64,000 nt of DNA from an uncultured delta proteobacterium (GTDB lineage: Bacteria > Desulfobacterota > Binatia > JACPRU01). Shown here in pieces: positions 1 to 64,000 of this stretch. The notes beneath the pieces are model-generated. The model searched no databases. It saw only the letters and a program-made list of their open reading frames with translations, and was not told the DNA's origin. The stretch covers positions 224,001 to 288,000 of the forward strand of contig CAVUWD010000013.1 of assembly GCA_963745025.1 (NCBI GenBank), given 5' to 3'. Within the stretch, counting starts at the first letter, position 1. The number at the start of each line of letters is the position of its first letter. The translations under genes were made by a program, and so were the position numbers.

Positions 1-879
1 TCCGATCGCCTTGAGGGCGCCGAAACGCTCGAGGTTCTCGAGGATGAACGTGTAGAACGTCTGGCCCGAGATCGACAGGCCGACCACGAAGCTGATGACC
101 GTCATGATGAGGAGGTTGGTGCCGAGACCCGTCTGGTAGATGTAAAAGGACTTCGTCTGGCTCACGAACCCGTCGGCGGTGAGCGCGCGGTACCCGAGGT
201 GCTGCACCGCGGCGATGATGTCGGGGACGGCGTCGGCGCTCTGCGGCTGCACGAGGACGTAGGAAAGCGTGTAGCGAGCGGTCGGGATGTCCTCGATTGC
301 GCGCCGGTAGGTCGTGTAGAGCGTGGGGATGCCGAAGAGGCCGCTGATCGGCACCCTGGCGATGCCGACGACGACGCCGCGGTGATCGTTGATCTCGAAG
401 GTCGTACCGATGGTCGGGTTGTTCAGCTTGGGAAACTCCGAATCTCGTACCACGACGAAGGCGTCATCGGCGTAGAGGTCCTCTATCCGCCCGGCGATCA
501 GCTCCGGTCGCCCGAAGAGGCTCGCGTCGTCGAGCCCGATCACGGCGACGGATTGAAACGTGCCGTCAGTGAGCTTCACGAGCGCACCGCCCGAATAGAG
601 CGGCACGGCATACTTCACGCCCCTCAGGCTGCGCACGGCATCGAGGACGTAATCGGGCATCGGGATGCTGTTGGCGACGGTGTTGACGGCGGGATCCATG
701 ACCCAAACCGCCGCGCCCGTGTTGATCACGGTGGCCGAGGCGCGCTGCATGATCCCGATGAACATCGAGGTCACGAGCAGCATGAGGAAGACAGAGAACG
801 TCAACCCGACGATGAGGGCCGTGAACTTGGGGCGATCATTGACGAGTAACTTGAGGGCGAGTGTGAGGATGCCGCGCAC
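1..879 (-). CDS. ABC transporter permease (FtsX/MacB/DevC-like), 3' end beyond window
   Basis: Manual translation from GTG at 879: VRGILTLALKLLVNDRPKFTALIVGLTFSVFLMLLVTSMFIGIMQRASATV..., an N-terminal TM followed by a periplasmic domain. Missing from the ORF track because it runs off the edge. Confidence 0.8.
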   Translation of the reverse strand, partial: MRGILTLALKLLVNDRPKFTALIVGLTFSVFLMLLVTSMFIGIMQRASATVINTGAAVWVMDPAVNTVANSIPMPDYVLDAVRSLRGVKYAVPLYSGGALVKLTDGTFQSVAVIGLDDASLFGRPELIAGRIEDLYADDAFVVVRDSEFPKLNNPTIGTTFEINDHRGVVVGIARVPISGLFGIPTLYTTYRRAIEDIPTARYTLSYVLVQPQSADAVPDIIAAVQHLGYRALTADGFVSQTKSFYIYQTGLGTNLLIMTVISFVVGLSISGQTFYTFILENLERFGALKAIG

Positions 880-909
880 GAGGATCAGACCATCTCTGGG
901 TTCTTGCAG

Positions 910-925
910 TGCAAGGCTCGAACCA
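910..925 (-). promoter_or_regulatory. sigma-54 (-24/-12) promoter
   Basis: Minus strand TGGTTCGAGCCTTGCA (GG-N10-GC) upstream of the ABC permease; palindrome-like TTCTCATAATTGGAGA at 998-1013. Confidence 0.6.
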
Positions 926-1049
926 GTGGGACCTTACCTGTCTCGACGGTCCCGCTGGCTCTCGCTTTGTCAGGCACGGTAATTTCCGCCGATAGCATTC
1001 TCATAATTGGAGACGCGCGGAATGCGCTCGCCAGCCTAGCGCATCCGCC

Positions 1050-1955
1050 CTAGGTCCCGGGAGCGAGCGGGGGAAGCGAGCGCAAGTATAATAGAATGGC
1101 CTTTACGTCGTCGGTCGTGAGAGTCGATTCGAGGTGCGGCATGTCCGGCCGCATCTCCCGCCACATGTGCCAGATTTTTTCGCGCAGATCGTTCTCGCCG
1201 GTATTTCGGAAATATGCCGAGTCGAACGCGAGCCGCTTCACATGGCGATGATTGTCTCTCTGCGAAACACCGTGGGGACCGTGACAAGAGACACAGTAAC
1301 GATAGTACAGCTCGTAGCCGGGGGAGAAGAGACGAATGAAGTGGGTGACCTCGTCGGATTCCGAGTCGGTGACGGCAGGAAACTGAGCGGGCATCCCCGG
1401 CCGACCGTGCCGAACCAGCACCCGAAGCTCGTGGTCGCTAAAGGCGGACTGGAAGTTCGGGTCCGAGAGGTCGCGCGAGCTCGGCCGCCCCGCGCTTTCG
1501 ACGTGTCCGTACCGGCCGTGACAACCGCTGCAGCGCCCGAGGTAGATCCTCCGCCCAGCATCGGCGAGCTCCCAGCGAATGGAGGGAAGGCGGCGCAGAA
1601 ACTGTTCGAGAGCCTCGGTCTCGGCGCTTCGGTCTGGCTTTGGCGCCGGGACCCTGAGCTTCGGGCGATCTTCGCGGATGCTTCCTGCTAGCTCGTCGTC
1701 CGAATGCGTCGCGATCAAATCCGTACGGCGGAGATCGGTGGGGGGCGGATTGAAGATGGCACCGTCAGGTCCATCACCAGTTCCCTCGTCTCCGTGGCAT
1801 CGCGCGCAGCTCAAGAGGTAGAGGAGCTTTCCGTGCTCGAGTCCTCCGCGAGGCGGCGAACCGGCTAGAGACGATGCCGCCGAGAGCAGTGGTAGAGCGA
1901 GTGCGAAGATCATCCAGCGTCTTGCTGCCGGTTCGGCTTCGTGGCGAACACGCAT
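1050..1955 (-). CDS. exported triheme cytochrome c (paralog A)
   Basis: CARCH, CSGCH and CVSCH motifs; signal-like MIFALALPLLSAASSLA (alternative start 1913). Confidence 0.85.
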   Translation of the reverse strand: MRVRHEAEPAARRWMIFALALPLLSAASSLAGSPPRGGLEHGKLLYLLSCARCHGDEGTGDGPDGAIFNPPPTDLRRTDLIATHSDDELAGSIREDRPKLRVPAPKPDRSAETEALEQFLRRLPSIRWELADAGRRIYLGRCSGCHGRYGHVESAGRPSSRDLSDPNFQSAFSDHELRVLVRHGRPGMPAQFPAVTDSESDEVTHFIRLFSPGYELYYRYCVSCHGPHGVSQRDNHRHVKRLAFDSAYFRNTGENDLREKIWHMWREMRPDMPHLESTLTTDDVKAILLYLRSLPPLAPGT

Positions 1956-2082
1956 CGTCGAGCTCGACCTTCGAGAAGGGGCGGGTGCTTCAGGGCGAAC
2001 CGATGCGCTGCGGCTTCGTGCCCGAAGGCCCCGCGACGCGCTCATCGGCGCCTCGTTGCCCTCGCGGCGAGGCGACCGGAGT

Positions 2083-2904
2083 TCACTCCTCCTCGGGGAT
2101 CGGCCCTTCGGCGGGCGTCTCGGGCGCCTCGCCCTCGTCCTCGGGAACCACCGGCCGCTCGGCGCCGAGCGGCGTCATGCCGCGCCCCGCGGGAATGCGC
2201 TCCTCGGTGTTCTGATCCTCTTCCGGCGTGCGCTCGCTCTCGTCCGGGAACTCGCGGTCGACGCCCGCGATGCGGAGCCGGTCGATCAGATCGAGTCCCA
2301 TCCCGTCTGCGATGATCTGGCGGAGCACCTGCCGTTGCGGCTCTCCGGGGATGGCTCCCGAGAGCCGCACCACGCCGCCGTGACAGCGGATGCCGATCTT
2401 CAGGAGATCGGCGTCGCCGTGGGCGTGGATCCGCTCGCGCACGGCCTCGGCGAGCTCCGTATCGTCGAGCTCGCGGTACTCCTGCGGCACCGCGCGGTGT
2501 GCACCCGGTTCGAAGGGGCGTGGCGGCGCTCCGCGAGCGCGCTCGCGCTCCCCAGCGCAGTCGACGCACCAGCGCGTCTGCGGGATTGCCTCGAGGCGCG
2601 CGCCGCCGATCAACGCGCCGCAACCCTCGCAGATTCCGTAGCGTCCCGAGGGGATCTTCACCAGCGCGCGGTGAATCTCCTCTAGCTCGTGGCGGTCGCG
2701 CTCGCGGACGCAGTCCAAGAGTCGATCCATCATCTCCTGCTGGCCGCCCGCTTCGACCTCGGGCTCGCGGTTCTCCTCGATCGCTCGCAAGTTTTCCTCG
2801 ACGCCGTCGACTTCGTCGAAGAGCGCGCGCTGCCGGGCCAGAAGGGCGCGCCTCAGGGCGTCGACGGTCTTCTTGTTCAGCGCCATTTTCGCACTTCGGC
2901 TCAT
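2083..2904 (-). CDS. DksA/TraR C4 zinc-finger protein fused to a BON domain
   Basis: Coiled coil plus YGICEGCG...RLEAIPQTRWCVDC; C-terminal DTELAEAVRERI...GGVVRLSG BON-like segment; AGGAGG before ATG 2904. Confidence 0.8.
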   Translation of the reverse strand: MSRSAKMALNKKTVDALRRALLARQRALFDEVDGVEENLRAIEENREPEVEAGGQQEMMDRLLDCVRERDRHELEEIHRALVKIPSGRYGICEGCGALIGGARLEAIPQTRWCVDCAGERERARGAPPRPFEPGAHRAVPQEYRELDDTELAEAVRERIHAHGDADLLKIGIRCHGGVVRLSGAIPGEPQRQVLRQIIADGMGLDLIDRLRIAGVDREFPDESERTPEEDQNTEERIPAGRGMTPLGAERPVVPEDEGEAPETPAEGPIPEEE

Positions 2905-2938
2905 TCGAACCTCCTTCATCGGACGGCGACTCGGCGCG

Positions 2939-3718
2939 CTAGGAGACCGCGCCGCCGGGCTTCGCGCCCGCGCGGGTCGGCGGTCCGAGCGCCGCCTCGC
3001 TCAGGAGTCGACAAACGTCGTCGTCCGAGACCTGTGTGAAATCTTCGTAGAACGCGCCGACCGCCCAGAAGAGCGTCGGCGTCAAGAGGACGATCAGCTC
3101 ATCTACCATCGGGCGGAGCCGCTCGACGGTGTCTGGAGGCGCGACGGGAACGGCGAGCACGATGCGGCCGACCCCCTGCTGGCGGAGCGCCTGGATCGCC
3201 GCGACGACCGTCGAGCCTGTGGCGATGCCGTCGTCGACCAGGATCACGGTGATGTGCGGCCCCAGCTGGAGCGGCGCGCCGCCGCGGAAGAGCTTCTGGC
3301 GCCGAGCGATCTCCTCACGTTGCCGCTTCGTGGCGCGGGAGATGAATGTCTTCGATGCGCCCGTCGTCTCGACCCCTTCGGCGTTCAGGTACGGCTCGCC
3401 GCCTTCGGCCACGGCGCCGATTGCGAACTCGGGATTCTCCGGAGCGCCGAGCTTGCGGGAGATGATGACGTCGAGTGGAAGCTCGAGGCCACGCGCAATC
3501 TCGGCCGCGGGCGGCACTCCACCGCGCGGCAGCCCGAGGACGACCGCGTTCTCCCTGCGGCGGTAACCAGCGAGCCGCGAGGCAAGCAGCCGGCCGGCCT
3601 CCAGCCGATCGCGGAAGCGACTGCGGCGGAGCACACGGCCTTCATCGAGATCTCCGCTCCGCGCAGGAGCGCTCGTGACGGGGTCCAACGAAGACATACG
3701 AGCACCGCGCCTGTCCAT
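2939..3718 (-). CDS. type I phosphoribosyltransferase family protein
   Basis: FRDRLEAGRLLA, LGLPRGGVP and PRPP loop VILVDDGIATGST; start uncertain. Confidence 0.85.
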   Translation of the reverse strand: MDRRGARMSSLDPVTSAPARSGDLDEGRVLRRSRFRDRLEAGRLLASRLAGYRRRENAVVLGLPRGGVPPAAEIARGLELPLDVIISRKLGAPENPEFAIGAVAEGGEPYLNAEGVETTGASKTFISRATKRQREEIARRQKLFRGGAPLQLGPHITVILVDDGIATGSTVVAAIQALRQQGVGRIVLAVPVAPPDTVERLRPMVDELIVLLTPTLFWAVGAFYEDFTQVSDDDVCRLLSEAALGPPTRAGAKPGGAVS

Positions 3719-3723
3719 GGCCT

Positions 3724-3855
3724 TTATCTCTTCGCTTCGATCGCGACCCTCTTCGATGCCGTCTTCTTTGGTGCCGGCATCGTGATCTCGAAGACGCCCT
3801 TGTCGAAGCTCGCGGGGGGCCATGAACACGGAGCCCTCTTCCTCAGACGTGCCAT
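3724..3855 (-). pseudogene. Hsp20/alpha-crystallin C-terminal remnant (43 aa)
   Basis: MARLRKRAPCSWPP-ASFDKGVFEITMPAPKKTASKRVAIEAKR*; matches the sHSP AxFxxGVLxIxxP strand and terminal V-x-I motif. Confidence 0.65.
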
Positions 3856-3868
3856 GGTCGTTGTTTCT

Positions 3869-3884
3869 TGCAAGTCGGGGACCA
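3869..3884 (-). promoter_or_regulatory. sigma-54 promoter
   Basis: Minus strand TGGTCCCCGACTTGCA. Confidence 0.6.
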
Positions 3885-3913
3885 GACGGAGACACCGTCA
3901 AATCGGGACGACC

Positions 3914-3960
3914 TTCCCAGAACTGATAACTAACCTCGGCTGGAATCGCGGAACTGAGAA
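3914..3960. promoter_or_regulatory. tandem candidate activator (enhancer) sites
   Basis: TTCCCA-GAAC-TGATAA (3914) and ATCGCG-GAAC-TGAGAA (3945), 31 bp apart, between divergent promoters. Confidence 0.55.
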
Positions 3961-4020
3961 TTCGGTCGTAGTCGCCGATCCCCGAGGGGCCGTGGTCCTC
4001 GGCAGGCGTCTCGTTCGAGG

Positions 4021-4036
4021 TGGCACGATTGTTGGT
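4021..4036 (+). promoter_or_regulatory. sigma-54-like promoter (TTGG variant)
   Basis: TGGCACGATTGTTGGT upstream of archease-rtcB. Confidence 0.5.
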
Positions 4037-4072
4037 TCAATTGAGGGGGGCTGATCGACCCTCGAGGTATTC

Positions 4073-4498
4073 GTGACCACGAAACGCTGGGAGCACTTCC
4101 CTCACGGGGCCGACGTCGGCGTGCGCGGAATCGGCGCCTCGATCGAGGAGGCCTTCGAGGCGGCTGCCGAAGCGCTGATCGCTGTCGTCGTCGACCCCGG
4201 CAACGTCGCTCCGCTCGAGCGCGTCACCATCCGCTGCGAGGCGCCGGACGACGCGCTTCTCCTCGTCGATTGGCTGAACGCGCTCGTTTACGAGATGGCA
4301 ACGCGCCGGATGCTCTTCTCCCGCTTCGACGTGCGCATCGGGGACGGGAAACGCCTCGAAGCGAGCGCCTGGGGCGAGACGCTCGATCCCTCGCGGCACG
4401 AGACCGGCGTCGAGGTGAAGGGCGCGACGTACACGAGCCTTCGGGTCGAGCAGCAGCCCGACGGCACATGGCTCGCCCAGTGCATCGTCGACGTCTGA
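4073..4498 (+). CDS. archease
   Basis: [14 protein letters not shown] ... EVKGATY ... IVDV; directly upstream of rtcB. Confidence 0.92.
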
Positions 4499-4509
4499 CT
4501 AGGACGAAA

Positions 4510-5940
4510 ATGGATCTCGGGACTCTGGAGCAGGTTTCGAATTTCGAGTGGCGAATCCCGGCGACGGGCGCGATGCGCGTTCCGGGCGTCCTCTACGCGA
4601 GCGAGGCTCTCGTTCGCGACATGGACGAGAAGGTCCGGGAGCAGGTCACGAACGTTGCAACGCTTCCCGGGATCGTCCGCGCCTCGTATGCGATGCCCGA
4701 TGCGCATTGGGGCTACGGTTTCCCGATCGGGGGCGTGGCCGCCTTCGATCCCGACGCGGGAGGCGTGATCTCGGCGGGCGGCGTCGGCTTCGACATCTCC
4801 TGCGGCGTGCGGCTGCTTCTCACCGGCCTTTCCGCCGCCGGCCTCGAGACCGTGAAGGAGCCGCTGGCGGAAGCGCTCTTCCAGGCCGTTCCGGCCGGAG
4901 TCGGCAGCCGAGGCGAGCTGCATCTCGACCGGGGCGAGATGAACGCGATGCTCCGCGGCGGCGCGCGATGGGCCGTGGAGCGCGGCTACGGCGAGCCCGC
5001 GGATCTCGAACGGATCGAGGAGCGCGGGACGATGGCGGGTGCCGAGCCGGACGAGGTCTCGGAGCACGCGAAGCAGCGCCAGCAGGACGAGGTCGGCACA
5101 CTCGGGTCCGGCAATCACTACCTGGAAGTGCAGCGAGTTGCGCGAATCTTCGACGCTCCGACCGCAGCGCGCTTCGGTCTCGCCGAGGGAGACGCGGTCG
5201 TCAGCATCCACTGCGGCTCGCGCGGCCTCGGCCATCAGATCGGCACGGAGTTCCTGAAGGAGATGGTGATCACCGCGTCGGAGCGCCGGATCGTGCTTCC
5301 CGATCGAGAGCTCGCCTGCGCGCCCATCCGCTCTTCGACCGGTGCACGCTATCTTGGCGCGATGCGCGCGGCCATCAACTGCGCGCTCGCAAATCGCCAG
5401 GTGATCACCCACCTCGTCCGCGGCGCCTTCGCCGAAGTCTTACCCGAGGCGCGGCTGCGGCTGCTCTACGACGTGTCGCACAACACCTGCAAGGTCGAGG
5501 AGCATCGCCTCGAAGGCCGCACGGTCACGCTCTACGTCCATCGCAAGGGCGCGACACGCGCCTTCGGCCCCGGGCACCCCGATCTTCCGGAGGCGCTGCG
5601 TGACGTCGGGCAGCCTGTCCTGATCGGCGGCACGATGGGAACGGCGTCGTACGTGCTGGTCGGCACGGCGCGATCGATGGAGCGCGCCTTCGGATCGGCC
5701 TGTCACGGCGCGGGGCGGGCCATGAGCCGCCACGCCGCGCTCCGTCACTGGAGAGGCCGCGCGCTGGTCCACGAGCTCGCGCAGCGCGGGATACTCATTC
5801 TCAGCCGCTCGATGCGCGGCGTGGCCGAGGAGGCGCCCGGCGCCTACAAGGACGTGGCCGCGGTCGTCGACGCCGCGGAGGTCTCCGGCCTCGCCCGCAC
5901 GGTGGCGCGGCTCGAGCCGATCCTCTGCGTCAAGGGGTGA
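4510..5940 (+). CDS. rtcB: RNA ligase RtcB (archaeal/eukaryote-like subtype)
   Basis: MPDAHWGYGFPIGGV, GFDISCGVR, GTLGSGNHYLE, HRKGAT, SACHGAGR, EEAPGAYK. Confidence 0.95.
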   Translation: MDLGTLEQVSNFEWRIPATGAMRVPGVLYASEALVRDMDEKVREQVTNVATLPGIVRASYAMPDAHWGYGFPIGGVAAFDPDAGGVISAGGVGFDISCGVRLLLTGLSAAGLETVKEPLAEALFQAVPAGVGSRGELHLDRGEMNAMLRGGARWAVERGYGEPADLERIEERGTMAGAEPDEVSEHAKQRQQDEVGTLGSGNHYLEVQRVARIFDAPTAARFGLAEGDAVVSIHCGSRGLGHQIGTEFLKEMVITASERRIVLPDRELACAPIRSSTGARYLGAMRAAINCALANRQVITHLVRGAFAEVLPEARLRLLYDVSHNTCKVEEHRLEGRTVTLYVHRKGATRAFGPGHPDLPEALRDVGQPVLIGGTMGTASYVLVGTARSMERAFGSACHGAGRAMSRHAALRHWRGRALVHELAQRGILILSRSMRGVAEEAPGAYKDVAAVVDAAEVSGLARTVARLEPILCVKG

Positions 5941-5960
5941 TGCATTTGTTCGCGGGGAAG

Positions 5961-6374
5961 CTAGGTCTTATCGTCGGGCACCGATTTGTCGGAACCCGTG
6001 ACCTTGCCGGGAGCTTCCAAGAATGCCTTGAGAATGTCGGTCGTGGTGATGATGCCGACGAGCTTCCCGTCTTCCACGACCGGCAGGCTATCGAGCTTAC
6101 AATCGAGCATTTGCCGCGCGGCCGCTTCCAGTGGAATGGCGGGTGTGACGGTGAGTGGATTCTCGGTCATCGCCGCCGTCACCCGCGTGTCTCGGAGGTG
6201 ACCGGAATGCGCTCCGAGATCGCGATCGGTGATGATGCCGACCAGCCGATCGCCCTCGACGACGGGGAGGCGTCGAAAGCCGCCCGCATTCATCTTCTCC
6301 TGTGCGTCGATGAGGGTGTCGCGCGAAGTGATCGTGACCGGCCTTCGAGTCATATAGCTCATCACTAGCAGCAT
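5961..6374 (-). CDS. CBS-pair protein
   Basis: Two LPVVE...LVGIIT repeats. Confidence 0.9.
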   Translation of the reverse strand: MLLVMSYMTRRPVTITSRDTLIDAQEKMNAGGFRRLPVVEGDRLVGIITDRDLGAHSGHLRDTRVTAAMTENPLTVTPAIPLEAAARQMLDCKLDSLPVVEDGKLVGIITTTDILKAFLEAPGKVTGSDKSVPDDKT

Positions 6375-6401
6375 GGTCTTTCCTCGCTGATTGCCATGAT
6401 A

Positions 6402-6417
6402 AGCGAACTGCGTGCCA
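6402..6417 (-). promoter_or_regulatory. sigma-54 promoter
   Basis: Minus strand TGGCACGCAGTTCGCT; palindrome CTCTCA-GATA-CGGGAA at 6451-6466 and TGAGAA half-site at 6432. Confidence 0.65.
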
Positions 6418-6498
6418 GGCGAAACATTCGTTGAGAAATCGCTGCTCGTCCTCTCAGATACGGGAAAATCTGCAGTGGCTTCTTTAGGAGCGCTAGAG

Positions 6499-9223
6499 TC
6501 AACCAGCGGCGCGCTTTAGGCGGACCGCGGTGGCCTTGTACTGTGGGCACTTCGAGCGCGGATCGTGATGCGGACCGACGACGCGATTGGCGTGAGTCTC
6601 GGGATAGTGGAAGGAGAGGAATACGGTGCCGACGTTGACGCGCGGACGACAGCCGCGCAGGCACGCGCGTGCGGCCCCAGCGGCTCTCGACCTCGACGGC
6701 GTCGCCGTCGGCGATCGCCACGCGCGCGGCGTCTTCGGGGTGCGATCTGAGCTCGTCGACCGGCGCGAGCGTGCGGCTCGGGGTGCGGCGGGTCATGGTG
6801 CCGACGTTGTAGTGCTGGAGGACGCGGCCGGTGATCAGCAGCTAGGGATAGCCGGCGACGTCGTGCTCCGGGCTGGCGCGATAGTCGACGGCAGTCAGTC
6901 GTCCGCGGCCGCGCAGGAACTCCGTCGCGTGAACGCGTCGCTGTCCCCGGGTGATCGGGGCTAGGACACGGCCACTGTAGGCCATCTCCGCCGAGCCGGT
7001 CGTAGCGCACGCCGCCGAAGAGCGCGGGCGCAACGCGGCGCGATCTCGTCCATGACGTCGCCGGGTTGGCGTAGGACCAAGGCGCAGCCGAGCGCGTGCG
7101 CCACGTCGCGAATGATCTGCCAGTCCGGCTGCGCTTCTCCCGGGGGTACGACCGCCGGCCGCACGTGCTGGATGCGGCGCTCGGCGTTGGTGAAGGTGCC
7201 CTCCTGCTCGAGAACGCCCGCGGCGGGGAGCACCAGATGCGCGCGCTCGGCGGTCGGGTCAGGAAGAGCTCCTGGACCACGAGAAGATCGAGCGCGTCGA
7301 GGGCTTCGAGAACGCGGGTCTCGTCGGGGTCGCTCTGCGCGACGTCTTCGCCCTGGATCCACAGCGCGCGCAGTTCGCCGTGCTCGCGCGGCGTCGAGCA
7401 TCTCCGGAATCGTCAGCCCGGGCTCGAGCGGCGGAGCGCTGGCCCCAGAGCTCGCGGAAGCGGCGCGCGCACGGCCGGATCGTCGAGCGGCTGATAGCCG
7501 GTCAGCTGGGTCGGGCATGCCGCCCATGTCGGCGTTGCCCTGCACGTTGTTCTGGCCGCGCAGCGGCAGCATGCCGGCGCCCGGGCGCCCGATGCTGCCG
7601 GTGAGCAGCGCCAGGTTTGCGAGCGCCATCACCGACGCCGTGCCCTGCGTGAGCTCCGAGAGGCCGAGGCCGTGCACGAAGAGGATAGGCCCGGCGCGGC
7701 CGATCGCTTCGCGCGGCTCGCCGAATGTCGCGAGCTCGCGACCTCCGTGATCGCGCGCCGCCTCCGCGAGCGTGACCGACGCGAGAAACGCAGCGAGCTC
7801 TTCGAGACCCGCTCGCCGCGTGCGCGAGGTAGTCGCGATCGACGAGCCCCTCGTCGAGCAGGATCTTCGCGATGCGCGTTGAAGAGCGCGACGTTCGTGC
7901 CCGGGCGGAGCGCGAGATGGAGCGTCGGCGAGCGCCGCGAGCTCGATGCGCCGCGGATCGATCACGACGAGCGCGGCGCCGCGCGAGCACCGCCTGCTTG
8001 ATGCGCGCGCCGACCACCGGGTGCGCCTCGGTCGGGTTGGCGCCAGCGACCACGATCAGGCGCGCGCGCTCGATGTCGACGTAGGACGCCGTGGCGGCGC
8101 CGGTGCCGGTCACGAGCTGCAGCGCGGCCGCCGTCGACGAGTGGCAGACGCGCGCGCAGCAGTCGACGTTGTTGGTGCCGAGCGCGGCTGCGGAAGAGCT
8201 TCTGCAGCAGGTAGGCCGCCTCGTTGGTCGAGCGCGACGAGGTCAGCGCGCCGAGCGCGTTCGGGCCGTGCGCGTCGCGGATCTCGCGAGCCGGCGTGCG
8301 GCGCACGCGATCGCCTCGTCCCAGCCGACCGGCGCGGAGCGTTCCCCCGTCGCGCAGCAGCGGCGTCGTCAGCCGTTCGGGCGAGCTCTGCCAGCGCGTG
8401 CGCGTAGCGGCCCTTCGCGCACAGGTGGCCGCGGTTCACCGCCGCCTCGGCACGCCGCGGATCCGCAGCACCCTGCGCGTGCGCCCGTTTCGATCTCGAC
8501 CCGGCAGCCGACGCCGCAGTAGCCGCAGACGGACTCGGTGACCGCGATCGACGGAGTCGATGCGTCCGCAGCCGCCGGGCGTGCGACCTCGCTCCCGGTC
8601 TCGATCGAGGATCGCTCCGGTCGGGCAGAGGTCCACGCAGGCGCCGCACGCCGTGCAGGCGCTCTGCGCGAAGCGCTCGCCTGGACCGAAGACCAGGTCG
8701 GGCTTCGCCGCCGCGGCCGGCGATCGCGTAGACGAACTGGCCCTGGATCTCCTCGCAGACGTGCAGGCAGCGCCGGCACGTGATGCAGCGCGTCGGGATC
8801 GAAGCGGAGGTAGGGATGGCTTCGATCGATCGCGGTCTCACGCGCGTGGTAGCCGAACGGCGATCGGCCTGCGTCGAACTGCCGGAGCAGCCGCTCGAAC
8901 TTGCTTCCTCGCTCGCTCGGCACGAAACGTCCTTCGCGATGCTCACTCGCCACCAGGCCGAGAATCTCGCGGCGAAGCCGACCGAGGCGCGGGCTCTCCG
9001 TCCGCACCGACATCCCCGCGCCAAGCGGCGAATGGCAGGCCGCGTGGGGCCGATCATCCCCGTCGATCTCGACGAGACAGATCCGGCAGTTCCCCTCCGG
9101 CGCGAGGCCTGGGTGGTAGCAGAGCGTCGGAACGTCGATACCGTGCCGCCGTGCCGCCTCGAGAATCGTGTCGCCGTCGCGGACTTCGACGGTCGTGCCG
9201 TCGATGATCGCAGTACGCCTCAT
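6499..9223 (-). CDS. formate dehydrogenase alpha subunit (FdsA/FdhF type, Cys ligand), multiply frameshifted
   Basis: N-terminal 2Fe-2S (VPTLCYHP..GNCRICLVE), ferredoxin motifs, CGYCGVGC, NNVDCCARVCHSST, RGQNNVQG, GTFTNAERR and C-terminal CPQYKATAV spread over several frames. Confidence 0.85.
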
Positions 9224-10868
9224 GCCGTTTCGTCCGAGGGCTCGCTGAAGATCGCTTCTCCGAAGTGCTCGATCAGCTCGCGAATGGGCCCCGGCAGGAG
9301 CTGCCCGAATGCGCACAAGCTGCCGTCGTGCATCACATCGCAGAGACGGAGAAGCAGCTCTCGTGCATCGGCGCGGTGGAGGTTTTTCGCGAGATCCGCG
9401 GCACGGCGCGAGCCGATCCCACAGGGCACGCATTTGCCGCAGGATTCGTCGCGCATGAAGGCGAGCCAATGGCGAAGGAGCGCCGCGAAGTCGGTGTCGT
9501 GCGGGACGGCGACGATGCCGCCATGACCGAGCTGGATGCCCCGCTGCGCCATCGCCGCGTAACAGACCGGCACGTTCCACGCCGGCGGAAGTAACACGCT
9601 TCCCATCGGGCCGCCGAGCAGCACGGCGGCCAGCGGCTTCCCGTCGCGCCCCCCGCCGCCGGCTTCTTCGATGACCACGCGGAGCGGCGTGCCGAACTCC
9701 ACCTCGACGATCCCGGGGCGCTCGAAGCCCGGTTCAAGCACAGCGCCTTCGTGCCCGAGGACTCTGCCGTGCCGAGCGCGCGCGAATGCCTCGGCCCCGC
9801 GGAGCATGATCCACGGCACGTTGACGAGCGTCTCCACGTTGTCGATCACGGTCGGCTTGCCATGGAGCCCCGCGACTGCCGGGTACGGCGGGCGCAGGCG
9901 GACCTCGCCGCGACGCCCTTCGATCGCGTTCAGCATCGCCGTCTCCTCGCCGCATACGTAGCTGCCCATGCCGGGGAAGACCGTTACGTCGAAGGCGAAG
10001 TCGCTGCCGAGAGCTCGCTCGCCGAGAATGCCCGGCGCGCCGTGCGTCGCGAACCGCGCGTCTCGACTCTTTCTTGAGCGCGCGGATATTCGGAGCGGAT
10101 GAACACGATGCCTCGCTTCGCGCCGACCGCGTAGGCGCAGATCGCGAGGCCTTCGAGCACCGCGTGTGGATCCTCCTCCATGAGCGCGCGATCGATGAAC
10201 GACCCTGGATCGCCCTCGTCTCCGTTGGCGATCACGAAGCGCATGTCGGTCTCCGTCGAGGCGCACACGCGCCACTTCGTCCCAGTCGGGTAGGCCGCGC
10301 CCCCTCGGCCGCGCTCCCCGGAACGCTCCATGGCCTCGAGGATCTCCGAAGGCCCACGGCGAAGCGCGGCGGCGAGCCCCTCGTAGACTCCAGCGGCGCG
10401 CGCCCGCTCGAGCGTGGAGTGGTCGCCACGGGAGATTCGCGCGGTGACGATCGGCTCACTGACGAGACTGCGGATGTTCGGCACCGCGGATGCCGAGGCC
10501 GTGGCGGCGAACAGCGACTCGGCCGTTTCGACGTCACAATCGGCAACCACGGTGCCGTTCGGCCGGAGCACGGCCGGCGAACGGTCGCAGTAACCCACGC
10601 AGTACACGCCCTCGCAGGGTCCTTTCGCCGAGAGGCGTCGGTAGATCTCGTCGGCGCCGGATAGAGCGCACGAGGTGCCGCGGCAGACCCGCGGCCCGTC
10701 CGGACGCGAATGGAGATCGGCGTAGTAGGAGACCGTGCCGCGGACCTCCGCCGCCGGGAGGCCGAGCTCGAGAGCGAGCCGCCGCGCAGCGCCCGCGTCG
10801 AGCGGGCCTTCGCGGCGAACGCGGTCACGAAGCGTGAGGAGCGGAAAGTCGGGTCGGTCGTGCTTCAT
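9220..10868 (-). CDS. NuoE-NuoF fused diaphorase subunit (FdsG+FdsB-like), frameshifted
   Basis: VCRGTSC..CVGYCDRSP (NuoE); GRGGAAYPTGTKW, NGDEGDPGSFIDR, YVCGEETA, ESCGKCVPC, SLCAFG (NuoF); frameshifts near 10.05 and 9.75 kb. Confidence 0.85.
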
Positions 10869-10912
10869 CGCGGGGGATCTCACCTCGTCGCAGTCTATCG
10901 AGCAGCTGCCAA

Positions 10913-10928
10913 AGCATGAGTCGTGCCG
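10913..10928 (-). promoter_or_regulatory. sigma-54 promoter
   Basis: Minus strand CGGCACGACTCATGCT upstream of the FDH operon. Confidence 0.6.
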
Positions 10929-11009
10929 GAGGCGCTTGCCAAGCGATATGCGTAGCGAACTCTTGACGTAGAGGGTAAACCGAAAGCGCCACCGGCGACA
11001 GCCACGGCC

Positions 11010-12773
11010 ATGAAGAACCCACAGGTCGCGCAAATCTTTCGGGAGATCTCGGCGTTGCTCGACATGGAGGGCGTGCCGTTCAAGCCGCGCGCCTACGAGA
11101 AGGCCGCGGCGTCGATTGCGGCGCTCGAAGATCCCATCGAGGAGATCTTCGCGCGCGGAGGCGTCAAGGCGCTCGAAACGATTCCCGGCATCGGCAAGTC
11201 GTTCGCCGCCAAGATCGCGGAGTTTCTCACCAGCGGAAAAGTCGCGGACCACGAGAAGCTCCGCGCCGCGACGCCGGTCGATCTCGATCGCCTGCTCGGA
11301 ATCGAGGGCCTCGGCCCGAAGGGGATCAAATCGCTCTACGAGCATATCGGAGTCCGCACGCTCGCCGATCTCGAAGCGGCCGCGCGCGCCGGCAAGATCC
11401 GGCACGTTCCGGGGTTCGGTGAAAAGAGCGAGCAGAAGATCCTTCAGGGGATTGGCTTCCTGCAGGCCCGCGCCGGGCGGCTGCCGATCGGTGCAGTGCT
11501 GCCGCTCGCGCGCGAGATCGAAGCGCGCCTCGGCGAGATCCGCGGGGTCAAGCAGGTGGCGATCGCCGGCAGCATCCGCCGGCGAAAGGAAACGATCGGC
11601 GACATGGACTTCCTGGTCGTCGCGTCGGATCCGGCGCTCGTCATGGAGCGCTTCGCGACCATGCCCGAAGTCGCCGTCGTCCACGCGCGGGGCTCGACCA
11701 AGGGGTCGGTGCGATTGTCGATCGGCATGGATGCGGACTTGCGGCTGGTTCCCGCAGGGAGCTTCGGAGCCGCGCTGCAGTACTTCACGGGCAGCAAGGA
11801 TCACAGCGTGGCCTGCCGCAAGATCGCCATCGAGAAGGGCTTGAAGCTGAACGAGTACGGAGTCTTTCGCGGGTCGCGATCGATCGCCGGGCGCAGCGAA
11901 GAAGAGGTCTACGCGGCGCTCGGCCTGCCGTGGATCGCGCCCGAGCTGCGCGAGGACCGAGGAGAGATCGCTGCGGCGCTCGCCGGCAAGCTCCCGCACC
12001 TGCTCGACTACGGAAGCCTGCGCGGCGATCTGCAGACGCAAACCAGCTGGACCGACGGTGCCGACTCGATCGAGGCGATGGCCCGGGCCGCGAAGCAGCT
12101 CGGCCTCGAGTACATCGCGATCACCGACCATACGCAAAGCTTGGCGATGACGCGCGGCTCGGACGAGAAAAAGCTGCGCCGCCAAATGGCCGACATCGAC
12201 GCGATCAACGGCAAGTTGCGGGGCATTCGGATCTTGAAGGGAGCCGAAGTCAACATCCAGCGCGACGGGACGCTCGACATCGACGACGCGACGCTCGCGG
12301 TGCTCGATGTCGTCGGTGTCGCGGTTCACTCCCACTTCCATCTCCCTCGCAAGGAGATGACCGCGCGAATTTGCCGCGCCATGCGGAATCCCCACGCCGA
12401 CATCCTCTTTCACCCAACCGGGCGGGTGCTCGGCAGGCGCGAGCCCTACGAGGTCGATTTCGAAGAGATCGTCCGGGTGGCGCTCGAGACCGGGACCGCC
12501 TTGGAGATCGACGCCTTCCCCGATCGGCTGGACCTGAACGACGACCATGCCCGGCGCGCGGTGGAGGCCGGGGTGAAGCTCACCATCGATTCCGATGCCC
12601 ACTCGGCGGCGCATTTTCCTTTCCTCGACTATGGTATCGCGGTCGCGCGGCGTGGATGGGTCGAGGCGAAGAACGTGCTCAACACTCAGCCCGTGGAGCG
12701 GCTGCTGGCCTCGCTGAAGGGCGGTCCGGGCCCGGGCCGAAAGGGTAGCGGCAGGCGCCATTCTCAACGGTAG
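11010..12773 (+). CDS. polX: DNA polymerase X / PHP-domain protein
   Basis: HhH motifs, AGSIRRRKETIGDMDFL, YFTGSKDH, LNEYG; PHP motifs AITDH, HPTGR, IDSDAH. Confidence 0.93.
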   Translation: MKNPQVAQIFREISALLDMEGVPFKPRAYEKAAASIAALEDPIEEIFARGGVKALETIPGIGKSFAAKIAEFLTSGKVADHEKLRAATPVDLDRLLGIEGLGPKGIKSLYEHIGVRTLADLEAAARAGKIRHVPGFGEKSEQKILQGIGFLQARAGRLPIGAVLPLAREIEARLGEIRGVKQVAIAGSIRRRKETIGDMDFLVVASDPALVMERFATMPEVAVVHARGSTKGSVRLSIGMDADLRLVPAGSFGAALQYFTGSKDHSVACRKIAIEKGLKLNEYGVFRGSRSIAGRSEEEVYAALGLPWIAPELREDRGEIAAALAGKLPHLLDYGSLRGDLQTQTSWTDGADSIEAMARAAKQLGLEYIAITDHTQSLAMTRGSDEKKLRRQMADIDAINGKLRGIRILKGAEVNIQRDGTLDIDDATLAVLDVVGVAVHSHFHLPRKEMTARICRAMRNPHADILFHPTGRVLGRREPYEVDFEEIVRVALETGTALEIDAFPDRLDLNDDHARRAVEAGVKLTIDSDAHSAAHFPFLDYGIAVARRGWVEAKNVLNTQPVERLLASLKGGPGPGRKGSGRRHSQR

Positions 12774-12807
12774 GAACGAGGGCGAGACGGTTTCTCAGCG
12801 CTTGGAA
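12761..12807. promoter_or_regulatory. tandem candidate activator sites
   Basis: TTCTCA-ACGG-TAGGAA (12761) and TTCTCA-GCGC-TTGGAA (12792), 31 bp apart. Confidence 0.6.
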
Positions 12808-12836
12808 GGATCGGCGGGTCCCCGGCTTCGCGAGCC

Positions 12837-12852
12837 GGGCACGGTCCATGCT
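12837..12852 (+). promoter_or_regulatory. sigma-54 promoter
   Basis: GGGCACGGTCCATGCT; ATG 14 nt after the -12 C. Confidence 0.65.
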
Positions 12853-12864
12853 TTTCGACGGTAC

Positions 12865-13536
12865 ATGATGCGAAAGACGGATGACCAAATTCGCAAGGAA
12901 GTGCTCGACGAGCTCGAGTGGGACAGCCGGCTCGCCTCGTCCGAGATCGGCGCCCACGTGAGAGACGGCGTGGTGACGCTGATCGGGACGACCGGGAGCT
13001 ATGCCGCAAAGCTCGCGGCCGAGGAGGGCGCGCACCGCATCCCCGGTGTGCTCGACGTGGCGAACGACATCCAGGTGAGGACCGTGGGCAAGGCCGCGCG
13101 CAGCGACAGCGAGCTCGCCCAGGCCGTGCGGCGAACGCTCGAGTGGGATGCGCTCGTCGACGACGAGAGCATCCATTCGACCGTGTCGGACGGCTGGGTG
13201 ACTCTCAGCGGCACGGTCGATCGGCTGCGTGAGCGCGAAGATGCGGAACGCGCGGTGCGACATCTCACCGGTGTCCGCGGCGTCACCAACGCGATCGAGG
13301 TCCTCGGCCCGCCGCCGAACGCGGAGAAGCTCCGCGAAAAGCTTCTCGGTGCTCTCGAACGGCGCGCGCGCCGCGAAGCGCGACACATTCGCGTGCAGGT
13401 GGAGGAGCATTCGGTGACGCTGTCCGGTAAGGTCGACTCCTGGCTCGAGAAGCGCGCCGTGCTCGGCATCGTGTCTCACACGCCCGGCGTCCGGCGAGTC
13501 AACGACGCTCTCGAAGTCGATCCGTACCACTCCTAG
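12865..13536 (+). CDS. triple-BON domain (OsmY-like) protein
   Basis: Three repeats of D..I...V...L.WD / G.VTL.G.V / GV..V.N. Confidence 0.9.
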   Translation: MMRKTDDQIRKEVLDELEWDSRLASSEIGAHVRDGVVTLIGTTGSYAAKLAAEEGAHRIPGVLDVANDIQVRTVGKAARSDSELAQAVRRTLEWDALVDDESIHSTVSDGWVTLSGTVDRLREREDAERAVRHLTGVRGVTNAIEVLGPPPNAEKLREKLLGALERRARREARHIRVQVEEHSVTLSGKVDSWLEKRAVLGIVSHTPGVRRVNDALEVDPYHS

Positions 13537-13544
13537 AGCCAAGG

Positions 13545-14828
13545 GTGCGCGTCGCTTCCGAAACGCCCGCCTCGATTGCGCTCGGCATCCGCGCGAACCT
13601 CGCACAGTTCGTACTGCTCGTCGTCGTCAATGCCTTCGTCGGCGCGATGGTGGGGATGGAGCGCAGCATCCTGCCGGCGATCGCCGAGCAGGACTTCCAT
13701 CTCGCGGCACGGACCGCGATCCTCTCCTTCATCGTCGTTTTCGGGGTCACCAAGGCGCTGACGAACTATCTCGCCGGCCGGCTGTCGGACGTGTACGGTC
13801 GAAAGGCGATCCTCGTCGGCGGCTGGCTGGTCGCGGGCCCGGTGCCGTTTCTGCTCATGTGGGCGCCCTCCTGGAGGTGGGTGCTGATTGCCAACGGGCT
13901 GCTCGGAGTCAGTCAGGGGCTCACGTGGTCCACCACGGTGATCATGAAGATCGATCTCGCCGGGCCGAAAAGCCGCGGGCTCGCGATGGGGCTGAACGAG
14001 TTTGCCGGCTACCTCGCCGTCGCTGCGTCCGCTCTCGCGACGGGCTACATCGCCTCCCGCTTCGGCCTGCGGCCAGAGCCCTTCTATCTGGGGATCGGCT
14101 TCGTCGCCGGCGGTCTCGTGCTCTCTGCGGCCTTTGTTCGCGAGACCCACCACCACGTTTGCCACGAGGCGAAGCTCGACGGTGGGCTCCTTCCGGAAGA
14201 GATTCCGTCACCCCGCGCGGTATTCGCGCGCACCTCGCTCGGCGACCGCGACCTCTCGGCAGTGAGCCAAGCGGGGCTGGTCAACAACCTGAACGACGGG
14301 ATGGCCTGGGGGCTGTTCCCCCTGTTCTTCGCCGCCTCGGGCATGACTCTCGCCGAGATCGGCTGGCTCGCCGCCATCTATCCCGGGGTGTGGGGCATCG
14401 GGCAGCTCTGCACCGGCGTGTTGTCCGACCGCGTCGGCCGCAAATCGCTCATCGTCGGCGGCATGTGGGCACAGGCGCTCGGAATCGTCGTGACGGTGCT
14501 CTCGAAGACGTTTCTCGGCTTTGCCACGGGCGGTCTGTTCCTCGGCGTCGGTACCGCCATGGTGTACCCGACCTTGCTCGCCGCGATCGGTGACGTGGCG
14601 CACCCGACGTGGCGCGCCTCGGCCGTCGGGGTCTACCGCCTCTGGCGCGATCTCGGATACGCAGTGGGCGCCCTCCTCGCCGGCGTCGTGGCCGACGCGC
14701 TCGGGGTTGCCACGGCGATCTGGACGATTGCGCTGCTGACGTTCGGGTCGGGCCTTGTCGTTGCCTTCCGCATGAGCGAGACATTGGCGAGGGCGAGGAC
14801 TGCTGCCGCCCAGGGACGGACGGCTTGA
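13545..14828 (+). CDS. MFS transporter
   Basis: About 12 hydrophobic segments; GRLSDVYGRK and GVLSDRVGRK motif A. Confidence 0.9.
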   Translation: MRVASETPASIALGIRANLAQFVLLVVVNAFVGAMVGMERSILPAIAEQDFHLAARTAILSFIVVFGVTKALTNYLAGRLSDVYGRKAILVGGWLVAGPVPFLLMWAPSWRWVLIANGLLGVSQGLTWSTTVIMKIDLAGPKSRGLAMGLNEFAGYLAVAASALATGYIASRFGLRPEPFYLGIGFVAGGLVLSAAFVRETHHHVCHEAKLDGGLLPEEIPSPRAVFARTSLGDRDLSAVSQAGLVNNLNDGMAWGLFPLFFAASGMTLAEIGWLAAIYPGVWGIGQLCTGVLSDRVGRKSLIVGGMWAQALGIVVTVLSKTFLGFATGGLFLGVGTAMVYPTLLAAIGDVAHPTWRASAVGVYRLWRDLGYAVGALLAGVVADALGVATAIWTIALLTFGSGLVVAFRMSETLARARTAAAQGRTA

Positions 14829-15709
14829 TGCGCTGGGTGCTTCTGTCGCTCTTGCTTGCGGGTGTGGCGTCCGCGGCAGGGCCGGTCGATAAATCCGAGA
14901 TCGAGCGTGGGCGTAAGCTGTACGTCCTCGACTGTGCTCGCTGCCACGGCAACGGCGCCACCGGCGATGGTCCAGACGGACGCGCGCTCGAAGCCCGTCC
15001 CGCGGACCTCCGCCGCGGTGACGTCCTCGGCACGCACACCGACGAGCAGCTCATCACCCGCATTCGCGAGGGTCAGCCGAGACTCCGGCTCGTGTTGCCG
15101 ATGCCGCGCCGATCGAGCGAGACCGAAGCGATCGAGGAATTCCTGCGCAGTATCCCGTCCGTTCGCTGGCCGCTCGCAGATACCGGTCGCGCGCTCTATC
15201 TCAGTCGCTGCGACGACTGTCACGGACGCTACGGACACGGCGACGGCGCGGCGCTGGATCGATCGCGTCGCGCTCCGCGCGACCTTTCGGATCCGAGCTT
15301 CCAGCATCAGGTGACGGATCGAGAACTCGCTCTGTTGGTTCGCCATGCGAAGCCGGGAATGCCCAAGCTTCACCCTCCACCGAGTGAAGCGGAGGCACCT
15401 CCGCTCGTGAGCTTCGTCCGGCTTCTCTCTCCGGGCTACGAACTCTATTACCGCTACTGTGTCACCTGCCACGGTCCTCACGGAAGAAGCGGCGAGACCA
15501 AAGCCGGTGGGCGGCCGCGCTTCGTCTTCGACGAGCGCTACTTCCGCAGCCTCTACGCCGAGGATCTTCGCGAGCGGATCTGGCACATGCTACGCGGCGT
15601 GAAGCCCGAGATGCCGCACTTGGAGGCCGCGCTCACCATCGGCGAAGTCAAGGCGATCCTCGCCTACCTGCGATCGCTTCCCAAGCTTCCGACAGGGGCG
15701 CCGGGCTAG
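14828..15709 (+). CDS. exported triheme cytochrome c (paralog B)
   Basis: MRWVLLSLLLAGVASA signal; CARCH, CDDCH, CVTCH; TGATG coupling to the MFS gene. Confidence 0.85.
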   Translation: MRWVLLSLLLAGVASAAGPVDKSEIERGRKLYVLDCARCHGNGATGDGPDGRALEARPADLRRGDVLGTHTDEQLITRIREGQPRLRLVLPMPRRSSETEAIEEFLRSIPSVRWPLADTGRALYLSRCDDCHGRYGHGDGAALDRSRRAPRDLSDPSFQHQVTDRELALLVRHAKPGMPKLHPPPSEAEAPPLVSFVRLLSPGYELYYRYCVTCHGPHGRSGETKAGGRPRFVFDERYFRSLYAEDLRERIWHMLRGVKPEMPHLEAALTIGEVKAILAYLRSLPKLPTGAPG

Positions 15710-15744
15710 GGGTCTATCACCCTACGTTCGCAGAAGAGAACAGC

Positions 15745-15963
15745 GCGGTCGGTTGTGATCGGCCCGTACTCGGGTCGATCACAACCGACCGCAACGGCGC
15801 GAAGCGCCGAAGACAATAACCCGCGAGGTGGGCTATTGCCTCCGCGCTTGCGCAACGGCGCGAAGCGCCGAAGGCAATAACCCGCGAGGTGGGCTATTCG
15901 CGCTTGCGCGCGGTGGCTTGATCTTCCGGTCGACCCGAGTACGGGCCGACCGGAAGATCAAGC
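15745..15963. repeat. structured palindromic element copy 1 (REP/REPIN-like)
   Basis: Two 48-nt hairpins (15745-15792 and 15916-15963), each a 22-bp stem with a TACT loop, in opposite orientation. They flank a 47-bp direct repeat (15791-15837 / 15852-15898, 1 mismatch). Confidence 0.85.
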
Positions 15964-16037
15964 GCTTGACGGATTTCCGAAGTTCTTGGCGAAGACTTAG
16001 GCCTTGCGTAAGGCGTTTTGGACGGACTCCATCAACC

Positions 16038-17036
16038 TCACGCCCCTTGAGCGAGCTGTGCGAGCTGTCCCAGGCTCGTGCGCTCGCCAATCACCACCAG
16101 GTAGTCGCCCTCGCTGACCGGGGTCGAACCGTCGGGCGTGATGCGCGTCGGCTCCCCGTTCCGCTTGAGCGCGACGATGCGTAGGCGCGGACTCTGCTGC
16201 TCGAGCGCGCCTATCGTGCGCCCGACCATCGCGCATGCCGCGGCTACGCGGATTTCCTCGAGCGCGACGTCCTCCTCGCCGCGCCCGAGCGTCGAGATCT
16301 CGAGGAAGTCGACGACCGCGGGGCGAAGGATCGAGGCCGCGATCCGCGCCCCGCCGCTCTGGTAGGCGGAGATCACTTGAGTGGCTCCGGCGAGCCGCAG
16401 CCGGCGCGCGCCGGCTTCCGATTCCGCGCGCGAGTGGATGCGGATGCGGGAATTCCGCTCACGAGCGGAGAGCGTGATGAACACGTTGTCGGAGTCGGAC
16501 GGCGTGGCCACGACGATCGCGCGTGCTCGGTCCACGCCTGCGTGATCGAGCGTCTCGTCCAACAGCGCCGAGCCGATCAAGTAGGGAACGCCGAGCGAGG
16601 CGAGATCGTCCTTCTTGGCCGAATCGGTATCGATGATGACGAGGGGCGAACGACTGCGCAGCAGCTCCTCGACGACGGCCCGACCGAAACGGCCGAAGCC
16701 GCAAACGATCACGTGGTTTTCGAGCCTGGCGATCTCGCGTTCCATCACGTTCCTCCCGAAGACTTCGCGCAGTTCGCCCTCGATGACCAACTTGGCGAAC
16801 TGAGAGAGCAGATACAGGGCGGCCCCCACCCCGGTCATGATGAGGAAGACGGTGAAGAGCTTGCCCCCGGCGGTCACCGGGACCACGTCTCCGTATCCCA
16901 CCGTAGAGATCGTGACCATGGTGAGATAAAAGGCATTCACCACGGTCAGGCGCTCGAGCACCATGTAGCCGACCGTTCCGAGCACGATCAGCGCAAGGAG
17001 CGCCGCCAGCGGCGTCAGGAAGCGCCAGCGCAACAT
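16038..17036 (-). CDS. potassium channel with TrkA-N/TrkA-C (RCK) domains
   Basis: TISTVGYGD selectivity filter; VIVCGFGRFG Rossmann motif. Confidence 0.9.
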   Translation of the reverse strand: MLRWRFLTPLAALLALIVLGTVGYMVLERLTVVNAFYLTMVTISTVGYGDVVPVTAGGKLFTVFLIMTGVGAALYLLSQFAKLVIEGELREVFGRNVMEREIARLENHVIVCGFGRFGRAVVEELLRSRSPLVIIDTDSAKKDDLASLGVPYLIGSALLDETLDHAGVDRARAIVVATPSDSDNVFITLSARERNSRIRIHSRAESEAGARRLRLAGATQVISAYQSGGARIAASILRPAVVDFLEISTLGRGEEDVALEEIRVAAACAMVGRTIGALEQQSPRLRIVALKRNGEPTRITPDGSTPVSEGDYLVVIGERTSLGQLAQLAQGA

Positions 17037-17078
17037 GGTCGATCCTCGAGGTGCGGTGCCCCACGGGACGGGGCCAGA

Positions 17079-17126
17079 TTCTCGGAAACGAGGACGATTC
17101 CGCCGTTCTTCTCCCACGGATGAGAA
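17079..17126. promoter_or_regulatory. tandem candidate activator sites
   Basis: TTCTCG-GAAA-CGAGGA (17079) and CTCCCA-CGGA-TGAGAA (17111); no clear sigma-54 core found beside them. Confidence 0.45.
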
Positions 17127-17130
17127 GATA

Positions 17131-17643
17131 TCACTCTTTTGTGGCGATGAGGGCGGCCATCATGCGGTTCTGTTCGCTGCTGGAGCGGGCACGCACCATC
17201 TCGAGAAGCGCCTCGTGATGCCGACCGATTTCGGCGCGGCGGGTTTCGGCGATGTCGGGGAAGCGAGCGATCGGTGAGCTTTGCAGCAGGGTCGTGTAGA
17301 TGATGTCCAACTCGCTGCTTTCCAAGGCAAGAGCGATTGCGAAGGCATCGTCCGGGGTTTCCGCGACCGTCGCCCGGGTTCGTAGCTCGCGGGCGAGCCG
17401 CTCGAGCTCACCGATCGTCTTGCCAAAATCCGCCAAGATCGGCTGTTCGGTGACCGGTCCCTGCTCGAGAAGTTGGCGCCAGGTGCCGAGCTTCTTGCCG
17501 TGCTTTCGCTCGTCCGCGGCCATGTTCGACCAAAACTGGTGAAGCACTGCGTCATCGGTGAACCGCGCGGCCAGAGTGTCGTAAATCTCGGCCGCGGCTT
17601 GTTCGATGCCTGCTGCCCTCCGCAGCAGCCGAACTGCCTCCAT
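17131..17643 (-). CDS. ferritin-like/rubrerythrin-family protein
   Basis: AAGIEQAAAEIY..FWSNMAADERKH..ALALE..HHEAL four-helix carboxylate pattern. Confidence 0.75.
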   Translation of the reverse strand: MEAVRLLRRAAGIEQAAAEIYDTLAARFTDDAVLHQFWSNMAADERKHGKKLGTWRQLLEQGPVTEQPILADFGKTIGELERLARELRTRATVAETPDDAFAIALALESSELDIIYTTLLQSSPIARFPDIAETRRAEIGRHHEALLEMVRARSSSEQNRMMAALIATKE

Positions 17644-17655
17644 GTGGGCAGGCAT

Positions 17656-17686
17656 TCCAAGATCCATGCCGGGCACGAGGGTTGCT
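17656..17686. promoter_or_regulatory. back-to-back divergent sigma-54 promoters
   Basis: Minus CGGCATGGATCTTGGA (17656-17671) and plus GGGCACGAGGGTTGCT (17671-17686); each -12 position is 14 nt from a start codon. Confidence 0.65.
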
Positions 17687-17698
17687 TGCTTCGAGCTC

Positions 17699-18571
17699 GT
17701 GAGTCCGAAGGCCGACGGTCAGCACAAGGCGGAAAACTCGTGGTCGACCCAAGCGACGATTCGCTTCGGTGACCTGCTGCGCCTCTATCACCGGCACCAG
17801 GTGCTGGGAATCGCCAATCTTCGCAGGGCGCTCGACGCCGACCGTCCCGTGCTTCTGATCGGCAATCACAGCATGGACGTTGCCGATCCCTTCATGCTCC
17901 GCGCGGCGATCTACCGTGAAACCGGGAGGCTCGTGCAGTTCATCGGCCACGAACTCTTGTTATTCCGCCTGCCCGGCATTCGCTCATTCGCAGCCGAGGC
18001 GGGCGTGATCCCGAGCCAGCATCTCGAGCTCGCGCTGCGTGTGCTCCGCGAGGATGGGATGCTGATGCTCTACCCGGGGGCGGGCTCGGAGGCGGCGTTG
18101 CGGTCGCGCCGGCGAGAGCCCTACCGGCTCAAATGGTACGAGCGGCTCGGCTTCGTCGAGCTCGCGCTTCGCAGCCAGGCGACGCTTCTCTTCGTCGCCG
18201 CGGTCGGTGTCGACGAAATGTTCTACCAGACGGACATGCGTGTTCCGTCCCGGCTTTTCGCGCTCGTCGACGGCACCTACCTCGAATCGTACCGCGGCTT
18301 GCGCCTCGAGGTGGGCAGCGCAGGTCTTCACCTGATACCGGGCATCTTCCCGTGGCCCGTGAAGGTCACGCACGAAATTTCAAGACCCCTGCGCCTCGAT
18401 CGGTCGATCGATGTGACCGACCGCGCTGCGCTCGAGAAGGGGCAGATCCGCATCTGGGCGAAGTGCCAGAAGCTCCTCGATCAGGCAGTCGCGGTGCGCG
18501 ATCGTCGATCGGACTGGCTCGACGCGGCACTGCGCCGCGGGGTGCGGGCGCTTCAGGCGATCGGACTCTGA
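17699..18571 (+). CDS. lysophospholipid/diacylglycerol acyltransferase (PlsC/DAGAT-like)
   Basis: LLIGNHSMDVAD, LYPGAGSEA, GFVELAL. Confidence 0.75.
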   Translation: MSPKADGQHKAENSWSTQATIRFGDLLRLYHRHQVLGIANLRRALDADRPVLLIGNHSMDVADPFMLRAAIYRETGRLVQFIGHELLLFRLPGIRSFAAEAGVIPSQHLELALRVLREDGMLMLYPGAGSEAALRSRRREPYRLKWYERLGFVELALRSQATLLFVAAVGVDEMFYQTDMRVPSRLFALVDGTYLESYRGLRLEVGSAGLHLIPGIFPWPVKVTHEISRPLRLDRSIDVTDRAALEKGQIRIWAKCQKLLDQAVAVRDRRSDWLDAALRRGVRALQAIGL

Positions 18572-18582
18572 ATGCACACCAA

Positions 18583-18598
18583 CGGCACGAACCTTGGA
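18583..18598 (+). promoter_or_regulatory. sigma-54-like promoter (TTGG variant)
   Basis: CGGCACGAACCTTGGA. Confidence 0.5.
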
Positions 18599-18638
18599 CG
18601 GTCGTGGCCAGGACTTTGAAGCGAAAGTAGACACAATC

Positions 18639-18827
18639 ATGTCACTGATACGCTGGGATCCGTTTCGAGCGATTCGTCATCGAGCCGAATCCTTCGACGA
18701 ATTCTTTCGCCGCTTCGAACCTGCGTTGGCCCGCGGCGAGCCCAATGGCGAGTCGATGGAGCGCGCTACCGAGGTCGCCGGATCGGAGAACCAGGTGACC
18801 GTGAAGATGACCATTCCCGTCAGCTGA
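18639..18827 (+). pseudogene. Hsp20 N-terminal remnant
   Basis: MSLIRWDPFR...FDEFFRRF...EVAGSENQVTVKMTIP*; typical sHSP N-terminus stopping at the start of the alpha-crystallin domain. Confidence 0.7.
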
Positions 18828-18832
18828 GTGCC

Positions 18833-19264
18833 ATGACCAAGAAGCGTCCGCGCAAACCGATTCTCGTTCGGGACTGTATGAGCCGCCCTGCGATGACGTT
18901 GCGTGCCGACAGGAACGTGCTGGTGGCCAAGGAGATCATGGATTGGGGAAACGTCCGCCACGTTCCTGTCGTCGATCAAACCGGGGCCGTCGTCGGGCTC
19001 GTCAGCCAGCGGGACGTGCTTCACGCTTCGCTGTCCTCGGTGGAGGCGATTCCGGATGCCGCGCGGAACCTCAGTCTTTGTACGATCGAGGTACGCAAGG
19101 TCATGCGTTCGCCGGTGCGCACGATCGCGCCGGATGCGCCGGTTCAAGAAGCGGCCCGCATCATGCGTCGCCAGAAGGTCGGCTGCCTGCCGGTCGTAGA
19201 CCAGGGAAAGCTCGTCGGCATCGTCTCCGAGCACGACCTCCTCCGTCTGGTCGAGGAGCTCTGA
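18833..19264 (+). CDS. CBS-pair protein
   Basis: VRHVPVVD..GLVSQRD; VGCLPVVD.GKLVGIVSEHD. Confidence 0.9.
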   Translation: MTKKRPRKPILVRDCMSRPAMTLRADRNVLVAKEIMDWGNVRHVPVVDQTGAVVGLVSQRDVLHASLSSVEAIPDAARNLSLCTIEVRKVMRSPVRTIAPDAPVQEAARIMRRQKVGCLPVVDQGKLVGIVSEHDLLRLVEEL

Positions 19265-19408
19265 GCTACTAGTTCCGAGAATCGTCGCGCCACGCAAAGA
19301 ATTTTGGGGAACCTGTGACAAATTTCGGCACTTGGGTTGCGGGCGTCAGCCCGCGCTAAGGGGTAACGCCTTCCGTTGCCGTACGAGGGCTGCGGTATGC
19401 TGGAGAAC

Positions 19409-19576
19409 GCGGCTGGTTTGTGGTCGGATCCGTACTCGGGTCGACCGCAAATCAGCCGCCACCGCGCGAAAGCGCGGAACGCAATAACACTCGAGGCTGG
19501 TCTATTGCTTTCCGCGCGCCGCGCGGTGGCTGGAGTTTCCGGCCGGGACGAGTACATCCCAACCGGAGACTCCAGC
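19409..19576. repeat. structured palindromic element copy 2
   Basis: TACT-loop hairpins at 19409-19459 (+) and 19529-19576 (-); core GCGCGAAAGCGC..GCAATAAC..CTATTGC..GCGCGGTGGC homologous to copy 1. Confidence 0.8.
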
Positions 19577-19635
19577 GCTTCTCGGAATTCGCAGCGATCG
19601 TGCAGAGACTTGGATACCTCTGAACGCTCGCGCCG

Positions 19636-21633
19636 TTACGCCCGCTCTGCCGTGAGAGCCCGGTAGATTTCCGGGAGGCGGAGCGGAAGCTCGGCGACGG
19701 CGGCGACGACGGCATAGCCGTGCGGCCCGAACATGTGCGGCAGATACGCGGATCCTTCACGGTCGACCGTCAAGCAAAACACGCTGAGGCCTTGCAGGCG
19801 CGCTTCGGCGACGGCTTGCCGAGTGTCTTCGATGCCGTAGCGTCCCTCGTACTCGTCCTCGTCGTTCGGCTTGCCGTCGGAGAGCAGGAAGAGCAGACGC
19901 ACACGGCTGCGCTGCCGCGCGAGGAGCCCGGTGAGGTGGCGGATCGGTGCCCCGAGGCGGGTGTACGCGGAGCCGGAAAGACCGCCGATTCGCGCTCGCG
20001 CCGCGTCGCCGTAGCGCTCCTCGAGCGCCTTGGCACGCTCCACCCGGACGTCGCGCGCCCCGCGTCCCGAGAATGCGTAGATACCGTAGCGGTCGCCGAG
20101 CGACTCGAGGGCCTCGCAGAAAACTAGCGTCGCCTGCTTCTCCACCTCGAGCACGGTTCGGCCGCCGCTCACCCACGAGTCCGTCGAGCCGCTCGCATCG
20201 ACGAGGAAGGCGACCGTCACGTCGCGCCGTAGCGGATGCTCGGCGAGGTAGAGGCGTTCGCTCGGCGTCCGGCTCGCCGAGCGGTCCGCGAAGTCTTCGA
20301 CGAACGCGTCGAGATCGATCTCGTCTCCGTCGCGCTCGCGCGGCCGCCGCTCGCGCCGCGGCCGCAACCTCTCGAAACGTCGCCGCAACCCTGCCAGCAG
20401 CGGGCGATGCTCCTCGAGCACACGCAGGCTCCACGATAGCTCGCCCGGAGCTGCGGCGACCTCACGAACGGCACAGTAGGCTCGCCGATAGCGATCCGTT
20501 CGGTAGTCCCATTCAGGGTAGCGAAGGCCAAGCGCGTCGGAAGGCGCGGCGTTTGTCGGTTCGGTCGTGCTCCGCGCCCGCTCGCTCTCGGATTCGAGCG
20601 CCTCGTGGACCCGAGCGGAGGAGCGTATGCGAGGGAGCCGCCCGAGCCGCTCGAGCTCCTCGGCGAGCGCCTCGAGGTCGATGTCCTCGTCGCGGTCCTC
20701 GGGCCTACGGAGGCCCGCCGGATCCTGGATCGACTGTGGCGGATCGCCGAACGGAACGAAGAAAGGCCCCGACCGGGAATTCTGTTCCTCCTCGTCGACC
20801 TCGCGTGCCTCGAGCCGGCGACCGAGACGCCGCGAGCGGAGGGGGCGAGTGCGCGGCGCCGTCGGCGGTGACGGGTCTCGCCTCCGTTCGCCTGCGGAGA
20901 CGAGGTCGGGCCGCGGAGATCCCCAATGCGGAACCGGCGCCATGCCTCGATAGGGCCCGGCAAAGCGTGGCTCGCGTGTCAGCCGGGTCGCCCATTCGGC
21001 CGCCTGGGGCGCCTCGCGCTCGATGCGGGCGGCGCCCGCGAGAAAGTCGCGGACGATCTCTTCGACGGCGCGCTCGGCAGCGGAGAGCGAATCGAGAGGT
21101 GGCCGGCGCTCGAGCGCCATTCGTCGGGCGGCGCCGACCTGGGGCTCGAGGCCGGGGAGCTCGACGGTGAGCCAGGCATCGATGCGCGCACCGTCCGCCG
21201 CCCAGAAAAGATCACGCGCCGGCGCCGGCGCCGGACAGACCTCGATGGAGCCGCCGGCGAGCCGTGCGCCGAGCGACAGGGCGATGAGACGGAAGAGCCC
21301 GCGATCCTCCGCCTCGGTTCCGAAGATCTCGAGCCATCGTGGCAGGAAGATCTGCGTGCCATCGGTGAAGCCGGTCGGCTCGGGCGTGATCTCCCATGGC
21401 GCGGGAGTGCCGAGCCGGCGGGCCAGCCAGCCCGCGCGCGGCGGGGGATCGCTCGGCACCAGCGGCCACTGACCTCCGAAGCACGCCCTCAGCAGGAAGC
21501 CCAGCCGACGCTCGAGCTCTTCGAGCGTGGCTCCGCGCGCCCGCGCGGGTGCCTGATGCCGCCGCCACAGGGATCGCGCGGCTTCGGTTGCGCGCTCGGC
21601 CGCGTCGAGGAGAACGTCTTCGGCCTCGGGCAT
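19636..21633 (-). CDS. norD: nitric oxide reductase activation protein NorD (VWA)
   Basis: YPEWDY, DGDEIDLD, MIDAS DASGST, YTRLGAPIRH, LSDGKPND. Confidence 0.9.
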   Translation of the reverse strand: MPEAEDVLLDAAERATEAARSLWRRHQAPARARGATLEELERRLGFLLRACFGGQWPLVPSDPPPRAGWLARRLGTPAPWEITPEPTGFTDGTQIFLPRWLEIFGTEAEDRGLFRLIALSLGARLAGGSIEVCPAPAPARDLFWAADGARIDAWLTVELPGLEPQVGAARRMALERRPPLDSLSAAERAVEEIVRDFLAGAARIEREAPQAAEWATRLTREPRFAGPYRGMAPVPHWGSPRPDLVSAGERRRDPSPPTAPRTRPLRSRRLGRRLEAREVDEEEQNSRSGPFFVPFGDPPQSIQDPAGLRRPEDRDEDIDLEALAEELERLGRLPRIRSSARVHEALESESERARSTTEPTNAAPSDALGLRYPEWDYRTDRYRRAYCAVREVAAAPGELSWSLRVLEEHRPLLAGLRRRFERLRPRRERRPRERDGDEIDLDAFVEDFADRSASRTPSERLYLAEHPLRRDVTVAFLVDASGSTDSWVSGGRTVLEVEKQATLVFCEALESLGDRYGIYAFSGRGARDVRVERAKALEERYGDAARARIGGLSGSAYTRLGAPIRHLTGLLARQRSRVRLLFLLSDGKPNDEDEYEGRYGIEDTRQAVAEARLQGLSVFCLTVDREGSAYLPHMFGPHGYAVVAAVAELPLRLPEIYRALTAERA

Positions 21634-21659
21634 CGCTAGTGTCCCGTCCTCTCGGCCCC

Positions 21660-22502
21660 TCAGGCAAGGACGGCCGCGATCACTTCCGAAACCGCCGCGA
21701 GTAGATCCGGATCATCGGAGAGCGGTCCGGCGATGGCCACCTCGCATGCGCGGCGCGGCTCGACACCGCCGGCGATCAGGCAGGCGGCGTGGACGAGCAG
21801 TCGCGTGCTCGCGACCTCGACGAGCCCGCGGTCGCGCAGTCGCCGCACGCGCTCGGCGAGCTTGACCAGGCCCGCTGCGATCGGCCTCTCCACGCCCGCC
21901 TCACGACCTACGATCTCGATCTCGTCGTCGGGCTTGGGAAAGTCGAAGTCGATGGTGACGAAGCGCTGGCGAGTGGAAGGCTTCAGGTCCTTCATCACGT
22001 TTTGATAGCCGGGATTGTACGACACCACGAGCTGGAAGTCGGGATCCGCTGCGACGAGCTCTCCCGCCTTCTCGACGGGAAGCACGCGCCGGTCGTCGGT
22101 GAGCGGATGGATGACGACGACCGTGTCCTGGCGCGCCTCGACGATCTCGTCGAGATAGCAGATCGCGCCGCTCCGCGCGGCGAGCGTCAGCGGGCCGTCC
22201 TGCCACACGGTCTCGCCTCCGTGCACGAGAAAGCGACCCGTGAGATCGTTGGCGGAAAGGTCGTCGTGGCAGGCGACCGTGACGAGCGGGCGACCGAGAC
22301 GCCACGCCATGTGGCGAACGAAGCGGGTCTTGCCGCAGCCAGTCGGCCCCTTGAGCATGATCGGCAAGCGCCGGAGGTGCGCGGCGACGAAGACCTCGAT
22401 CTCGTCGCCTCGCGGCCGGTAGTAGGGCTCCTCCGAGGGGCGTTCGAGCGCCCGCTCGCGCTCCGGGCTCGAAAGCTCGTGAATCGGCCGCCGTGCGTTC
22501 AC
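21660..22502 (-). CDS. norQ: NorQ/CbbQ/NirQ AAA+ ATPase
   Basis: [38 protein letters not shown]; GTGA overlap with norB stop. Confidence 0.92.
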
Positions 22503-23839
22503 GCTTTCGCTTTGGCAGGGGCCCTCGGAGGTCCCGCGGCGGCGAAGTCCCAGATGAAGGCGACCAGGCCGAGCGAGAACACGACCGAGGTTGCTAGCCA
22601 CATCAGGTAATGGACTTGGATCTTCTGCTGGGTCTCGAGGTAGCCGAAGCCCATGATGCGCTCGAGGTAGGTTTGCGCGAGGCCCGCCGCCGCCAGAGCC
22701 ATCGTCATTCCGAGCATGCCACCGACCATCAACCAGAAGGCGGCGATCCCGAGCTTGGTCTGCCGCTCCTCGGCCGGCGTGCCGGTCAGCTCTGGAAGCG
22801 CATAGGTGATCATGCCGAGCGTGATCATCGCGTAGGCGCCGAAGAACGCCATGTGGCCGTGCATGGTGGTGATGTGGGTGCCATGTGTCCAGCGGTTCAC
22901 CTGCGGCCAGGTGTGCGCGAGTCCGAGGATACCGGCGCCGAGCGTCGAGAAGATCGCCGAGCCGATCGTCCAGTGAAGCGCCAGTGTGTTGGGGTGTCCA
23001 AGACCCGAGCGCCGCAGAATGCTGTAGGCGTAAGCCGCCATCGCCAGGAAGGCGAGCGGCTCGAGCGCCGAGAATACGCCGCCGATCCACAACCAGTACG
23101 GCGGTACGCCAATCCAATAGTAATGGTGGCCCGTTCCCAGAACGCCGGAGAGAAATGTCAAGCCGACGATCACGTAGAGCCACTTCTCCATGACTTCCCG
23201 GTCCGCTCCGGAGAGGCGGATCAGCAAGAAGGCGAGCATGCCTCCGAGCACGAGCTCCCACACGCCCTCCACCCAGAGATGCACCACCCACCAGCGATAG
23301 AAGCGATCGAGCGTGTAGTTGTCGAAATTGATCAGCGCGGGAACGAAGAGAAGCGCGGTCGCCGCGAGCCCACCGACGAGGATCCCTTCGGTCGTCGTGA
23401 AGCGTCGGGCGCTGCGGATCGTCATCACCAGATTGACCAGGAACATGGCCATGACGACGACGACGCCGAGCTTCAGCACGAAGGGCATCTCGAGCAGCTT
23501 CCGCCCCTCGGTCACGCCGAAGAGATAGCGGTCGACGGTGATCACGCCGATCGCCAGCCAGAGACCCAGCTGAAGATAAGCGAGACGCGTGCTCCAGATC
23601 TCCGTGCGCGACTCCTCCGGAACGATGAAGTACGCGGCGCCCATGAAGCCCGTGATCGTCCAGACGAGCAGCAGGTTCGTATGGATCTCCTTCGAGGTGG
23701 CGAAGTTGAGCGCGTCGATCAACGGGTCCGGGCCGAGGTACTTGGCGAGGCTGAGAAACCCGAACACGACCTGCAGCCCGAAGAGCAATATGGCGGAGAA
23801 AAAGTAGGCGTAGGCGATGCGCTGAGATTCGTAGGTCAT
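22499..23839 (-). CDS. norB: cytochrome c-dependent nitric oxide reductase large subunit
   Basis: [44 protein letters not shown]. Confidence 0.95.
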
Positions 23840-23859
23840 GGGAAGGGTGGCTCCTTGGG

Positions 23860-24669
23860 TTACTGCAGGGTCTTCAAGTAGGCGACCAGGTCCTTCACCT
23901 GCTCGGGCTTCAACACCTTTTCGTAAGTGTCCGGCATGAGCGAGGTCCCCGCGGGGGTTCTATATTTGTCACCGGGAACGATGAACGCGCTCGGCTTGAG
24001 GATCGACTCCTCGAGATAGTCCGCGCCAATCTTCGCCGAGCCCTTGTACTGCGGGTCATGAATGCGCTCGTCGGCGTGCTTGCCGATCGCGGCGAGCGAT
24101 GGACCGACCAACACCACGCCCGGCTCCGTCGCGTGACAGGTCAGGCAGATCCCTGCGCCGTTGAAGAGCGCCTTGCCACGGCTCGATGGCTCGTCCGAGG
24201 TGGCAACCCCGGCCACACCGGGAAGCCCGCGACTCGACACACCCGAGACGAGGATCGGCCGCGGCGGCCAGCCATTGGTGTCGATGTGTCCGACCCAGTC
24301 GAGAAACGCGACCACGGCCGCGATCTCGTCTGGGGAGAGACCGAGTGTGGGCATTAGGCGCCCGTCGCGAGCCTCGGAATAAAACTTCGACGGGTCGGCG
24401 AGGAACTGGGTCAGATAGGCAGGCCCGCGTTGCGAGACGATCTGCGTCAGGTCGGGCGCATAGTAAGCCCCTTCCCCGAGAAGCGTGTGGCAGTTCTCGC
24501 AGTTGTACTTCCCCCATACGTGCTTGCCGTGCCGCACCGTTTCGGTGAGGCCCTCCTCGTGGGTGCGCGCGGCGATCGTGGTGTGCGTGTGGATCGTCAG
24601 CAGGATGAACAGCGTGACGAAGAAGAACGTGCCGGCGAAGAAGAAGCCACGCGTGGTGGACTTGGTCAT
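23860..24669 (-). CDS. norC: nitric oxide reductase cytochrome c subunit with extra C-terminal heme domain
   Basis: TM anchor, [18 protein letters not shown]; second CLTCH..GPSL..MP domain. Confidence 0.9.
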
Positions 24670-24890
24670 CTCAGGTCCTCTTCGCGACTCGCCTGGCGCG
24701 GATTCCGCGCGGCGCGCAGCGTATTGTAGGCCGCCGCGAAGAAGGCACCGACACCCGCGGCGGTCGCCCCGCCGACCGCGACATCGGCGGCGACAGGCGC
24801 TCCGTAACGGCCGAGGAGCGGTGCCGCCAAGACGAGACCAGCGGCGACGAGCACGAGGCTAACGATCGCCAACTCGAGACGATCCCTCAT
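24666..24890 (-). CDS. small membrane protein (74 aa) in nor operon
   Basis: Two hydrophobic helices; overlaps the norC start. Confidence 0.65.
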   Translation of the reverse strand: MRDRLELAIVSLVLVAAGLVLAAPLLGRYGAPVAADVAVGGATAAGVGAFFAAAYNTLRAARNPRQASREEDLR

Positions 24891-24894
24891 GACC

Positions 24895-25032
24895 CTACAC
24901 TCCGATGCGCGTGATGTTGTTGAGCCCGATCCCGACGGCGTAGAGCATTGCCGCGACGATCAGAGCGATGACTACGCCGCTCAACGACCAGACGAAGACG
25001 TTGCCATCTGCCGACGAAGGAGTCGTTTGCAT
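24895..25032 (-). CDS. small membrane protein (45 aa) heading nor operon
   Basis: Manual translation MQTTPSSADGNVFVWSLSGVVIALIVAAMLYAVGIGLNNITRIGV*; 4 bp from the next gene; below the ORF-track cutoff. Confidence 0.6.
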   Translation of the reverse strand: MQTTPSSADGNVFVWSLSGVVIALIVAAMLYAVGIGLNNITRIGV

Positions 25033-25131
25033 GCCTCGGCTGTTACGGCAATTTTCCGTGGTGAGCAAGCGGCGGAACCAGCGAGGGCGCTTCCGATGGT
25101 CAAATGAAACTCCATCCCACGTAGTGGTCGC

Positions 25132-25178
25132 TTCTCGCTTTCAGGAAGCGTCCGAGCGTGCCTTCGCAAAAACGGGAA
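25132..25178. promoter_or_regulatory. tandem candidate activator sites upstream of nor operon
   Basis: TTCTCG-CTTT-CAGGAA (25132) and TTCGCA-AAAA-CGGGAA (25163), 31 bp apart. Confidence 0.6.
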
Positions 25179-25204
25179 TTCGTCGGTGCTCGACCGATCT
25201 AGCC

Positions 25205-25474
25205 GGGAAGCGCGTTTCGACGATCGTTCCGGTGTTGCCGCCCGGCACTCGTGTCACCACGGCGAGGCATCACGTGCAGCACGTGGCGACCGAATACGGA
25301 GTCGTCGACCTCTCGTTGCTCGCCGACACGGAGCGTCCCGCGGCGCTCATCGCGCTTGCGCATCCGGACTTTCGGGACGAGCTGAGAAGGGCGATCGCCG
25401 AGCGGCCTTCCGCGAGTCGAGGCCGTCCCCTTCCGGCAGTGGCATCATGGCCCTACCGAAGATTTCCCAGGTAG
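25205..25474 (+). pseudogene. acetyl-CoA hydrolase/CoA-transferase C-terminal remnant
   Basis: STIVPVLPPGTRVTTARHHVQHVATEYGVVDL...LIALAHPDFRDEL; N-terminal domains absent. Confidence 0.75.
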
Positions 25475-26341
25475 CGCAGGCAGAGAGCGAAGGTAGACGA
25501 GAATCGCCTTGACCTCGGCAGCGCTCAGGGTTTCCTGGAAGTGCGTCATCGACGCGGTCTTGTCCTCGAGCATGTGCCAAATCCCTTGGCGGACCTCGTC
25601 GGAAGAGTGCGTGCTGAAGAAGCGCTCGTCGAAGGCAAAATGCGGCGCGGGCCGAGTCAGGAGCGCGCCGGTGGCGCCTTCGCCGTGGAGGCCATGGCAA
25701 GATGAGCAGAAGCGGTCGTAGAGCTCGTAGCCGGGTGAGAGGAGACGAATGAAGCGTGCGAGATCTGCGGCTTCTCGCTCGGTCACGCGCGGCACGAGCG
25801 CCGGCATGCTGCGCCGGCCGTGTCGGGCCAGGCCGCGTAGCTCGCGGTCGCTGACCCCGGCCTGAAATGCCGGAGCGGAGAGATCGAGCGGCCGGTGCTC
25901 CACGCCCGGAGGGAGCTGCGCTTGGGGGTGACCGTAGCGATCATGGCAAGGAGTGCAGCGCTCGTAATAGATCTGCTCGCCAGCATCGACCCATCGCCAC
26001 GATACCGAGGGCAGGTCGTGTAGAAACTGATAAAGGGCTTCCGTATCCGCCGCCTGCCGCGCGATCGATTCGGGGCGGAATTGGAGCTCCATCTTCTTTC
26101 CTGCCTGGATCCTCTCGATTAGCTTCTCGTCGGAGTAGGAGCTCAAGACGTCGTCGCGCCGAAGATCGGCGGGGCGGTTGCGCAGATAGGTGGCATCCGG
26201 ACCGTCACCGATCGCGGTCGGGCCGTGGCAATGGGAGCAATGGGCCATGTAGAGCGCCCGTCCCTTGTCGATGGCGGCTACGCGGGGAATCGGCGAGCCG
26301 AGATCGAAGAGCAGGAAGAGCACTACCGGGACAAGTGTCAT
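25445..26341 (-). CDS. exported triheme cytochrome c (paralog C)
   Basis: CSHCH, CTPCH, CSSCH; shares RLLSPGYELY..C..CHG and EVKAIL.YLRSLP with paralogs A and B. Confidence 0.85.
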   Translation of the reverse strand: MTLVPVVLFLLFDLGSPIPRVAAIDKGRALYMAHCSHCHGPTAIGDGPDATYLRNRPADLRRDDVLSSYSDEKLIERIQAGKKMELQFRPESIARQAADTEALYQFLHDLPSVSWRWVDAGEQIYYERCTPCHDRYGHPQAQLPPGVEHRPLDLSAPAFQAGVSDRELRGLARHGRRSMPALVPRVTEREAADLARFIRLLSPGYELYDRFCSSCHGLHGEGATGALLTRPAPHFAFDERFFSTHSSDEVRQGIWHMLEDKTASMTHFQETLSAAEVKAILVYLRSLPALPGKSSVGP

Positions 26342-26388
26342 CGCGCTACCGCAGGCTTGCCGCGCTCAGTTTCATGCTTCGAAGGGTT

Positions 26389-26404
26389 AGCAAGTAACCT
26401 GCCA
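26389..26404 (-). promoter_or_regulatory. sigma-54 promoter
   Basis: Minus strand TGGCAGGTTACTTGCT; TTCTCA-TTTC-TTGGAC at 26476 with a weaker partner at 26445. Confidence 0.7.
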
Positions 26405-26531
26405 CGACATCGGAGCCGAATTGCGTCACCTCGGTCGATCGAGTCTCGTAGCGCCGGGAAGCCTTCACCCGGCGTTTCTCATTTCTTGGACGAAGCGACG
26501 CCGTATCCTTAACTGGAGGATGAGCATAGGA

Positions 26532-26547
26532 TGGTACGAATCCTGCT
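26532..26547 (+). promoter_or_regulatory. sigma-54 promoter
   Basis: TGGTACGAATCCTGCT; GTG 14 nt after the -12 C. Confidence 0.6.
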
Positions 26548-26559
26548 GACTTCGGACAA

Positions 26560-26781
26560 GTGGAAAACGTAACGGAGCTGCTGCCTTTCGTACTTTCGGT
26601 TATGGCGATCGCAGGCATCGTGTTCCTCGCCACGATCACGATCTCGGCGGCGTGGGTGTATCGATCCTTGCGCGGCATTCACCGAGCCGAATGGCCATTG
26701 ACGGGCAAGCTCGCGGCGATCGAGCTCGACGCGGTTCGGCGGCTGCATTCTTTGGCATCCAGCACCGTCGCGTCTCATTAA
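26560..26781 (+). CDS. small single-TM hypothetical protein
   Basis: Hydrophobic N-terminal helix; start fits the promoter spacing; directly precedes the ACAD gene. Confidence 0.5.
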   Translation: MENVTELLPFVLSVMAIAGIVFLATITISAAWVYRSLRGIHRAEWPLTGKLAAIELDAVRRLHSLASSTVASH

Positions 26782-26804
26782 CGACAGATTTTCTGGAGGG
26801 CTCC

Positions 26805-28021
26805 ATGGACTTCAGCATTCCCGACGAGATCCGCGAGCTTTGCGACGGCATCCAACGCTTCATGGACGAGCACGTCTATCCGCTCGAGCGCTCCGAGCGA
26901 TGGCGCATGGAAGCTGGGCGGCCCGGCGTATCCGCCGCGATGAAGGCGGTGCAGGAACGGGCGAAAGCCCTCGGGTATTGGGCGTTCCACCTGCCGGCCG
27001 AGGCCGGAGGCGCAGGCATCCCGTTCATGCATTACGTCTACGTCAACGAGATCCTCGGCAGGAGCCCGTTCGGGCCGGCTTGCGTGGGCTCCCAGGCGCC
27101 GGACTCGGGGAACGCGGAGATTCTCTGGCGCTTCGGCACGCCGGAGCAGAAGGAAGCGCTGGCTCGAGCCGCTGGTCGCGGGCGATATCCGCAGCTGCTT
27201 CTCGATGACGGAGCCGGAGGTCGCGGGCTCCGATCCGCGCTGGCTCCGCACCACCGCGGTTCGCGACGGCGATCACTACGTCGTCAACGGTCACAAGTGG
27301 TTCTCGAGCGGTGCGCACGGCGCGGCGTTCGCGATCGTCATGGCGCAAGACAATCCCGCAGCATCCCGACCCGCATCGTCGCTTCAGCCAGATCATCGTG
27401 CCGACCGACACGCCGGGCTTCACGATCGAGCGCGGGCATCCCGGTGATGGGCGACGACGACAACCATCACGCCGAGATTCGCTACGAGGACTGCCGCGTG
27501 CCCGGTCACCAATCGTCTCGGCGAGGAGGGATCGGGGTTCGCGATCGCGCAGGAGCGCCTCGGCCCCGGGCGGATCCATCACTGCATGCGCTGGCTCGGC
27601 GTGGCCGAGCGCGCCTTCGAGCTGATGTGTCGCTACGCCACCGAGCGCGAGGTGTTCGGCTCGGCGCTCGCGCGCAAGGCGAACATCCAGGACTGGATCG
27701 CCGAGGCGCGCGCGGACATCCATGCCGCGCGGCTGATGACGCTCCACGCGGCCTGGAAGATCGACACCGCAGGGCAGCGAGGCCGCGCGCGAGGAGATCT
27801 CGCTCATCAAGTTCTTCGGCGCGCAGCGTGCTGCACGAGCGTGGTCGACAAGGCGATCCAGGTGCACGGCGCCGCCGGCGCCACCGAGGATCATGCCGCT
27901 GTCGATGTTCTATCGCCAGGCTCGTCTCGCGCGCATCTACGACGGCCCAGACGAGGTCCACAAGATGGTCGTGGCGCGGCGGATCCTCGCGCCATACGAG
28001 TCGTCGCGCCGCATCACCTAG
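26805..28021 (+). CDS. acyl-CoA dehydrogenase, frameshifted
   Basis: [61 protein letters not shown] across frames; GGAGG RBS. Confidence 0.85.
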
Positions 28022-28074
28022 GTGTCTTTGCCGCTACCGTTGGGGAGAAGGCGCCGACTGGCCGGGTGAGGGGG

Positions 28075-28740
28075 CTACCTTCTCAACGGTCGGGCGCGTC
28101 CACTTCCGCGATTCTTCGTCGCCGGCCGCGAGATCTCGCTCGCCTTCGACTCCGTGGTCGTTTTCGGCGGCGCGCGGCGCTCGCCCCAAAGGCGCTTCGA
28201 GATGCCCCGCAGCGCAGCGCCGATGCTCGCCGGCGGTGCCGCTTCGCGGCTGCGTCGATGGGCTTCCACACGTCGCCGCAATCCTTGGTCGGTCGCGCGA
28301 CGCTCGATCATCGCGAGCAGCAGCTCGACGTGCTCTTCGATGCTGCAATGCTCGTCGGTGCTGGCGCCTGCGGATTCGACGCCGCTGATGCGCAAGAGCT
28401 CGGCGTAAACGCGATCGAGCTCCAGCTCCTCGAGCTCCAGCGCAGTCTTCAAAGCGTCGTCGACGTTCGTCGGCGCGGGCCACGAAGTCAGCGCACGCAC
28501 GAAGCCGCGAATCGAGGCGAGGCTCGTGGCGTCGATCGCCTCGAGCCGTTCGGGCTTCTCGATCGCGAGCGCCGCGGCCGCCGAGAGCAACGAGGCGTGC
28601 TGTCGCTCCGCAGACGCCATCTCGGTCCAGAAGGATGCGAGGTCTCGATCGGCGTGCCAACGAGCCGCGAAACCTTGGTAGAGCTCGCCGATATGGCTCT
28701 CCAGCTCCGCGCACTCGCGAAGTAGATCCGCCAGCTGCAC
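28075..28740 (-). CDS. ferritin-like/rubrerythrin-family protein
   Basis: AELESHIGELY..FWTEMASAERQH..ALELE..EEH; paralog of 17131-17643. Confidence 0.75.
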   Translation of the reverse strand: MQLADLLRECAELESHIGELYQGFAARWHADRDLASFWTEMASAERQHASLLSAAAALAIEKPERLEAIDATSLASIRGFVRALTSWPAPTNVDDALKTALELEELELDRVYAELLRISGVESAGASTDEHCSIEEHVELLLAMIERRATDQGLRRRVEAHRRSREAAPPASIGAALRGISKRLWGERRAPPKTTTESKASEISRPATKNRGSGRARPLRR

Positions 28741-28758
28741 GTCACGCCTCGCTTCGCC

Positions 28759-29220
28759 TCACGAACGAGCTTCCGGAACGGTCGTCAGCACTGGACAGGT
28801 GGAGCTCCGAACCACCTTTTCGGCTACGCTACCGAGCGCCACGCGCCAAACACCCTTTCTCCCGTGCGTCGCCATCACCACCAAGTCGATTCCCAGCTCC
28901 TTCTCCGCGCGAAGGATCTCGGCGATAGGATCGCCGACTCGCGTCATCGTCGAATAGGGGACTTCGCCGTCGAGAGCTTCGAGCGCCGTCGCCTCGAGCT
29001 TGCGCCTCGCCTCGGCCTCCACCCACGCTTCCGCCCCGGCGGCCTGCTCGACCGCGCAGTAATGCTGCTCCGAGAACGCAGCCTCGCGCAGCGGGATGAC
29101 GTGTAGAAGAACGAGCTTGGCGTGGTCGTGGATCGCCAGGCCCTTCGCGAGTTGAAGCGCGGCGAGCGACCCGTCGTCGAACTCGAATGGGACGAGAATC
29201 GACTGAAATGGATGGGTCAT
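28759..29220 (-). CDS. universal stress protein
   Basis: ILVPFEF..DLVVMATHGR..LGSVAEKVVR..CPVLT. Confidence 0.92.
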   Translation of the reverse strand: MTHPFQSILVPFEFDDGSLAALQLAKGLAIHDHAKLVLLHVIPLREAAFSEQHYCAVEQAAGAEAWVEAEARRKLEATALEALDGEVPYSTMTRVGDPIAEILRAEKELGIDLVVMATHGRKGVWRVALGSVAEKVVRSSTCPVLTTVPEARS

Positions 29221-29255
29221 TGGCGTTACTCCGTATCGAAAGGCATCGAAGCGAA

Positions 29256-30092
29256 TCAGTGATAGAGGAATAGGGGAATGGGACTGTCACGGAGCACGGT
29301 CTTCGTTACCGACCCGAGCAGGAACTCCTTCAGCACGGGTTGCCCGTAGGCGCCCATCACCATGAGCTCTGCGCCGAGCTCTCGTGCCCAGTGGAGGAGC
29401 ATCTCCGCGGTCGATTCGACCGGCGCCTCGTCGACGTGCATCTCGGTCTTGACCTCATGGGCGACCAGAAAGTCGAGCGCCCTTTGGGCCGAACGCCGCG
29501 CCTCCATCTTACTCGCGCCGATTGCGACGATGTGGGCCGATTGCGATCTCTGGAGGCCGAGGCCGTGGAAGAGCTGGAGCGCCCGCGACGCCTGGAGGCT
29601 TCCGTCATAGGCGATCACCGTGGCGCTGCCCGCGATCAGCTTGCGCGGCACGGTGACCACGGGCCGCGGGGCGCTTCTCAATACCCGCTCGAGAGTCTCG
29701 CAGGGACGCCGCCGCGTCTCGAAATGAAAGTACGTCTGCTGGCCGAGCAGGATCACGTCGTGCGATTGCGCCTCGAGGTTGATCTGCTCGTGAGGCAAAC
29801 CGACGTCTTCGAGCGCGCGCCAGGCGACGCCGCTTTCGCGACAGCGATCGCCGAAATGCTCCAGGAATTCTTCGACCCGACGCCTCGCATCGGCTAGCAA
29901 GGTCTCGTCGCGGTGGTGCTTGAAGGCCGCTCCGCCGATCGGCGCCGGCGCGCTCTTGACGATCGTCGGCTCGTCGACGATCCCGAGTCCGACGAGCTCC
30001 GCCCCGAAATGGCGCGCCCAGCCGATGCCCAGATCGACCGCGCTCACGCTGAACTCCGATCCATCCAAACCGACGAGGATCTTGCGGATCAC
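29256..30092 (-). CDS. tandem-domain universal stress protein
   Basis: ILVGLDGS; IAYDGS..VMGAYG..LGSVT. Confidence 0.9.
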   Translation of the reverse strand: MIRKILVGLDGSEFSVSAVDLGIGWARHFGAELVGLGIVDEPTIVKSAPAPIGGAAFKHHRDETLLADARRRVEEFLEHFGDRCRESGVAWRALEDVGLPHEQINLEAQSHDVILLGQQTYFHFETRRRPCETLERVLRSAPRPVVTVPRKLIAGSATVIAYDGSLQASRALQLFHGLGLQRSQSAHIVAIGASKMEARRSAQRALDFLVAHEVKTEMHVDEAPVESTAEMLLHWARELGAELMVMGAYGQPVLKEFLLGSVTKTVLRDSPIPLFLYH

Positions 30093-30239
30093 TTGGGTGC
30101 CCCTCGTCTTGGCGATGCTGCGAGAGAGGGCGTCGCCCTCGCCGTGGCGAAGCCACCGATCGAGACCCAAAAGGCGCCGAAGAGCATCAGCGTCACCACG
30201 AATGTCAGCGGGAGTGCGGACGTCAGGGGTCGATCCTCC

Positions 30240-30518
30240 TCAATGCTCGTAGCCCGTGTGCGGGCATCCAGCTTCGGCAGCGGCGTCGAGCACGCGGTGG
30301 CCTCGAGCAATCAGCGCTGCCACAAGACCCTCGAGGCTGGGCGTGCGGACGCGCAGTCGGTACGCTCCGTTCTGCATGGGATCCTTTGCTGGCGCGGTCG
30401 CCACGAGGTCGCCTCCCTCGTCGCGGATGATCGTCGAGACTTCCGATAGCGATAGTCGCCCGCGCGATGGTCGGACGACGATCGTCTCGACGGTGCCGAT
30501 CGCGTCTGCGACGATCAT
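30240..30518 (-). CDS. stand-alone ACT-like domain protein
   Basis: Alternating beta/alpha pattern LSEVSTIIRDEGGDL..YRLRV..LVAALIARGHRV, resembling the AcuB C-terminus; GAGGAG RBS. Confidence 0.5.
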   Translation of the reverse strand: MIVADAIGTVETIVVRPSRGRLSLSEVSTIIRDEGGDLVATAPAKDPMQNGAYRLRVRTPSLEGLVAALIARGHRVLDAAAEAGCPHTGYEH

Positions 30519-30531
30519 CCGATTCTCCTCT

Positions 30532-30870
30532 TCACACGACCGCGTCCTCTGCGGCGGCGAGCACGAACTCGAAAGCCGCCGTCGCCTGAGCGAGCTTCTG
30601 CACCGCGAGTGACGCAAACTCCGTACCGAGGTCGATGGCTTTGTTGGGATTGTAGCGTTCGAGCGCCGCACGGTAGGCGTTCTCGAGCTCGACGCGACTC
30701 GCGCCCGGTCTTACGCCGAGCAGCGCGAAAGCATGCGCTAGCGCAGAGAGCGGCCCGAGCCCGAGACGGTCGAGTTGCTGCGCAGCGGACAACTCATTCG
30801 GGGTGATCCTGCCATCGGCGGCCGTCATCGCGACCGCGAGCCGGACGATCATTCTTCGCGGGTCTCCCAC
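30532..30870 (-). CDS. truncated TerB + degenerate J-domain protein (DjlA-like, internally deleted)
   Basis: AADGRITPNE (TerB start) joined to AFALLGV...AYR...YNPNK (HPD replaced by NPN). Confidence 0.6.
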   Translation of the reverse strand: MGDPRRMIVRLAVAMTAADGRITPNELSAAQQLDRLGLGPLSALAHAFALLGVRPGASRVELENAYRAALERYNPNKAIDLGTEFASLAVQKLAQATAAFEFVLAAAEDAVV

Positions 30871-30882
30871 GCCGCTTCGTGA

Positions 30883-30898
30883 AGCGAGCGGCGTGCCA
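30883..30898 (-). promoter_or_regulatory. sigma-54 promoter
   Basis: Minus strand TGGCACGCCGCTCGCT; GTG 14 nt after -12; palindromes at 30938 (TTCTCA-TTCC-TGGCAA) and 30970 (CTCTCG-GACT-TCGGAA). Confidence 0.65.
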
Positions 30899-31021
30899 CG
30901 CGATTTCCGGAGTTTTTCTATGGTTTTGCCAGAACTCTTCTCATTCCTGGCAAATCTCGCGATGCGATTCTCTCGGACTTCGGAATTGGCGAGGAGAGGG
31001 GCGGCGCCGGCGCTCCGAGCG

Positions 31022-31510
31022 TCAAGCGATGCGTCGCGCGCGCCGGCGCGTCCGTTTTTGCGTACGAACGCTCGTGGCCGGCAGCGTCAACACCGGGCAG
31101 CGCGCGCCGCGCAGGACGCGCTCCGCCACGCTTCCGAGAAAAAGGTGGGATAGCCCGCTGCGCCCATGCGTCGCCATCATGATCAAATCGGCGCCAAGCC
31201 GCACCGCGGTGTCGACGATGGCCGCCGCAGCCGTGCCGTTGACGAGGACGCTCCGGCAGCGAATGCGGCGCCTCTTTCTGAGGCGCTCGAGCCGAAGCGC
31301 CAAACCCTGCCGAGCACCGCGCTGCAGTTCTTCCATGACGTTGGCGACCGCCGAAGCGCCGAACAGGTCGCCCGCCAACACGACGGGCTCGACCGCGTGG
31401 AGCAGCACGACCTCCGACCCGAGGGTACGAGCCAACTCGACCGCCTGCTCCGCGCAGCCGTCGGAGATTTCGGAGAAGTCCGTGGGCACAAGAATCCGTC
31501 GAATCTTCAT
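31022..31510 (-). CDS. universal stress protein
   Basis: [26 protein letters not shown]. Confidence 0.93.
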
Positions 31511-31543
31511 GCCAATCTCCTGCGAGGGGGGGCTCGATGGCTC

Positions 31544-31993
31544 CTATCGGCTCGCACCAGCACGCACCGTGAGCACGGGACAACCCGCGCTCCGTACCAC
31601 ACGCTCGGCGACGCTGCCGAGCAAGAGCCGCCCGACGCCGTGGCGGCCTTCGGTCGCCATCACGATCAGATCGGCGGAGCTTCGCTTGGCGAGATCGACG
31701 ATGGCGCTCCACGCCGCTCCGATTTTGAGCTCAGTGCGGCAGTGGACCCGTCGCCGACGGAGGTCGGCGGCCAGCTGGGCGAGGCGGCGCTGGGCGGCAC
31801 GCTCCTGCTCCTCGCGAAACCTGTCGAGGTCGACCGCGGAGCCGATCATCGGTGCGTACGTCACGGCTTCGACGACGTGGACGATTTCGAGACGGGCCTT
31901 CAACATGCGGGCTAGATCCACCGCGTAACGCAGGGCCGCGAGCGACGGCTCGGAGAAGTCTACCGGGACTAGAATGCATTTGATCTTCGGCAA
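31544..31993 (-). CDS. universal stress protein
   Basis: [26 protein letters not shown]. Confidence 0.93.
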   Translation of the reverse strand: MPKIKCILVPVDFSEPSLAALRYAVDLARMLKARLEIVHVVEAVTYAPMIGSAVDLDRFREEQERAAQRRLAQLAADLRRRRVHCRTELKIGAAWSAIVDLAKRSSADLIVMATEGRHGVGRLLLGSVAERVVRSAGCPVLTVRAGASR

Positions 31994-32032
31994 GGCTTTC
32001 CCTACACAGAATCAACCGTCGGGTAATCTATC

Positions 32033-32183
32033 CGCAAATCACATGCCACGATCTGGCCCTGCGATCGAGGCAACTTCATGTGCGTTTTTCTCGTCGCTGA
32101 GAACGTCTCCAAGCGTGTTTCTCAGAACTGGTTACCCCGGCGCTTGGAAAGCGAGGTGCGTCCGGTCTGGCAGTCCAATTGCA
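32033..32183. promoter_or_regulatory. divergent sigma-54 promoters sharing a central enhancer pair
   Basis: Minus TGGCATGTGATTTGCG (32033-32048); TTCTCG-TCGC-TGAGAA (32088) and TTCTCA-GAAC-TGGTTA (32119); plus TGGCAGTCCAATTGCA (32168-32183). Confidence 0.7.
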
Positions 32184-32210
32184 AGGCTTGATTGGCAGGG
32201 AGTAAAGGTC

Positions 32211-32657
32211 ATGCACGAATTTCTCGAATACCGCGTGAGCGACTTCATGAGTCGTAACGGCGTCATGGTGGGGTCCAAGACCCCGCTTAAGGAGGCGGAG
32301 CGACTTTTCGAGCGGCACGACTTCAACCTGCTTCCCGTCGTCGAGGGTCGGCGCTTGGTGGGAGTGCTGACCAAGCTGGACTTCCTGAAGGCGTTCAGCT
32401 TCGGCCCAGATCGGCTGGTGCCGCATTACCAGGAGATCCTTGAACAACAGGTTGGTGCGTTCATGATGCGAAATCCCATGACCGTGTCGCCTGACATGCC
32501 ACTCACCAAAGTGCTCGAGAAGATCGTCGCGACTCGTTACCGATCCTTCCCCGTCGTCGAGGGTGACACGCTGGTGGGCATCATCTCCCGCGAGGACGTC
32601 GTCACGGCGCTCCGCCGCGCCGCCGCATCCAAAGCCACCGCCGCGCGGCCCGCCTGA
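32211..32657 (+). CDS. CBS-pair protein
   Basis: LLPVVEGRRLVGVLT; SFPVVEGDTLVGIISRED. Confidence 0.9.
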   Translation: MHEFLEYRVSDFMSRNGVMVGSKTPLKEAERLFERHDFNLLPVVEGRRLVGVLTKLDFLKAFSFGPDRLVPHYQEILEQQVGAFMMRNPMTVSPDMPLTKVLEKIVATRYRSFPVVEGDTLVGIISREDVVTALRRAAASKATAARPA

Positions 32658-32738
32658 AACGGCTTCCGCAGGCGGGCTACCGGCGACCGACTACCGCAAA
32701 AGCCCATGGTGTCTTTGGCGGTAGCCGGTAGCCGTTTC

Positions 32739-34403
32739 TCAGAAGAACGTGAATCCCGGAGACAGCAGTTTCGGCGGGATGTGCCGCACGAGGAATGGCC
32801 CGTACGCCATCGCGATCAGCACCAGCACGGTCACGACACTGTAACGCAGCCGGTCGAGGTGGACCTCCCAGCCGCTCGCTGGTGGGCCTTCGATCGTCTC
32901 GGTAAATGGAATGTCGACGCCCTCGCTCTTCTCGCCGAAGACGACCGTCATCGCCAGAACGAAGAAACACGCCATCGCGCTGACGAACATCATCGTACCG
33001 CCCACGCCCGTGAGGATTGCCGGGAGGCGCCAATCGGCCTTGTAATAGGGCGCGGCGAGCACCAGCGTGCGCCGCGGCATGCCCAACAGGCCGCCCGAGA
33101 TCATGCCGCGGGCGAAGATCAGCACGCCGACGAAGTAGATCCAGCCCTGCCAGCACGCGAGCCGTGAGCCCCAAAGCCGCCGCTCGCTGAGGTAGGGAAC
33201 CAACCAATACGCGATGCCCATGACCGACAACGCCACCGCGGCGCCGACGGTGAGGTGGAAGTGGCCGGGGATGAACGCGGTGTTGTGGACGACCTGGTTC
33301 ATGCTGAAGCTCGCGTTCATCAGCCCCGTGATGCCGCCCAGCATGAACGCCAGCATGGCGAGCACCTGCGCCGAAAGCGCCGGGTCGTGCCACGGGATCT
33401 TCAGGAACCACGCCGCTAGCCCCTGGCCGCCGCGACGGCGAGCGCCGATCTCGAGCGCGTACATGACCGAGAAGGCGGTGGCTAGGCTCGGGAAGAAGAC
33501 CGCGAAGGTGAGCACGGCGTGGGCGAACTTCATATGACCCGAGATACCGGGATCGGTGAATTGGTGGTGGAAGCCGACCGGGATCGACAGCACGATGAAC
33601 ATCAGAAAAACGACGCGCGTGAGCGTATCGCTGAAGAGCTTCCCGCCCGCGAGCTTCGGCACCATCGCGTACCACGACACGTAGATCGGCAAGAGCCAGA
33701 AGTAGACGATCGGGTGGCCGCTGTACCAGAAGAGCGTGCGGCTGAGCAGCGGATCCGCACCGGGGAGGAGCCCGAGCGACCACGGAAGCAACAGAAACAC
33801 GACCTCGACCGCGATGCCGATCGAAGCGATGTCCCACATCACGTACGTCGCAACCGACAGGAAGGCGAGAAGCGGGATGCGCTCGCCTGGATTGTCTCGC
33901 CGCCAGCCGCGCAGCATCACGAGCTGCGTGGCGGACGTCACCCACGTGCTGACGACGAGGAGCGCCAGCCCGAGGTAGAACGTCCAGTGGGCCTGTAGCG
34001 GCGGATAGAACGTGAAGAGCACGCTCGCCCGTCCCGAGAACATCGCGAAGGCGGCGAGCAGCGAGCCGAGGACGAGGCAGGCGAACATCGCGATCATCAA
34101 GCCCTCGTTGCACTTCCGTCCGAGCCCGCGCGCGGTGGTGAGCAGCAAGAACCCGTTCGAGAACGAGAACGTGAACACGATTGCGTTGAAGACGCCGTGG
34201 ACCGTCAACCCCTGGTAGTACGTGCGCATGCCCGGAAAGAACTGCAGGATGTTGACGCCCGCGTAGTTCAGAGCCTGGCCGAGCCCGTTGATGACGCCGA
34301 CGGCGAGGGCCGCGAGGCCGAAATAGATCGTCCAGCGGATGACCGCCCGCTGCGAATCGGGCAGCGCGAAGCCCTTCGGATCATGAACCACCGGTGTGCT
34401 CAT
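32739..34403 (-). CDS. cbaA: B-family (ba3-type) heme-copper oxidase subunit I
   Basis: YYQGLTVHG, GHPIVYFWLLPIYVSWY, GFHHQF, PSLATAFS, GHFHLTV, GMPRR. Confidence 0.92.
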   Translation of the reverse strand: MSTPVVHDPKGFALPDSQRAVIRWTIYFGLAALAVGVINGLGQALNYAGVNILQFFPGMRTYYQGLTVHGVFNAIVFTFSFSNGFLLLTTARGLGRKCNEGLMIAMFACLVLGSLLAAFAMFSGRASVLFTFYPPLQAHWTFYLGLALLVVSTWVTSATQLVMLRGWRRDNPGERIPLLAFLSVATYVMWDIASIGIAVEVVFLLLPWSLGLLPGADPLLSRTLFWYSGHPIVYFWLLPIYVSWYAMVPKLAGGKLFSDTLTRVVFLMFIVLSIPVGFHHQFTDPGISGHMKFAHAVLTFAVFFPSLATAFSVMYALEIGARRRGGQGLAAWFLKIPWHDPALSAQVLAMLAFMLGGITGLMNASFSMNQVVHNTAFIPGHFHLTVGAAVALSVMGIAYWLVPYLSERRLWGSRLACWQGWIYFVGVLIFARGMISGGLLGMPRRTLVLAAPYYKADWRLPAILTGVGGTMMFVSAMACFFVLAMTVVFGEKSEGVDIPFTETIEGPPASGWEVHLDRLRYSVVTVLVLIAMAYGPFLVRHIPPKLLSPGFTFF

Positions 34404-34867
34404 TCCACGACCACCTTTCCGAACATCAGATGATGACCGACGCCGCAGTACTCGTGACAGATGAGCAGGTGCTCGCCGCGATCCTCGAAACGATATTCGA
34501 GTTCGGTGATCTCACCGGGGATGAGCATCGCGTTCAGTCGCGTGCCCTCGATCAAGAAGCCGTGAATCACGTCCGCCGACGTGGCGCGGAAGCGCACGTT
34601 GGTGCCGGCGGGGACGTGGATTTCGTTCGGCTCGTACGCCCATGCGTGACCGACCAGGACGACCTCGTAACGACCCGGCGCAACTTGGCGAACGCCAGGC
34701 GAGTCGAAGGGCGGCGTCTGGCGGACGGTCCGGGGGTCGACGCCGCCAGAGTGACCGGGGAGATGAATGCCCATGCCGATCGCAGCGTAGGCCAGAGCGG
34801 CGAGGAAGATCACCAATAGCGCTGCGCCGAATGAAAGAAAGATCTTCTCGTAACGTTGTGGGTCCAT
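34400..34867 (-). CDS. cbaB: ba3-type oxidase subunit II (CuA)
   Basis: Single TM; DVIHGF..CHEYCGVGHHLM. Confidence 0.92.
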   Translation of the reverse strand: MDPQRYEKIFLSFGAALLVIFLAALAYAAIGMGIHLPGHSGGVDPRTVRQTPPFDSPGVRQVAPGRYEVVLVGHAWAYEPNEIHVPAGTNVRFRATSADVIHGFLIEGTRLNAMLIPGEITELEYRFEDRGEHLLICHEYCGVGHHLMFGKVVVE

Positions 34868-34870
34868 TCG

Positions 34871-34999
34871 TCACCTAGACAGCATGATCAAGTACATCGC
34901 GCCCCACATGCCGGCGAGGGCCGCGAGGTAGAGCGTCATCAGAAAGAGGGTGCCCGTCGGCGGCGGCAGGTCTTCTTCCGGTTCGTGTTCCTGATTCAT
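34871..34999 (-). CDS. ba3-type oxidase subunit IIa (42 aa)
   Basis: Manual translation MNQEHEPEEDLPPPTGTLFLMTLYLAALAGMWGAMYLIMLSR*; P.GT...W...Y pattern immediately upstream of subunit II. Confidence 0.75.
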   Translation of the reverse strand: MNQEHEPEEDLPPPTGTLFLMTLYLAALAGMWGAMYLIMLSR

Positions 35000-35220
35000 C
35001 GCGGTACTCCCTTCATGACGCGTGCGAGGATGAGTGCCGTGCCTGCGAACGCGAGCGAGGCAGCGAACCCACGGAGCAGCGAGCCGGTCTCAATGTTGCC
35101 GTTCAACACTTCGCTGAGCTCATGCCACGCAATCATGGCGAGCGGAGCGGCGATGATCAGGAACGCAGCGAGATAGGCGATTAGAAGAAAACTTTGAGGC
35201 GAGAAGCCGTTCTGCCGCAT
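34996..35220 (-). CDS. small two-TM protein heading oxidase operon
   Basis: Two hydrophobic helices; ATGA overlap with subunit IIa. Confidence 0.65.
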   Translation of the reverse strand: MRQNGFSPQSFLLIAYLAAFLIIAAPLAMIAWHELSEVLNGNIETGSLLRGFAASLAFAGTALILARVMKGVPR

Positions 35221-35266
35221 TCCATCGCTCTCCGAGTACGACCGTTTACGAACAACGGGTTAAGCC

Positions 35267-35282
35267 CGCAAGTGGTATGCCT
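35267..35282 (-). promoter_or_regulatory. sigma-54 promoter
   Basis: Minus strand AGGCATACCACTTGCG; palindrome TTCCCA-AAAG-CGAGAG at 35327. Confidence 0.6.
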
Positions 35283-35388
35283 TCCTTTATGGCTGGCTGA
35301 TTTTCGGCAGCTTGGGCAAATCCCTATTCCCAAAAGCGAGAGGCAGCGGCCGACTGTATCTGCATATTGCGAAGTCAGCCCGTGGCGA

Positions 35389-35577
35389 TCATGCGAGAGG
35401 CACGGTTCCGCCATCGGAGGCCACTTCCACCTCGCTAGCCAAGACGTGCGCGGACAAGCTGTGCGAGGCTCTCGGCGGCTTCAGGCTCGCCCGATTGCCC
35501 GTGCAGAGCACGTATTTCGAGCCGGTGACGGTGCCGGCGCCACCCGCGAACCGAAGCGACGGCGGGCCTTGGCTCAT
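35389..35577 (-). pseudogene. N-terminal remnant of MBL-fold beta-CASP ribonuclease
   Basis: SLRFAGGAGTVTGSKYVL, then similarity is lost before any HxHxDH motif. Confidence 0.65.
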
Positions 35578-35585
35578 CGACTCGC

Positions 35586-37016
<1,431 letters not shown>

Positions 37017-37031
37017 GGTCAATCAACTCCA

Positions 37032-37077
37032 TTCTTGATTCAGAGAATTCGTGTCGGAAAATTCTTGATATTGGGAA
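37032..37077. promoter_or_regulatory. tandem palindromes upstream of the regulator (candidate autoregulation)
   Basis: TTCTTG-ATTC-AGAGAA (37032) and TTCTTG-ATAT-TGGGAA (37062). Confidence 0.6.
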
Positions 37078-37081
37078 TTTT

Positions 37082-37516
37082 TCAATGGATCTGCCCACCG
37101 GGTACCTCCTTGAGAAATCCGGCCAACACCTGAAGGCAATCCGTCTCGGTCAGGAGTCCAACGAGTCTTCCGTTCTCGACCACAGGTAAGCACCCGAATT
37201 TCTTGGAGATCATCAAACGAACGGCCTCTTCCAGTGTGTCTTCAGGCGAAACCGTCGAAAGCTCCGTGCTCATCACCAAGCGAACTGGGATTGCCTTCAG
37301 CCAGTCGTGTTCGATCGATCGGCTGAGCTCGAGCACGGATGCGACGGACGCTTTCAAGAGATCTCGCTGGGTTACGAGACCGACGAGACGCCGATTGTCG
37401 GCCAATACCGGAAGATGACGAACGCGGCCGAGGGTCATGATGTCTTCGGCGACGTCTAGAGAATCTTCGAGGCCGAGAGTGGCGACTTCCTTCTGCATGA
37501 TCTCCCGAACTTTCAT
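37082..37516 (-). CDS. CBS-pair protein
   Basis: VRHLPVL..GLVTQRD; FGCLPVVENGRLVGLLTETD; alternative GTG start 37549. Confidence 0.9.
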   Translation of the reverse strand: MKVREIMQKEVATLGLEDSLDVAEDIMTLGRVRHLPVLADNRRLVGLVTQRDLLKASVASVLELSRSIEHDWLKAIPVRLVMSTELSTVSPEDTLEEAVRLMISKKFGCLPVVENGRLVGLLTETDCLQVLAGFLKEVPGGQIH

Positions 37517-37561
37517 CGTAGCTGATCCTTTCGGGCGCGGATGCGCCACGAGCTTCTTCCT

Positions 37562-37577
37562 AGCAACCTTCGTTCCG
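37562..37577 (-). promoter_or_regulatory. sigma-54 promoter
   Basis: Minus strand CGGAACGAAGGTTGCT. Confidence 0.55.
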
Positions 37578-37777
37578 AGGCGGTGGAGGGCTGAGATCCG
37601 CTGTCGGCGCCTAACCTTAGGAGCGAAAATACTTAAACCCGTAGAGCGTGCCGAGCCCGCACCCGACTTGGCCGCCACGAGCTTCTAGGCGCCTCGCGCG
37701 CCTCCAAAGACGGCTCCGCGACTCATCTGGCGCTTGCGACGCGTCCCAGTCGGGTGCGGGCTTGCGTTTGCTCTTCC

Positions 37778-40477
37778 CTACTGCGGGGCAACTCGGATCC
37801 GCGCGTCTACGGCGATCGCGCCCTTCGCCGGCTCGAGCACCTTGACCGGGTTCAGGTCGAGCTCGCGAATCTCGGGCACCAACTCGACGAGCGCCGACAC
37901 GCGCTCGATCACACCTACGAGGGCCTGGCGATCGCCAGCCGGCGCGCCGCGGTAGCCGTCGAGCAGCCGTGCCGAGCGCAGGCTGCCGACCATCTCGAGC
38001 GCGTCGAGATCGCTCACCGGCGTGAGCCGAAAGGCGACGTCGCGCAGGAGCTCGACGAGAATCCCACCGAGTCCGCAAACCAGCAGTGGACCGAAGACGG
38101 GGTCCATCGTGACGCCGACGAGCGCTTCGATGCCCCCGCGGATCTCGCGCTGAAGCAGTATGCCTTCGAAGCGAGCCCCGTGGGCTCGAGCACGTTCGGC
38201 GAGGGTGGAGGCGGCGCGGGCGACGTCCTCAGCCGAATCGAGGCCGAGGATCACGCCCCCGACCTCGGTCTTGTGGAGTACGTCCGGAGAGATCAGCTTT
38301 GCGACCAGCGGGTAGCCCATGCGCTCGGCGGCGGACGCGGCGTCTTCGAGGGTCACTCGCTCCGATGCGGCATGCCCGATCCCTGCTGCGCAGAGCACAG
38401 AGGCGACGTCTTCGGGAGTAAGCCACGCCGGGCTGCTGTCCGCCGCGATCGCGCGATCGATCACCGCGCGGATGCTGCTGGCCGCGAAACGTTCGAGCTC
38501 GAACATCTGGCCGGGCGGCCGCCGGCGCCAGCGCGAATAGCGCGAGGCTGCGGCTAGCGCGAGCGCGGCGTTCTCCGGGAATACGTAACAGGGAAGCGAA
38601 CCACGCTTGCCCTCGTGGAGCGACACCGGCGCACCTTGAGAGGAGATGTAGACGACGAGCACCGGCTTCTCCGGAGGCATCTCGGCGACGCCGCCTGCGA
38701 TACCCTTGCCGATCTCCTCTGGGACGCTGACCATCGTCGGCACGTGCGCGACGACGATCGCATCGACGTTCGGATCGGTCCCGACGGCGGCGATCGTTCG
38801 CGCGTAGTCCTCGGGGCTCGCCGAGGAGATCATGTCGATCGGGTTTCCGAGCGCGGCTTCCGCAGGTAGGAAGCCGCGGAGCTGGTCGAGGGTCTCTGGG
38901 GCAAGCGAAGGGAGCTCCAGACCGCGCGCTTCGCAGGTATCCGCCGCGAGGATCGCCGGTCCCCCGGCGTTGGAGATGATCGCGACTCTCGGCCCGGCCG
39001 GGATCGGCTGGGAGGAGAAGAACTCGATGACGTCGAACAGTTCCTCCATCGTGTTGGTACGAATCACGCCCGCTTGATCGAAGAGAGCATCGACGGCTAC
39101 GTCTAGCTCGGCGAGGGCCGCGGAGTGGCTCAACGCCGCGCGCGCCCCGGCCCTCGAACGACCCGACTTGACCGCTACGATCGGCTTTTGCCGCGCAACC
39201 TCGGGAGCGACCCGGGCGAACTTGCGGGGGTTTCCGAAGCTCTCCAGGTACAGGGCTATGACCCGAGTGCGCGGGTCCTCGGCCCAGTACGCGAGCAGAT
39301 CGTTGCTCGAGACGTCGGCCTTGTTGCCGACGGACACGAACGTCGAGAGCCCGAGGTTTCGGCCGCGTGCATAATCGAGCAGGGCGAGCCCGAGCGCCCC
39401 GCTCTGCGAGAGCATCCCGATGTTGCCGGCCGGCGGCCAAGGCGGCGCGAACGTGGCGTTCAGCAAGATGGCGGGATCCGTATTCAGCACGCCGAGGGAG
39501 TTGGGGCCGATCATCCGCATGCCCGAAGAGCGCACGAGATCACGCAGCCGATCCTGGGCGACACGTCCCTCGGGTGAGACCTCGGCGAATCCCGCCGAAA
39601 CGACGACGAGGCCGTGGACCCCCGCACGGGTCGCATCCAAGACCACGTCCTCGACGGCCCGAGCCGGAACGGCGACGATCGCGAGATCGACCGGTGCGCC
39701 GATCGCGGAGATACGCGGATACGCCGGCAGGCCTTCCACCTCGCATGCTGCAAGGTGAACCGGATAGAGCCGTCCGGTGAAGCCGCAGCGCTTCAGGTTG
39801 CGGACGAGCGCGTTGCCGATCGTGCCTCGGCGAGGGGACGCACCGACGACCGCGACCGAGGCAGGATTCAGGAACGGCCGAATGCTGCTTGCGACGGCGG
39901 AACGCTCCCGCGCGGCGCTTGCCTGATCGGCTTCTTCGGTGGCTTCCGTGGGGAAAGTGACGTAGAAAACGCCACCGTCGATCGCGCGCCGGACGCGAAA
40001 GCCGCTCGTGCCGAAGACTTCCAACATGCGGTTGTTCTCGCCGAGCACGTTGGCCTCGAACTCGTCGATGCCGTTGCCTCGGGCGATACGAGCGAGCTCT
40101 TCGAGGAGCAGCGTCGCGATGCCGCGGCCCTGATGCGCATCGGGGACCGCGAACGCCACCTCCGCGCGCTTCGGCTCGCCGCTCGCGGTCGGCACCACGA
40201 TGTAGCGGGCCACGCCGATGATCTGCTCCTCGCCCCGCTCCCGCAGCGTCGCCACTAGCGCCACGTGGCGAACGAAGTCGAGCTCGGTGAAGCGCCGGAG
40301 TTCGTCGTCGGTGAGCCGGAGCTTCGAGCCGAAGAACCGGAAGTAGACCGAGCGCGCGCTCAGCCGCTTGAAGTGGTCGACGAGCCGAGCCTTGTCGTCC
40401 GGGCGAATCGCGCGCAGGTGGATCGATCCACCGTCGCGCAGCACCGCATCCGCGGCGAATGTTCGCGCGTCGATCAA
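37778..40477 (-). CDS. GNAT + NDP-forming acyl-CoA synthetase-like fusion (Pat/PatA-type)
   Basis: N-terminal GNAT (AEVAFAV..HQGRGIAT), CoA-binding VAVVGAS, SQSGALG, SVGNKADV, ATP-grasp HKTEVGGV, ELDLNPV. Confidence 0.9.
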   Translation of the reverse strand: MIDARTFAADAVLRDGGSIHLRAIRPDDKARLVDHFKRLSARSVYFRFFGSKLRLTDDELRRFTELDFVRHVALVATLRERGEEQIIGVARYIVVPTASGEPKRAEVAFAVPDAHQGRGIATLLLEELARIARGNGIDEFEANVLGENNRMLEVFGTSGFRVRRAIDGGVFYVTFPTEATEEADQASAARERSAVASSIRPFLNPASVAVVGASPRRGTIGNALVRNLKRCGFTGRLYPVHLAACEVEGLPAYPRISAIGAPVDLAIVAVPARAVEDVVLDATRAGVHGLVVVSAGFAEVSPEGRVAQDRLRDLVRSSGMRMIGPNSLGVLNTDPAILLNATFAPPWPPAGNIGMLSQSGALGLALLDYARGRNLGLSTFVSVGNKADVSSNDLLAYWAEDPRTRVIALYLESFGNPRKFARVAPEVARQKPIVAVKSGRSRAGARAALSHSAALAELDVAVDALFDQAGVIRTNTMEELFDVIEFFSSQPIPAGPRVAIISNAGGPAILAADTCEARGLELPSLAPETLDQLRGFLPAEAALGNPIDMISSASPEDYARTIAAVGTDPNVDAIVVAHVPTMVSVPEEIGKGIAGGVAEMPPEKPVLVVYISSQGAPVSLHEGKRGSLPCYVFPENAALALAAASRYSRWRRRPPGQMFELERFAASSIRAVIDRAIAADSSPAWLTPEDVASVLCAAGIGHAASERVTLEDAASAAERMGYPLVAKLISPDVLHKTEVGGVILGLDSAEDVARAASTLAERARAHGARFEGILLQREIRGGIEALVGVTMDPVFGPLLVCGLGGILVELLRDVAFRLTPVSDLDALEMVGSLRSARLLDGYRGAPAGDRQALVGVIERVSALVELVPEIRELDLNPVKVLEPAKGAIAVDARIRVAPQ

Positions 40478-40678
40478 CGACCGCGAACTACAGGAAGACC
40501 TTTGGAAGCGAAAGAGCAGTCAGGAGTGCTGCGCCACGGATCGCTCCCGCTGGTCGCGAACCGGCTCCGGCCAGGCAGCCTGCCGAGCTAGCATCTGGCG
40601 ATACTGAGCCTATGATGCCTATGATGCAGTTACTGACACCGCCGCGCGGGACAGCGGCGATCCGATGATGAAGGCGCA

Positions 40679-42283
40679 ATGAACGCTGCCGACGTCCTGC
40701 CCGCGGAGTTCAACGCGGCGGCCCATTTCGTCGATCGGAACCTCGCCGAGGGGCACGGCGACCGGCTCGCGTATCTCTGCAGCCAGAGTACAGTCGCCCC
40801 TTCTTCTGCCGGCGAACGCTCGCTTCGTTACCGAGACGTCGCGGAGCTCGCCAACCGTACCGGCAACGCGTTTCGCGAGTTGGGCGTTGGTCTCGAGGAT
40901 CGCGTGCTGATGGTCTGCCTCGACGCCCCCGAGTTCCTCGGAACGTTCTGGGGCGCGATCAAGATCGGAGCGGTTCCGGTGCCGGTCAACACGCTCATGC
41001 GCTGGCGCGACTATGAGTATTTCCTGAACGACAGCCGTGCCAAGGCGATGGTGGTTTCGGCGCCGCTCTTCGCGGAGGTCGCTCCGGCGCTCGGCCAAGC
41101 GCCCGGTCTGAGGCACGTGCTGATCGCGGGAGGCGATGCTCCGGGCTGTCTCTCGTACGAGGCCCTGCTGGAACGCGCCTCGTCTGCGCTCGAGCCGGCG
41201 CGCACCTCGCGCGATGACGTCGCGTTCTGGCTGTATTCGTCGGGCTCGACCGGTTTTCCGAAGGGCGTCGTTCATCTGCAACACGACATGGTGGTCGCCG
41301 CCGAGTGCTATGCCCGCCACGTACTCGGCCTCACCGCGAACGACCGCATCTACTCCGCCGCCAAGCTCTTCTTCGCCTACGGTCTCGGCAATTCGGGCTA
41401 CTTTCCGTTGAGCGTTGGCGCAGAGGCGGTGCTCTATCCCGAGAGGCCGACGGCAGAGCGCGTCTTCGAAGTTCTGAGCCGCCATCGTCCGACGATCTTC
41501 TTCGGCGTGCCGACGCTCTATGCCGGGATGCTGGCGCTCGCGGACGCCGAGAGCCGCTATGATCTCTCCTCGCTCAGGCTATGCGCCTCTGCCGGCGAGC
41601 CTCTTCCCGCCGAGATCTACCGCCGCTGGCTCGATCGCTTCGGCGTCGAGATCCTCGACGGCATTGGCACCACCGAGATCCTGCACATCTTTCTCTCCAA
41701 TCGTCCGCGGGCCGCGCGTCCGGGCTCCTCCGGGGTCCCCGTGCCGGGTTACGAAGTGACGATCCTCGACGAGCAAGGAGCGCCCGTCCGCTCGGGGACG
41801 ATCGGCAACCTGCGCGTCAAGGGCGATTCGACGATGGCCTTCTACTGGAACCAGCACGAGCAAACGAAGGACGCGCTGCGCGGACGGTGGATCGAGACCG
41901 GCGACAAGTACTATCGCGACGAGGATGGCTACTACTGGTACTGCGGTCGCAGCGACGACATGCTCAAGGTGGGCGGCATCTGGGTCTCGCCCGCCGAGGT
42001 CGAGGCGGCCCTCGTCGAGCATCCCGCCGTGCTCGAATCGGCGGTCGTCGGTCGTGACGACCGGGACGGGCTCCTCAAGCCGCAAGCGTTCGTGGTGCTC
42101 AAGGAACGCGCGCTCGCATCGCAGGCGCTCGCCGAGGAGCTCAAGGGATTCGTGAAGAGCCGGCTCGCACCGTACAAGTATCCGCGCTGGATCGACTTCG
42201 TCGACGAGCTTCCGAAGACGGCGACCGGCAAGATCCAGCGCTTCAAGCTGCGTCATCGATCGCCAGAGGAGCGCCCCGTATGA
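40679..42283 (+). CDS. benzoate-CoA ligase family protein
   Basis: FWLYSSGSTGFPKG, KLFFAYGLGN, SAGEPLP, DGIGTTE, ETGDKY, LPKTATGKIQR. Confidence 0.9.
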   Translation: MNAADVLPAEFNAAAHFVDRNLAEGHGDRLAYLCSQSTVAPSSAGERSLRYRDVAELANRTGNAFRELGVGLEDRVLMVCLDAPEFLGTFWGAIKIGAVPVPVNTLMRWRDYEYFLNDSRAKAMVVSAPLFAEVAPALGQAPGLRHVLIAGGDAPGCLSYEALLERASSALEPARTSRDDVAFWLYSSGSTGFPKGVVHLQHDMVVAAECYARHVLGLTANDRIYSAAKLFFAYGLGNSGYFPLSVGAEAVLYPERPTAERVFEVLSRHRPTIFFGVPTLYAGMLALADAESRYDLSSLRLCASAGEPLPAEIYRRWLDRFGVEILDGIGTTEILHIFLSNRPRAARPGSSGVPVPGYEVTILDEQGAPVRSGTIGNLRVKGDSTMAFYWNQHEQTKDALRGRWIETGDKYYRDEDGYYWYCGRSDDMLKVGGIWVSPAEVEAALVEHPAVLESAVVGRDDRDGLLKPQAFVVLKERALASQALAEELKGFVKSRLAPYKYPRWIDFVDELPKTATGKIQRFKLRHRSPEERPV

Positions 42284-42705
42284 AACAGCGGATCATCAAC
42301 CCGACGGCCCTCTCGCGGCCTTCCGGCTTCAGCCACGGGATCCTCGTCGAAGGCGGGCGGATTCTCTTCCTCGCCGGGCAGACCGGCAGCGATGCCACGG
42401 GTCGGATCGCCGATCCGAGCGATCTCGTACGCCAGTTCGACCTGGCGATCGCCAATCTCGGCGCGGTGGTGGGCGATGCCGGAGGCGTGCTCGGGGACGT
42501 GGTGAAGCTCAACGTCTTCGTGCGGAGCCGCGACGACTACGTGGCGAAGCTCAAGCCGCTCGGCGAAGTGTTCCGCAAACACTTCGGCGGCCACTATCCC
42601 GCGATGGCGCTATTCGAGGTGAGTGGGCTCTTCCAGAAAGAGGCGCTCGTCGAGATCGAGGGGATCGCCGTGCTCGGGAGCAAGCCCCCGCGGCGATCCC
42701 GTTAA
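42280..42705 (+). CDS. RidA/YjgF family protein
   Basis: GFSHG, LAGQ, YPAMALFEVSGL, LVEIEG. Confidence 0.88.
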   Translation: MKQRIINPTALSRPSGFSHGILVEGGRILFLAGQTGSDATGRIADPSDLVRQFDLAIANLGAVVGDAGGVLGDVVKLNVFVRSRDDYVAKLKPLGEVFRKHFGGHYPAMALFEVSGLFQKEALVEIEGIAVLGSKPPRRSR

Positions 42706-42988
42706 CAATCCGAAGGTCGACGGCAAACTCCCGAGGACGAAGGACGAGGACGACGGGTGGTACGCTGGTTCGTCTCGAGCGAATCCGCTCATCGTCTTGA
42801 AGGGGGGACTCCACCCGATCGAGCTCGGACTTCTAGAGCAGGTTCCGGGCGACGCCCTGCTGCTCGTTCGGGCTGCTCACGTTGTGTCCAAGAGCGTTTT
42901 GAGACAGGATTTCGGGATAGTGGTGGCCATGGAGCTTGACGCTGGTGTTGCAGTTCGAGGGGAAGGGCCTCCTTCGGCTCGCCAAGCG

Positions 42989-44395
42989 ATGAAGCCACGC
43001 GCCACGAGCGGCGTGGGGACGATGGCCTGGCTCGCTCTCCTCGTTTCGCAGTCGATCGCCGGGGCCGAGACGGTGCTTCTCACTCGTGACATCAACCCCG
43101 GCGCGGCTTCCTCGAGCCCGAGTGACTTCGCCGTCGTCGGCGACACGCTCTTCTTCTCCGCGAACGACGGCGTCAACGGCTTCGAGCTCTGGAAGAGCGA
43201 CGGCACCGAGGAAGGCACCGTGCTCGTCGCCGACATCAATCCGCCCGGTGGCCTCGGCTTCGGCCATTCCTCGCCGTCGTCGCCCGTCGCGGTCGGCGCG
43301 GTGCTCTTCTTCGCCGCGAACGACGGGGTCACGGGTCGCGAGCTCTGGAGGAGCAACGGCAGCGCCGAGGGCACGGACCGCGTTCGCGACATCGTTCCTG
43401 GAGCGGTCGGGTCGGATCCCGAGGATCTCCTGGCGGTCGACGGCACGGTCTACTTCTCGGCCATGGGGCCCGGGACGGGACGCGAGCTCTGGAGGAGCGA
43501 CGGCACGCGAGACGGAACCCGGATGGTCGCCGACATCGCTCGCGGGTTCGGCGCCTCCTCAACACCGCGCTTTCTCACGCGCGTCGGCGACGCGATCTTC
43601 TTCTCCGCTCGAAACGCCCGGGGCCGGGAGCTCTGGAAGACCGACGGGAGCGAATCCGGGACCGTGCTCGTCGAGGACATCAATCCGTCGGGCAACTCCT
43701 TCCCCGAGAGCTTGATGGCGGTCGGCGGCCTCCTCTTCTTCGCAGCGAACGACGGCCACCACGGGAAGGAGCTCTGGCGGAGCGATGGCACGCCGCAGGG
43801 CACGAGAATGGTCCGCGACATCGCGCCCGGTACGACGAGCTCCAACCCCGCGGCATTCGCGGTCTTCGGGGAACGTCTCTACTTCTCGGCCTTCGATCCG
43901 GCGCACGGGCGCGAGCTCTGGACGAGCGACGGCACGGGGCCCGGCACGACGCGGGTGAAGGACATCTTTCCGGGTTCCACCAGCTCCGAGGCCGCCGACC
44001 TCGTTCGCGCGGCGGGACGGCTCTTCTTCGCCGCCGCGCATCCCGATCTCGGGACCGAGCTCTGGGCGAGCGACGGGACCCGAGTCGGAACGCAGGTCGT
44101 CGCCGATATCGGGCCGGGCTCGGCGAGCGGTCTCGGCGCGGGCTTCGGCTTCTTCTACCTGACGCGCGTCCCGGGCGGGGTGTACTTCGCCGCCGACGAC
44201 GGCGAGCACGGGACCGAGCTCTGGCGGAGCGACGGCAGCGAGAACGGTACGACTCTCGTCGCCGACATCGCACCCGGCCCCGACGGCGCGCTCGCGCATC
44301 TCGAACCTGTCGGCATCGTTCGCGCCGGGTCGCTGGTCTTCTTCCTCGCCGACGACGGCGAGCACGGCCTCGAGCTCTGGGCGACTCCGCTCTGA
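42989..44395 (+). CDS. secreted ELWxxDGT-repeat beta-propeller protein
   Basis: Eight ELWxx(D/N)G(T/S) repeats plus a terminal ELW; signal-like N-terminus. Confidence 0.88.
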   Translation: MKPRATSGVGTMAWLALLVSQSIAGAETVLLTRDINPGAASSSPSDFAVVGDTLFFSANDGVNGFELWKSDGTEEGTVLVADINPPGGLGFGHSSPSSPVAVGAVLFFAANDGVTGRELWRSNGSAEGTDRVRDIVPGAVGSDPEDLLAVDGTVYFSAMGPGTGRELWRSDGTRDGTRMVADIARGFGASSTPRFLTRVGDAIFFSARNARGRELWKTDGSESGTVLVEDINPSGNSFPESLMAVGGLLFFAANDGHHGKELWRSDGTPQGTRMVRDIAPGTTSSNPAAFAVFGERLYFSAFDPAHGRELWTSDGTGPGTTRVKDIFPGSTSSEAADLVRAAGRLFFAAAHPDLGTELWASDGTRVGTQVVADIGPGSASGLGAGFGFFYLTRVPGGVYFAADDGEHGTELWRSDGSENGTTLVADIAPGPDGALAHLEPVGIVRAGSLVFFLADDGEHGLELWATPL

Positions 44396-44529
44396 GTTGA
44401 AGTTCGCATTACGCACCCTGAGGGATGCGACGTGCTCACCCGCGGGGAAGGAGAGGGGCGCTTCGCGCTCTTGGTCTGCGCGTGTGCGCGCCCGGAGGGC
44501 CCCGAGGACAGCACTGGGGGATAACACCG

Positions 44530-44559
44530 TTGACTCCATCCAAGTTCACCCGCTAGCAT
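44530..44559 (+). promoter_or_regulatory. possible sigma-70 promoter of polysaccharide locus
   Basis: TTGACT-N18-TAGCAT upstream of the first gene. Confidence 0.35.
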
Positions 44560-44645
44560 TGGATGGCTAAGAGAGCGAACGGAGACTTGAGGATGCTCGT
44601 CCAATCGATTCGGTGTCCACCGTACGGTGGACTGAGGAAAAGACC

Positions 44646-46133
44646 GTGAAAGTGCTCATGCTCAACCCGCCGTTCCTGCGGCGTTATTCACGGTCGCAGC
44701 GTAGCCCGGCGGTGATCAAAAGCGGGACTCTCTACTACCCGATCTGGCTCGGGTACGCGACCGGTGTCCTCGAAGAAGCCGGCCATGACGCACGTCTCAT
44801 CGATGCCCCGGCGCGCGGGTACGAGCTCGAATGGGTGAAGGACTTCACCCGGGACTTTCGACCGGACGTCATGGTCCTGGACAGCAGCACGCCGAGCTTC
44901 CAGTCGGACGTGCGCGTCGCTGCGGAGCTCAAGGCCGTCGCTCCCGAAGCACCCGTGGTCTTCGTGGGCAACCACGTCTCCGCAACCGCCGAAGAGTCAC
45001 TCCGCAAGGGCGAGGTGATCGACGTCGTCGCGCGCGAGGAGTACGACTTCACGCTGCGCGAGCTCGTTCCTGTGCTCCACGAGCGCGGGGATCTGAGCAC
45101 GGTGGGGGGCATCTCCTTTCGCCGAGGCTCGGAGATCCGGCACAACCCTCGACGCGAGTACATCTGGGATCTCGACAAGATTCCCTGGGTCAGCAAGGTG
45201 TGGAAGAAGCACCTGGACTATCGCGATTACTTCTACTCGATCACGCAGTACCCGGAGATCACGATCGTCACCTCGCGCGGGTGCCCATATCACTGCTCGT
45301 TTTGCGTGTATCCCCAGGTGATGCACGGTCACAAGTACCGCCGCCGTAGTGCGCAGGACGTCGTGAACGAGTTCTGCTACGTCGAGCGCGAGTTCCCGAA
45401 CGTGAAGGAGATCTTCATCGAGGACGACACCTTCACCATCGATCCGAAATGGCTCCTCGACTTTTCGCAGTGCATGGTCGCCTCCGGTTGCAAGCTCCAG
45501 TGGACCGCGAATTCGCGCGTCGATCTGAAGCCGAACGTGCTGCAGGCGATGAAGCGGGCGAACTGCCGGCTGCTGTGCGTCGGCTTCGAGAGCGGTAACC
45601 AGGAGATCCTCGAGCGCATGCACAAGGGGATCGATCTCGACGAGACGAAGTCGTTCGTCCGAGACGCGCAACAGACCGGCATCATGGTCCACGGATGCTT
45701 CATGTGCGGGAACCCTGGGGAGACGCGCGCGACGTTCGAGCAGACGGTTCAGCTCGCGATGGAGATCAATCCTGACACGGCTCAGTTCTTCCCGATCATG
45801 GTCTATCCCGGCACCGAGACGTACAACTACTACAAGCAGAAGGGCCAGATCCGCAGCGAGAACTACGAGGACTGGATCACTCCCGAGGGCTGGCACAACT
45901 GCGTCGTGAGCACGCCGGATCTGTCGCACGAGGAGATGGTGCGGCTGTGCGACGAGGCGCGAGACCGCTTCTATCTACGACGCGAGTACGTTTGGTCGAA
46001 GCTGAAGCAGGTCTTGCATCACCCGAGCGAGTTCACTCGGGTCAGCATGGCTGCGAAGAACTACTTCCTCAGGTACATGACCAAGCGGTGGAGCCAGCGG
46101 AGTCACCTCGAGCGGTCTCTTCCCGCGGGTTGA
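44646..46133 (+). CDS. B12-binding-domain radical SAM protein (HpnJ/BchE-like) 1
   Basis: N-terminal B12-type Rossmann domain, TSRGCPYHCSFC, IEDDTF, VGFESG, YPGTE. Confidence 0.9.
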   Translation: MKVLMLNPPFLRRYSRSQRSPAVIKSGTLYYPIWLGYATGVLEEAGHDARLIDAPARGYELEWVKDFTRDFRPDVMVLDSSTPSFQSDVRVAAELKAVAPEAPVVFVGNHVSATAEESLRKGEVIDVVAREEYDFTLRELVPVLHERGDLSTVGGISFRRGSEIRHNPRREYIWDLDKIPWVSKVWKKHLDYRDYFYSITQYPEITIVTSRGCPYHCSFCVYPQVMHGHKYRRRSAQDVVNEFCYVEREFPNVKEIFIEDDTFTIDPKWLLDFSQCMVASGCKLQWTANSRVDLKPNVLQAMKRANCRLLCVGFESGNQEILERMHKGIDLDETKSFVRDAQQTGIMVHGCFMCGNPGETRATFEQTVQLAMEINPDTAQFFPIMVYPGTETYNYYKQKGQIRSENYEDWITPEGWHNCVVSTPDLSHEEMVRLCDEARDRFYLRREYVWSKLKQVLHHPSEFTRVSMAAKNYFLRYMTKRWSQRSHLERSLPAG

Positions 46134-46208
46134 CCGGCTCCCCGCCATGTCGTTCTCGCCGGTCGGTCAAGCCGAAGAGCCCTGGGTCGGTCGCTTTAGG
46201 GGAGCGGA

Positions 46209-47174
46209 GTGATCTCGGTCGTGGTGCCAGCGTTCAACGCAGCGGAGACCATCGATTCCTGCCTCGTCGCGCTGGCGAGGCAGACGGTCCCCGAAGACCG
46301 CTACGAGGTGATCGTCGTCGACGACGGCTCGATCGACGGGACCGCCGCGTGCGCGGAAAAGCGCGGGGTTCGGGTCCTGCGTCAGACGAACCAGGGACCG
46401 GCGGCGGCGCGCAATCACGGCGCCCGCGAAGCCCGCGGCGAATTGCTCCTCTTCACCGACGCCGACTGCGTTCCGGCGGCGAACTGGATCGAGGAAATGG
46501 CGAAGCCTTTCGCGAACCCCGAGGTCGCGGGGGTGAAAGGGATCTACCGCACGCGACAGCCCGAGCTGGCGGCGCGCTTCATCCAGGTCGAATACGAGCA
46601 CAAGTACGAGCGCATGCGCCGACGTCGGGAGATCGACTTCGTCGACACGTACTCCGCGGGGTTCCGGCGCGACCTCTTCCTGAGCTACAAGGGCTTCGAC
46701 ACGAGCTTCCCGTCGGCGTCCGTGGAGGACCAGGAGTTCTCGTTCCGTCTCGCGGAGAACGGCCGCAAGATGGTCTTTCAGCCGACCGCGGCCGTGTTCC
46801 ATCGCCACCAGCCCAACTTCGCGGGATACCTGCGCCGCAAGTTCTACGTCGCATACTGGAAGGTGCGCGTGCTGCTGAAGCATCCGAAGAAGGTCGCCGG
46901 CGACGCGCACACGCCCGGGTCGCTGCGGCTGCAGATCGTTCTCACCTATGCCTTCGCCGGAGCCCTGCTCGCGGCCCTCCTCTTTCCCCGGGCGCTCGTC
47001 CTCGCCGGCTTGAGCCTCGCCGCCTTCCTTGCAAGCACGCTGCCGTTCGTCTCCTTTGCTCGAGGCCGCGATCCCTCGGTCGCGCGCCTGGCGCCCGGTC
47101 TGCTGTTCCTGCGCTCGATTGCCTTTTGTGCCGGGCTAGTGGCGGGCGCGTTCGGCCGGATCGCGAGACGATGA
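46209..47174 (+). CDS. glycosyltransferase family 2
   Basis: ISVVVPAFN, VVDDGS, FTDADC, EDQE; C-terminal TMs. Confidence 0.92.
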   Translation: MISVVVPAFNAAETIDSCLVALARQTVPEDRYEVIVVDDGSIDGTAACAEKRGVRVLRQTNQGPAAARNHGAREARGELLLFTDADCVPAANWIEEMAKPFANPEVAGVKGIYRTRQPELAARFIQVEYEHKYERMRRRREIDFVDTYSAGFRRDLFLSYKGFDTSFPSASVEDQEFSFRLAENGRKMVFQPTAAVFHRHQPNFAGYLRRKFYVAYWKVRVLLKHPKKVAGDAHTPGSLRLQIVLTYAFAGALLAALLFPRALVLAGLSLAAFLASTLPFVSFARGRDPSVARLAPGLLFLRSIAFCAGLVAGAFGRIARR

Positions 47175-48232
47175 CCGGCGGCGAACGAAAACGCGTTCTC
47201 GTCTTCGGCGCCCCGGCCGCGGCCGCGACAATCGCTCGACGCTTGGAAGGCGAATATCCGATGCAGTTCGAGTACGTGGGCTTCTCCGACGAGAACGGCC
47301 GCGATGGACGTCCGAGCGGAGGAGAACGGTTCTCGCCCCACGACTTCGACGGCGCCTCGTCGCAGGCGGCGTCTCTCCTCGGCCTCCTCGAGCACACGGG
47401 TGCAGAGGTCGTCTTCTGCGCCGCGCCGCTCCGTTACGCGTCGTTGACCGACGTCACGCTGCGGCTGTCACCGGCGAGCCGGGTCGACTTTCGCCTCCCG
47501 CCAGAGGTGTACGCGCAGACTGTCGAGCCGGTCCGAGCCCCGACCAACGGCTTCTTCGGATCGCTGAGCCTTCGCGAGCCCAATCTCCCGCCTTGGCACC
47601 GACGGCTCAAGCGCGCCATGGACATCGTCCTCTCGCTCCTCATGCTCGTTGCCTGCGCCCCGATCTTCCTGGTGGTTCCGATCCTCATCAAGTTGTTGAG
47701 CCGCGGCCCGGTCTTCCACACGCAAATCCGCGCAGGCCAGAACGGCTATCCATTCCGCCTCTACAAGTTTCGCTCCATGGTCGCGAACGCCGAGCAGCTG
47801 CTCTCGCAGCAGGTCGCACTCGACGCCGGCGGCGAGCCCGTGTTCAAGCTCGTCGACGACCCCCGCGTTACCGCCTTAGGGAAGATACTCCGGCGCACGA
47901 GCATCGATGAGCTACCCCAGATCTTCAACGTGCTGCGTGGCGAAATGAGCTGGGTTGGACCGCGACCGGAGGAGGTGCACATCGTCGAGAAGTACAACGG
48001 CTACCAGCGCCAGCGGCTGCGAGCGCGACCCGGTGTCACGGGCCTACAGCAGATCCGTTGCCGCGGCGTCCCCTCGATGGAGGAACGCATGGTTGACGAC
48101 CTCGAGTACATCGAAACGCAGACGCTCTGGATGGACCTGAAGATCCTCGTGAAGAGCGTCTTCGTGGTGCTGTCGCTCAAGGAAGTCCGCTGGCCGAAGC
48201 GCGCCGCCCGCCGTATGGTCGTGACCCGATGA
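47171..48232 (+). CDS. priming sugar transferase (WcaJ/EpsE family)
   Basis: LKRAMDI, YKFRSM, DPRVT, SIDELPQ, GEMSWVGPRP. Confidence 0.92.
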   Translation: MTGGERKRVLVFGAPAAAATIARRLEGEYPMQFEYVGFSDENGRDGRPSGGERFSPHDFDGASSQAASLLGLLEHTGAEVVFCAAPLRYASLTDVTLRLSPASRVDFRLPPEVYAQTVEPVRAPTNGFFGSLSLREPNLPPWHRRLKRAMDIVLSLLMLVACAPIFLVVPILIKLLSRGPVFHTQIRAGQNGYPFRLYKFRSMVANAEQLLSQQVALDAGGEPVFKLVDDPRVTALGKILRRTSIDELPQIFNVLRGEMSWVGPRPEEVHIVEKYNGYQRQRLRARPGVTGLQQIRCRGVPSMEERMVDDLEYIETQTLWMDLKILVKSVFVVLSLKEVRWPKRAARRMVVTR

Positions 48233-49269
48233 ACGACGCACGTCGCCGGCGCCTCGTCACGGGTAGGGCGCGGTGGCTGGCGGCCGCGCTGACGCTCGCG
48301 GTCCTTTCCGGGTGCTCGGCCCGCCGAGCCCAGTCCGCGAAGGAGATCTCGGCTGCTGCGGCTCCGCCTCCGGGCGAGGCCGCGTTTCAAGAGGCGGGTA
48401 ACCTCTCGATGGCGCAGTCACTCCAAGCGGAGACCCCCGAGGACTATCGCCTGGGCCCGGGCGACACCGTGGAGATCTCGCTCCTCCGCCATCCAGAGTT
48501 CCACGCCGACGTCACGATCGGCCCGACGGGTAACATTCTCTACTACCTCGTGGGCGAAGTCGCGGCACGCGGGCTCACGCTGCTCGAGCTGCGCGAGGCA
48601 CTGCGCAGCCGCCTGACGGCCTTCGTGCGGGAGCCCGAGGTGCTCGTGCGTATCACCGAGTACAGGAGCCAGCGCGTCTACGCGCTCGGGCAGGTGCGCA
48701 ACCCCGGGTTCTACCCCCTGCGCGGCCCGACGACGCTCGTCGAGCTGATGGCCATGGCGGGAGGGTTCACCGACCGCGCGTTCCTGCGCGGCGCGTACCT
48801 GGTGCGGGGCGGCAAGCTGACGATCATCAACTTCCCCGCTCTGTTCGAGAAGGGAAACATGGGGGAGAACGTCCCCGTTCATGCCAACGACATCGTCTTC
48901 ATCCCGGACCAAAACGACCAGAAGGTGTTCCTCCTCGGCGAGGTGAGTCATCCGGCCGCGATCATACTCGAACGCGACCTCACGCTGCTCCAGGCCATCG
49001 CCGTCGCCGGGGGCTTGACCCGGGACAGCGACTGGAAGAGTGTGCTGCTTCTCCGCGGTGGCCTGAGCAACCCGCGCTACGTCGAGCTCGATGTGAAGGA
49101 GATGCTGCGCGGAAAGGACCGCCGCGGTGATCTCCTCCTCGAGCGGGGCGACATCATCTACGTGGCGAGCACGCCGATCACCGACGTCGCGCACTTCATG
49201 GCGCAGATCTCGACGATCCTTTCGCCGATCTTCAACGGCTTCCAGGTCCGCTACGTCATCCGGCCCTAG
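48229..49269 (+). CDS. wza: polysaccharide export lipoprotein (Wza/SLBB)
   Basis: Lipobox LSGC, YRLGPGD, two SLBB repeats. Confidence 0.88.
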   Translation: MNDARRRRLVTGRARWLAAALTLAVLSGCSARRAQSAKEISAAAAPPPGEAAFQEAGNLSMAQSLQAETPEDYRLGPGDTVEISLLRHPEFHADVTIGPTGNILYYLVGEVAARGLTLLELREALRSRLTAFVREPEVLVRITEYRSQRVYALGQVRNPGFYPLRGPTTLVELMAMAGGFTDRAFLRGAYLVRGGKLTIINFPALFEKGNMGENVPVHANDIVFIPDQNDQKVFLLGEVSHPAAIILERDLTLLQAIAVAGGLTRDSDWKSVLLLRGGLSNPRYVELDVKEMLRGKDRRGDLLLERGDIIYVASTPITDVAHFMAQISTILSPIFNGFQVRYVIRP

Positions 49270-49302
49270 TAGCGGAAACGCGCCGCACGAAAGGACGCAT
49301 AG

Positions 49303-51366
49303 ATGGAGCTCCAGCAGATTCTCGACATTCTGCGCCGCCGGAAGCGGATGGCTCTGCTGACGTTCCTGGTGGTCACGGTGACCGCGATGGGGATCACCTT
49401 TCTCCTCACGCCGACGTACACGGCGTCGAGCAAGATCTACATCAAGCCGGTGACGGAGGTCGCCGCCAGCCTGAAGATCCCCGTCCTGACCGAAGTGGCC
49501 TCCCTGCTCACCCAGAGCAGCGACGCCGACGTCGGCATGGGGCTCGCGCTGTCGCGGCCGTTGATGGACCGCATGGCGTCCACGCTCCAACTGCGCAACG
49601 ACGTCGGAGACGTGCGTAAGGCGGACGACTTGATCGTTTCGACCCTGCTTTATCCGCTCTTCCCGAAGCCCCTCGTCGAGATCATCAAAATCCCGGCAAC
49701 GAGCCTCCTCCAGCTCTTCGTATACGACACCGATCCGCAAGAGGCCGCGTTGATGGCCACAACGCTGGCCGACCTCATGGTCGAGGAGAGCCGCCAGGAC
49801 ACCCGCGCGGAATACCGGAGCGCGCTCACCTTCGTGGAAGAGCAAATCCAGGGCGTCAAGGGCCAGTACGACGCCGCGCTCGACGCGGTCCGACGCTTCC
49901 AGGAGGAGCATCAGACCGTGAACCTGGGCACCGAGAAACAGCTCGCAGCCGACGAATTCGCGGGTCTCCTGAAGCAGAAGGAGAGCGACCTGGTCCAGAT
50001 GGCGCAGGCGCGCGTCAAGCTCGAGACCATTCGAAGCCAGACGCAAAGGCCGTCCGGGGAGGGTGTCGCGACGTTCGTTCTCGACGAGAACCCCCAGGTA
50101 CGAGCGCTGAAGGAGCGCCTTTCGACCCTCGAGGTCGAGCTCGCGGCCGCCCTCACCGAGTTCACGGAGGCTGCTCCTCAGGTAAAGGTGCTCCGCCAGG
50201 AGATCGCTCGCGTCCGCAGCGAGCTGCCGAAGGAGCTACAGGTGCAGCAGGCGACGGGCGTCGCAGCCGCGACGCTCGAGCGCGAGATCGATGGCCTCGG
50301 GGCGCACCTCACCGGCGTGGACGCCGCCATCGACAAGCTCGTCGGCTCGTCGTTTCGCGGATTGCCCGCAAAGTCCGCCGAGCAGGCACGGCTCGATCTC
50401 GCGGTGAGCGCCACCGAGCGCGTGTACGAGTCCCTGCTCGAATACCGAAACCAGATCGGCGTGGCCGAGGCGTCGGTGCTGTCGAACATCCGGGTTGTCA
50501 ATCCGGCCGTCGCGCCGCTCTGGCCGACGAGCCCGAACAAGCTCTTGAACCTGGCGGTCGCATTGGCTCTCGGCGCGTTCCTGGGCATGGGCCTGGCATT
50601 CCTCCAGGAGACCCTCGACGACTCGTTGAGGAGGCCCGGGGACCTCGAGCTTGGGCCGACGAAGGGGCTCCCGGTGCTGGCCACGATCCCGCGCTTTCGC
50701 GGCGCCGACGCCGCTTCGATCGCCTCGCTGCCCCCAGCCGCCCCGCCTTGCGAGGCCTATCGAGCGCTGCGCCACGCTCTCGAGTTCGCGAGCCCCGAGC
50801 GGCCCCTAAAGCGGCTCCTCTTCACCAGCGCCTGGGCCGGGGAAGGCAAGACGACCACCGTCGCCAACCTCGGCGTCACCCTCGCGCGCGACCACAAGCG
50901 CGTGCTGCTGGTGGACGCCGACCTGCGTCAGCCCGGCCTCGATCTCTTCTTCCACGGCCAGCCGGCACAGCTCGGGCTGGGCGACGTCCTCGCGGGCGTA
51001 GCCGAGCTCGACGAGGTGATCCGTAAGACCGACATCGAAGGTCTGCACCTCCTGCCCGGCGGTCGGCCGCCGGTCGATCCCGCGGAACTGATCGAGTCGA
51101 GCCGTCTCCGCGAGGTGATCGAGACCGTCTCTGCGCGCTTCGACGTCGTGCTGATCGACAGCCCGCCGGCGCTCCTCGTGAACGACGCCCTGATCCTCGG
51201 GGGAGCCGTCGACGGCGTGGTCGCCCTCTTCCAGAGCGGAGGCGTTTCGCGGGAGGACGCTTTGGCGTTATGCGAGCGCTTGCGGCGCGCGAGGGTGCCA
51301 TTGGTCGGCGCGGTGCTCACCAAGTTCGCCCCCCAACGGGGATCGGCTCCGCATGGCTACTATTGA
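49303..51366 (+). CDS. wzc: polysaccharide co-polymerase / tyrosine kinase (Wzc-like)
   Basis: Two TMs, coiled coil, PTSPN, GEGKTT, LVDADLR, LIDSPP. Confidence 0.88.
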   Translation: MELQQILDILRRRKRMALLTFLVVTVTAMGITFLLTPTYTASSKIYIKPVTEVAASLKIPVLTEVASLLTQSSDADVGMGLALSRPLMDRMASTLQLRNDVGDVRKADDLIVSTLLYPLFPKPLVEIIKIPATSLLQLFVYDTDPQEAALMATTLADLMVEESRQDTRAEYRSALTFVEEQIQGVKGQYDAALDAVRRFQEEHQTVNLGTEKQLAADEFAGLLKQKESDLVQMAQARVKLETIRSQTQRPSGEGVATFVLDENPQVRALKERLSTLEVELAAALTEFTEAAPQVKVLRQEIARVRSELPKELQVQQATGVAAATLEREIDGLGAHLTGVDAAIDKLVGSSFRGLPAKSAEQARLDLAVSATERVYESLLEYRNQIGVAEASVLSNIRVVNPAVAPLWPTSPNKLLNLAVALALGAFLGMGLAFLQETLDDSLRRPGDLELGPTKGLPVLATIPRFRGADAASIASLPPAAPPCEAYRALRHALEFASPERPLKRLLFTSAWAGEGKTTTVANLGVTLARDHKRVLLVDADLRQPGLDLFFHGQPAQLGLGDVLAGVAELDEVIRKTDIEGLHLLPGGRPPVDPAELIESSRLREVIETVSARFDVVLIDSPPALLVNDALILGGAVDGVVALFQSGGVSREDALALCERLRRARVPLVGAVLTKFAPQRGSAPHGYY

Positions 51367-51383
51367 TTCCTGAGGACTCCGCG

Positions 51384-51944
51384 ATGACTCGACGTTCGGT
51401 TTTGTGGATGGCATGCTGTCTGCTCGCCGCCGCATGCGGCCGCGACGCAGGACTCGTCAAGCGGCTCGAGAGCGACAACCCGATCGTGCGGCTCTCGGCG
51501 GCGCGCGAGATTGCGATCTACGCTGCCGCCACTGGGGTTTGGGGAGTGGCCGTATGGGTGCTAAAGGGCGTTCCCGGTTCCTCCGTCACCCGTGTGCTCG
51601 TCGAGCGCCTCCAGGACCCCTTGGCCGAGATCCGCCGGACCGCAGCTCAGGCGCTCGGCAACCTGCACATCCGTGAGGCCAGCGAGCCTCTGGCGGCGGC
51701 GCTGCGAGACGAGGTCCTCACGGTCCGGCTCGAAGCCGTCTCCTCTCTCGGCAAGATCGGTGATCCCCGGGGACTGCAGCCGCTCGCCGCCGTCCTCCGC
51801 GATCCTGAGCTCCAGGCGTCCGCGATCTGGGCGCTCGGCGCGATCGGCGACCGCCGGGCGGTTCCGCTGCTCAAGCCGCTTGCCGAGCACCCCGACGCAG
51901 CGGTCCGCTTGAACGTGCGCCGCGCGCTCGCCAAGCTCGGCTGA
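51384..51944 (+). CDS. HEAT-repeat lipoprotein
   Basis: LAAAC lipobox; repeated A..ALG.IG. Confidence 0.8.
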   Translation: MTRRSVLWMACCLLAAACGRDAGLVKRLESDNPIVRLSAAREIAIYAAATGVWGVAVWVLKGVPGSSVTRVLVERLQDPLAEIRRTAAQALGNLHIREASEPLAAALRDEVLTVRLEAVSSLGKIGDPRGLQPLAAVLRDPELQASAIWALGAIGDRRAVPLLKPLAEHPDAAVRLNVRRALAKLG

Positions 51945-51968
51945 TCCACTGCTGATCTGGGCCTGCGA

Positions 51969-53330
51969 ATGGGTCTCCTCGAGAAACTCTGGCGCGGTCG
52001 GAGGCGACGCCGTGTCTGCGTTCTTGGCCTCGACGGGGTCCCGGTCGGGCTGCTGCGTGAGCTCGCCGCCCGCGGGCAGATGCCCTGCGCCCGGGAGCTC
52101 TTGCAGAGCGGAACACTCGTCCCGATGCTCTCGACGCTGCCTACGATCTCGAGCGTCTCGTGGACGAGCTTCATCACAGGAGTGAATCCCGGCCGCCACG
52201 GGGTCTACGGCTTCACCGACCTGAAGCCGGGCAGCTACGACGTGTACTTCCCGGACTTTCGGGAGGTGAAGAGCCCGACGCTCTGGGACCTCCTCGGCAA
52301 GGAGGGCCGCACGTCGTTCGTCCTGAACGTCCCCGGCACCTATCCGGCCCGGGAGCTGCGCGGCATGATGGTCTCCGGCTTCGTCGCCGTGAACCTCGCG
52401 AGGGCGGTCCATCCGCCCTCGATCCTGCCGACGCTGCAGGGCATGGGGTACAGGATCGACGTCGAGTACGCTCGCGCCGCCGAGGAGCCCGAGAGCTTCT
52501 TCGCGGATCTCGAAAGAACGCTCGCCGCGCGCCGCCAGGCGTTCCTCCATTTCCTCCGGCAGCCCGATTGGGACCTCTTCATCGGCGTGGTCACGGAGAC
52601 CGACCGGCTGCACCATTACTTCTGGGGCGACTACGTCGATCCGACGGCGCCGCGCCACGCAGCGTTCCTCGAGCACTACCGCCAGGTCGATTCACTCGTC
52701 GGCGAGGTGGCGGCGGAGGCGGAGCGCGCCGGTGCCGAGCTCCTCATGGTGTCGGATCACGGCCACTGCCGGATCGAGCAGGAGGTGTATCCGAACGTGT
52801 GGCTGCGCGATGAGGGTTACCTTCGGTTCCGCTCGCCGGTTCCGAAGTCGGTCGCCGACCTGGACCCCGCGTCGCGGGCCTTCGTTCTCGATCCCGGCCG
52901 GATCTATCTGAACGTGCGCGGAAGGTACCCCGGCGGTTGCGTCGAGGAAGCGCAGGCGGAGGGGCTCCGGCTCGAGCTGGCCGAGCGGCTGCGCAATCTC
53001 ACGGATCCAGCAAGCGGCGAGCGGCTGGTCGGCGAGGTGTGGACCAAGGAGCAGCTGTACGCGGGCCCCCAGGTGAACCGCGCCCCGGACCTGGTCCTGC
53101 AATGCAGGAACGGCTTCGACATCAAGGGCGCCGTGGCACGACGGAATCTGGTCGGGAAGATGAAACTCACCGGGATGCATACCTACGACGACTCCGTCTT
53201 CTACGTCCGCGGCCGGTCGGTGGCGCCGGGCGACGTCCGGATCGTCGACATCGCCCCCACGATCCTCGGAATGCTCGGCGTCGACACCCCGCCGACCATG
53301 GACGGCCGCCCGCAGGTGCTCGCGGCATGA
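51969..53330 (+). CDS. AlkP-superfamily (NPP/phosphodiesterase-like) protein 1
   Basis: LGLDG, SSVSWTSFITGVNPGRHG, TDRLHH, SDHG, TGMH, DIAPT. Confidence 0.88.
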   Translation: MGLLEKLWRGRRRRRVCVLGLDGVPVGLLRELAARGQMPCARELLQSGTLVPMLSTLPTISSVSWTSFITGVNPGRHGVYGFTDLKPGSYDVYFPDFREVKSPTLWDLLGKEGRTSFVLNVPGTYPARELRGMMVSGFVAVNLARAVHPPSILPTLQGMGYRIDVEYARAAEEPESFFADLERTLAARRQAFLHFLRQPDWDLFIGVVTETDRLHHYFWGDYVDPTAPRHAAFLEHYRQVDSLVGEVAAEAERAGAELLMVSDHGHCRIEQEVYPNVWLRDEGYLRFRSPVPKSVADLDPASRAFVLDPGRIYLNVRGRYPGGCVEEAQAEGLRLELAERLRNLTDPASGERLVGEVWTKEQLYAGPQVNRAPDLVLQCRNGFDIKGAVARRNLVGKMKLTGMHTYDDSVFYVRGRSVAPGDVRIVDIAPTILGMLGVDTPPTMDGRPQVLAA

Positions 53331-54289
53331 AGGCCGTCACCGTCGACGTCGTCACAGGCTTCCTCGGCAGCGGGAAGACGACGCTCATCAAGCACGTGCT
53401 CGAGAACGGCCTGCAGGGCCGCCGGGTCGCCGTCGTCGTGAACGAGATCGGGGACCTGAACCTCGACGGACGAATCATCGAGGGCGTGAACGTCGACAAG
53501 ATGGTCGAGCTCAGCAACGGCTGCATCTGCTGCTCGATCAGCTACCAGTTCGGCTACGCGATGCAGGAGATCGTCGAGACCACCAAGCCCGAGCTGATCG
53601 TCATCGAGACCAGTGGCGCCGCCGATCCCGGTCCGCTCGTCGACGAGGTGCGCGCCGCAGGCCTGCGAGTGGACGCGGTCATCACCGTCGTCGACGGCGA
53701 GCAGATCCAGCGGTTCTGCAAGGAGAACGTGGTGGCGCGCCACCAGCTAGAGGCAGCCGACTTCCTCGTGCTGAACAAGCGGGACCTGTTGACCCCGCGC
53801 GACCTCGACCGCGTGGGGCGCCTGCTCGGGCGATACAACCGCCGGGCCCTGGTGGTACCGACCGAGTTCGCGCGCGTCTCGACGGACCTCCTGTTCGCGA
53901 CCGGAGTGCGTCGCTTCCGCGACGAGGCGGCCGCGACTGGGCGCCGCGCGAGTCACGATCATCTCGGTGAGGACGAGATCCAGGCCTTCACGTACGAGAC
54001 GGCGGCTCCGCTCGACCGCAAGCGCTTCGAGCGGTTCCTCGCGCGGCTGCCGCACGAACTCTACCGCGCGAAGGGGATCCTCTGCTTTTCCGGCGACGAT
54101 TGGAACTCCATCTTCAGCTACACCTGCGGTCGCTACGACATCGATTGGTTCGTGCGGAAGCAGTCGCTGCCGGCGAAGTCGCAGGCGGTCTTCATCGGCA
54201 AGGGCATTCTGCGGAAGCAGGAGCGCATCCTGGCGGAGCTCGTCGATTGCCAGCTGCGCGAGATCGAGACGCGCAGCGGCGACCGCTGA
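53327..54289 (+). CDS. CobW/COG0523 metallochaperone GTPase
   Basis: GFLGSGKTT, VNEIG, NGCICC, IETSG, LNKRD, YRAKG. Confidence 0.92.
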   Translation: MKAVTVDVVTGFLGSGKTTLIKHVLENGLQGRRVAVVVNEIGDLNLDGRIIEGVNVDKMVELSNGCICCSISYQFGYAMQEIVETTKPELIVIETSGAADPGPLVDEVRAAGLRVDAVITVVDGEQIQRFCKENVVARHQLEAADFLVLNKRDLLTPRDLDRVGRLLGRYNRRALVVPTEFARVSTDLLFATGVRRFRDEAAATGRRASHDHLGEDEIQAFTYETAAPLDRKRFERFLARLPHELYRAKGILCFSGDDWNSIFSYTCGRYDIDWFVRKQSLPAKSQAVFIGKGILRKQERILAELVDCQLREIETRSGDR

Positions 54290-54291
54290 TC

Positions 54292-55419
54292 ATGGAGACC
54301 GCCGGCGATCCGGCGCGGGGCTCGAAGCGACGCATCCTCTTCGTCAACGTCGGCGAGGGCCGGCACGGCTCGACCTACCGCGCGCGCAAGCTCTCGGAGC
54401 TGCTCCGCGCCGGCGGGCGCGACGTGTTCTACGTGGAGTCGAACTACGAGGATACCGAGACATCGTGCTCGATCGCGCAGCCCGACACGACGATCGGCCT
54501 GATCGCCGCCACCGCTCGCCGAGTCCGGCTCTGCTGGCAGAGGGACTACGACGTGCTCTTCCTGCAAAAGCCGTTGCCCCCGACCGGGCCATGCGTGCTC
54601 GTGGCAAAGCTCAGGGGGAAAAAGGTGGCCCTCGACTTCGACGACCTCGACTCGCGCTGGCAGTCGACGGTGGTGCGGCGTAGGCTCACGGCCCTGTGCG
54701 AGCGGTGGATCCCGCGGTGCGCCGACCTGGTCACGACCCACAACCGCTACCTTCGCGAGCACATCGAGCGGACGACGGGCGTGGCAGCGGCTCTCGTGCC
54801 CCAGGGCGTCGATGCGCACCTCTTCGACCCGACGCGCTATGATCGCAGAGCCGAGAAGGAACGCGTGGGCGTCGCCGGAAAGACCGTGTGCTGCTTCCTC
54901 GGCTCGTTCACGGCGGGCAGCGCGCGCGATCTCGACGTGATTCTCCGCGCGGTGGATCTCGCCGCCCGCCGCCGCCGGGACCTCGTGCTGCTCATCATTG
55001 GCGGGGGTGGGCCACTCGAGGATCGCTATCGGCGTTTGATCGGCGAGCTCGGGATCGATGTGCGCATCACCGGGCGGCTGGCTCAGAGCGAGGTCCCGAG
55101 ATTCCTTGCGGCTACCGACCTGGGACTGATATACATGGGGGACGATCCGGCCAACCAAACGCGGATGTCGCTGAAGGTGCTTGAGTACCTAGCCATGGAG
55201 CTGACGGTCGTTGGACGCCTGGTGGGAGCGACGAAGGATGCCTTCGCGCCCTACTGCTTCGCTTGCGGGCCGTCGGAGGGGTCAATGGCGAGCCAAATCG
55301 AAGAGGTGCTCGGCGAGGGAGCACGAAAGCCGAGCGCACGAGAACTCATCTCCCGCGATTACGACTGGCGCGTGATCGGTGCCTCGCTGGAAGAAGCAGT
55401 CAGGAGTATCGAACAGTGA
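54292..55419 (+). CDS. glycosyltransferase family 4
   Basis: DFDD, VPQGVD..F, SLKVLEYLA. Confidence 0.85.
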   Translation: METAGDPARGSKRRILFVNVGEGRHGSTYRARKLSELLRAGGRDVFYVESNYEDTETSCSIAQPDTTIGLIAATARRVRLCWQRDYDVLFLQKPLPPTGPCVLVAKLRGKKVALDFDDLDSRWQSTVVRRRLTALCERWIPRCADLVTTHNRYLREHIERTTGVAAALVPQGVDAHLFDPTRYDRRAEKERVGVAGKTVCCFLGSFTAGSARDLDVILRAVDLAARRRRDLVLLIIGGGGPLEDRYRRLIGELGIDVRITGRLAQSEVPRFLAATDLGLIYMGDDPANQTRMSLKVLEYLAMELTVVGRLVGATKDAFAPYCFACGPSEGSMASQIEEVLGEGARKPSARELISRDYDWRVIGASLEEAVRSIEQ

Positions 55420-56885
55420 AGATCGCGTACCTCGATGGTCCATGGCCGGATTTCGGCCATCGCACGCAGCGTTGGGCTCACAAGAATCCGGGTGGCAACA
55501 TCAACCCGCCGCCCCTCTTCCAGATGTACTCCGCTTCGATCGCCCGGCAGCGAGGGCACGAGGTCGCGCTGTGGGACGCACCGGCGCGCGGCCTCGACTA
55601 CGACGAGCTCCTCGGGCAGGTGGGCGAGTTCGGCCCCGATCTCGTCGTCGTGAACACCTCGACGCCGAGCTTCGATCACGACATGACGCTCGTCCGCAAG
55701 CTCGAGAAGAGCGTGAAGGCGGTGCGCGTGCTGGTCGGCTCTCACGTCTCCGCCCTCCCGGACGACGTGATGGCGAAGCACCCGGAAGTGGACATCATCG
55801 CCACCGGTGAATACGACGACACCATCAGCGACATCGCCGAGAACCTCTCGGACCTCTCGAAGATCGGTGGCGTCGTCTATCGCAAGAGCGGCGGACACGC
55901 GCGCACCGGCGTGCGGCCCCTGATGAAGAATCTCAACGAGCTGCCGTTCCCCGCCTACGACCTGGTGAACGTCAACGATTACCGGGAGTCGATGTTCCCG
56001 GCGCGGAAGAAGCCGATCGCGACCATGTGGACGAGCCGGGGCTGCAACTTCCACTGCAACTTCTGCCTGTTCCCGCAGATCTTCTTCCAGGACCGCATGC
56101 GCATCCGCACCCCGGAGAACATCGTCGCCGAGATCCGCTGGCTGAAGGACAAGTTCGGCGTCCAGTTCTTCTACTTCGAGGACGACAACTTCACGGCTTC
56201 GTGGAAGCGCGTCGAGACGCTCGCGCAGCGCATCATCGACGAGAAGCTGGACATCACCTGGGGATGCCTCTCCAGGACCGACGGCGTCACTCCCGAGCGG
56301 CTCGGGCTGATGAAGGAGTCCGGCTGCTACATCGTCAAGTTCGGCATCGAGACCGGCGTCGAGGAGTTCCTCGAGCACATGGAGAAGTACAACAAGATCA
56401 GTGAGATCGAAAACGCCTTCGAAGTCGCGAAGAAGGTGAACATGGTGACCCACGGAACGGTGATGATCGGCAACGCCGGCGAGACGTGGGACACGATTCG
56501 CCGCACGCGCCAGTTCATCAAGAAGCTCGCGCCGGACTCGGTCCAGTTCAGCGTGTGCACGCCGTTCCCGGGGACCCGCTTCTTCGACGAGTGCAAGGAG
56601 AAGGGCTGGCTCGACTACGAGAAGTGGGAGGACTTCGACGGCGTGACGGGCGGTGCGATCAGCTATCCCGGCCTGTCGAAGCACGACATCCAGCGCGCGG
56701 TGAAGGACTCCTACCTAGACTACTATTCCTCGTTGCCGCACGTCCGGCAGCGCTTCCGGCGGATCCTCTACGGGCCGGAGCGCGGATCGCAGATGATGCG
56801 CAATCTCTGGCTCGCGAAGCGCTTCTTCCGGATGGTTCTCAAGGAGCGTCGGCAGGTGTTGCAGGCGGCTCACGCCAGAGCCTGA
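55416..56885 (+). CDS. B12-binding-domain radical SAM protein 2
   Basis: TSRGCNFHCNFC, FEDDNF, FGIETG, PFPGT; paralog of 44646-46133. Confidence 0.9.
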   Translation: MKIAYLDGPWPDFGHRTQRWAHKNPGGNINPPPLFQMYSASIARQRGHEVALWDAPARGLDYDELLGQVGEFGPDLVVVNTSTPSFDHDMTLVRKLEKSVKAVRVLVGSHVSALPDDVMAKHPEVDIIATGEYDDTISDIAENLSDLSKIGGVVYRKSGGHARTGVRPLMKNLNELPFPAYDLVNVNDYRESMFPARKKPIATMWTSRGCNFHCNFCLFPQIFFQDRMRIRTPENIVAEIRWLKDKFGVQFFYFEDDNFTASWKRVETLAQRIIDEKLDITWGCLSRTDGVTPERLGLMKESGCYIVKFGIETGVEEFLEHMEKYNKISEIENAFEVAKKVNMVTHGTVMIGNAGETWDTIRRTRQFIKKLAPDSVQFSVCTPFPGTRFFDECKEKGWLDYEKWEDFDGVTGGAISYPGLSKHDIQRAVKDSYLDYYSSLPHVRQRFRRILYGPERGSQMMRNLWLAKRFFRMVLKERRQVLQAAHARA

Positions 56886-58615
56886 TGGAGCCAGCGACCC
56901 ACGTCGAGCCCGAGAAGCTGTTCGTTCTCGGGCTCGACGCCGCAACCCTCGACCTGATTCTCCCATGGGTGGAGGAGGGTAAGCTCGCTAACTTCAGCCG
57001 CCTGCTGCGGGAGGGGGCATGGGGTCCACTAGAGTCCACCCTGCACCCGCTGAGCCCGCCTGCGTGGACGTCCTTCATCACCGGTCGCAATCCCGGGAAC
57101 CACGGCATCTACGACTTCGTCGTCCACAAGCCCGGCACGCACGAGCTGATCTACACGAACGGTGGCATGCGCCGCGGAGCGTCGCTCTGGCGCCTGCTCA
57201 GCGATGCCGGGAAGCGCGTCGTGATTCTGAACGTGCCGATGACCTACCCACCCGAGCCGGTCAACGGGCTGCAGGTCTCGGGCTTCGATGCGCCTGGCAT
57301 CGACTCGGACTTCATCCACCCGCGTGCCGCACGTGACGAGATCACGCGCGCGCTCGGCGAGTTCGTCCTCCGGGACTACCCGCAGGGTCACAGTCCGGAG
57401 TCCTTCCTGAGGCAGATCCACGTGATCCTCGACTTTCACCGCCGCCTCACCTTTCACGCGCTCGAACGGTACGAGTGGGACTTCTTCATGGTGGTGTGGA
57501 GTGCGCTCGACCTCGTGCAGCACGGCTACTGGCAGTACATGGACCCGAAGTTCGCGAGCGTGTCGGCGGAAGACCGTGCCCGCTTCGGAAGCGCGATCCA
57601 CGACCTCTACGTGAAAATCGACGGCATCCTCGGCGAGCTGCTCGAGCGCCTACCCAACGGGGCGCGCGTCGCCGTGGTCTCGGATCACGGCGCCGGGCCC
57701 TGCTACAAGGCGATTTTCATCAACAAGTGGCTCGAGTCGCTCGGCTACCTGCGCTACGTGGGGGGCGCCCGGTCGGGCTCGGTCGCCGACCGAGCGAAGA
57801 CGGCGGGGCTTGCGGCGCTGAAGCTCCTCCACGGCGGGATCAAGCGCCACGTCCCTCCGGCGGGTCTGGAATGGCTGAAGCGCAGGTTCCCGGTCCTTCG
57901 CGAGAAGGTCAAGTCGCGCCTGGTTTTCTCCGAGATCGACTGGAGACACACCCGGATTTATTCCTTCGGCCGCGAGAGCACCAACCTCTTCGTGAACCTC
58001 AAGGGGAAGTTGCCGCAGGGTACGGTCGAGCCTGGCGAAGAGTACGAGCGGCTGCGCGAGACGGTGACGCGGCAGCTTGCGGAGCTCCGCGATCCCGACA
58101 CCGGAGAACCGGTGGTCGATCGCGTCTACCGGAAGGAGGAGGTCTACCACGGGGAGTGTTTGGACTTCGCCCCAGACCTGCTCGTGACGTGGCGCGATTC
58201 CACCTACACCTCCTGGCCCGGGTACTCCGACCGAACGCGAGCGATCTTCGAGTCGAGCCTGAACCACAGCGACTACAGTGATTGGTCGAGCCTGCAGAAG
58301 GGCGGGAACCATCGGCGCAGTGGCATCCTCTTCCTTCGCGGCGACGGCGTGCGCGCGGGGCACGCGCTCGCGGGCGCACGCATCATCGACCTCGCGCCGA
58401 CCCTTCTGAACCTCATGGGCGTGCCCGTCCCGTCGGACATGGACGGGATCGTGCTCGCCGACGCGTTCACGGCCGAGTTCCGGACGGCGCATCCGCCGCA
58501 GTACACCGCGGCGAAAGCGCCTCCAGCGCCCCCGGATCGACCGACGAGCGGGTACGACGAGCGCGAGAGCGAGCTGATCGCGACGCGCCTGCGCAGCCTC
58601 GGCTATGTCGACTGA
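56885..58615 (+). CDS. AlkP-superfamily protein 2
   Basis: LGLDAA, SPPAWTSFITGRNPGNHG, DLVQH, SDHG, GNH; C-terminal RLRSLGYVD. Confidence 0.88.
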   Translation: MEPATHVEPEKLFVLGLDAATLDLILPWVEEGKLANFSRLLREGAWGPLESTLHPLSPPAWTSFITGRNPGNHGIYDFVVHKPGTHELIYTNGGMRRGASLWRLLSDAGKRVVILNVPMTYPPEPVNGLQVSGFDAPGIDSDFIHPRAARDEITRALGEFVLRDYPQGHSPESFLRQIHVILDFHRRLTFHALERYEWDFFMVVWSALDLVQHGYWQYMDPKFASVSAEDRARFGSAIHDLYVKIDGILGELLERLPNGARVAVVSDHGAGPCYKAIFINKWLESLGYLRYVGGARSGSVADRAKTAGLAALKLLHGGIKRHVPPAGLEWLKRRFPVLREKVKSRLVFSEIDWRHTRIYSFGRESTNLFVNLKGKLPQGTVEPGEEYERLRETVTRQLAELRDPDTGEPVVDRVYRKEEVYHGECLDFAPDLLVTWRDSTYTSWPGYSDRTRAIFESSLNHSDYSDWSSLQKGGNHRRSGILFLRGDGVRAGHALAGARIIDLAPTLLNLMGVPVPSDMDGIVLADAFTAEFRTAHPPQYTAAKAPPAPPDRPTSGYDERESELIATRLRSLGYVD

Positions 58616-60321
58616 GCGAAAGATCCTCGCGATCGGGCTCGATGCCGCAACCTTCGACCTGATCGACCCGTGGGTGAAGGCGGGCCAGCTTCCCGCCTTT
58701 GGGCGATGCCTCGCCGCAGGCACACGAGCCGATCTCCGCTCCACGCCTTTGTCGAACAGCGCCCAAGCATGGTCCTCGTTCATCACCGGAAAGAACCCCG
58801 GGAAGCACGGAATCTACGACTTCTTCGAGCCGCGGCAGGACGGCTACGGCGTTCGCTTCGTCAACGCGAGCTTTCGAAAGGGAAAGAGCCTGTGGGGGAT
58901 GCTCGGCGAGGCGGGCAAGCGAGTCGTGGTGATCAACGTGCCGATCACCTACCCCGCGGAGGCCGTGAACGGAGTCCTGATCGCGGGTCTCGACGCACCG
59001 GGCGTGGACAGACGCATCGCGCATCCCCCCGAAATTCTGCGCGAGCTCCGGGAGCGCGTCGGGCCCTATCGGGTCGAGGCGGGCGTCTGGGGATTCATGC
59101 GCAACGGCCGCCCGGACCTCGCCCTCGAGGGGCTCCTCGAGACGATCGAGTCGCGCGCCGCGACGGCGAAGTACCTGATGGCACGCGAGCCGTGGGACTT
59201 CTTCCAGGTCGTCTTCACCGAGACGGACAAGGTGCAGCACCATTTCTGGAAGTACGTGGATCCCAGCCGTGCGGCGAGCGTGCCGCCCGAGGAGCGGCGC
59301 TACGGCGAGGCGATCTTCAGGGTGTACCAGCGGCTCGACGAGGTCATCGGCGAGCTCTGCGCTCTGGCTCCGGCGGACGTCACGGTGCTTTTGATGTCGG
59401 ACCACGGAGCGGGACCGTCGAGCCATCGCACGCTCTACATAAACCGCTGGCTCGCGCACGAGGGCTTCCTCACGTACCGGGAGCCGGGAGGTGGGCGCGG
59501 CGCCGCGGCGACACTCCTCGACGGGGCGCTCCGGGGCAGCGATCTGTTCCTCAAGAAGGTGCTCCCGCGACGCGCCAAGGAGCACCTCCTTCGCCTCTTC
59601 CCCGGCGTACGCGACCGGGTGGACTCGATGCTGCAGCTCGGCGGCATCGACTGGTCGCAGACAGTCGCCTACTCGCGCGAGAACCATCCCGCGATCTTCA
59701 TCAACCGTAAGGGCCGGGAGCCTGGCGGCATCGTCGAGCCCGGCGAGCCGACCCTGCGGGTCCGTCAAGAGATCGTGGACCGCCTCCTCGGGCTGCGCTG
59801 CGCCGAGAGCGGCGAGCCGATCGTCGACCGAGTCACCTTCGGGGAGGAGGTCTTCCACGGGCCCGAGTCGTGGCGCGGTCCGGACATCCTGTTCTCCTTC
59901 CGCGGCCACGCGTACGTGCAGCGACCGACCGGCCCGGACCGGCGCGACGGATTCTTGAAGCTACTGACGCCTGCTGAGCGCGAGCGCGCGGAGATCACCG
60001 ACCGGCCGAGCGGCATCCATCGCGACCTCGGCGTGTTCGTGGCCGCCGGGCCCGCGATTCCGGCGTCCCGCGAGATCGGGTGCGTCGACCTGTTCGACGT
60101 GACGCCGACTATCCTCTACCTGCTCGGTGTTCCCGTTCCGGACGACATGGACGGCCGAGTGCTCGTCGAGCTGTTCGCCCCCGCGTTCGTCGAGGCGAAC
60201 CCCGTCCGCATCGCGCCGAGCGGCCCGACCGTGTCGGGCGACCGGCACGCCGAGCGCGTTCGAGGAGGACGAGGAGCGGATCATCCGGGAGCGCCTCGAG
60301 GGCCTCGGCTACATCGACTGA
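58605..60321 (+). CDS. AlkP-superfamily protein 3 (one frameshift near 60250)
   Basis: IGLDAA, SAQAWSSFITGKNPGKHG, TDKVQH, SDHG, SGIH; the true C-terminus EEDEERIIRERLEGLGYID* lies in another frame. Confidence 0.85.
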
Positions 60322-60332
60322 GGCGACGCGCC

Positions 60333-60455
60333 GTGAGCACCGCCCGACCTTTGATCCTCCTCGGCATCGACGGAGGGACCCTGGACCTGGTCCTGCCGTG
60401 GGTGGACGAGAAGCACATCCGCGAGTACCTGCGCGGGCTGGGATACACGGATTGA
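60333..60455 (+). CDS. 40-aa mini-paralog of AlkP proteins (N-terminal strand + LGY tail)
   Basis: VSTARPLILLGIDGGTLDLVLPWVDEKHIREYLRGLGYTD*; TTGA overlap with the next gene. Confidence 0.65.
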   Translation: MSTARPLILLGIDGGTLDLVLPWVDEKHIREYLRGLGYTD

Positions 60456-62161
60456 AGAGCCGCATCCTCATTTTCGGTCTGGACGGCGCCACCTTCAGGG
60501 TCGCGCGGCCGCTCGCCATGGCGGGGCGGATGCCGACGCTCGCCCGCCTCCTCGAGCGTGGCGCCTGGGGCGAGCACGCCTCGACCCACGAGATCAACAG
60601 CCCGAACGCCTGGTCCACCTTCATCACCGGCAAGAACGCGGGAAAGCACGGGATCTACGGCTTCTTCGAAACCGCGCCCGGGAGCTACGACGTGCGTTTC
60701 GTCAACGGCTCCTTCCGGGCGGGGAAGTCGCTCTGGCGGATGGCGACGGAGCACGGTCGGTCGGTCGGTGCGGTCAACGTGCCGATGACGTACCCAGCGG
60801 AGGAGGTGAACGGCTTCGTGATCGCGGGACCCGACGCCCCGAGCCAGGACGCTCCTGGCTTCTGCTCGCCGCCCGACCTCGTCCGCGAGGTCGTGAAGGC
60901 GACGGGGCTGTATGTCATCGAGGCTGGTGCCTCGTCGCTCGTCCGGCAGGGGCGCCCGGCGGAGGCGCTACGCGCGCTCGAGGAGAGCATCCGGGCGAGG
61001 ACGGAGGTCGCCCGCTGGCTAGTTCGGCACCACCCAACCGACCTTTTCATGATCACCTTCACCGAGGCGGATCGGGTACAGCATCACTTCTGGAAGTACG
61101 TGAATCCGCAGCACCCCGCGAGTCAGACGCCGCAGGCGCGGGTCTTCGGAGAGGCGATTCACCGGGTTTACGAGCAGCTCGACAGGGCAGTCGCGGCGAT
61201 TCTGGACGCCGCCGGCGGCGACCCCACGGTGATCGTCGTCTCCGACCACGGGGCGGGCCCGTCGAGTGCGCGAACCTTCTTCATCAATCGCTGGCTCGAG
61301 TCGATTGGGCAGCTCGGCTTCCGTCGTGACGAATCCCTTTCCGCCAAACTTCGCCGGCCGGCCGAGCGGATGATGAACGCCGCATATCTGTACGCCCGCC
61401 GCCGCCTTTCGAAGTCGTGGAAGCGGCGCTTGCGGAGCCGACTCCCGGGCGTCAAGAACAGGATGCACACGAACCTGCTCGCCTCGTCACGGATCGATTG
61501 GCCGTCGACGCGGGCGTTCTCTCGCGAGAACCTCCCGACGATCTACGTCAACGTGAAGGGCCGCTACCCGGCAGGCACGGTGGAACCGGGAGGCGAGTAC
61601 CGGGACCTCTGCCAAGATCTCGCCGGCCGGCTCATGGCGCTCCGCTGTCCGTTCACGGGAGGGCAGATCGTCGAACGCGTGCGGATGCGGGACGAGATGT
61701 ACTGGGGGCCGTTTGTCGACAAGGCGCCCGATCTGCTCATCGAATGGAAGGATGGCGGCTACACGGAACGTCCCGAATACGTGAACCCGGGGGCCGCCTT
61801 TGTCGCAGAACTCCGGGGCCGAGAGCTCGCGCGCGCCGAGCTCGCCAGCCGGCCGAGCGGCATCCACGCGCGGGAGGGCATCTTCGTCGCGAGCGGCGAG
61901 GGCATCGTCGCCGGGCGGTCGCTCGCGGGGCTCGAGCTCTACGACGTCACGGCAACTCTCCTCTATCTCTTGGACGTCCCGGTTCCGCCTGACCTGGATG
62001 GGAAGGTGCGCACGGATCTCTTCGACGCCGACTACGCCGAGGCACGTCCCGTCCGGTACTCCGAGGAAGAGACGAGCGCACAGGCCTCCCCCCGGGAATT
62101 CTCCTCCGAGGACGCGGATCGCATCGAGGAACGACTCCGGGGGCTGGGCTACATCGAGTGA
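60452..62161 (+). CDS. AlkP-superfamily protein 4
   Basis: TTG start; FGLDGA, SPNAWSTFITGKNAGKHG, DRVQH, SDHG, SGIH; tail ERLRGLGYIE. Confidence 0.87.
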   Translation: MKSRILIFGLDGATFRVARPLAMAGRMPTLARLLERGAWGEHASTHEINSPNAWSTFITGKNAGKHGIYGFFETAPGSYDVRFVNGSFRAGKSLWRMATEHGRSVGAVNVPMTYPAEEVNGFVIAGPDAPSQDAPGFCSPPDLVREVVKATGLYVIEAGASSLVRQGRPAEALRALEESIRARTEVARWLVRHHPTDLFMITFTEADRVQHHFWKYVNPQHPASQTPQARVFGEAIHRVYEQLDRAVAAILDAAGGDPTVIVVSDHGAGPSSARTFFINRWLESIGQLGFRRDESLSAKLRRPAERMMNAAYLYARRRLSKSWKRRLRSRLPGVKNRMHTNLLASSRIDWPSTRAFSRENLPTIYVNVKGRYPAGTVEPGGEYRDLCQDLAGRLMALRCPFTGGQIVERVRMRDEMYWGPFVDKAPDLLIEWKDGGYTERPEYVNPGAAFVAELRGRELARAELASRPSGIHAREGIFVASGEGIVAGRSLAGLELYDVTATLLYLLDVPVPPDLDGKVRTDLFDADYAEARPVRYSEEETSAQASPREFSSEDADRIEERLRGLGYIE

Positions 62162-63666
62162 ACGAGAACGGAAGCGGGAAGCCACTGATGGGACCGGGCC
62201 ACGTGGAGCCGGCGCTGCGTGTGATCCGCAACAGCGGTCTCCTCATGGCGGGAGAGATGTACGGCGTATCGGTGAACCTAGTCACCGTCGGCATTCTCTC
62301 CCGCTACCTGCCGCTCGATGTGTTCGGGGACTACGGCTTCATCCTGGCCGTCTCGATGACGTTCATGGTGCTGACCGATATGGGCGCCGGCCCCATCGCG
62401 ATCCGAGAGATCGCTCGCGACCTGCGCAGTGCCGAGAAGGTGTTCGCCGCCACGGTCATTTTGCGCTGTCTGTTCTCTGTCGTGACGTTCATCGCGATCA
62501 TGGGGATGGTTCGGATGACTTCCGATTCGCCCGCGGTGCTGAAAGCGACGTTCATCTCGGCGATCGCCGTGGTCGTCTTCTTTCTCGGCGACGTTCCGCC
62601 GATTGTCTTCATCGCCTACGAGCGCATGCAGTTCAACGCGATCGTCAAGGTGGCCGCGGAAACGGTCTACCTGGCCGGGATCGTGGCGGTCGCGTTCTTC
62701 GACTTCGGCCTCAACGGGGTCTTTCTCGTTTCGCTCGCGTCGTACGCGGCGCGGCTCGCGATTGGACTGTTGATCCTGAAGCGATGCTTCTTTTCTCCCC
62801 GTCTCACATGGGATCCAGCTCTTCTCCGGTGGCTCTTCCTCGAGGCTCTGCCGGTCGGCGCCAACCGGCTTCTCCGGAAGGTCAGCTTCCGGATCGATAC
62901 GATCCTTCTCCAGGTCCTGAGGACCCGGGAAGAGGTCGGAATTTTCCACGGGATCTACCGAGTGGTCCTCGGGGTGCTCTTCGTCCCGCGGATGATCACG
63001 GACGCGCTCTTCCCTCTCTTCGCGCGCTACTCCGAGGGATCTTCCGTCGCGATGGCGGTCTCCTTCGAGAAGTCGATGAAGTTTCTTCTGATCCTCGTGC
63101 TCCCGCTGATGCTCGTCGTCTTCGTCGACGCGGAAGGCATCGTCGTGCTCCTCCTCGGCAAGAACTTCGCGTCCACGGGCGGGCTCTTGCAGCTCTTCTG
63201 TCTGGTCTGGGGGGTGTCGTTCTTCAGTGTGCTCTGCGACAAGGTGCTGAACGCGTCGAACCACCAGCGCCTCGCGACCATCGCCACCGCCTGCTGCGTC
63301 GCCGTCAACCTCGCCCTCGATCTCGCGCTGATCCCCTCATTCGGTTACATGGGGGCGGCGGTGGCGACCCTGTGCGCGGAAACGGTGCTTTTGGTCGTCG
63401 GATTCCGTTTCGTCTCGACCCGGATCTGTCGCGTAGCGGTGGTTTCCGTCCTGTGGAAGCCGGCCTTCGCAGGTGTATCGGCCGCGCTCGTGGCGTCCGT
63501 GCTTTCGTCCTCGGCGCCTTGGATTCGGGCATCGATCGCCCTCGCGGCGTACGCCTCGCTCTTGTTGGCGCTCGGCGCGTTCGACCGATCGGAGATCGAC
63601 GTGCTCCGCGCCGCGGGCCGACAGCTGCATCGCCGGTTCACGCACCTCGCGGCCGCGCCGCGCTAG
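62158..63666 (+). CDS. wzx: Wzx-type flippase
   Basis: Multi-TM; LSRYL..FGDY, IDTILL..VGIF, NLALDLALIP.FGYMGAAVAT. Confidence 0.88.
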   Translation: MNENGSGKPLMGPGHVEPALRVIRNSGLLMAGEMYGVSVNLVTVGILSRYLPLDVFGDYGFILAVSMTFMVLTDMGAGPIAIREIARDLRSAEKVFAATVILRCLFSVVTFIAIMGMVRMTSDSPAVLKATFISAIAVVVFFLGDVPPIVFIAYERMQFNAIVKVAAETVYLAGIVAVAFFDFGLNGVFLVSLASYAARLAIGLLILKRCFFSPRLTWDPALLRWLFLEALPVGANRLLRKVSFRIDTILLQVLRTREEVGIFHGIYRVVLGVLFVPRMITDALFPLFARYSEGSSVAMAVSFEKSMKFLLILVLPLMLVVFVDAEGIVVLLLGKNFASTGGLLQLFCLVWGVSFFSVLCDKVLNASNHQRLATIATACCVAVNLALDLALIPSFGYMGAAVATLCAETVLLVVGFRFVSTRICRVAVVSVLWKPAFAGVSAALVASVLSSSAPWIRASIALAAYASLLLALGAFDRSEIDVLRAAGRQLHRRFTHLAAAPR

Positions 63667-63714
63667 GATCGACGAGGGCGCGAACCGGCCGCTGAGAAAG
63701 GATCATTCCAGGCC

Positions 63715-64000
63715 ATGAATCCCGAACCGAAGAAGGTCTTCGTACTGGGCCTCGACGGCGCGACGCTCGACGTGCTGAAGCCCCTCGCCGAGAGCGGACG
63801 ACTGCCGAACATCGCCGCTCTCATGCGCGGTGGCGTGCACGCAAAGCTGAACTCCACGATTCTCCATCACTCGGCTCCGGCGTGGACGTCGTTCGCCACG
63901 GGAAAGAATCCGGGTAAGCACGGGATCATCGGCTTCACGAAGATCCAGCGGAACACCTACAAGCTCGCGCTGGTCAACGGCGCCTCCAACCGGGCGAGAA
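63715..64000 (+). CDS. AlkP-superfamily protein 5 (partial)
   Basis: MNPEPKKVFVLGLDGAT...SAPAWTSFATGKNPGKHG; runs off the window. Confidence 0.85.
   Translation, partial: MNPEPKKVFVLGLDGATLDVLKPLAESGRLPNIAALMRGGVHAKLNSTILHHSAPAWTSFATGKNPGKHGIIGFTKIQRNTYKLALVNGASNRAR

Follow-up and report, generated by a model that had tools for sequence, protein, structure and literature searches.

The 64,000-nt stretch of DNA analysed here (the window) comes from an uncultured bacterium, probably of the class Binatia, and contains part of a large sigma-54 regulon. The preliminary description had claimed that such a regulon exists and is served by a tandem enhancer, and this regulon is genuine, as borne out by a spacing-specific excess of site pairs and their linkage to promoters. 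The regulon is not confined to the 37 kb originally given: it reaches far outside the window. Of its 40 enhancers genome-wide, nine belong to the window and 15 form another cluster, on contig C10, the other 16 being dispersed. The genome has one rpoN gene (Sigma54_DBD match of 208.5 bits at C6:408760-409236 in a profile search). Computation established the motif with its pair spacing, how it is linked to sigma-54 promoters, which cargo it accompanies and that it is conserved; the gene calls and the sigma-54 score used were custom and crude. The reading that we favour, with somewhat better than even confidence, is that of a low-oxygen/dormancy regulon read by the NtrC-type activator encoded in the window through putative binding to paired dyads.

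The recurring element is a degenerate dyad, TTCYCR-N4-YGRGAA, which occurs in pairs 31-32 bp apart far above chance. The seven pairs of a 16-bp palindrome first listed were all recovered, but only as degenerate sites: the consensus as first written, TTCYCANNNNTGRGAA, has no exact match in the 64,000-nt window, and 12 of the 14 sites of these pairs match TTCTC-N6-GAGAA with up to two mismatches. Pairs 967/998, 26445/26476 and 35327/35358 had been overlooked. When the motif was compared with background, single dyad sites showed no enrichment (the window has 46, and the genome-wide total of 3378 predicts about 38) but paired sites had the spacing-specific excess, so that the signal lies in pair spacing and not in single-site frequency. 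In the consensus scan, spacings of 30-33 bp gave 23 pairs and every other spacing from 1 to 80 gave 0-7. An independent pattern, TTCNC-N6-GNGAA (up to two mismatches in total), gave 13 pairs at 31 bp and 11 at 32 bp, and 0-7 at each of 18 other spacings. With a position-weight matrix (PWM), which was trained on pairs spaced 30-33 bp and is hence partly circular, pairs scoring at least 25 numbered 21 at 31 bp, 11 at 32 bp and three at 30 bp, the other 50 spacings summing to 20; the other two scans are free of this circularity. Thirty-four of the 40 enhancers are wholly intergenic, the coding share of the genome being about 82% by the crude gene calls, and three low-scoring enhancers inside genes are probably false. 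The paired dyads might not be protein-binding sites but reflect the AT-richness of intergenic DNA or the repetition of a promoter cassette, given the unenriched single sites, half-sites that are AT-rich in a 66% GC genome, and some promoter 16-mers that recur almost identically. However, composition could not generate the sharp peak at 31-32 bp relative to flanking spacings, the spacers differ among copies while the half-sites are kept, the sites are helically phased with promoters, and the same enhancer-promoter architecture is found in a 55% GC genome. Such an origin is highly improbable, and is largely refuted already by the spacing controls.

All 13 GG-N10-GC sigma-54 cores reported earlier in the window were found. 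The number of cores alone lies within the spread of shuffled sequence (49 against 44.2 +/- 6.6); what makes them significant is where they lie. Counted within 300 bp of 41 pairs, outward-facing cores scoring at least 17.5 numbered 19, against 0.83 expected and four in the inward-facing control. Outward promoters scoring at least 16.5 at 10-69 bp from an enhancer numbered 24, at 20 of the 40 enhancers (1.24 expected); the other 20 had no such promoter within that range. Pairs lie 19-60 bp upstream of outward-facing -24/-12 promoters in distance classes of roughly 10.5 bp, clustering at 28-33, 38-44 and 50-54 bp with singles at 19 and 60 bp (periodicity 10.5-11.5 bp, Rayleigh p ~1e-4). A tandem pair precedes nine of the 13 window cores at a distance of 28-44 bp, one of these pairs (26445/26476) being weak, and no dyad site lies close to cores 10913, 17671 and 37562. 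Two promoters carry GG instead of GC at the -12 position. No FNR box was found in the region, and the sigma-70 consensus had no match in 24.8-38 kb of the window.

Table 1. Enhancer pairs, sigma-54 promoters and activator operon in the window.
Feature	Position	Strand	Associated genes, basis or score
Promoter 910 and pair 967/998	910..1013	-	Upstream of MacB-like permease gene running off the window
Divergent promoters 3869 (-) and 4021 (+, GG at -12) with common pair 3914/3945	3869..4036	.	3869: PRT, DksA-BON, dihaem cytochrome c; 4021: archease-RtcB (motif/promoter scans, Pfam)
Promoter 6402 (score 18.5) and single strong site 6451 (16.8)	6402..6466	-	Upstream of CBS gene 5961-6374
-24/-12 element, no pair adjoining	10913..10928	-	Upstream of fragmented NAD-type formate dehydrogenase genes 10828-6365
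Pair 12761/12792 and promoter 12837	12761..12852	+	BON, MFS, cytochrome c operon ~12860-15709 (Pfam)
Tandem pair 17079/17111	17079..17126	.	Upstream of K+ channel gene 16038-17036
-24/-12 element, no pair adjoining	17671..17686	+	Upstream of acyltransferase and CBS genes 17666-19264
Pair 25132/25163 and promoter-like TGG..GC element	25064..25178	-	Upstream of cNOR operon 25068-19636: two small ORFs, NorC, NorB, NorQ, NorD (Pfam)
Divergent promoters 26389 (-) and 26532 (+) with weak pair 26445/26476	26389..26547	.	26389: dihaem cytochrome c; 26532: acyl-CoA dehydrogenase-like, fragmented; pair score 21.0
Promoter 30883 and pair 30938/30970	30883..30985	-	Operon 30870-28075: DnaJ-like gene, small ORF, tandem USP, USP, rubrerythrin-like gene (Pfam)
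Divergent promoters 32033 (-) and 32168 (+) with common pair 32088/32119	32033..32183	.	Two USP genes (31993-31022) and CBS gene (32211-32657) (Pfam); gaps 39 and 33 bp
Promoter 35267-35282 and pair 35327/35358	35267..35373	-	ba3-type oxidase operon 35220-32739 (Pfam COX1/COX2)
NtrC-type enhancer-binding protein gene	35586..37022	-	Pfam, sequence motifs
Tandem pair 37032/37062, 30 bp apart	37032..37077	.	Score 39.3, best in genome
CBS-pair gene, first in activator operon	37082..37516	-	Pfam
-24/-12 element upstream of CBS-activator operon, no upstream pair	37562..37577	-	Promoter scan

Promoter 4021, in front of archease-RtcB, and the promoter-like GG-N11-GC element of cNOR (25064-25080) had been missed in the preliminary description. 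The latter has 11 nt between GG and GC, and the equivalent cNOR position in the related genome G001 shows canonical promoter spacing (L127:18006). The weak pair 26445/26476 is located 40 bp from each of its two promoters, and a recognisable -24/-12 element is absent at the pair 17079..17126. Formate dehydrogenase (FDH) had been counted as part of the regulon; its membership is weak and doubtful, since its promoter lacks an adjoining pair and the genes are fragmented. Hsp20 had also been named among the usual cargo of hypoxia regulons. No Hsp20 gene was present among the window ORFs scanned; the three Hsp20 genes are located on C10.

The energy genes under these enhancers encode ba3 oxidase, cNOR, NosZ, NiFe hydrogenase and c-type cytochromes, and the survival genes USP, CBS, BON, Hsp20/GroEL, a ribosome hibernation factor, RtcB/archease/RtcA, PolX and Lon; hemerythrin is also among the targets. 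The window and C10 clusters, about 2.5% of the genome, hold 11 of its 26 USP-domain matches and 18 of its 40 CBS-domain matches. DosR/DevR of Mycobacterium tuberculosis, a NarL/LuxR-type regulator acting at sigma-70-type promoters, is triggered by hypoxia or NO via haem kinases and controls many USPs, alpha-crystallin Hsp20, CBS proteins, phosphoribosyltransferases and a hibernation factor. The cargo found here is of the same kind, with USP, Hsp20, CBS, PRT and hibernation-factor genes all present, and the presumed trigger is also the same; however, the activator is of the REC-AAA+-HTH_8 type and the promoters are sigma-54 promoters, and the resemblance is functional, not homologous. RNA-repair and NO-detoxifying genes are likewise sigma-54 dependent in RtcR-rtcBA of Escherichia coli and in NorR-norVW, where each operon has a dedicated activator, RtcR carrying a CARF domain and NorR a GAF domain. 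Here, in contrast, RtcB/archease, RtcA and cNOR are apparently under one REC-type activator, which scores far below the NCBIfam cut-offs for RtcR (325.4 against 650) and NorR (312.4 against 476).

The activator gene in the window codes for a protein with a receiver domain (Response_reg, 1.2e-29), an AAA+ sigma-54 interaction domain (Sigma54_activat, PF00158, 1.6e-71) and a Fis-type HTH (HTH_8, 2.5e-09), according to Pfam. The Walker A motif GESGVGKE, the receiver Asp and a DD..D..K pattern are visible, the loop GSFTGA is one substitution from the GAFTGA consensus, and translation probably begins at the ATG at 37016. The protein falls under every NCBIfam equivalog cut-off (AtoC, NtrC, ZraR, NtrX, GlrR, NorR, RtcR, NifA), the best score being for AtoC (451.8 against 714), with 422.2 against 558.6 for NtrC. 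In line with the proposal that it activates the regulon, strong pairs lie within 6 kb of this gene alone among the 22 bEBP genes of the genome: four are there, including the genome's best, and the 21 others have no pair scoring above 22 within that distance. Its HTH, DKRKAAELLGLxLSSLYRKIEEL, is common to its orthologues and not found in the 21 other activators. From sequence, it is the best candidate for the dyad reader, and we infer the identity of the dyad-binding protein on this basis. The genome's best pair is flanked by the CBS stop codon on one side and the activator ribosome-binding site on the other, and its half-sites are conserved in three of three closest relatives (G001, G002 and G006); the CBS gene of G001 also has an upstream GG-N10-GC core (L127:6010). 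No promoter lies between pair and gene. Autoregulation, as previously suggested, is likely, whether positive or negative, and this pair is its probable site.

Sites recur beside orthologues of the activator in G001, G002, G006, G008, G003 and G023. In G003, a pair and a sigma-54 promoter are followed by an operon of CBS, Protoglobin-kinase, activator and cNOR genes. No site scoring at least 11 was found within +/-1.5 kb at the orthologue loci of G003, G007, G005 and G004; wider stretches yielded sites for G003 and weak ones for G007. Orthologues in Binatia-class genomes adjoin CBS or USP genes, with CBS in most loci, and are consistently linked to CBS, USP and cNOR genes. G021, from another family of the class, contained 12 pairs against four in the control, and its Hsp20 and CBS genes are preceded by strong sigma-54 promoters. 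It lacked a clear activator orthologue, the best match being 47% identical with a different HTH, so that the reader of the sites may be another protein, or the G021 orthologue may have diverged or be unassembled. The same motif and architecture in G021 would fit another of the 21 sigma-54 activators binding the dyads, with the window's activator only a target gene, and sites that adjoin a regulator gene are a hint but no proof. We consider this decidedly unlikely, as no other activator gene has a strong pair nearby, and both the adjoining sites and the gene linkage recur with orthologues of the window's activator.

With the window's activator as the reader, the phosphorylated regulator would bind pairs of dyads whose centres, 31-32 bp apart, correspond to three helical turns, and would assemble as an AAA+ ring on the same helix face as RNA polymerase-sigma-54 bound 19-60 bp downstream, opening the promoter by ATP hydrolysis. 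About 40 such enhancers, several common to divergent promoters, would drive low-oxygen/anaerobic energy genes and dormancy-type survival genes. At glnAp2 of enteric bacteria, two dyads about three helical turns apart nucleate the NtrC AAA+ oligomer that activates sigma-54 polymerase. The system described here resembles it in paired-dyad spacing and in the REC, AAA+ and Fis-type HTH architecture, but differs in signal, site sequence, regulon and NCBIfam NtrC score, and its sites are nearer the promoter (proximal centre about 38-70 bp from the -24 GG).

Regarding the signal, the scan of window ORFs revealed no kinase, as already noted in the preliminary description. Kinase genes adjoin the orthologues in seven of 15 loci: Protoglobin-HisKA-HATPase kinases in five (G003, G007, G004, G023 and L003) and PAS or GAF-PAS kinases in two more. 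The haem-globin kinases support oxygen as the signal and, together with NosZ, NiFe hydrogenase and hemerythrin among the targets, sustain the low-oxygen reading. Protoglobin had no match in this genome (completeness 92.65%). On C10, a gene for a hybrid REC-PAS-kinase-REC protein adjoins a PAS/GAF kinase gene, and these candidate kinases sit behind sigma-54 promoters with dyad sites; identity between the candidate kinase and the G008 kinase is only 32-35%. We infer that the input is, most probably, a fall in oxygen or a related redox/NO cue, which in related genomes would be sensed by the haem-globin histidine kinase and in this genome is likely to be sensed by the PAS/GAF kinase plus the hybrid kinase of C10. 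The wiring may be right and the signal not oxygen but NO, redox state, or energy or nutrient starvation, perceived via the PAS/GAF kinase; the regulon would then be one of general dormancy in stationary phase. The lack of a Protoglobin kinase, the PAS and GAF domains of the candidate, cargo acting on nitrogen oxides (cNOR, NosZ) and many general stress genes (Hsp20, hibernation factor, Lon, RNA repair) fit such a signal. It is nevertheless rather unlikely, since haem-globin kinases are the commonest partner (five of the seven adjoining kinases), a high-affinity oxidase, hydrogenase and hemerythrin are among the targets, and the analogous NmpR system was shown to be hypoxia-induced (PMC11841059).

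In Myxococcus xanthus, the NtrC-like regulator NmpR responds to hypoxia and activates CBS, USP and cbb3 genes; its target mxan_4236 is hypoxia-induced (McAllister et al., 2025; PMC11841059). NmpR binds a tandem GCGCA-N5-TGCGC site at seven promoters in M. xanthus, and the NmpRSTU sensor is a globin-coupled kinase that feeds the regulator through a hybrid kinase, the kinase genes themselves belonging to the regulon (PMC11841059). Sigma-54-driven hypoxia regulons are thus already known, and the earlier premise, under which hypoxia regulons do without sigma-54, is outdated (PMC11841059). The two systems share an NtrC-like regulator, sigma-54 promoters, tandem dyads, a regulator operon starting with a CBS gene, and a regulon holding a CBS gene, USP, a high-affinity oxidase and hemerythrin, with kinase genes (here the candidates on C10) among its members; the globin-coupled kinase has its counterpart here only in the Protoglobin kinases of relatives' orthologue loci. 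In those Binatia relatives, the globin kinase adjoins the regulator, in one genome within a joint reading frame, and no NmpS/NmpT relay was seen in their loci. The window's activator best matched the activator beside a globin kinase in two of three complete Myxococcaceae-family genomes. In the reverse search, those proteins best matched another activator of this genome, C13:75065-76555 (345 against 315 bits and 381 against 347 bits for the window's activator); orthology with NmpR thus fails the reciprocal best-hit test. Relative to NmpRSTU, the closest precedent in the material compared, what is new is a much larger regulon (about 40 predicted enhancers against the seven bound promoters) and a different site, with cargo that adds Hsp20/GroEL, hibernation factor, RNA/DNA repair, cNOR, NosZ and hydrogenase. 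Judged from its genome, this uncultured soil bacterium appears to place about 40 promoters, serving genes for respiration at low oxygen and for dormancy-type survival, under one sigma-54 activator.

The preliminary description of the window had reported a 16-bp palindrome recurring in tandem. An exact consensus search gave no matches and was replaced by degenerate and position weight matrix (PWM) scans, by which all 14 reported sites were recovered as degenerate copies; the PWM reads as TTCYCR-N4-YGRGAA. Single dyads were at background density (46 in the window vs ~38 expected), and it is their pairing at a set spacing that is enriched over background. The consensus scan returned 23 pairs at spacings of 30-33 bp, every other spacing between 1 and 80 giving 0-7, and an independent, looser pattern gave 13 pairs at 31 bp and 11 at 32 bp, with 0-7 elsewhere. 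Using a symmetrised PWM (score at least 25), spacings of 31, 32 and 30 bp yielded 21, 11 and 3 pairs, respectively, and 50 other spacings tested yielded 20 in total. Lowering the minimum score to 22 gave 41 pairs forming 40 enhancers (one a triple site), nine in the window, 15 in a second cluster (contig C10, 136-240 kb) and 16 elsewhere. Thirty-four of these are fully intergenic, and the three wholly intragenic ones are all low-scoring. Among the 80 related loci, PWM matches in AT-rich genomes were ignored as composition artefacts.

The genome contains one rpoN gene and 22 full-length activator genes. Sigma-54 cores were scored with a textbook consensus and ad hoc weights; by number alone they were not enriched, and core counting by itself was rejected as uninformative. 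Within 300 bp of pairs, cores scoring at least 17.5 were found 19 times facing outward (0.83 expected) and four times inward. At least one core scoring at least 16.5 was present 10-69 bp from 20 of the 40 enhancers, making 24 promoters where 1.24 were expected, and four enhancers served divergent promoters. The enhancer-promoter gaps fell into classes of 28-33, 38-44 and 50-54 bp (with singles at 19 and 60) with a periodicity of 10.5-11.5 bp (Rayleigh p ~1e-4), and the centre of the proximal dyad lies ~38-70 bp 5' of the -24 GG. Scans of the region for FNR boxes (at most one mismatch) and for the sigma-70 consensus returned no matches.

Promoters, dyad pairs and other features (window positions unless a contig is named; gene positions are approximate, from a custom codon-usage caller and Pfam scans)
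Promoter or interval	Dyad pair	Genes or remark
910	967/998	MacB-like permease gene, running off the window
3869 + 4021	3914/3945	PRT, DksA-BON, cytochrome c; archease-RtcB
6402		one strong dyad, no pair
12837	12761/12792	BON, MFS, cytochrome c
	17079/17111	K+ channel gene; no sigma-54 element between pair and gene
25064-25080 (-)	25132/25163	cNOR operon; promoter-like TGGTTCCGCCGCTTGCT, 51 bp from the pair
26389 + 26532	26445/26476 (weak)	cytochrome c; acyl-CoA dehydrogenase-like
30883	30938/30970	DnaJ-like, USPs, rubrerythrin-like
32033 + 32168	32088/32119	two USPs; CBS
35267	35327/35358	ba3 oxidase
6365-10828		FDH alpha/beta-like; one gene split into overlapping ORFs in different frames
26652-28388		acyl-CoA dehydrogenase; overlapping ORFs in different frames
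26844-27434		contigs from other runs deviate from the window by 1-base indels
C11:598078-599793		KdpA; overlapping ORFs in different frames
C10:236919-238531		GroEL paralogue; overlapping ORFs in different frames
C10:177260-179892		PAS/GAF kinase; overlapping ORFs in different frames
37778-40477 (-)		GNAT + ADP-forming acyl-CoA synthetase fusion (Pat-type protein acetyltransferase architecture), directly 5' of the CBS-activator operon
40679		AMP-forming acyl-CoA synthetase, divergent from the GNAT fusion gene
44613-63666	none	polysaccharide export/biosynthesis cluster (glycosyltransferases, sugar transferase, Wza/Wzc-like, flippase); also two B12-binding radical SAM genes and four consecutive alkaline-phosphatase/phosphodiesterase-family genes

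In the cNOR element the GG and GC are separated by 11 nt instead of the usual 10, and the canonical 10-nt gap is found at the same place in sister genome G001 (L127:18006); the additional nucleotide may be an assembly indel (homopolymer error) or an inactivating change. No pair is adjacent to promoters 17671, 37562 or 10913. The last of these is that of FDH, which had been assigned to the regulon: its promoter was found, but no adjoining pair. A near-identical 16-mer, TGGCACGATTGTTGG/T, is common to three promoters (window 4021-4036 (+), C10:236763 and contig C16 near 66266), which have GG or GT and not GC at the -12 position; archease-RtcB follows one of them.

The window corresponds to C13:224001-288000 in a genome of 5.65 Mb (20 contigs, 66% GC) with an estimated completeness of 92.65% and contamination of 7.6%. 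Weak pairs identical on two contigs (C13:78067 and C15:98278; C16:323452 and C20:240917) indicated duplicated sequence in the assembly. Assembly indel errors would explain the split-frame FDH, acyl-CoA dehydrogenase, KdpA, GroEL paralogue and PAS/GAF kinase genes; the alternative is that they are pseudogenes.

Outside the window, the C10 cluster contains USP, CBS, three Hsp20 genes, GroEL paralogues, an S30AE-cold-shock fusion, BON and LonC-like, together with RtcA, DksA-like, PRPP synthetase, glycogen phosphorylases, NAD synthase, CFA synthase, malic enzyme, a hemerythrin-domain protein and multihaem cytochromes. Scattered enhancers lie upstream of hypAB-NiFe hydrogenase, cytochrome c-NosZ-NosD, Kdp, a USP and others. 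The two clusters, ~2.5% of the genome, hold 11 of its 26 USP-domain and 18 of its 40 CBS-domain matches, and by a rough operon count, too high in places, ~70 genes follow the 24 best promoters. The S30AE hibernation-factor and cold-shock domains form one 186-residue protein (C10:193375-193935, that is L097:3375-3935, minus strand), adjoined by a YbaK-type editing-domain gene. An avidin-family gene is an enhancer target kept in two genera (C10:194662-195081 and, in related genome G003, L138:2244-2657); the targets that G003 has in common with this genome are USP, this avidin-family gene and a molybdopterin oxidoreductase.

The candidate reader of these sites is the NtrC-type activator encoded at 35586-37022 (-), in an operon headed by a CBS gene. 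It contains REC, AAA+ and HTH_8 domains with the motifs GESGVGKE and GSFTGA; every equivalog cut-off was missed when an NCBIfam name was sought. Alone among the 22 activator genes, it has strong pairs within 6 kb, four of them, including the top-scoring pair of the genome. As had been described, a strong pair lies directly upstream of this gene: the top-scoring pair stops 2 bp 5' of its GGAG ribosome-binding site. This pair is located 3' of the CBS gene, with promoter 37562 ~490-530 bp upstream of it, and may serve as a downstream enhancer or as an autorepressing roadblock. Full-length orthologues (60-95% identity; paralogues reach at most about 50%) were found in 18 of 30 relatives of the same class. 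The nearest named relatives of the activator are in two MAGs titled Candidatus Binatia (68-69% identity). The orthologues' HTH, DKRKAAELLGLxLSSLYRKIEEL, does not occur in the other 21 activators of this genome. Tandem sites at the activator start codon are kept in G001, G002 and G006, where the invariant columns cluster in the half-sites, and G008 has one very strong dyad there. In G003, the CBS, Protoglobin kinase, activator and cNOR genes form one operon behind a pair and a sigma-54 promoter, and the operon heads in G007 and G023 are similar. No pair scoring at least 22 was present within +/-6 kb at the named Binatia loci L002 and L003.

Assignment of the sites to this activator is countered by G021 (55% GC, a different family within the class). 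This genome has 12 pairs vs 4 in the control and textbook sigma-54 promoters 5' of Hsp20, CBS and NMD3-like genes, and its best match to the activator shows 47% identity and a different HTH; the motif occurs there without a clear orthologue of the activator. A search of G021 with the C-terminal 84 residues gave matches of 32-33% identity only, and tblastn over the available G021 loci none above 47%.

An adjacent Protoglobin-HisKA-HATPase kinase was found at five of 15 orthologue loci (G003, G007, G004, G023 and L003) and a PAS or GAF-PAS kinase at two (L002 and G008); at the other eight there was no adjacent kinase within the stretch examined. In G007 (L114:4249-6927), Protoglobin, HisKA, HATPase, REC, AAA+ and HTH lie in one uninterrupted 892-residue frame, which, as read from the sequence, would join a sensor kinase and its own sigma-54 activator in a single protein; in the congeneric G003 kinase and activator are two genes 28 bp apart. 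The genome holding the window gave no Protoglobin match. Its best match to the G008 kinase is the C10 PAS/GAF-PAS kinase, split over two frames. Upstream of this kinase gene are a hemerythrin-domain gene, a sigma-54 promoter and a strong dyad; adjacent to it is a hybrid REC-PAS-kinase-REC gene, which has a separate sigma-54 promoter. Contigs assembled from RNA libraries (two from rice paddies, one from sediment) cover parts of the activator, CBS, USP and rubrerythrin-like genes at 97-99% identity; this is only a hint of their expression, DNA carry-over being possible.

The earlier view that hypoxia regulons are not sigma-54 driven had to be abandoned, NmpR being a published low-oxygen precedent. 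The NmpRSTU system of Myxococcus xanthus is reported to comprise a globin kinase, a hybrid kinase and the NtrC-like NmpR and to use sigma-54; NmpR sites are tandem GCGCA-N5-TGCGC, a CBS gene comes first in the operon of the regulator, USP, cbb3, HemN and a hemerythrin are among the targets, and the target mxan_4236 is induced by hypoxia (PMC11841059). In two of three complete Myxococcaceae-family genomes, the best match of our activator is the one beside the globin kinase. The reverse search from Myxococcaceae-family proteins favours another activator of this genome; reciprocal BLAST against two such genomes failed, and orthology with NmpR is not supported. A Corallococcus genome gave no Protoglobin match.

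Judged from sequence, the predicted regulon is real and conserved and follows known NtrC/sigma-54 logic; its site, its far larger dormancy-type cargo and its phylum are new relative to the published low-oxygen precedent. A joint reading, which we offer tentatively and consider somewhat improbable, places one two-component activator, responsive to redox state or oxygen, as master switch over a sigma-54 "hypoxic dormancy" programme that would span the class Binatia and comprise ~40 enhancers and some 70-100 genes. One AAA+ activator would then do what DosR, FNR/Dnr/NorR, RtcR and hibernation-factor regulators split elsewhere, acting over rigid, quantised gaps of ~30, 40 or 52 bp that leave too little room for classical looping. 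If true, few sigma-54 regulons under a single activator would be larger, and entry into dormancy would be gated by the tight off-state of sigma-54.

Binatia are abundant, uncultured bacteria of soils and sediments, and to our knowledge nothing is known of their gene regulation; a literature search, with most subscription journals outside its coverage, found no paper on Binatia sigma-54 regulation or on the dyad motif. DNA alone here yields a complete, testable wiring diagram, from candidate sensor kinases through activator, DNA site and promoter type to ~40 targets, and the regular 10-bp gap classes offer a clean natural data set on how AAA+ activators reach sigma-54 at short range. The finding extends the NmpR discovery: low-oxygen regulons driven by sigma-54 can reach great size and may occur widely. 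In waterlogged soil, these bacteria are predicted to switch on NO- and N2O-consuming denitrification steps, hydrogen oxidation, a high-affinity oxidase and a dormancy toolkit.

Follow-up and report, generated by a model that had tools for sequence, protein, structure and literature searches.

The polysaccharide operon considered here, initially annotated as encoding a single pathway, appears from sequence comparisons to combine three separately conserved modules, namely an array of AlkP-superfamily proteins, a pairing of AlkP1 with a COG0523 GTPase, and radical SAM-glycosyltransferase pairs. The explanation preferred for the whole, tentatively and at somewhat short of an even chance, is that the lipid-linked repeat would receive sulfate while in the cytoplasm and that, independently, sugar skeletons would be altered by radical chemistry.

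Organization of the operon

The window, i.e. the whole stretch of 64,000 nt that was analysed, is positions 224,001-288,000 of the forward strand of contig CAVUWD010000013.1 (assembly GCA_963745025.1), from an uncultured delta proteobacterium (Desulfobacterota; Binatia; JACPRU01). The region under study, 44646-64000, is approximately the first three quarters of a single Wzx/Wzy-dependent exopolysaccharide operon of ~25.5 kb (44646 to ~70115). Its content is a priming transferase, Wza, Wzc, GT2, GT4, Wzx, Wzy, six PF01663 (NPP-fold) paralogs, two B12 radical SAMs and a COG0523 GTPase (Table 1), and the co-oriented, tightly coupled arrangement with priming transferase, Wza, Wzc, GT2, GT4 and Wzx that the initial annotation described is borne out, all genes being on the + strand and the GT2 stop, for instance, being overlapped by the priming transferase start. 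The priming transferase scores 298.4 bits on TIGR03025 (cut-off 295.55), GT2 has three C-terminal TM-like segments (starting at residues 239, 258 and 294), and a probable lipobox at the N-terminus of the HEAT-repeat protein would make it lipoprotein-like. Reading of the contig beyond the window, where APS kinase or PEP mutase had been thought worth seeking, yielded neither, and instead the remainder of AlkP5, then AlkP6, an FAD oxidoreductase and Wzy.

Table 1. Genes of the operon, as positions in the window or, where indicated, in locus L003
Feature	Position	Strand	Matches and remarks
rSAM1, HpnJ-like B12-binding radical SAM	44646-46133	+	PF04055 77 bits, PF02310 55 bits
GT2 glycosyltransferase	46209-47174	+	PF00535 122.5 bits; rSAM1 partner
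Priming transferase (polyprenyl-phosphate glycosyl-1-phosphate)	47171-48232	+	PF02397 206.6 bits
Wza-type outer-membrane polysaccharide export protein	48229-49269	+	Poly_export and two SLBB domains
Wzc-type co-polymerase / tyrosine autokinase	49303-51366	+	Wzz, GNVR, AAA_31; TIGR01007 142.6 bits
HEAT-repeat protein	51384-51944	+	HEAT_2 91.7 bits; N-terminus ...CLLAAACG
AlkP1	51969-53330	+	PF01663 147.8 bits; short, 453 aa, without LGY tail
COG0523 (CobW/ZigA-type) GTPase	53327-54289	+	cobW 156.9 bits, CobW_C 50.4 bits
GT4 glycosyltransferase	54292-55419	+	Glyco_trans_1_4, Glycos_transf_1; rSAM2 partner
rSAM2, second HpnJ-like B12-binding radical SAM	55416-56885	+	PF04055, PF02310
AlkP2	56885-58615	+	PF01663 127.5 bits; long form, end ...RLRSLGYVD
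AlkP3	58605-60321	+	Long paralog, frameshifted near 60233-60238
Relic of a seventh paralog	60333-60455	+	40 codons; three-frame translation and raw sequence
AlkP4	60452-62161	+	PF01663 104.2 bits; long, TTG start, end ...RLRGLGYIE
Wzx flippase	62158-63666	+	Polysacc_synt 96.5 bits; 13 TM-like segments
AlkP5	63715-64000 (first 95 codons), gene to 65427; L003 1715-3427	+	Full length 570 aa
AlkP6	L003 3432-5099
FAD oxidoreductase	L003 5220-6686
Wzy	L003 6631-8115

The AlkP array and its relatives

Where at least five AlkP-fold proteins lacking a signal peptide had been noted, the operon encodes six (all PF01663), none with a signal peptide or TM segment: there is no space for the former because the first core strand begins at residue 7-18, and outside the core no TM-like segments were found in the six. 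They are cytoplasmic, with catalytic residues intact. The metal ligands D18, D209, H213, D267, H268 and H476 (AlkP2 numbering) are invariant in the paralog alignment, and the Ser of an S-x-x-x-W motif aligns with the NPP nucleophile Thr, both sets of motifs having been given correctly at the outset. In AlkP6 the nucleophile is itself Thr (TPQAW), and in the wider family Ser and Thr occupy the position in 73 and 9 of 82 long forms and in 17 and 9 of 26 short forms, respectively. An AF2 model of AlkP5 (pLDDT 91) has as its nearest solved structures phosphodiesterases, ENPP7, Xac NPP, ENPP6 and ENPP4 (Z 26.5-27.9), with PafA at Z 26.2 and S1 sulfatases at Z 22-25.

The paralogs, at 32-38% identity to AlkP2, are old, to judge by that divergence; AlkP4 is closest to AlkP3 (50% identity, 472 tree columns). 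On three-frame translation and in the raw sequence, the genuine end of AlkP3, ...RLEGLGYID, lies in the +1 frame, and a contig from another sample (run X1, ~95% identical) has two extra bases at the shift and reads through intact. In the adjacent relic of a seventh paralog, probably the product of an internal deletion, the start of an AlkP (LILLGIDGGT...) runs into an LGY tail (LRGLGYTD).

The family is very large (11,191 cluster representatives at E<=1e-30), and no paper on it was found in the literature. Members carry the JGI label 'predicted AlkP superfamily phosphohydrolase/phosphomutase', a description that we take to be that of COG3379. The association with glycan loci extends across phyla: in an AlkP-centred survey of 80 loci from many phyla, with 151 family ORFs, GT2 is present in 36, GT4 in 34 and Wzx in 20, and arrays of 2-5 AlkPs recur. 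A same-genus genome (82% complete) has no AlkP array.

The five long AlkPs of the operon end in an LGY tail, a feature that APS kinases, proteins with a PAPS_reduct domain and sulfatase-fold proteins also bear elsewhere. In AlkP-centred loci it is on 119 of 5,496 ORFs (111 AlkP, 5 APS kinase, 2 sulfatase-fold and 1 PAPS_reduct), in radical-SAM-centred control loci on 4 of 6,181 (1 AlkP, 2 PAPS_reduct and 1 sulfatase-fold), and in the host genome on 6 of 29,368, all of the AlkP superfamily. In the AlkP5 model it is a helix (residues 553-565, pLDDT 62-75) following a low-confidence linker, and such a helix on a flexible linker may be a docking tag that assembles sulfate-handling enzymes.

AlkP1 and the COG0523 GTPase, whose coupling had also been noted, have a 4-base gene overlap, and COG0523 orthologs (48-54% identity) adjoin a short AlkP in the loci of 7 of 10 related genomes. 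In translation the GTPase shows a P-loop (GSGKTT) and a CxCC motif (GCICC); being co-translated with AlkP1, it would metallate that enzyme. The COG0523 gene in the relatives' loci is where other phyla place the kinase dealt with below, and none of the relatives' loci has an APS kinase.

Sulfate, phosphate or hydrolysis

Among the 53 commonest annotated neighbour families in the 80 AlkP-centred loci, APS kinase is the only gene that activates a donor of a non-sugar substituent; it is present in 7 loci, with none within 10 kb in the other 73. Approached from the kinase, 29 of the 80 closest APS-kinase relatives fetched have the LGY tail, and an AlkP family member is within 8 kb, often at 4-130 bp, of 22 of these 29 versus 5 of the 51 untailed, counts that overstate independence because the loci were chosen via the kinase and many are related to one another. 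At the core, a tailed APS kinase is placed between two short AlkPs, and L223 and L234 also have ATP sulfurylase. AlkP1 falls in a clade, with 100% support, of 29 short AlkPs, those directly downstream of tailed APS kinases in other phyla, and the kinase-upstream clade holds the relatives' COG0523-adjacent short AlkPs. AlkP family members have APS kinase, ATP sulfurylase or proteins with a PAPS_reduct domain as neighbours, or share the C-terminal tail with them. Of the phospho, sulfo or phosphonate substituents initially considered, it is thus sulfate that has gained comparative support, and the other two have none.

With the preferred reading, that of sulfate addition, the six AlkPs would modify the polyprenyl-linked repeat unit while it is still on the cytoplasmic side, ahead of flipping by Wzx. 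Most probably sulfate would pass from PAPS to the acceptor by way of an intermediate in which it is bound covalently to the Ser/Thr of the enzyme at the two metals, and each paralog may act at a different position. Of the earlier proposal of cytoplasmic decoration before flipping, the location, the intact catalytic site and the placement within a Wzx/Wzy operon stand. Against sulfate transfer, to our knowledge no AlkP-fold sulfotransferase is known, nor was a report of one found in the literature; the nearest solved folds are phosphodiesterases, and NPP-type centres attack phosphorus. A precedent is agl7 of Haloferax volcanii, annotated as a sulfatase, deletion of which leaves the dolichol-phosphate-linked glycan unsulfated (PMC3892788).

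The operon itself lacks genes for APS kinase, sulfurylase and PAPS_reduct. The only strong APS kinase match in the host genome, with ATP sulfurylase and beside GT-C and GT9 genes, may supply PAPS, but it is on another contig and untailed. Also weighing against sulfate addition are the 73 AlkP-centred loci with no nearby kinase, the kinase-free loci of the relatives and the same-genus genome without the array. The absence of sulfate-activation genes from the operon is one of the considerations favouring the alternative, unlikely but the best placed of those weighed, that the AlkPs transfer or trim phosphate-containing groups on the lipid-linked repeat (phosphoglycerol, phosphoethanolamine, sugar-1-phosphate or phosphodiester cleavage). 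The chemistry would be that of EptA, LtaS, OpgB and the GPI ethanolamine-phosphate transferases, but with a soluble cytoplasmic donor. The fold and ligands are those of phosphodiesterases (NPPs and PafA, above), the PF01663 scores (104-148 bits) are in accord, and phosphoryl transfer in the AlkP superfamily classically uses a Ser/Thr nucleophile with two metals. However, the phosphoryl-contacting Asn of NPPs (T-x-P-N-H motif) is replaced by Ala or Ser in 82 of 82 long forms, no CDP-alcohol, phosphocholine or phosphonate gene is among the 53 neighbour families, and sulfate activation is the one substituent-donor function whose genes accompany the family and bear the same tail.

Somewhat less probable again is that the AlkPs serve as hydrolases, removing by-products or regulating precursor pools (PAP, PAPS or APS, pyrophosphate, NDP-sugars or polyprenyl pyrophosphate), and do not tailor the glycan. 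Ordinary sulfotransferase genes are present in the host genome (C11) and in one kinase-AlkP locus (L185), and therefore the AlkPs are not necessarily the sulfotransferases. NPPs cleave nucleotide pyrophosphate bonds, including that of UDP-GlcNAc (an ENPP3 complex is among the structure matches), and short AlkPs border APS kinase and ATP sulfurylase, enzymes that are driven towards product when pyrophosphate and PAP are taken away. Against a housekeeping role, for which six divergent paralogs in one operon, and 2-5 elsewhere, are a hard fit, are also the age and cross-phylum conservation of the AlkP subfamilies and the common docking-like tail, which argues for cooperating substrate-specific enzymes.

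Radical SAM enzymes and their glycosyltransferases

That the two B12-domain radical SAMs are paralogous holds, both having PF04055 and PF02310 with 30% identity between them, and their CxxxCxxC cysteines are invariant (alignment A3). On the TIGR03471 HpnJ model rSAM1 scores 409 bits over its full length and rSAM2 274 bits, by far the best yet both below the 577.6-bit cut-off; identity as a PhpK-like P-methylase was rejected, that model giving 120-127 bits. HpnJ has a proposed role in glucosamine ring contraction, and in a sequence-similarity network it groups with Fom3 and MoeK5 (PMC9204698).

Each radical SAM is paired with a glycosyltransferase. Close rSAM1 relatives (430-550 bits) occur in 26 loci, and in 15 of these a GT2 ortholog (270-330 bits) is directly downstream of the rSAM1 ortholog, and the nearest rSAM2 relatives are directly preceded by GT4 (L107, L108, L111 and L150). 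rSAM1-GT2(-priming transferase) would be read as one module and GT4-rSAM2 as another. In both, an HpnJ-like cobalamin radical SAM may remodel the sugar that its partner glycosyltransferase adds, changing the carbon skeleton through ring rearrangement or C-methylation.

The joint model of the initial annotation, in which a phospho, sulfo or phosphonate group is built or methylated by the radical SAMs for attachment by the AlkPs, is already disfavoured and now seems very improbable. Its attractions are the one co-oriented operon, with the rSAM2 stop abutting the AlkP2 start, the PhpK matches, and the presence in 9 of the 80 AlkP loci of 17 B12 radical SAM ORFs, 16 of them on the AlkP strand. However, the other 71 loci have no B12 radical SAM, nor do the relatives' AlkP-COG0523 loci, none of the 26 rSAM1 loci has an AlkP while GT2 is so often adjacent, HpnJ scores are far over those for PhpK, and no PEP mutase was found nearby. 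Least probable of all, and barely credible, is modification of the AlkP proteins themselves: radical SAM maturation of AlkP-superfamily sulfatases at an active-site Ser or Cys is established for anaerobic sulfatase-maturating enzymes, and the genes are co-operonic here, but the same co-occurrence counts weigh against it, rSAM1 and rSAM2 are class B cobalamin enzymes with no SPASM domain among the matches listed, and the target motif C/S-x-P-x-R is absent from the AlkP alignments.

Should the preferred reading, of cytoplasmic sulfate addition alongside independent radical alteration of sugars, be correct, the operon would provide for putative addition of sulfate to an exported polymer by an undescribed route.

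The EPS operon and its surroundings

Every gene named in the initial annotation is present in the ORF listing and in the Pfam and NCBIfam scans, all on the + strand, with overlaps of 1-4 bases between several stops and the next starts. The window corresponds to G000:C13:224001-288000. Reading past the window end, a strand switch is met after Wzy, which sets the EPS operon at ~25.5 kb, of which the initial view had covered about three quarters. The set for a Wzx/Wzy-dependent pathway, i.e. priming transferase, Wzx, Wzy and a Wzc/Wza pair, is complete in the one locus.

Genes of the EPS operon in order (window coordinates; L003 is the fetched stretch running past the window end)
Gene	Position	Strand	Basis or remark
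rSAM1	44646-46133	+	ORF + Pfam/NCBIfam
GT2	46209-47174	+	ORF + Pfam/NCBIfam
Priming transferase	47171-48232	+	ORF + Pfam/NCBIfam
Wza	48229-49269	+	ORF + Pfam/NCBIfam
Wzc	49303-51366	+	ORF + Pfam/NCBIfam
HEAT-repeat lipoprotein-like gene	51384-51944	+	ORF + Pfam/NCBIfam
AlkP1	51969-53330	+	ORF + Pfam/NCBIfam
COG0523 GTPase	53327-54289	+	ORF + Pfam/NCBIfam
GT4	54292-55419	+	ORF + Pfam/NCBIfam
rSAM2	55416-56885	+	ORF + Pfam/NCBIfam
AlkP2	56885-58615	+	ORF + Pfam/NCBIfam
AlkP3	from 58605	+	ORF + Pfam/NCBIfam; frameshifted
AlkP4	60452-62161	+	ORF + Pfam/NCBIfam; TTG start
Wzx	62158-63666	+	ORF + Pfam/NCBIfam
AlkP5	from 63715	+	570 aa, continues past window
AlkP6	after AlkP5, past window end	+	555 aa, Thr nucleophile
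FAD amine-oxidase-like protein	after AlkP6, past window end	+	
Wzy_C polymerase	L003:6631-8115	+	Wzy_C 41.4 bits

Scanning gave 2 promoter-like sites where 1.2 were expected and 13 terminator-like sites where 9.1 were expected, counts that are not above chance; a single promoter-like site, at 44530-44559, lies in the gap upstream of rSAM1, the first of the two B12 radical SAM genes. No RNA runs carrying this sequence were listed in a sequencing-run search, and DNA runs share at most 0.15 of its words.

The genes upstream of 44.6 kb (haem-copper oxidases, Usp, a sigma-54 activator, acyl-CoA enzymes and a repeat protein) are unrelated. Immediately 5′ of the operon and co-oriented with it, a 590-codon ORF (42623-44395) has repeated 'ELW(K/R)SDGT' units, its only match being a weak one to the PQQ_2 beta-propeller. 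Further away, 22502-34870 (- strand) holds two haem-copper oxidase subunit I genes with cytochrome c genes, COX2 and three Usp between them, and a sigma-54 response regulator at 35589-37022 lies beyond that stretch; this region and the operon appear to be unrelated. On the other side, directly 3′ of Wzy at L003:8160-9640 (~window 70160-71640), is a classical exported Cys-type sulfatase with a signal peptide, an APVCNPSR (CNPSR) motif and at least 8 frame changes. Contigs from other samples vary in this region by single-base indels at several places; either the gene is a pseudogene or the assembly is poor here. A broken sulfatase fits with a sulfated polymer, though only circumstantially.

The AlkP paralogs and their family

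All six paralogs (AlkP1 being short and untailed, and AlkP2-6 long with a C-terminal element ending 'LGY..', the LGY tail) score 104-148 bits on PF01663, above its 23-bit gathering threshold, and are 32-38% identical to AlkP2. The six two-metal ligands (Asp, Asp/His, Asp/His, His) are invariant in the AlkP alignments A1, A4 and A6, and in a profile alignment the Ser of S-x-x-x-W (Thr in AlkP6) lines up with the nucleophile Thr of ENPP5. The closest folds to an AlphaFold2 model of AlkP5 (pLDDT 91, pTM 0.92) are ENPP7 (Z 27.9), Xac NPP (Z 27.0) and ENPP6 (Z 26.8), with ENPP4 also among them; the NPP matches span Z 26.5-27.9 over ~350 aligned residues (Foldseek E 2e-16), S1 sulfatases come second as a fold class (Z 22-25), and at the level of sequence the best solved relative reaches an E of only 1.3e-7. 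By score and metal site, and by the NPP-type fold modelled for AlkP5, the six belong to PF01663 and its NPP branch.

With the NPPs (Xac NPP, ENPP1-7) the paralogs share core fold, six metal ligands and the position of the Ser/Thr nucleophile. However, identity is only 12-19%, and the AlkPs here are longer by ~190 residues, in part through a helical insert at 302-352. The T-x-P-N-H motif of characterised NPPs, with its phosphoryl-contacting Asn (the position being set by alignment), is replaced by [ST]-x-x-[AS]-W: the nucleophile is S or T in 82/82 long and 26/26 short family members, and in the long forms the position of the NPP Asn is Ala in 80/82 and Ser in 2/82, and that of the NPP His is Trp in 82/82. 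NPPs are exported by means of a signal peptide or held outside the cell by a membrane anchor (secreted or ecto-enzymes), whereas the AlkPs here are LGY-tailed (AlkP1 excepted), predicted to be cytoplasmic, and encoded as paralog arrays in glycan operons. The prediction of location stems from the first core strand beginning at residue 7-18 and from the absence, in all six, of TM-like segments outside the core, and it favors the initial annotation's view of them as non-exported over their being exported hydrolases.

EptA/MCR-1, LtaS, OpgB and the GPI ethanolamine-phosphate transferases are AlkP-superfamily enzymes that do more than hydrolyse, transferring an anionic substituent to glycoconjugates via a covalent Thr/Ser intermediate. 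They are, however, membrane proteins with extracytoplasmic catalytic domains and lipid donors, unlike the AlkPs here, which are predicted to be soluble and cytoplasmic, and LtaS-type folds match the AlkP5 model with a Z of only 18. Identity as a known PAPS-dependent sulfotransferase is disfavored, a Sulfotransfer_1/2/3 domain being found in no protein of the operon; this lowers the case for a known sulfotransferase, not that for a protein working as one. A formylglycine (S1) sulfatase identity is dismissed by the absence of C/S-x-P-x-R and of PF00884 among the matches of the six.

AlkP3 is frameshifted near 60233-60238, its true end, ...RLEGLGYID, being in the +1 frame. A ~95%-identical contig from another sample has two extra bases at the break and an open frame, from which the break is either recent or an assembly error (contigs of other samples were informative only at this frameshift, short-sided metagenome joints having been set aside). 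A 40-codon ORF at 60333-60455, whose stop overlaps the TTG start of AlkP4, joins an AlkP N-terminus (first ~22 residues LILLGIDGGTLDLVLPWV) to an LGY tail, ...YLRGLGYTD, and is apparently what an internal deletion has left of a seventh paralog.

The only names given to close homologues are 'predicted AlkP superfamily phosphohydrolase/phosphomutase', presumably the description of COG3379, or 'alkaline phosphatase family protein', and in the ESM Atlas AlkP1 falls only in 'phosphodiesterase family' clusters. Among 1.84 billion representatives of clusters at 50% identity, a family profile matched 33,145 at E<=1e-3, of which 11,191 reach E<=1e-30. A locus search with AlkP5 alone yielded one weak match, and alignments were used as queries instead; a degenerate-pattern scan of species-representative genomes gave 80 AlkP loci, spanning Chloroflexota, Planctomycetota, Nitrospirota, Desulfobacterota, Acidobacteriota, Bathyarchaeia and others, some archaea included. 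These hold 151 family ORFs, often in tandem, and their neighbors include GT2 (36), GT4 (34) and Wzx (15 plus 5) together with epimerases, deacetylases and GT-C proteins, from which the association of the family with glycan assembly is a conserved one; that it might not be had been the initial annotation's own reservation. In a FastTree of 220 members, AlkP1 belongs to a 100%-supported clade of 29 short forms, comprising those directly downstream of tailed kinases (see below) and two COG0523-linked relatives, and a second such clade (n=13) unites kinase-upstream short forms with the COG0523-adjacent short AlkPs of five relatives. AlkP3 and AlkP4 are mutually nearest, and the tree partners of AlkP5 and AlkP6 come from a genome of the same family (L260); a genome of the same genus, 82% complete, is without the AlkP array.

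The LGY tail, sulfate activation and the COG0523 GTPase

Among the 53 commonest neighbor families of the AlkP loci, APS kinase is the sole donor gene for a non-sugar substituent. It is present in 7 of the 80, in the order kinase - short AlkP - AlkP - AlkP - YfhO - Wzx - AlkP - GT2, and the kinases of AlkP loci share the C-terminus of the long AlkPs, an acidic run followed by the LGY tail. When the 80 closest APS-kinase relatives were fetched, 29 were tailed, and a member of the AlkP family lies within 8 kb of 22/29 tailed kinases as against 5/51 untailed ones, with at least one untailed AlkP in all 22. Pfam scans of four kinase loci gave a core of 'short AlkP - tailed kinase - short AlkP', and ATP sulfurylase is present in two kinase loci, L223 and L234.

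The tail itself is restricted in distribution. In AlkP-centred loci it is on 119 of 5,496 ORFs (111 AlkP, 5 kinase, 2 sulfatase-fold and 1 PAPS_reduct, the last directly upstream of an AlkP1-type gene), in rSAM-centred control loci on 4 of 6,181 (1 AlkP, 2 PAPS_reduct, 1 sulfatase-fold) and in the own genome on 6 of 29,368, all of the AlkP superfamily. The AlkP5 model has it as a helix, 553-565 (pLDDT 62-75), after a poorly ordered linker, as would be expected of a docking element. Peptide tails are typical ligands of TPR domains, and a possible hint at the receptor comes from an Ignavibacterium album MAG, where a family member at L223:3152-5404 is fused to a long TPR array; next to it are ATP sulfurylase and a tailed APS kinase with a short AlkP on either side. 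The HEAT-repeat protein is dismissed as a general receptor, HEAT being found in 2/80 AlkP loci and the protein looking exported.

Some tailed ORFs of 81-250 aa belong to no family or have only a weak RHH_1 match. Those of 81-101 codons (L251:4121-4363, L248:10044-10292, L175:638-880, L224:4042-4308, and others in L183, L190 and L221) lie immediately 3′ of the COG0523 gene (in relatives) or close to tailed APS kinases (in other phyla). Two have weak ribbon-helix-helix matches and the rest match nothing; they may serve the same assembly as adaptors or regulators. A PF00884 sulfatase-fold protein of the own genome (contig C15, G000:C15:67119-68639, - strand; L262:7119-8639) ends in ...LRALGYVE and has T-D-P-A-H in place of the C/S-x-P-x-R of formylglycine sulfatases, and similar tailed ORFs of ~630 codons in the EPS loci of relatives have hydrophobic N-terminal regions and an S-W-T-R-P-S motif. 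In two Proteobacteria MAGs, tailed PAPS_reduct proteins (L098:13444-14802 and L105:16088-16948) share a locus with an rSAM1-GT2 ortholog pair, from which the radical SAM module is found together with the sulfate-linked tail system elsewhere too; AlkPs are absent from the fetched stretches of both loci.

No sulfate-activation gene is present in the EPS operon. The sole strong APS kinase match of the own genome is untailed and on contig C2 (G000:C2:179035-184859; L264), after GT-C (PMT_2) and GT9 heptosyltransferase-like genes and adjoined by ATP sulfurylase on the opposite strand, a neighborhood that points to PAPS being available and to its synthesis in the context of envelope glycan rather than cysteine assimilation. 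Ordinary sulfotransferase (PF13469) genes of this genome cluster only on contig C11; elsewhere, an ordinary sulfotransferase is also present in the kinase locus L185.

Two known situations invite comparison. In one account, PAPS supply within a polysaccharide locus is described as the hallmark of sulfated polymers, the loci for sulfated CPS otherwise having cysC/cysDN and ordinary sulfotransferases (PMC11641403). Kinase-AlkP loci, with APS kinase and ATP sulfurylase, resemble such CPS/EPS loci (cysC, cysDN or sat), but a P-loop sulfotransferase is absent here and from the tested ORFs of L223, L234 and L176, AlkP-fold enzymes fill its place, and the kinase shares the AlkP tail. The other is in Haloferax volcanii, where deletion of agl7 leaves the dolichol-phosphate-linked glycan unsulfated and Agl7 (HVO_2046) is annotated in Table S1 as 'N-acetylgalactosamine-4-sulfatase' (PMC3892788). 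Agl7 is akin in its AlkP-superfamily annotation, its place in a glycan cluster and its being needed for adding, not removing, sulfate on a dolichol-phosphate-linked hexose before flipping; it differs in being archaeal, single-copy and, by annotation only, of the sulfatase branch rather than PF01663.

The GTPase next to AlkP1 matches PF02492 (156.9 bits) and PF07683 (CobW_C, 50.4 bits), and its translation has a P-loop, GSGKTT, and the CxCC motif GCICC. It thereby resembles CobW, ZigA and YjiA/YeiR, but scores below cut-off on the named subfamily models (CobW 151/332, ZigA 131/600 and YjiA 124/361 bits) and, unlike them, has its gene inside an EPS operon, where it is coupled to that of an AlkP-fold client, a pairing of which we know of no description. 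Ten of 40 relatives have orthologs (48-54% identity), and in 7/10 of their loci retrieved it lies immediately beside a short AlkP among EPS genes, which makes the pairing a lineage-level conserved feature and bears out the AlkP1-COG0523 coupling first noted from the sequence. These loci also hold priming transferase, GT2, Wzx, Wzc, tailed long AlkPs and tailed sulfatase-fold proteins, with no kinase and no radical SAM in any, and the GTPase occupies the place held by APS kinase in other phyla. That COG0523 is a universal AlkP partner is dismissed by its presence in 0/80 AlkP-centred loci and only in relatives of the same class.

Radical SAM modules and a joint reading

Both rSAM1 and rSAM2 have PF02310 and PF04055, with C213, C217 and C220 (CxxxCxxC) invariant in alignment A3, and are predicted class B (cobalamin-dependent) radical SAM enzymes. 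Over its full length the HpnJ model TIGR03471 gives 409.4 bits with rSAM1 and 274 bits with rSAM2 (cut-off 577.6), and is best by far, models of PhpK-type P-methylases reaching 120-127 bits; two EPS-linked relatives score 341 (L091) and 406 bits (L117). Of 80 loci fetched with the rSAM alignment, 26 hold a protein of at least 400 bits against rSAM1, with a GT2 ortholog directly after it in 15/26, a priming transferase in 14/26 and an AlkP in 0/26. They are EPS/CPS loci, including that of a cultured gut Clostridium, Clostridium symbiosum ATCC 14940 (L117). The nearest rSAM2 relatives come after a GT4.

HpnJ (with HpnI and HpnK) is likewise a cobalamin radical SAM beside a GT acting on a lipid-linked sugar, but the rSAMs here are below the equivalog cut-off and in an EPS/CPS rather than a hopanoid context. 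A hopanoid context (hpnI, hpnK, shc) is discounted by the neighbors here and in the 26 related loci, which are priming transferase, GT2, Wza and Wzc, and the partner GT2 has no HpnI match at E<=0.001. HpnJ is proposed to contract a glucosamine ring on a lipid-linked sugar, and it groups with MoeK5 and Fom3, C-methylases acting on sugar and phosphonate (PMC9204698). GT pairing together with HpnJ likeness suggests that both rSAMs modify the sugar of the partner GT independently of the AlkPs. The partner of rSAM1, GT2 at 46209-47174, has three C-terminal TM-like segments, presumably in the manner of GtrB/ArnC-type polyprenyl-phosphate sugar synthases, and a GT-C (PMT_2) gene is downstream on the opposite strand (L003:13062-15002); with both considered, the rSAM1 substrate may be a polyprenyl-phosphate monosaccharide.

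The joint reading, put forward tentatively and with more doubt than confidence, combines a new class of glycan sulfotransferases with the AlkP fold, an LGY-docked assembly, a COG0523 chaperone and rSAM-altered sugars. We infer, from sequence, that a Ser/Thr at the two-metal centre of the AlkPs would take the sulfuryl group from PAPS and hand it to a lipid-linked sugar. The LGY tail would be a docking tag uniting APS kinase, PAPS_reduct-type proteins, sulfatase-fold enzymes and position-specific AlkPs in one cytoplasmic sulfation assembly, served here by a dedicated COG0523 metal chaperone; the HpnJ-like rSAMs would make rearranged or C-methylated sugars, and the resulting polymer would be both heavily sulfated and modified in carbon skeleton. 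The weak points of the sulfation reading are the lack of a sulfate-activation gene here, the ordinary sulfotransferases elsewhere and the phosphodiesterase fold. Of the single glycan-tailoring system envisaged at the outset, cytoplasmic AlkP-fold tailoring and the COG0523 coupling are retained, with sulfate the best-supported substituent; its single rSAM-AlkP pathway is not, the rSAMs forming separate GT-paired modules with an AlkP in none of the 26 loci.

A literature search found no paper on the AlkP family, on HpnJ and polysaccharide, or on NPP with EPS and APS kinase. The AlkP family is very large, in many phyla and some archaea, and without a solved close relative. Few clients are known for COG0523 metallochaperones, and the pairing with AlkP offers a defined one, and the pairs of HpnJ-like rSAM and GT hint at a radical chemistry of capsule sugars that is still unexplored. 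If the sulfation reading is true, there would be a new mechanism of biological sulfuryl transfer, many environmental EPS loci without ordinary sulfotransferases would be re-read as loci for sulfated polymers, and there would be a bearing on the chemistry of biofilms, granules and soil aggregates and on the production of sulfated glycans.
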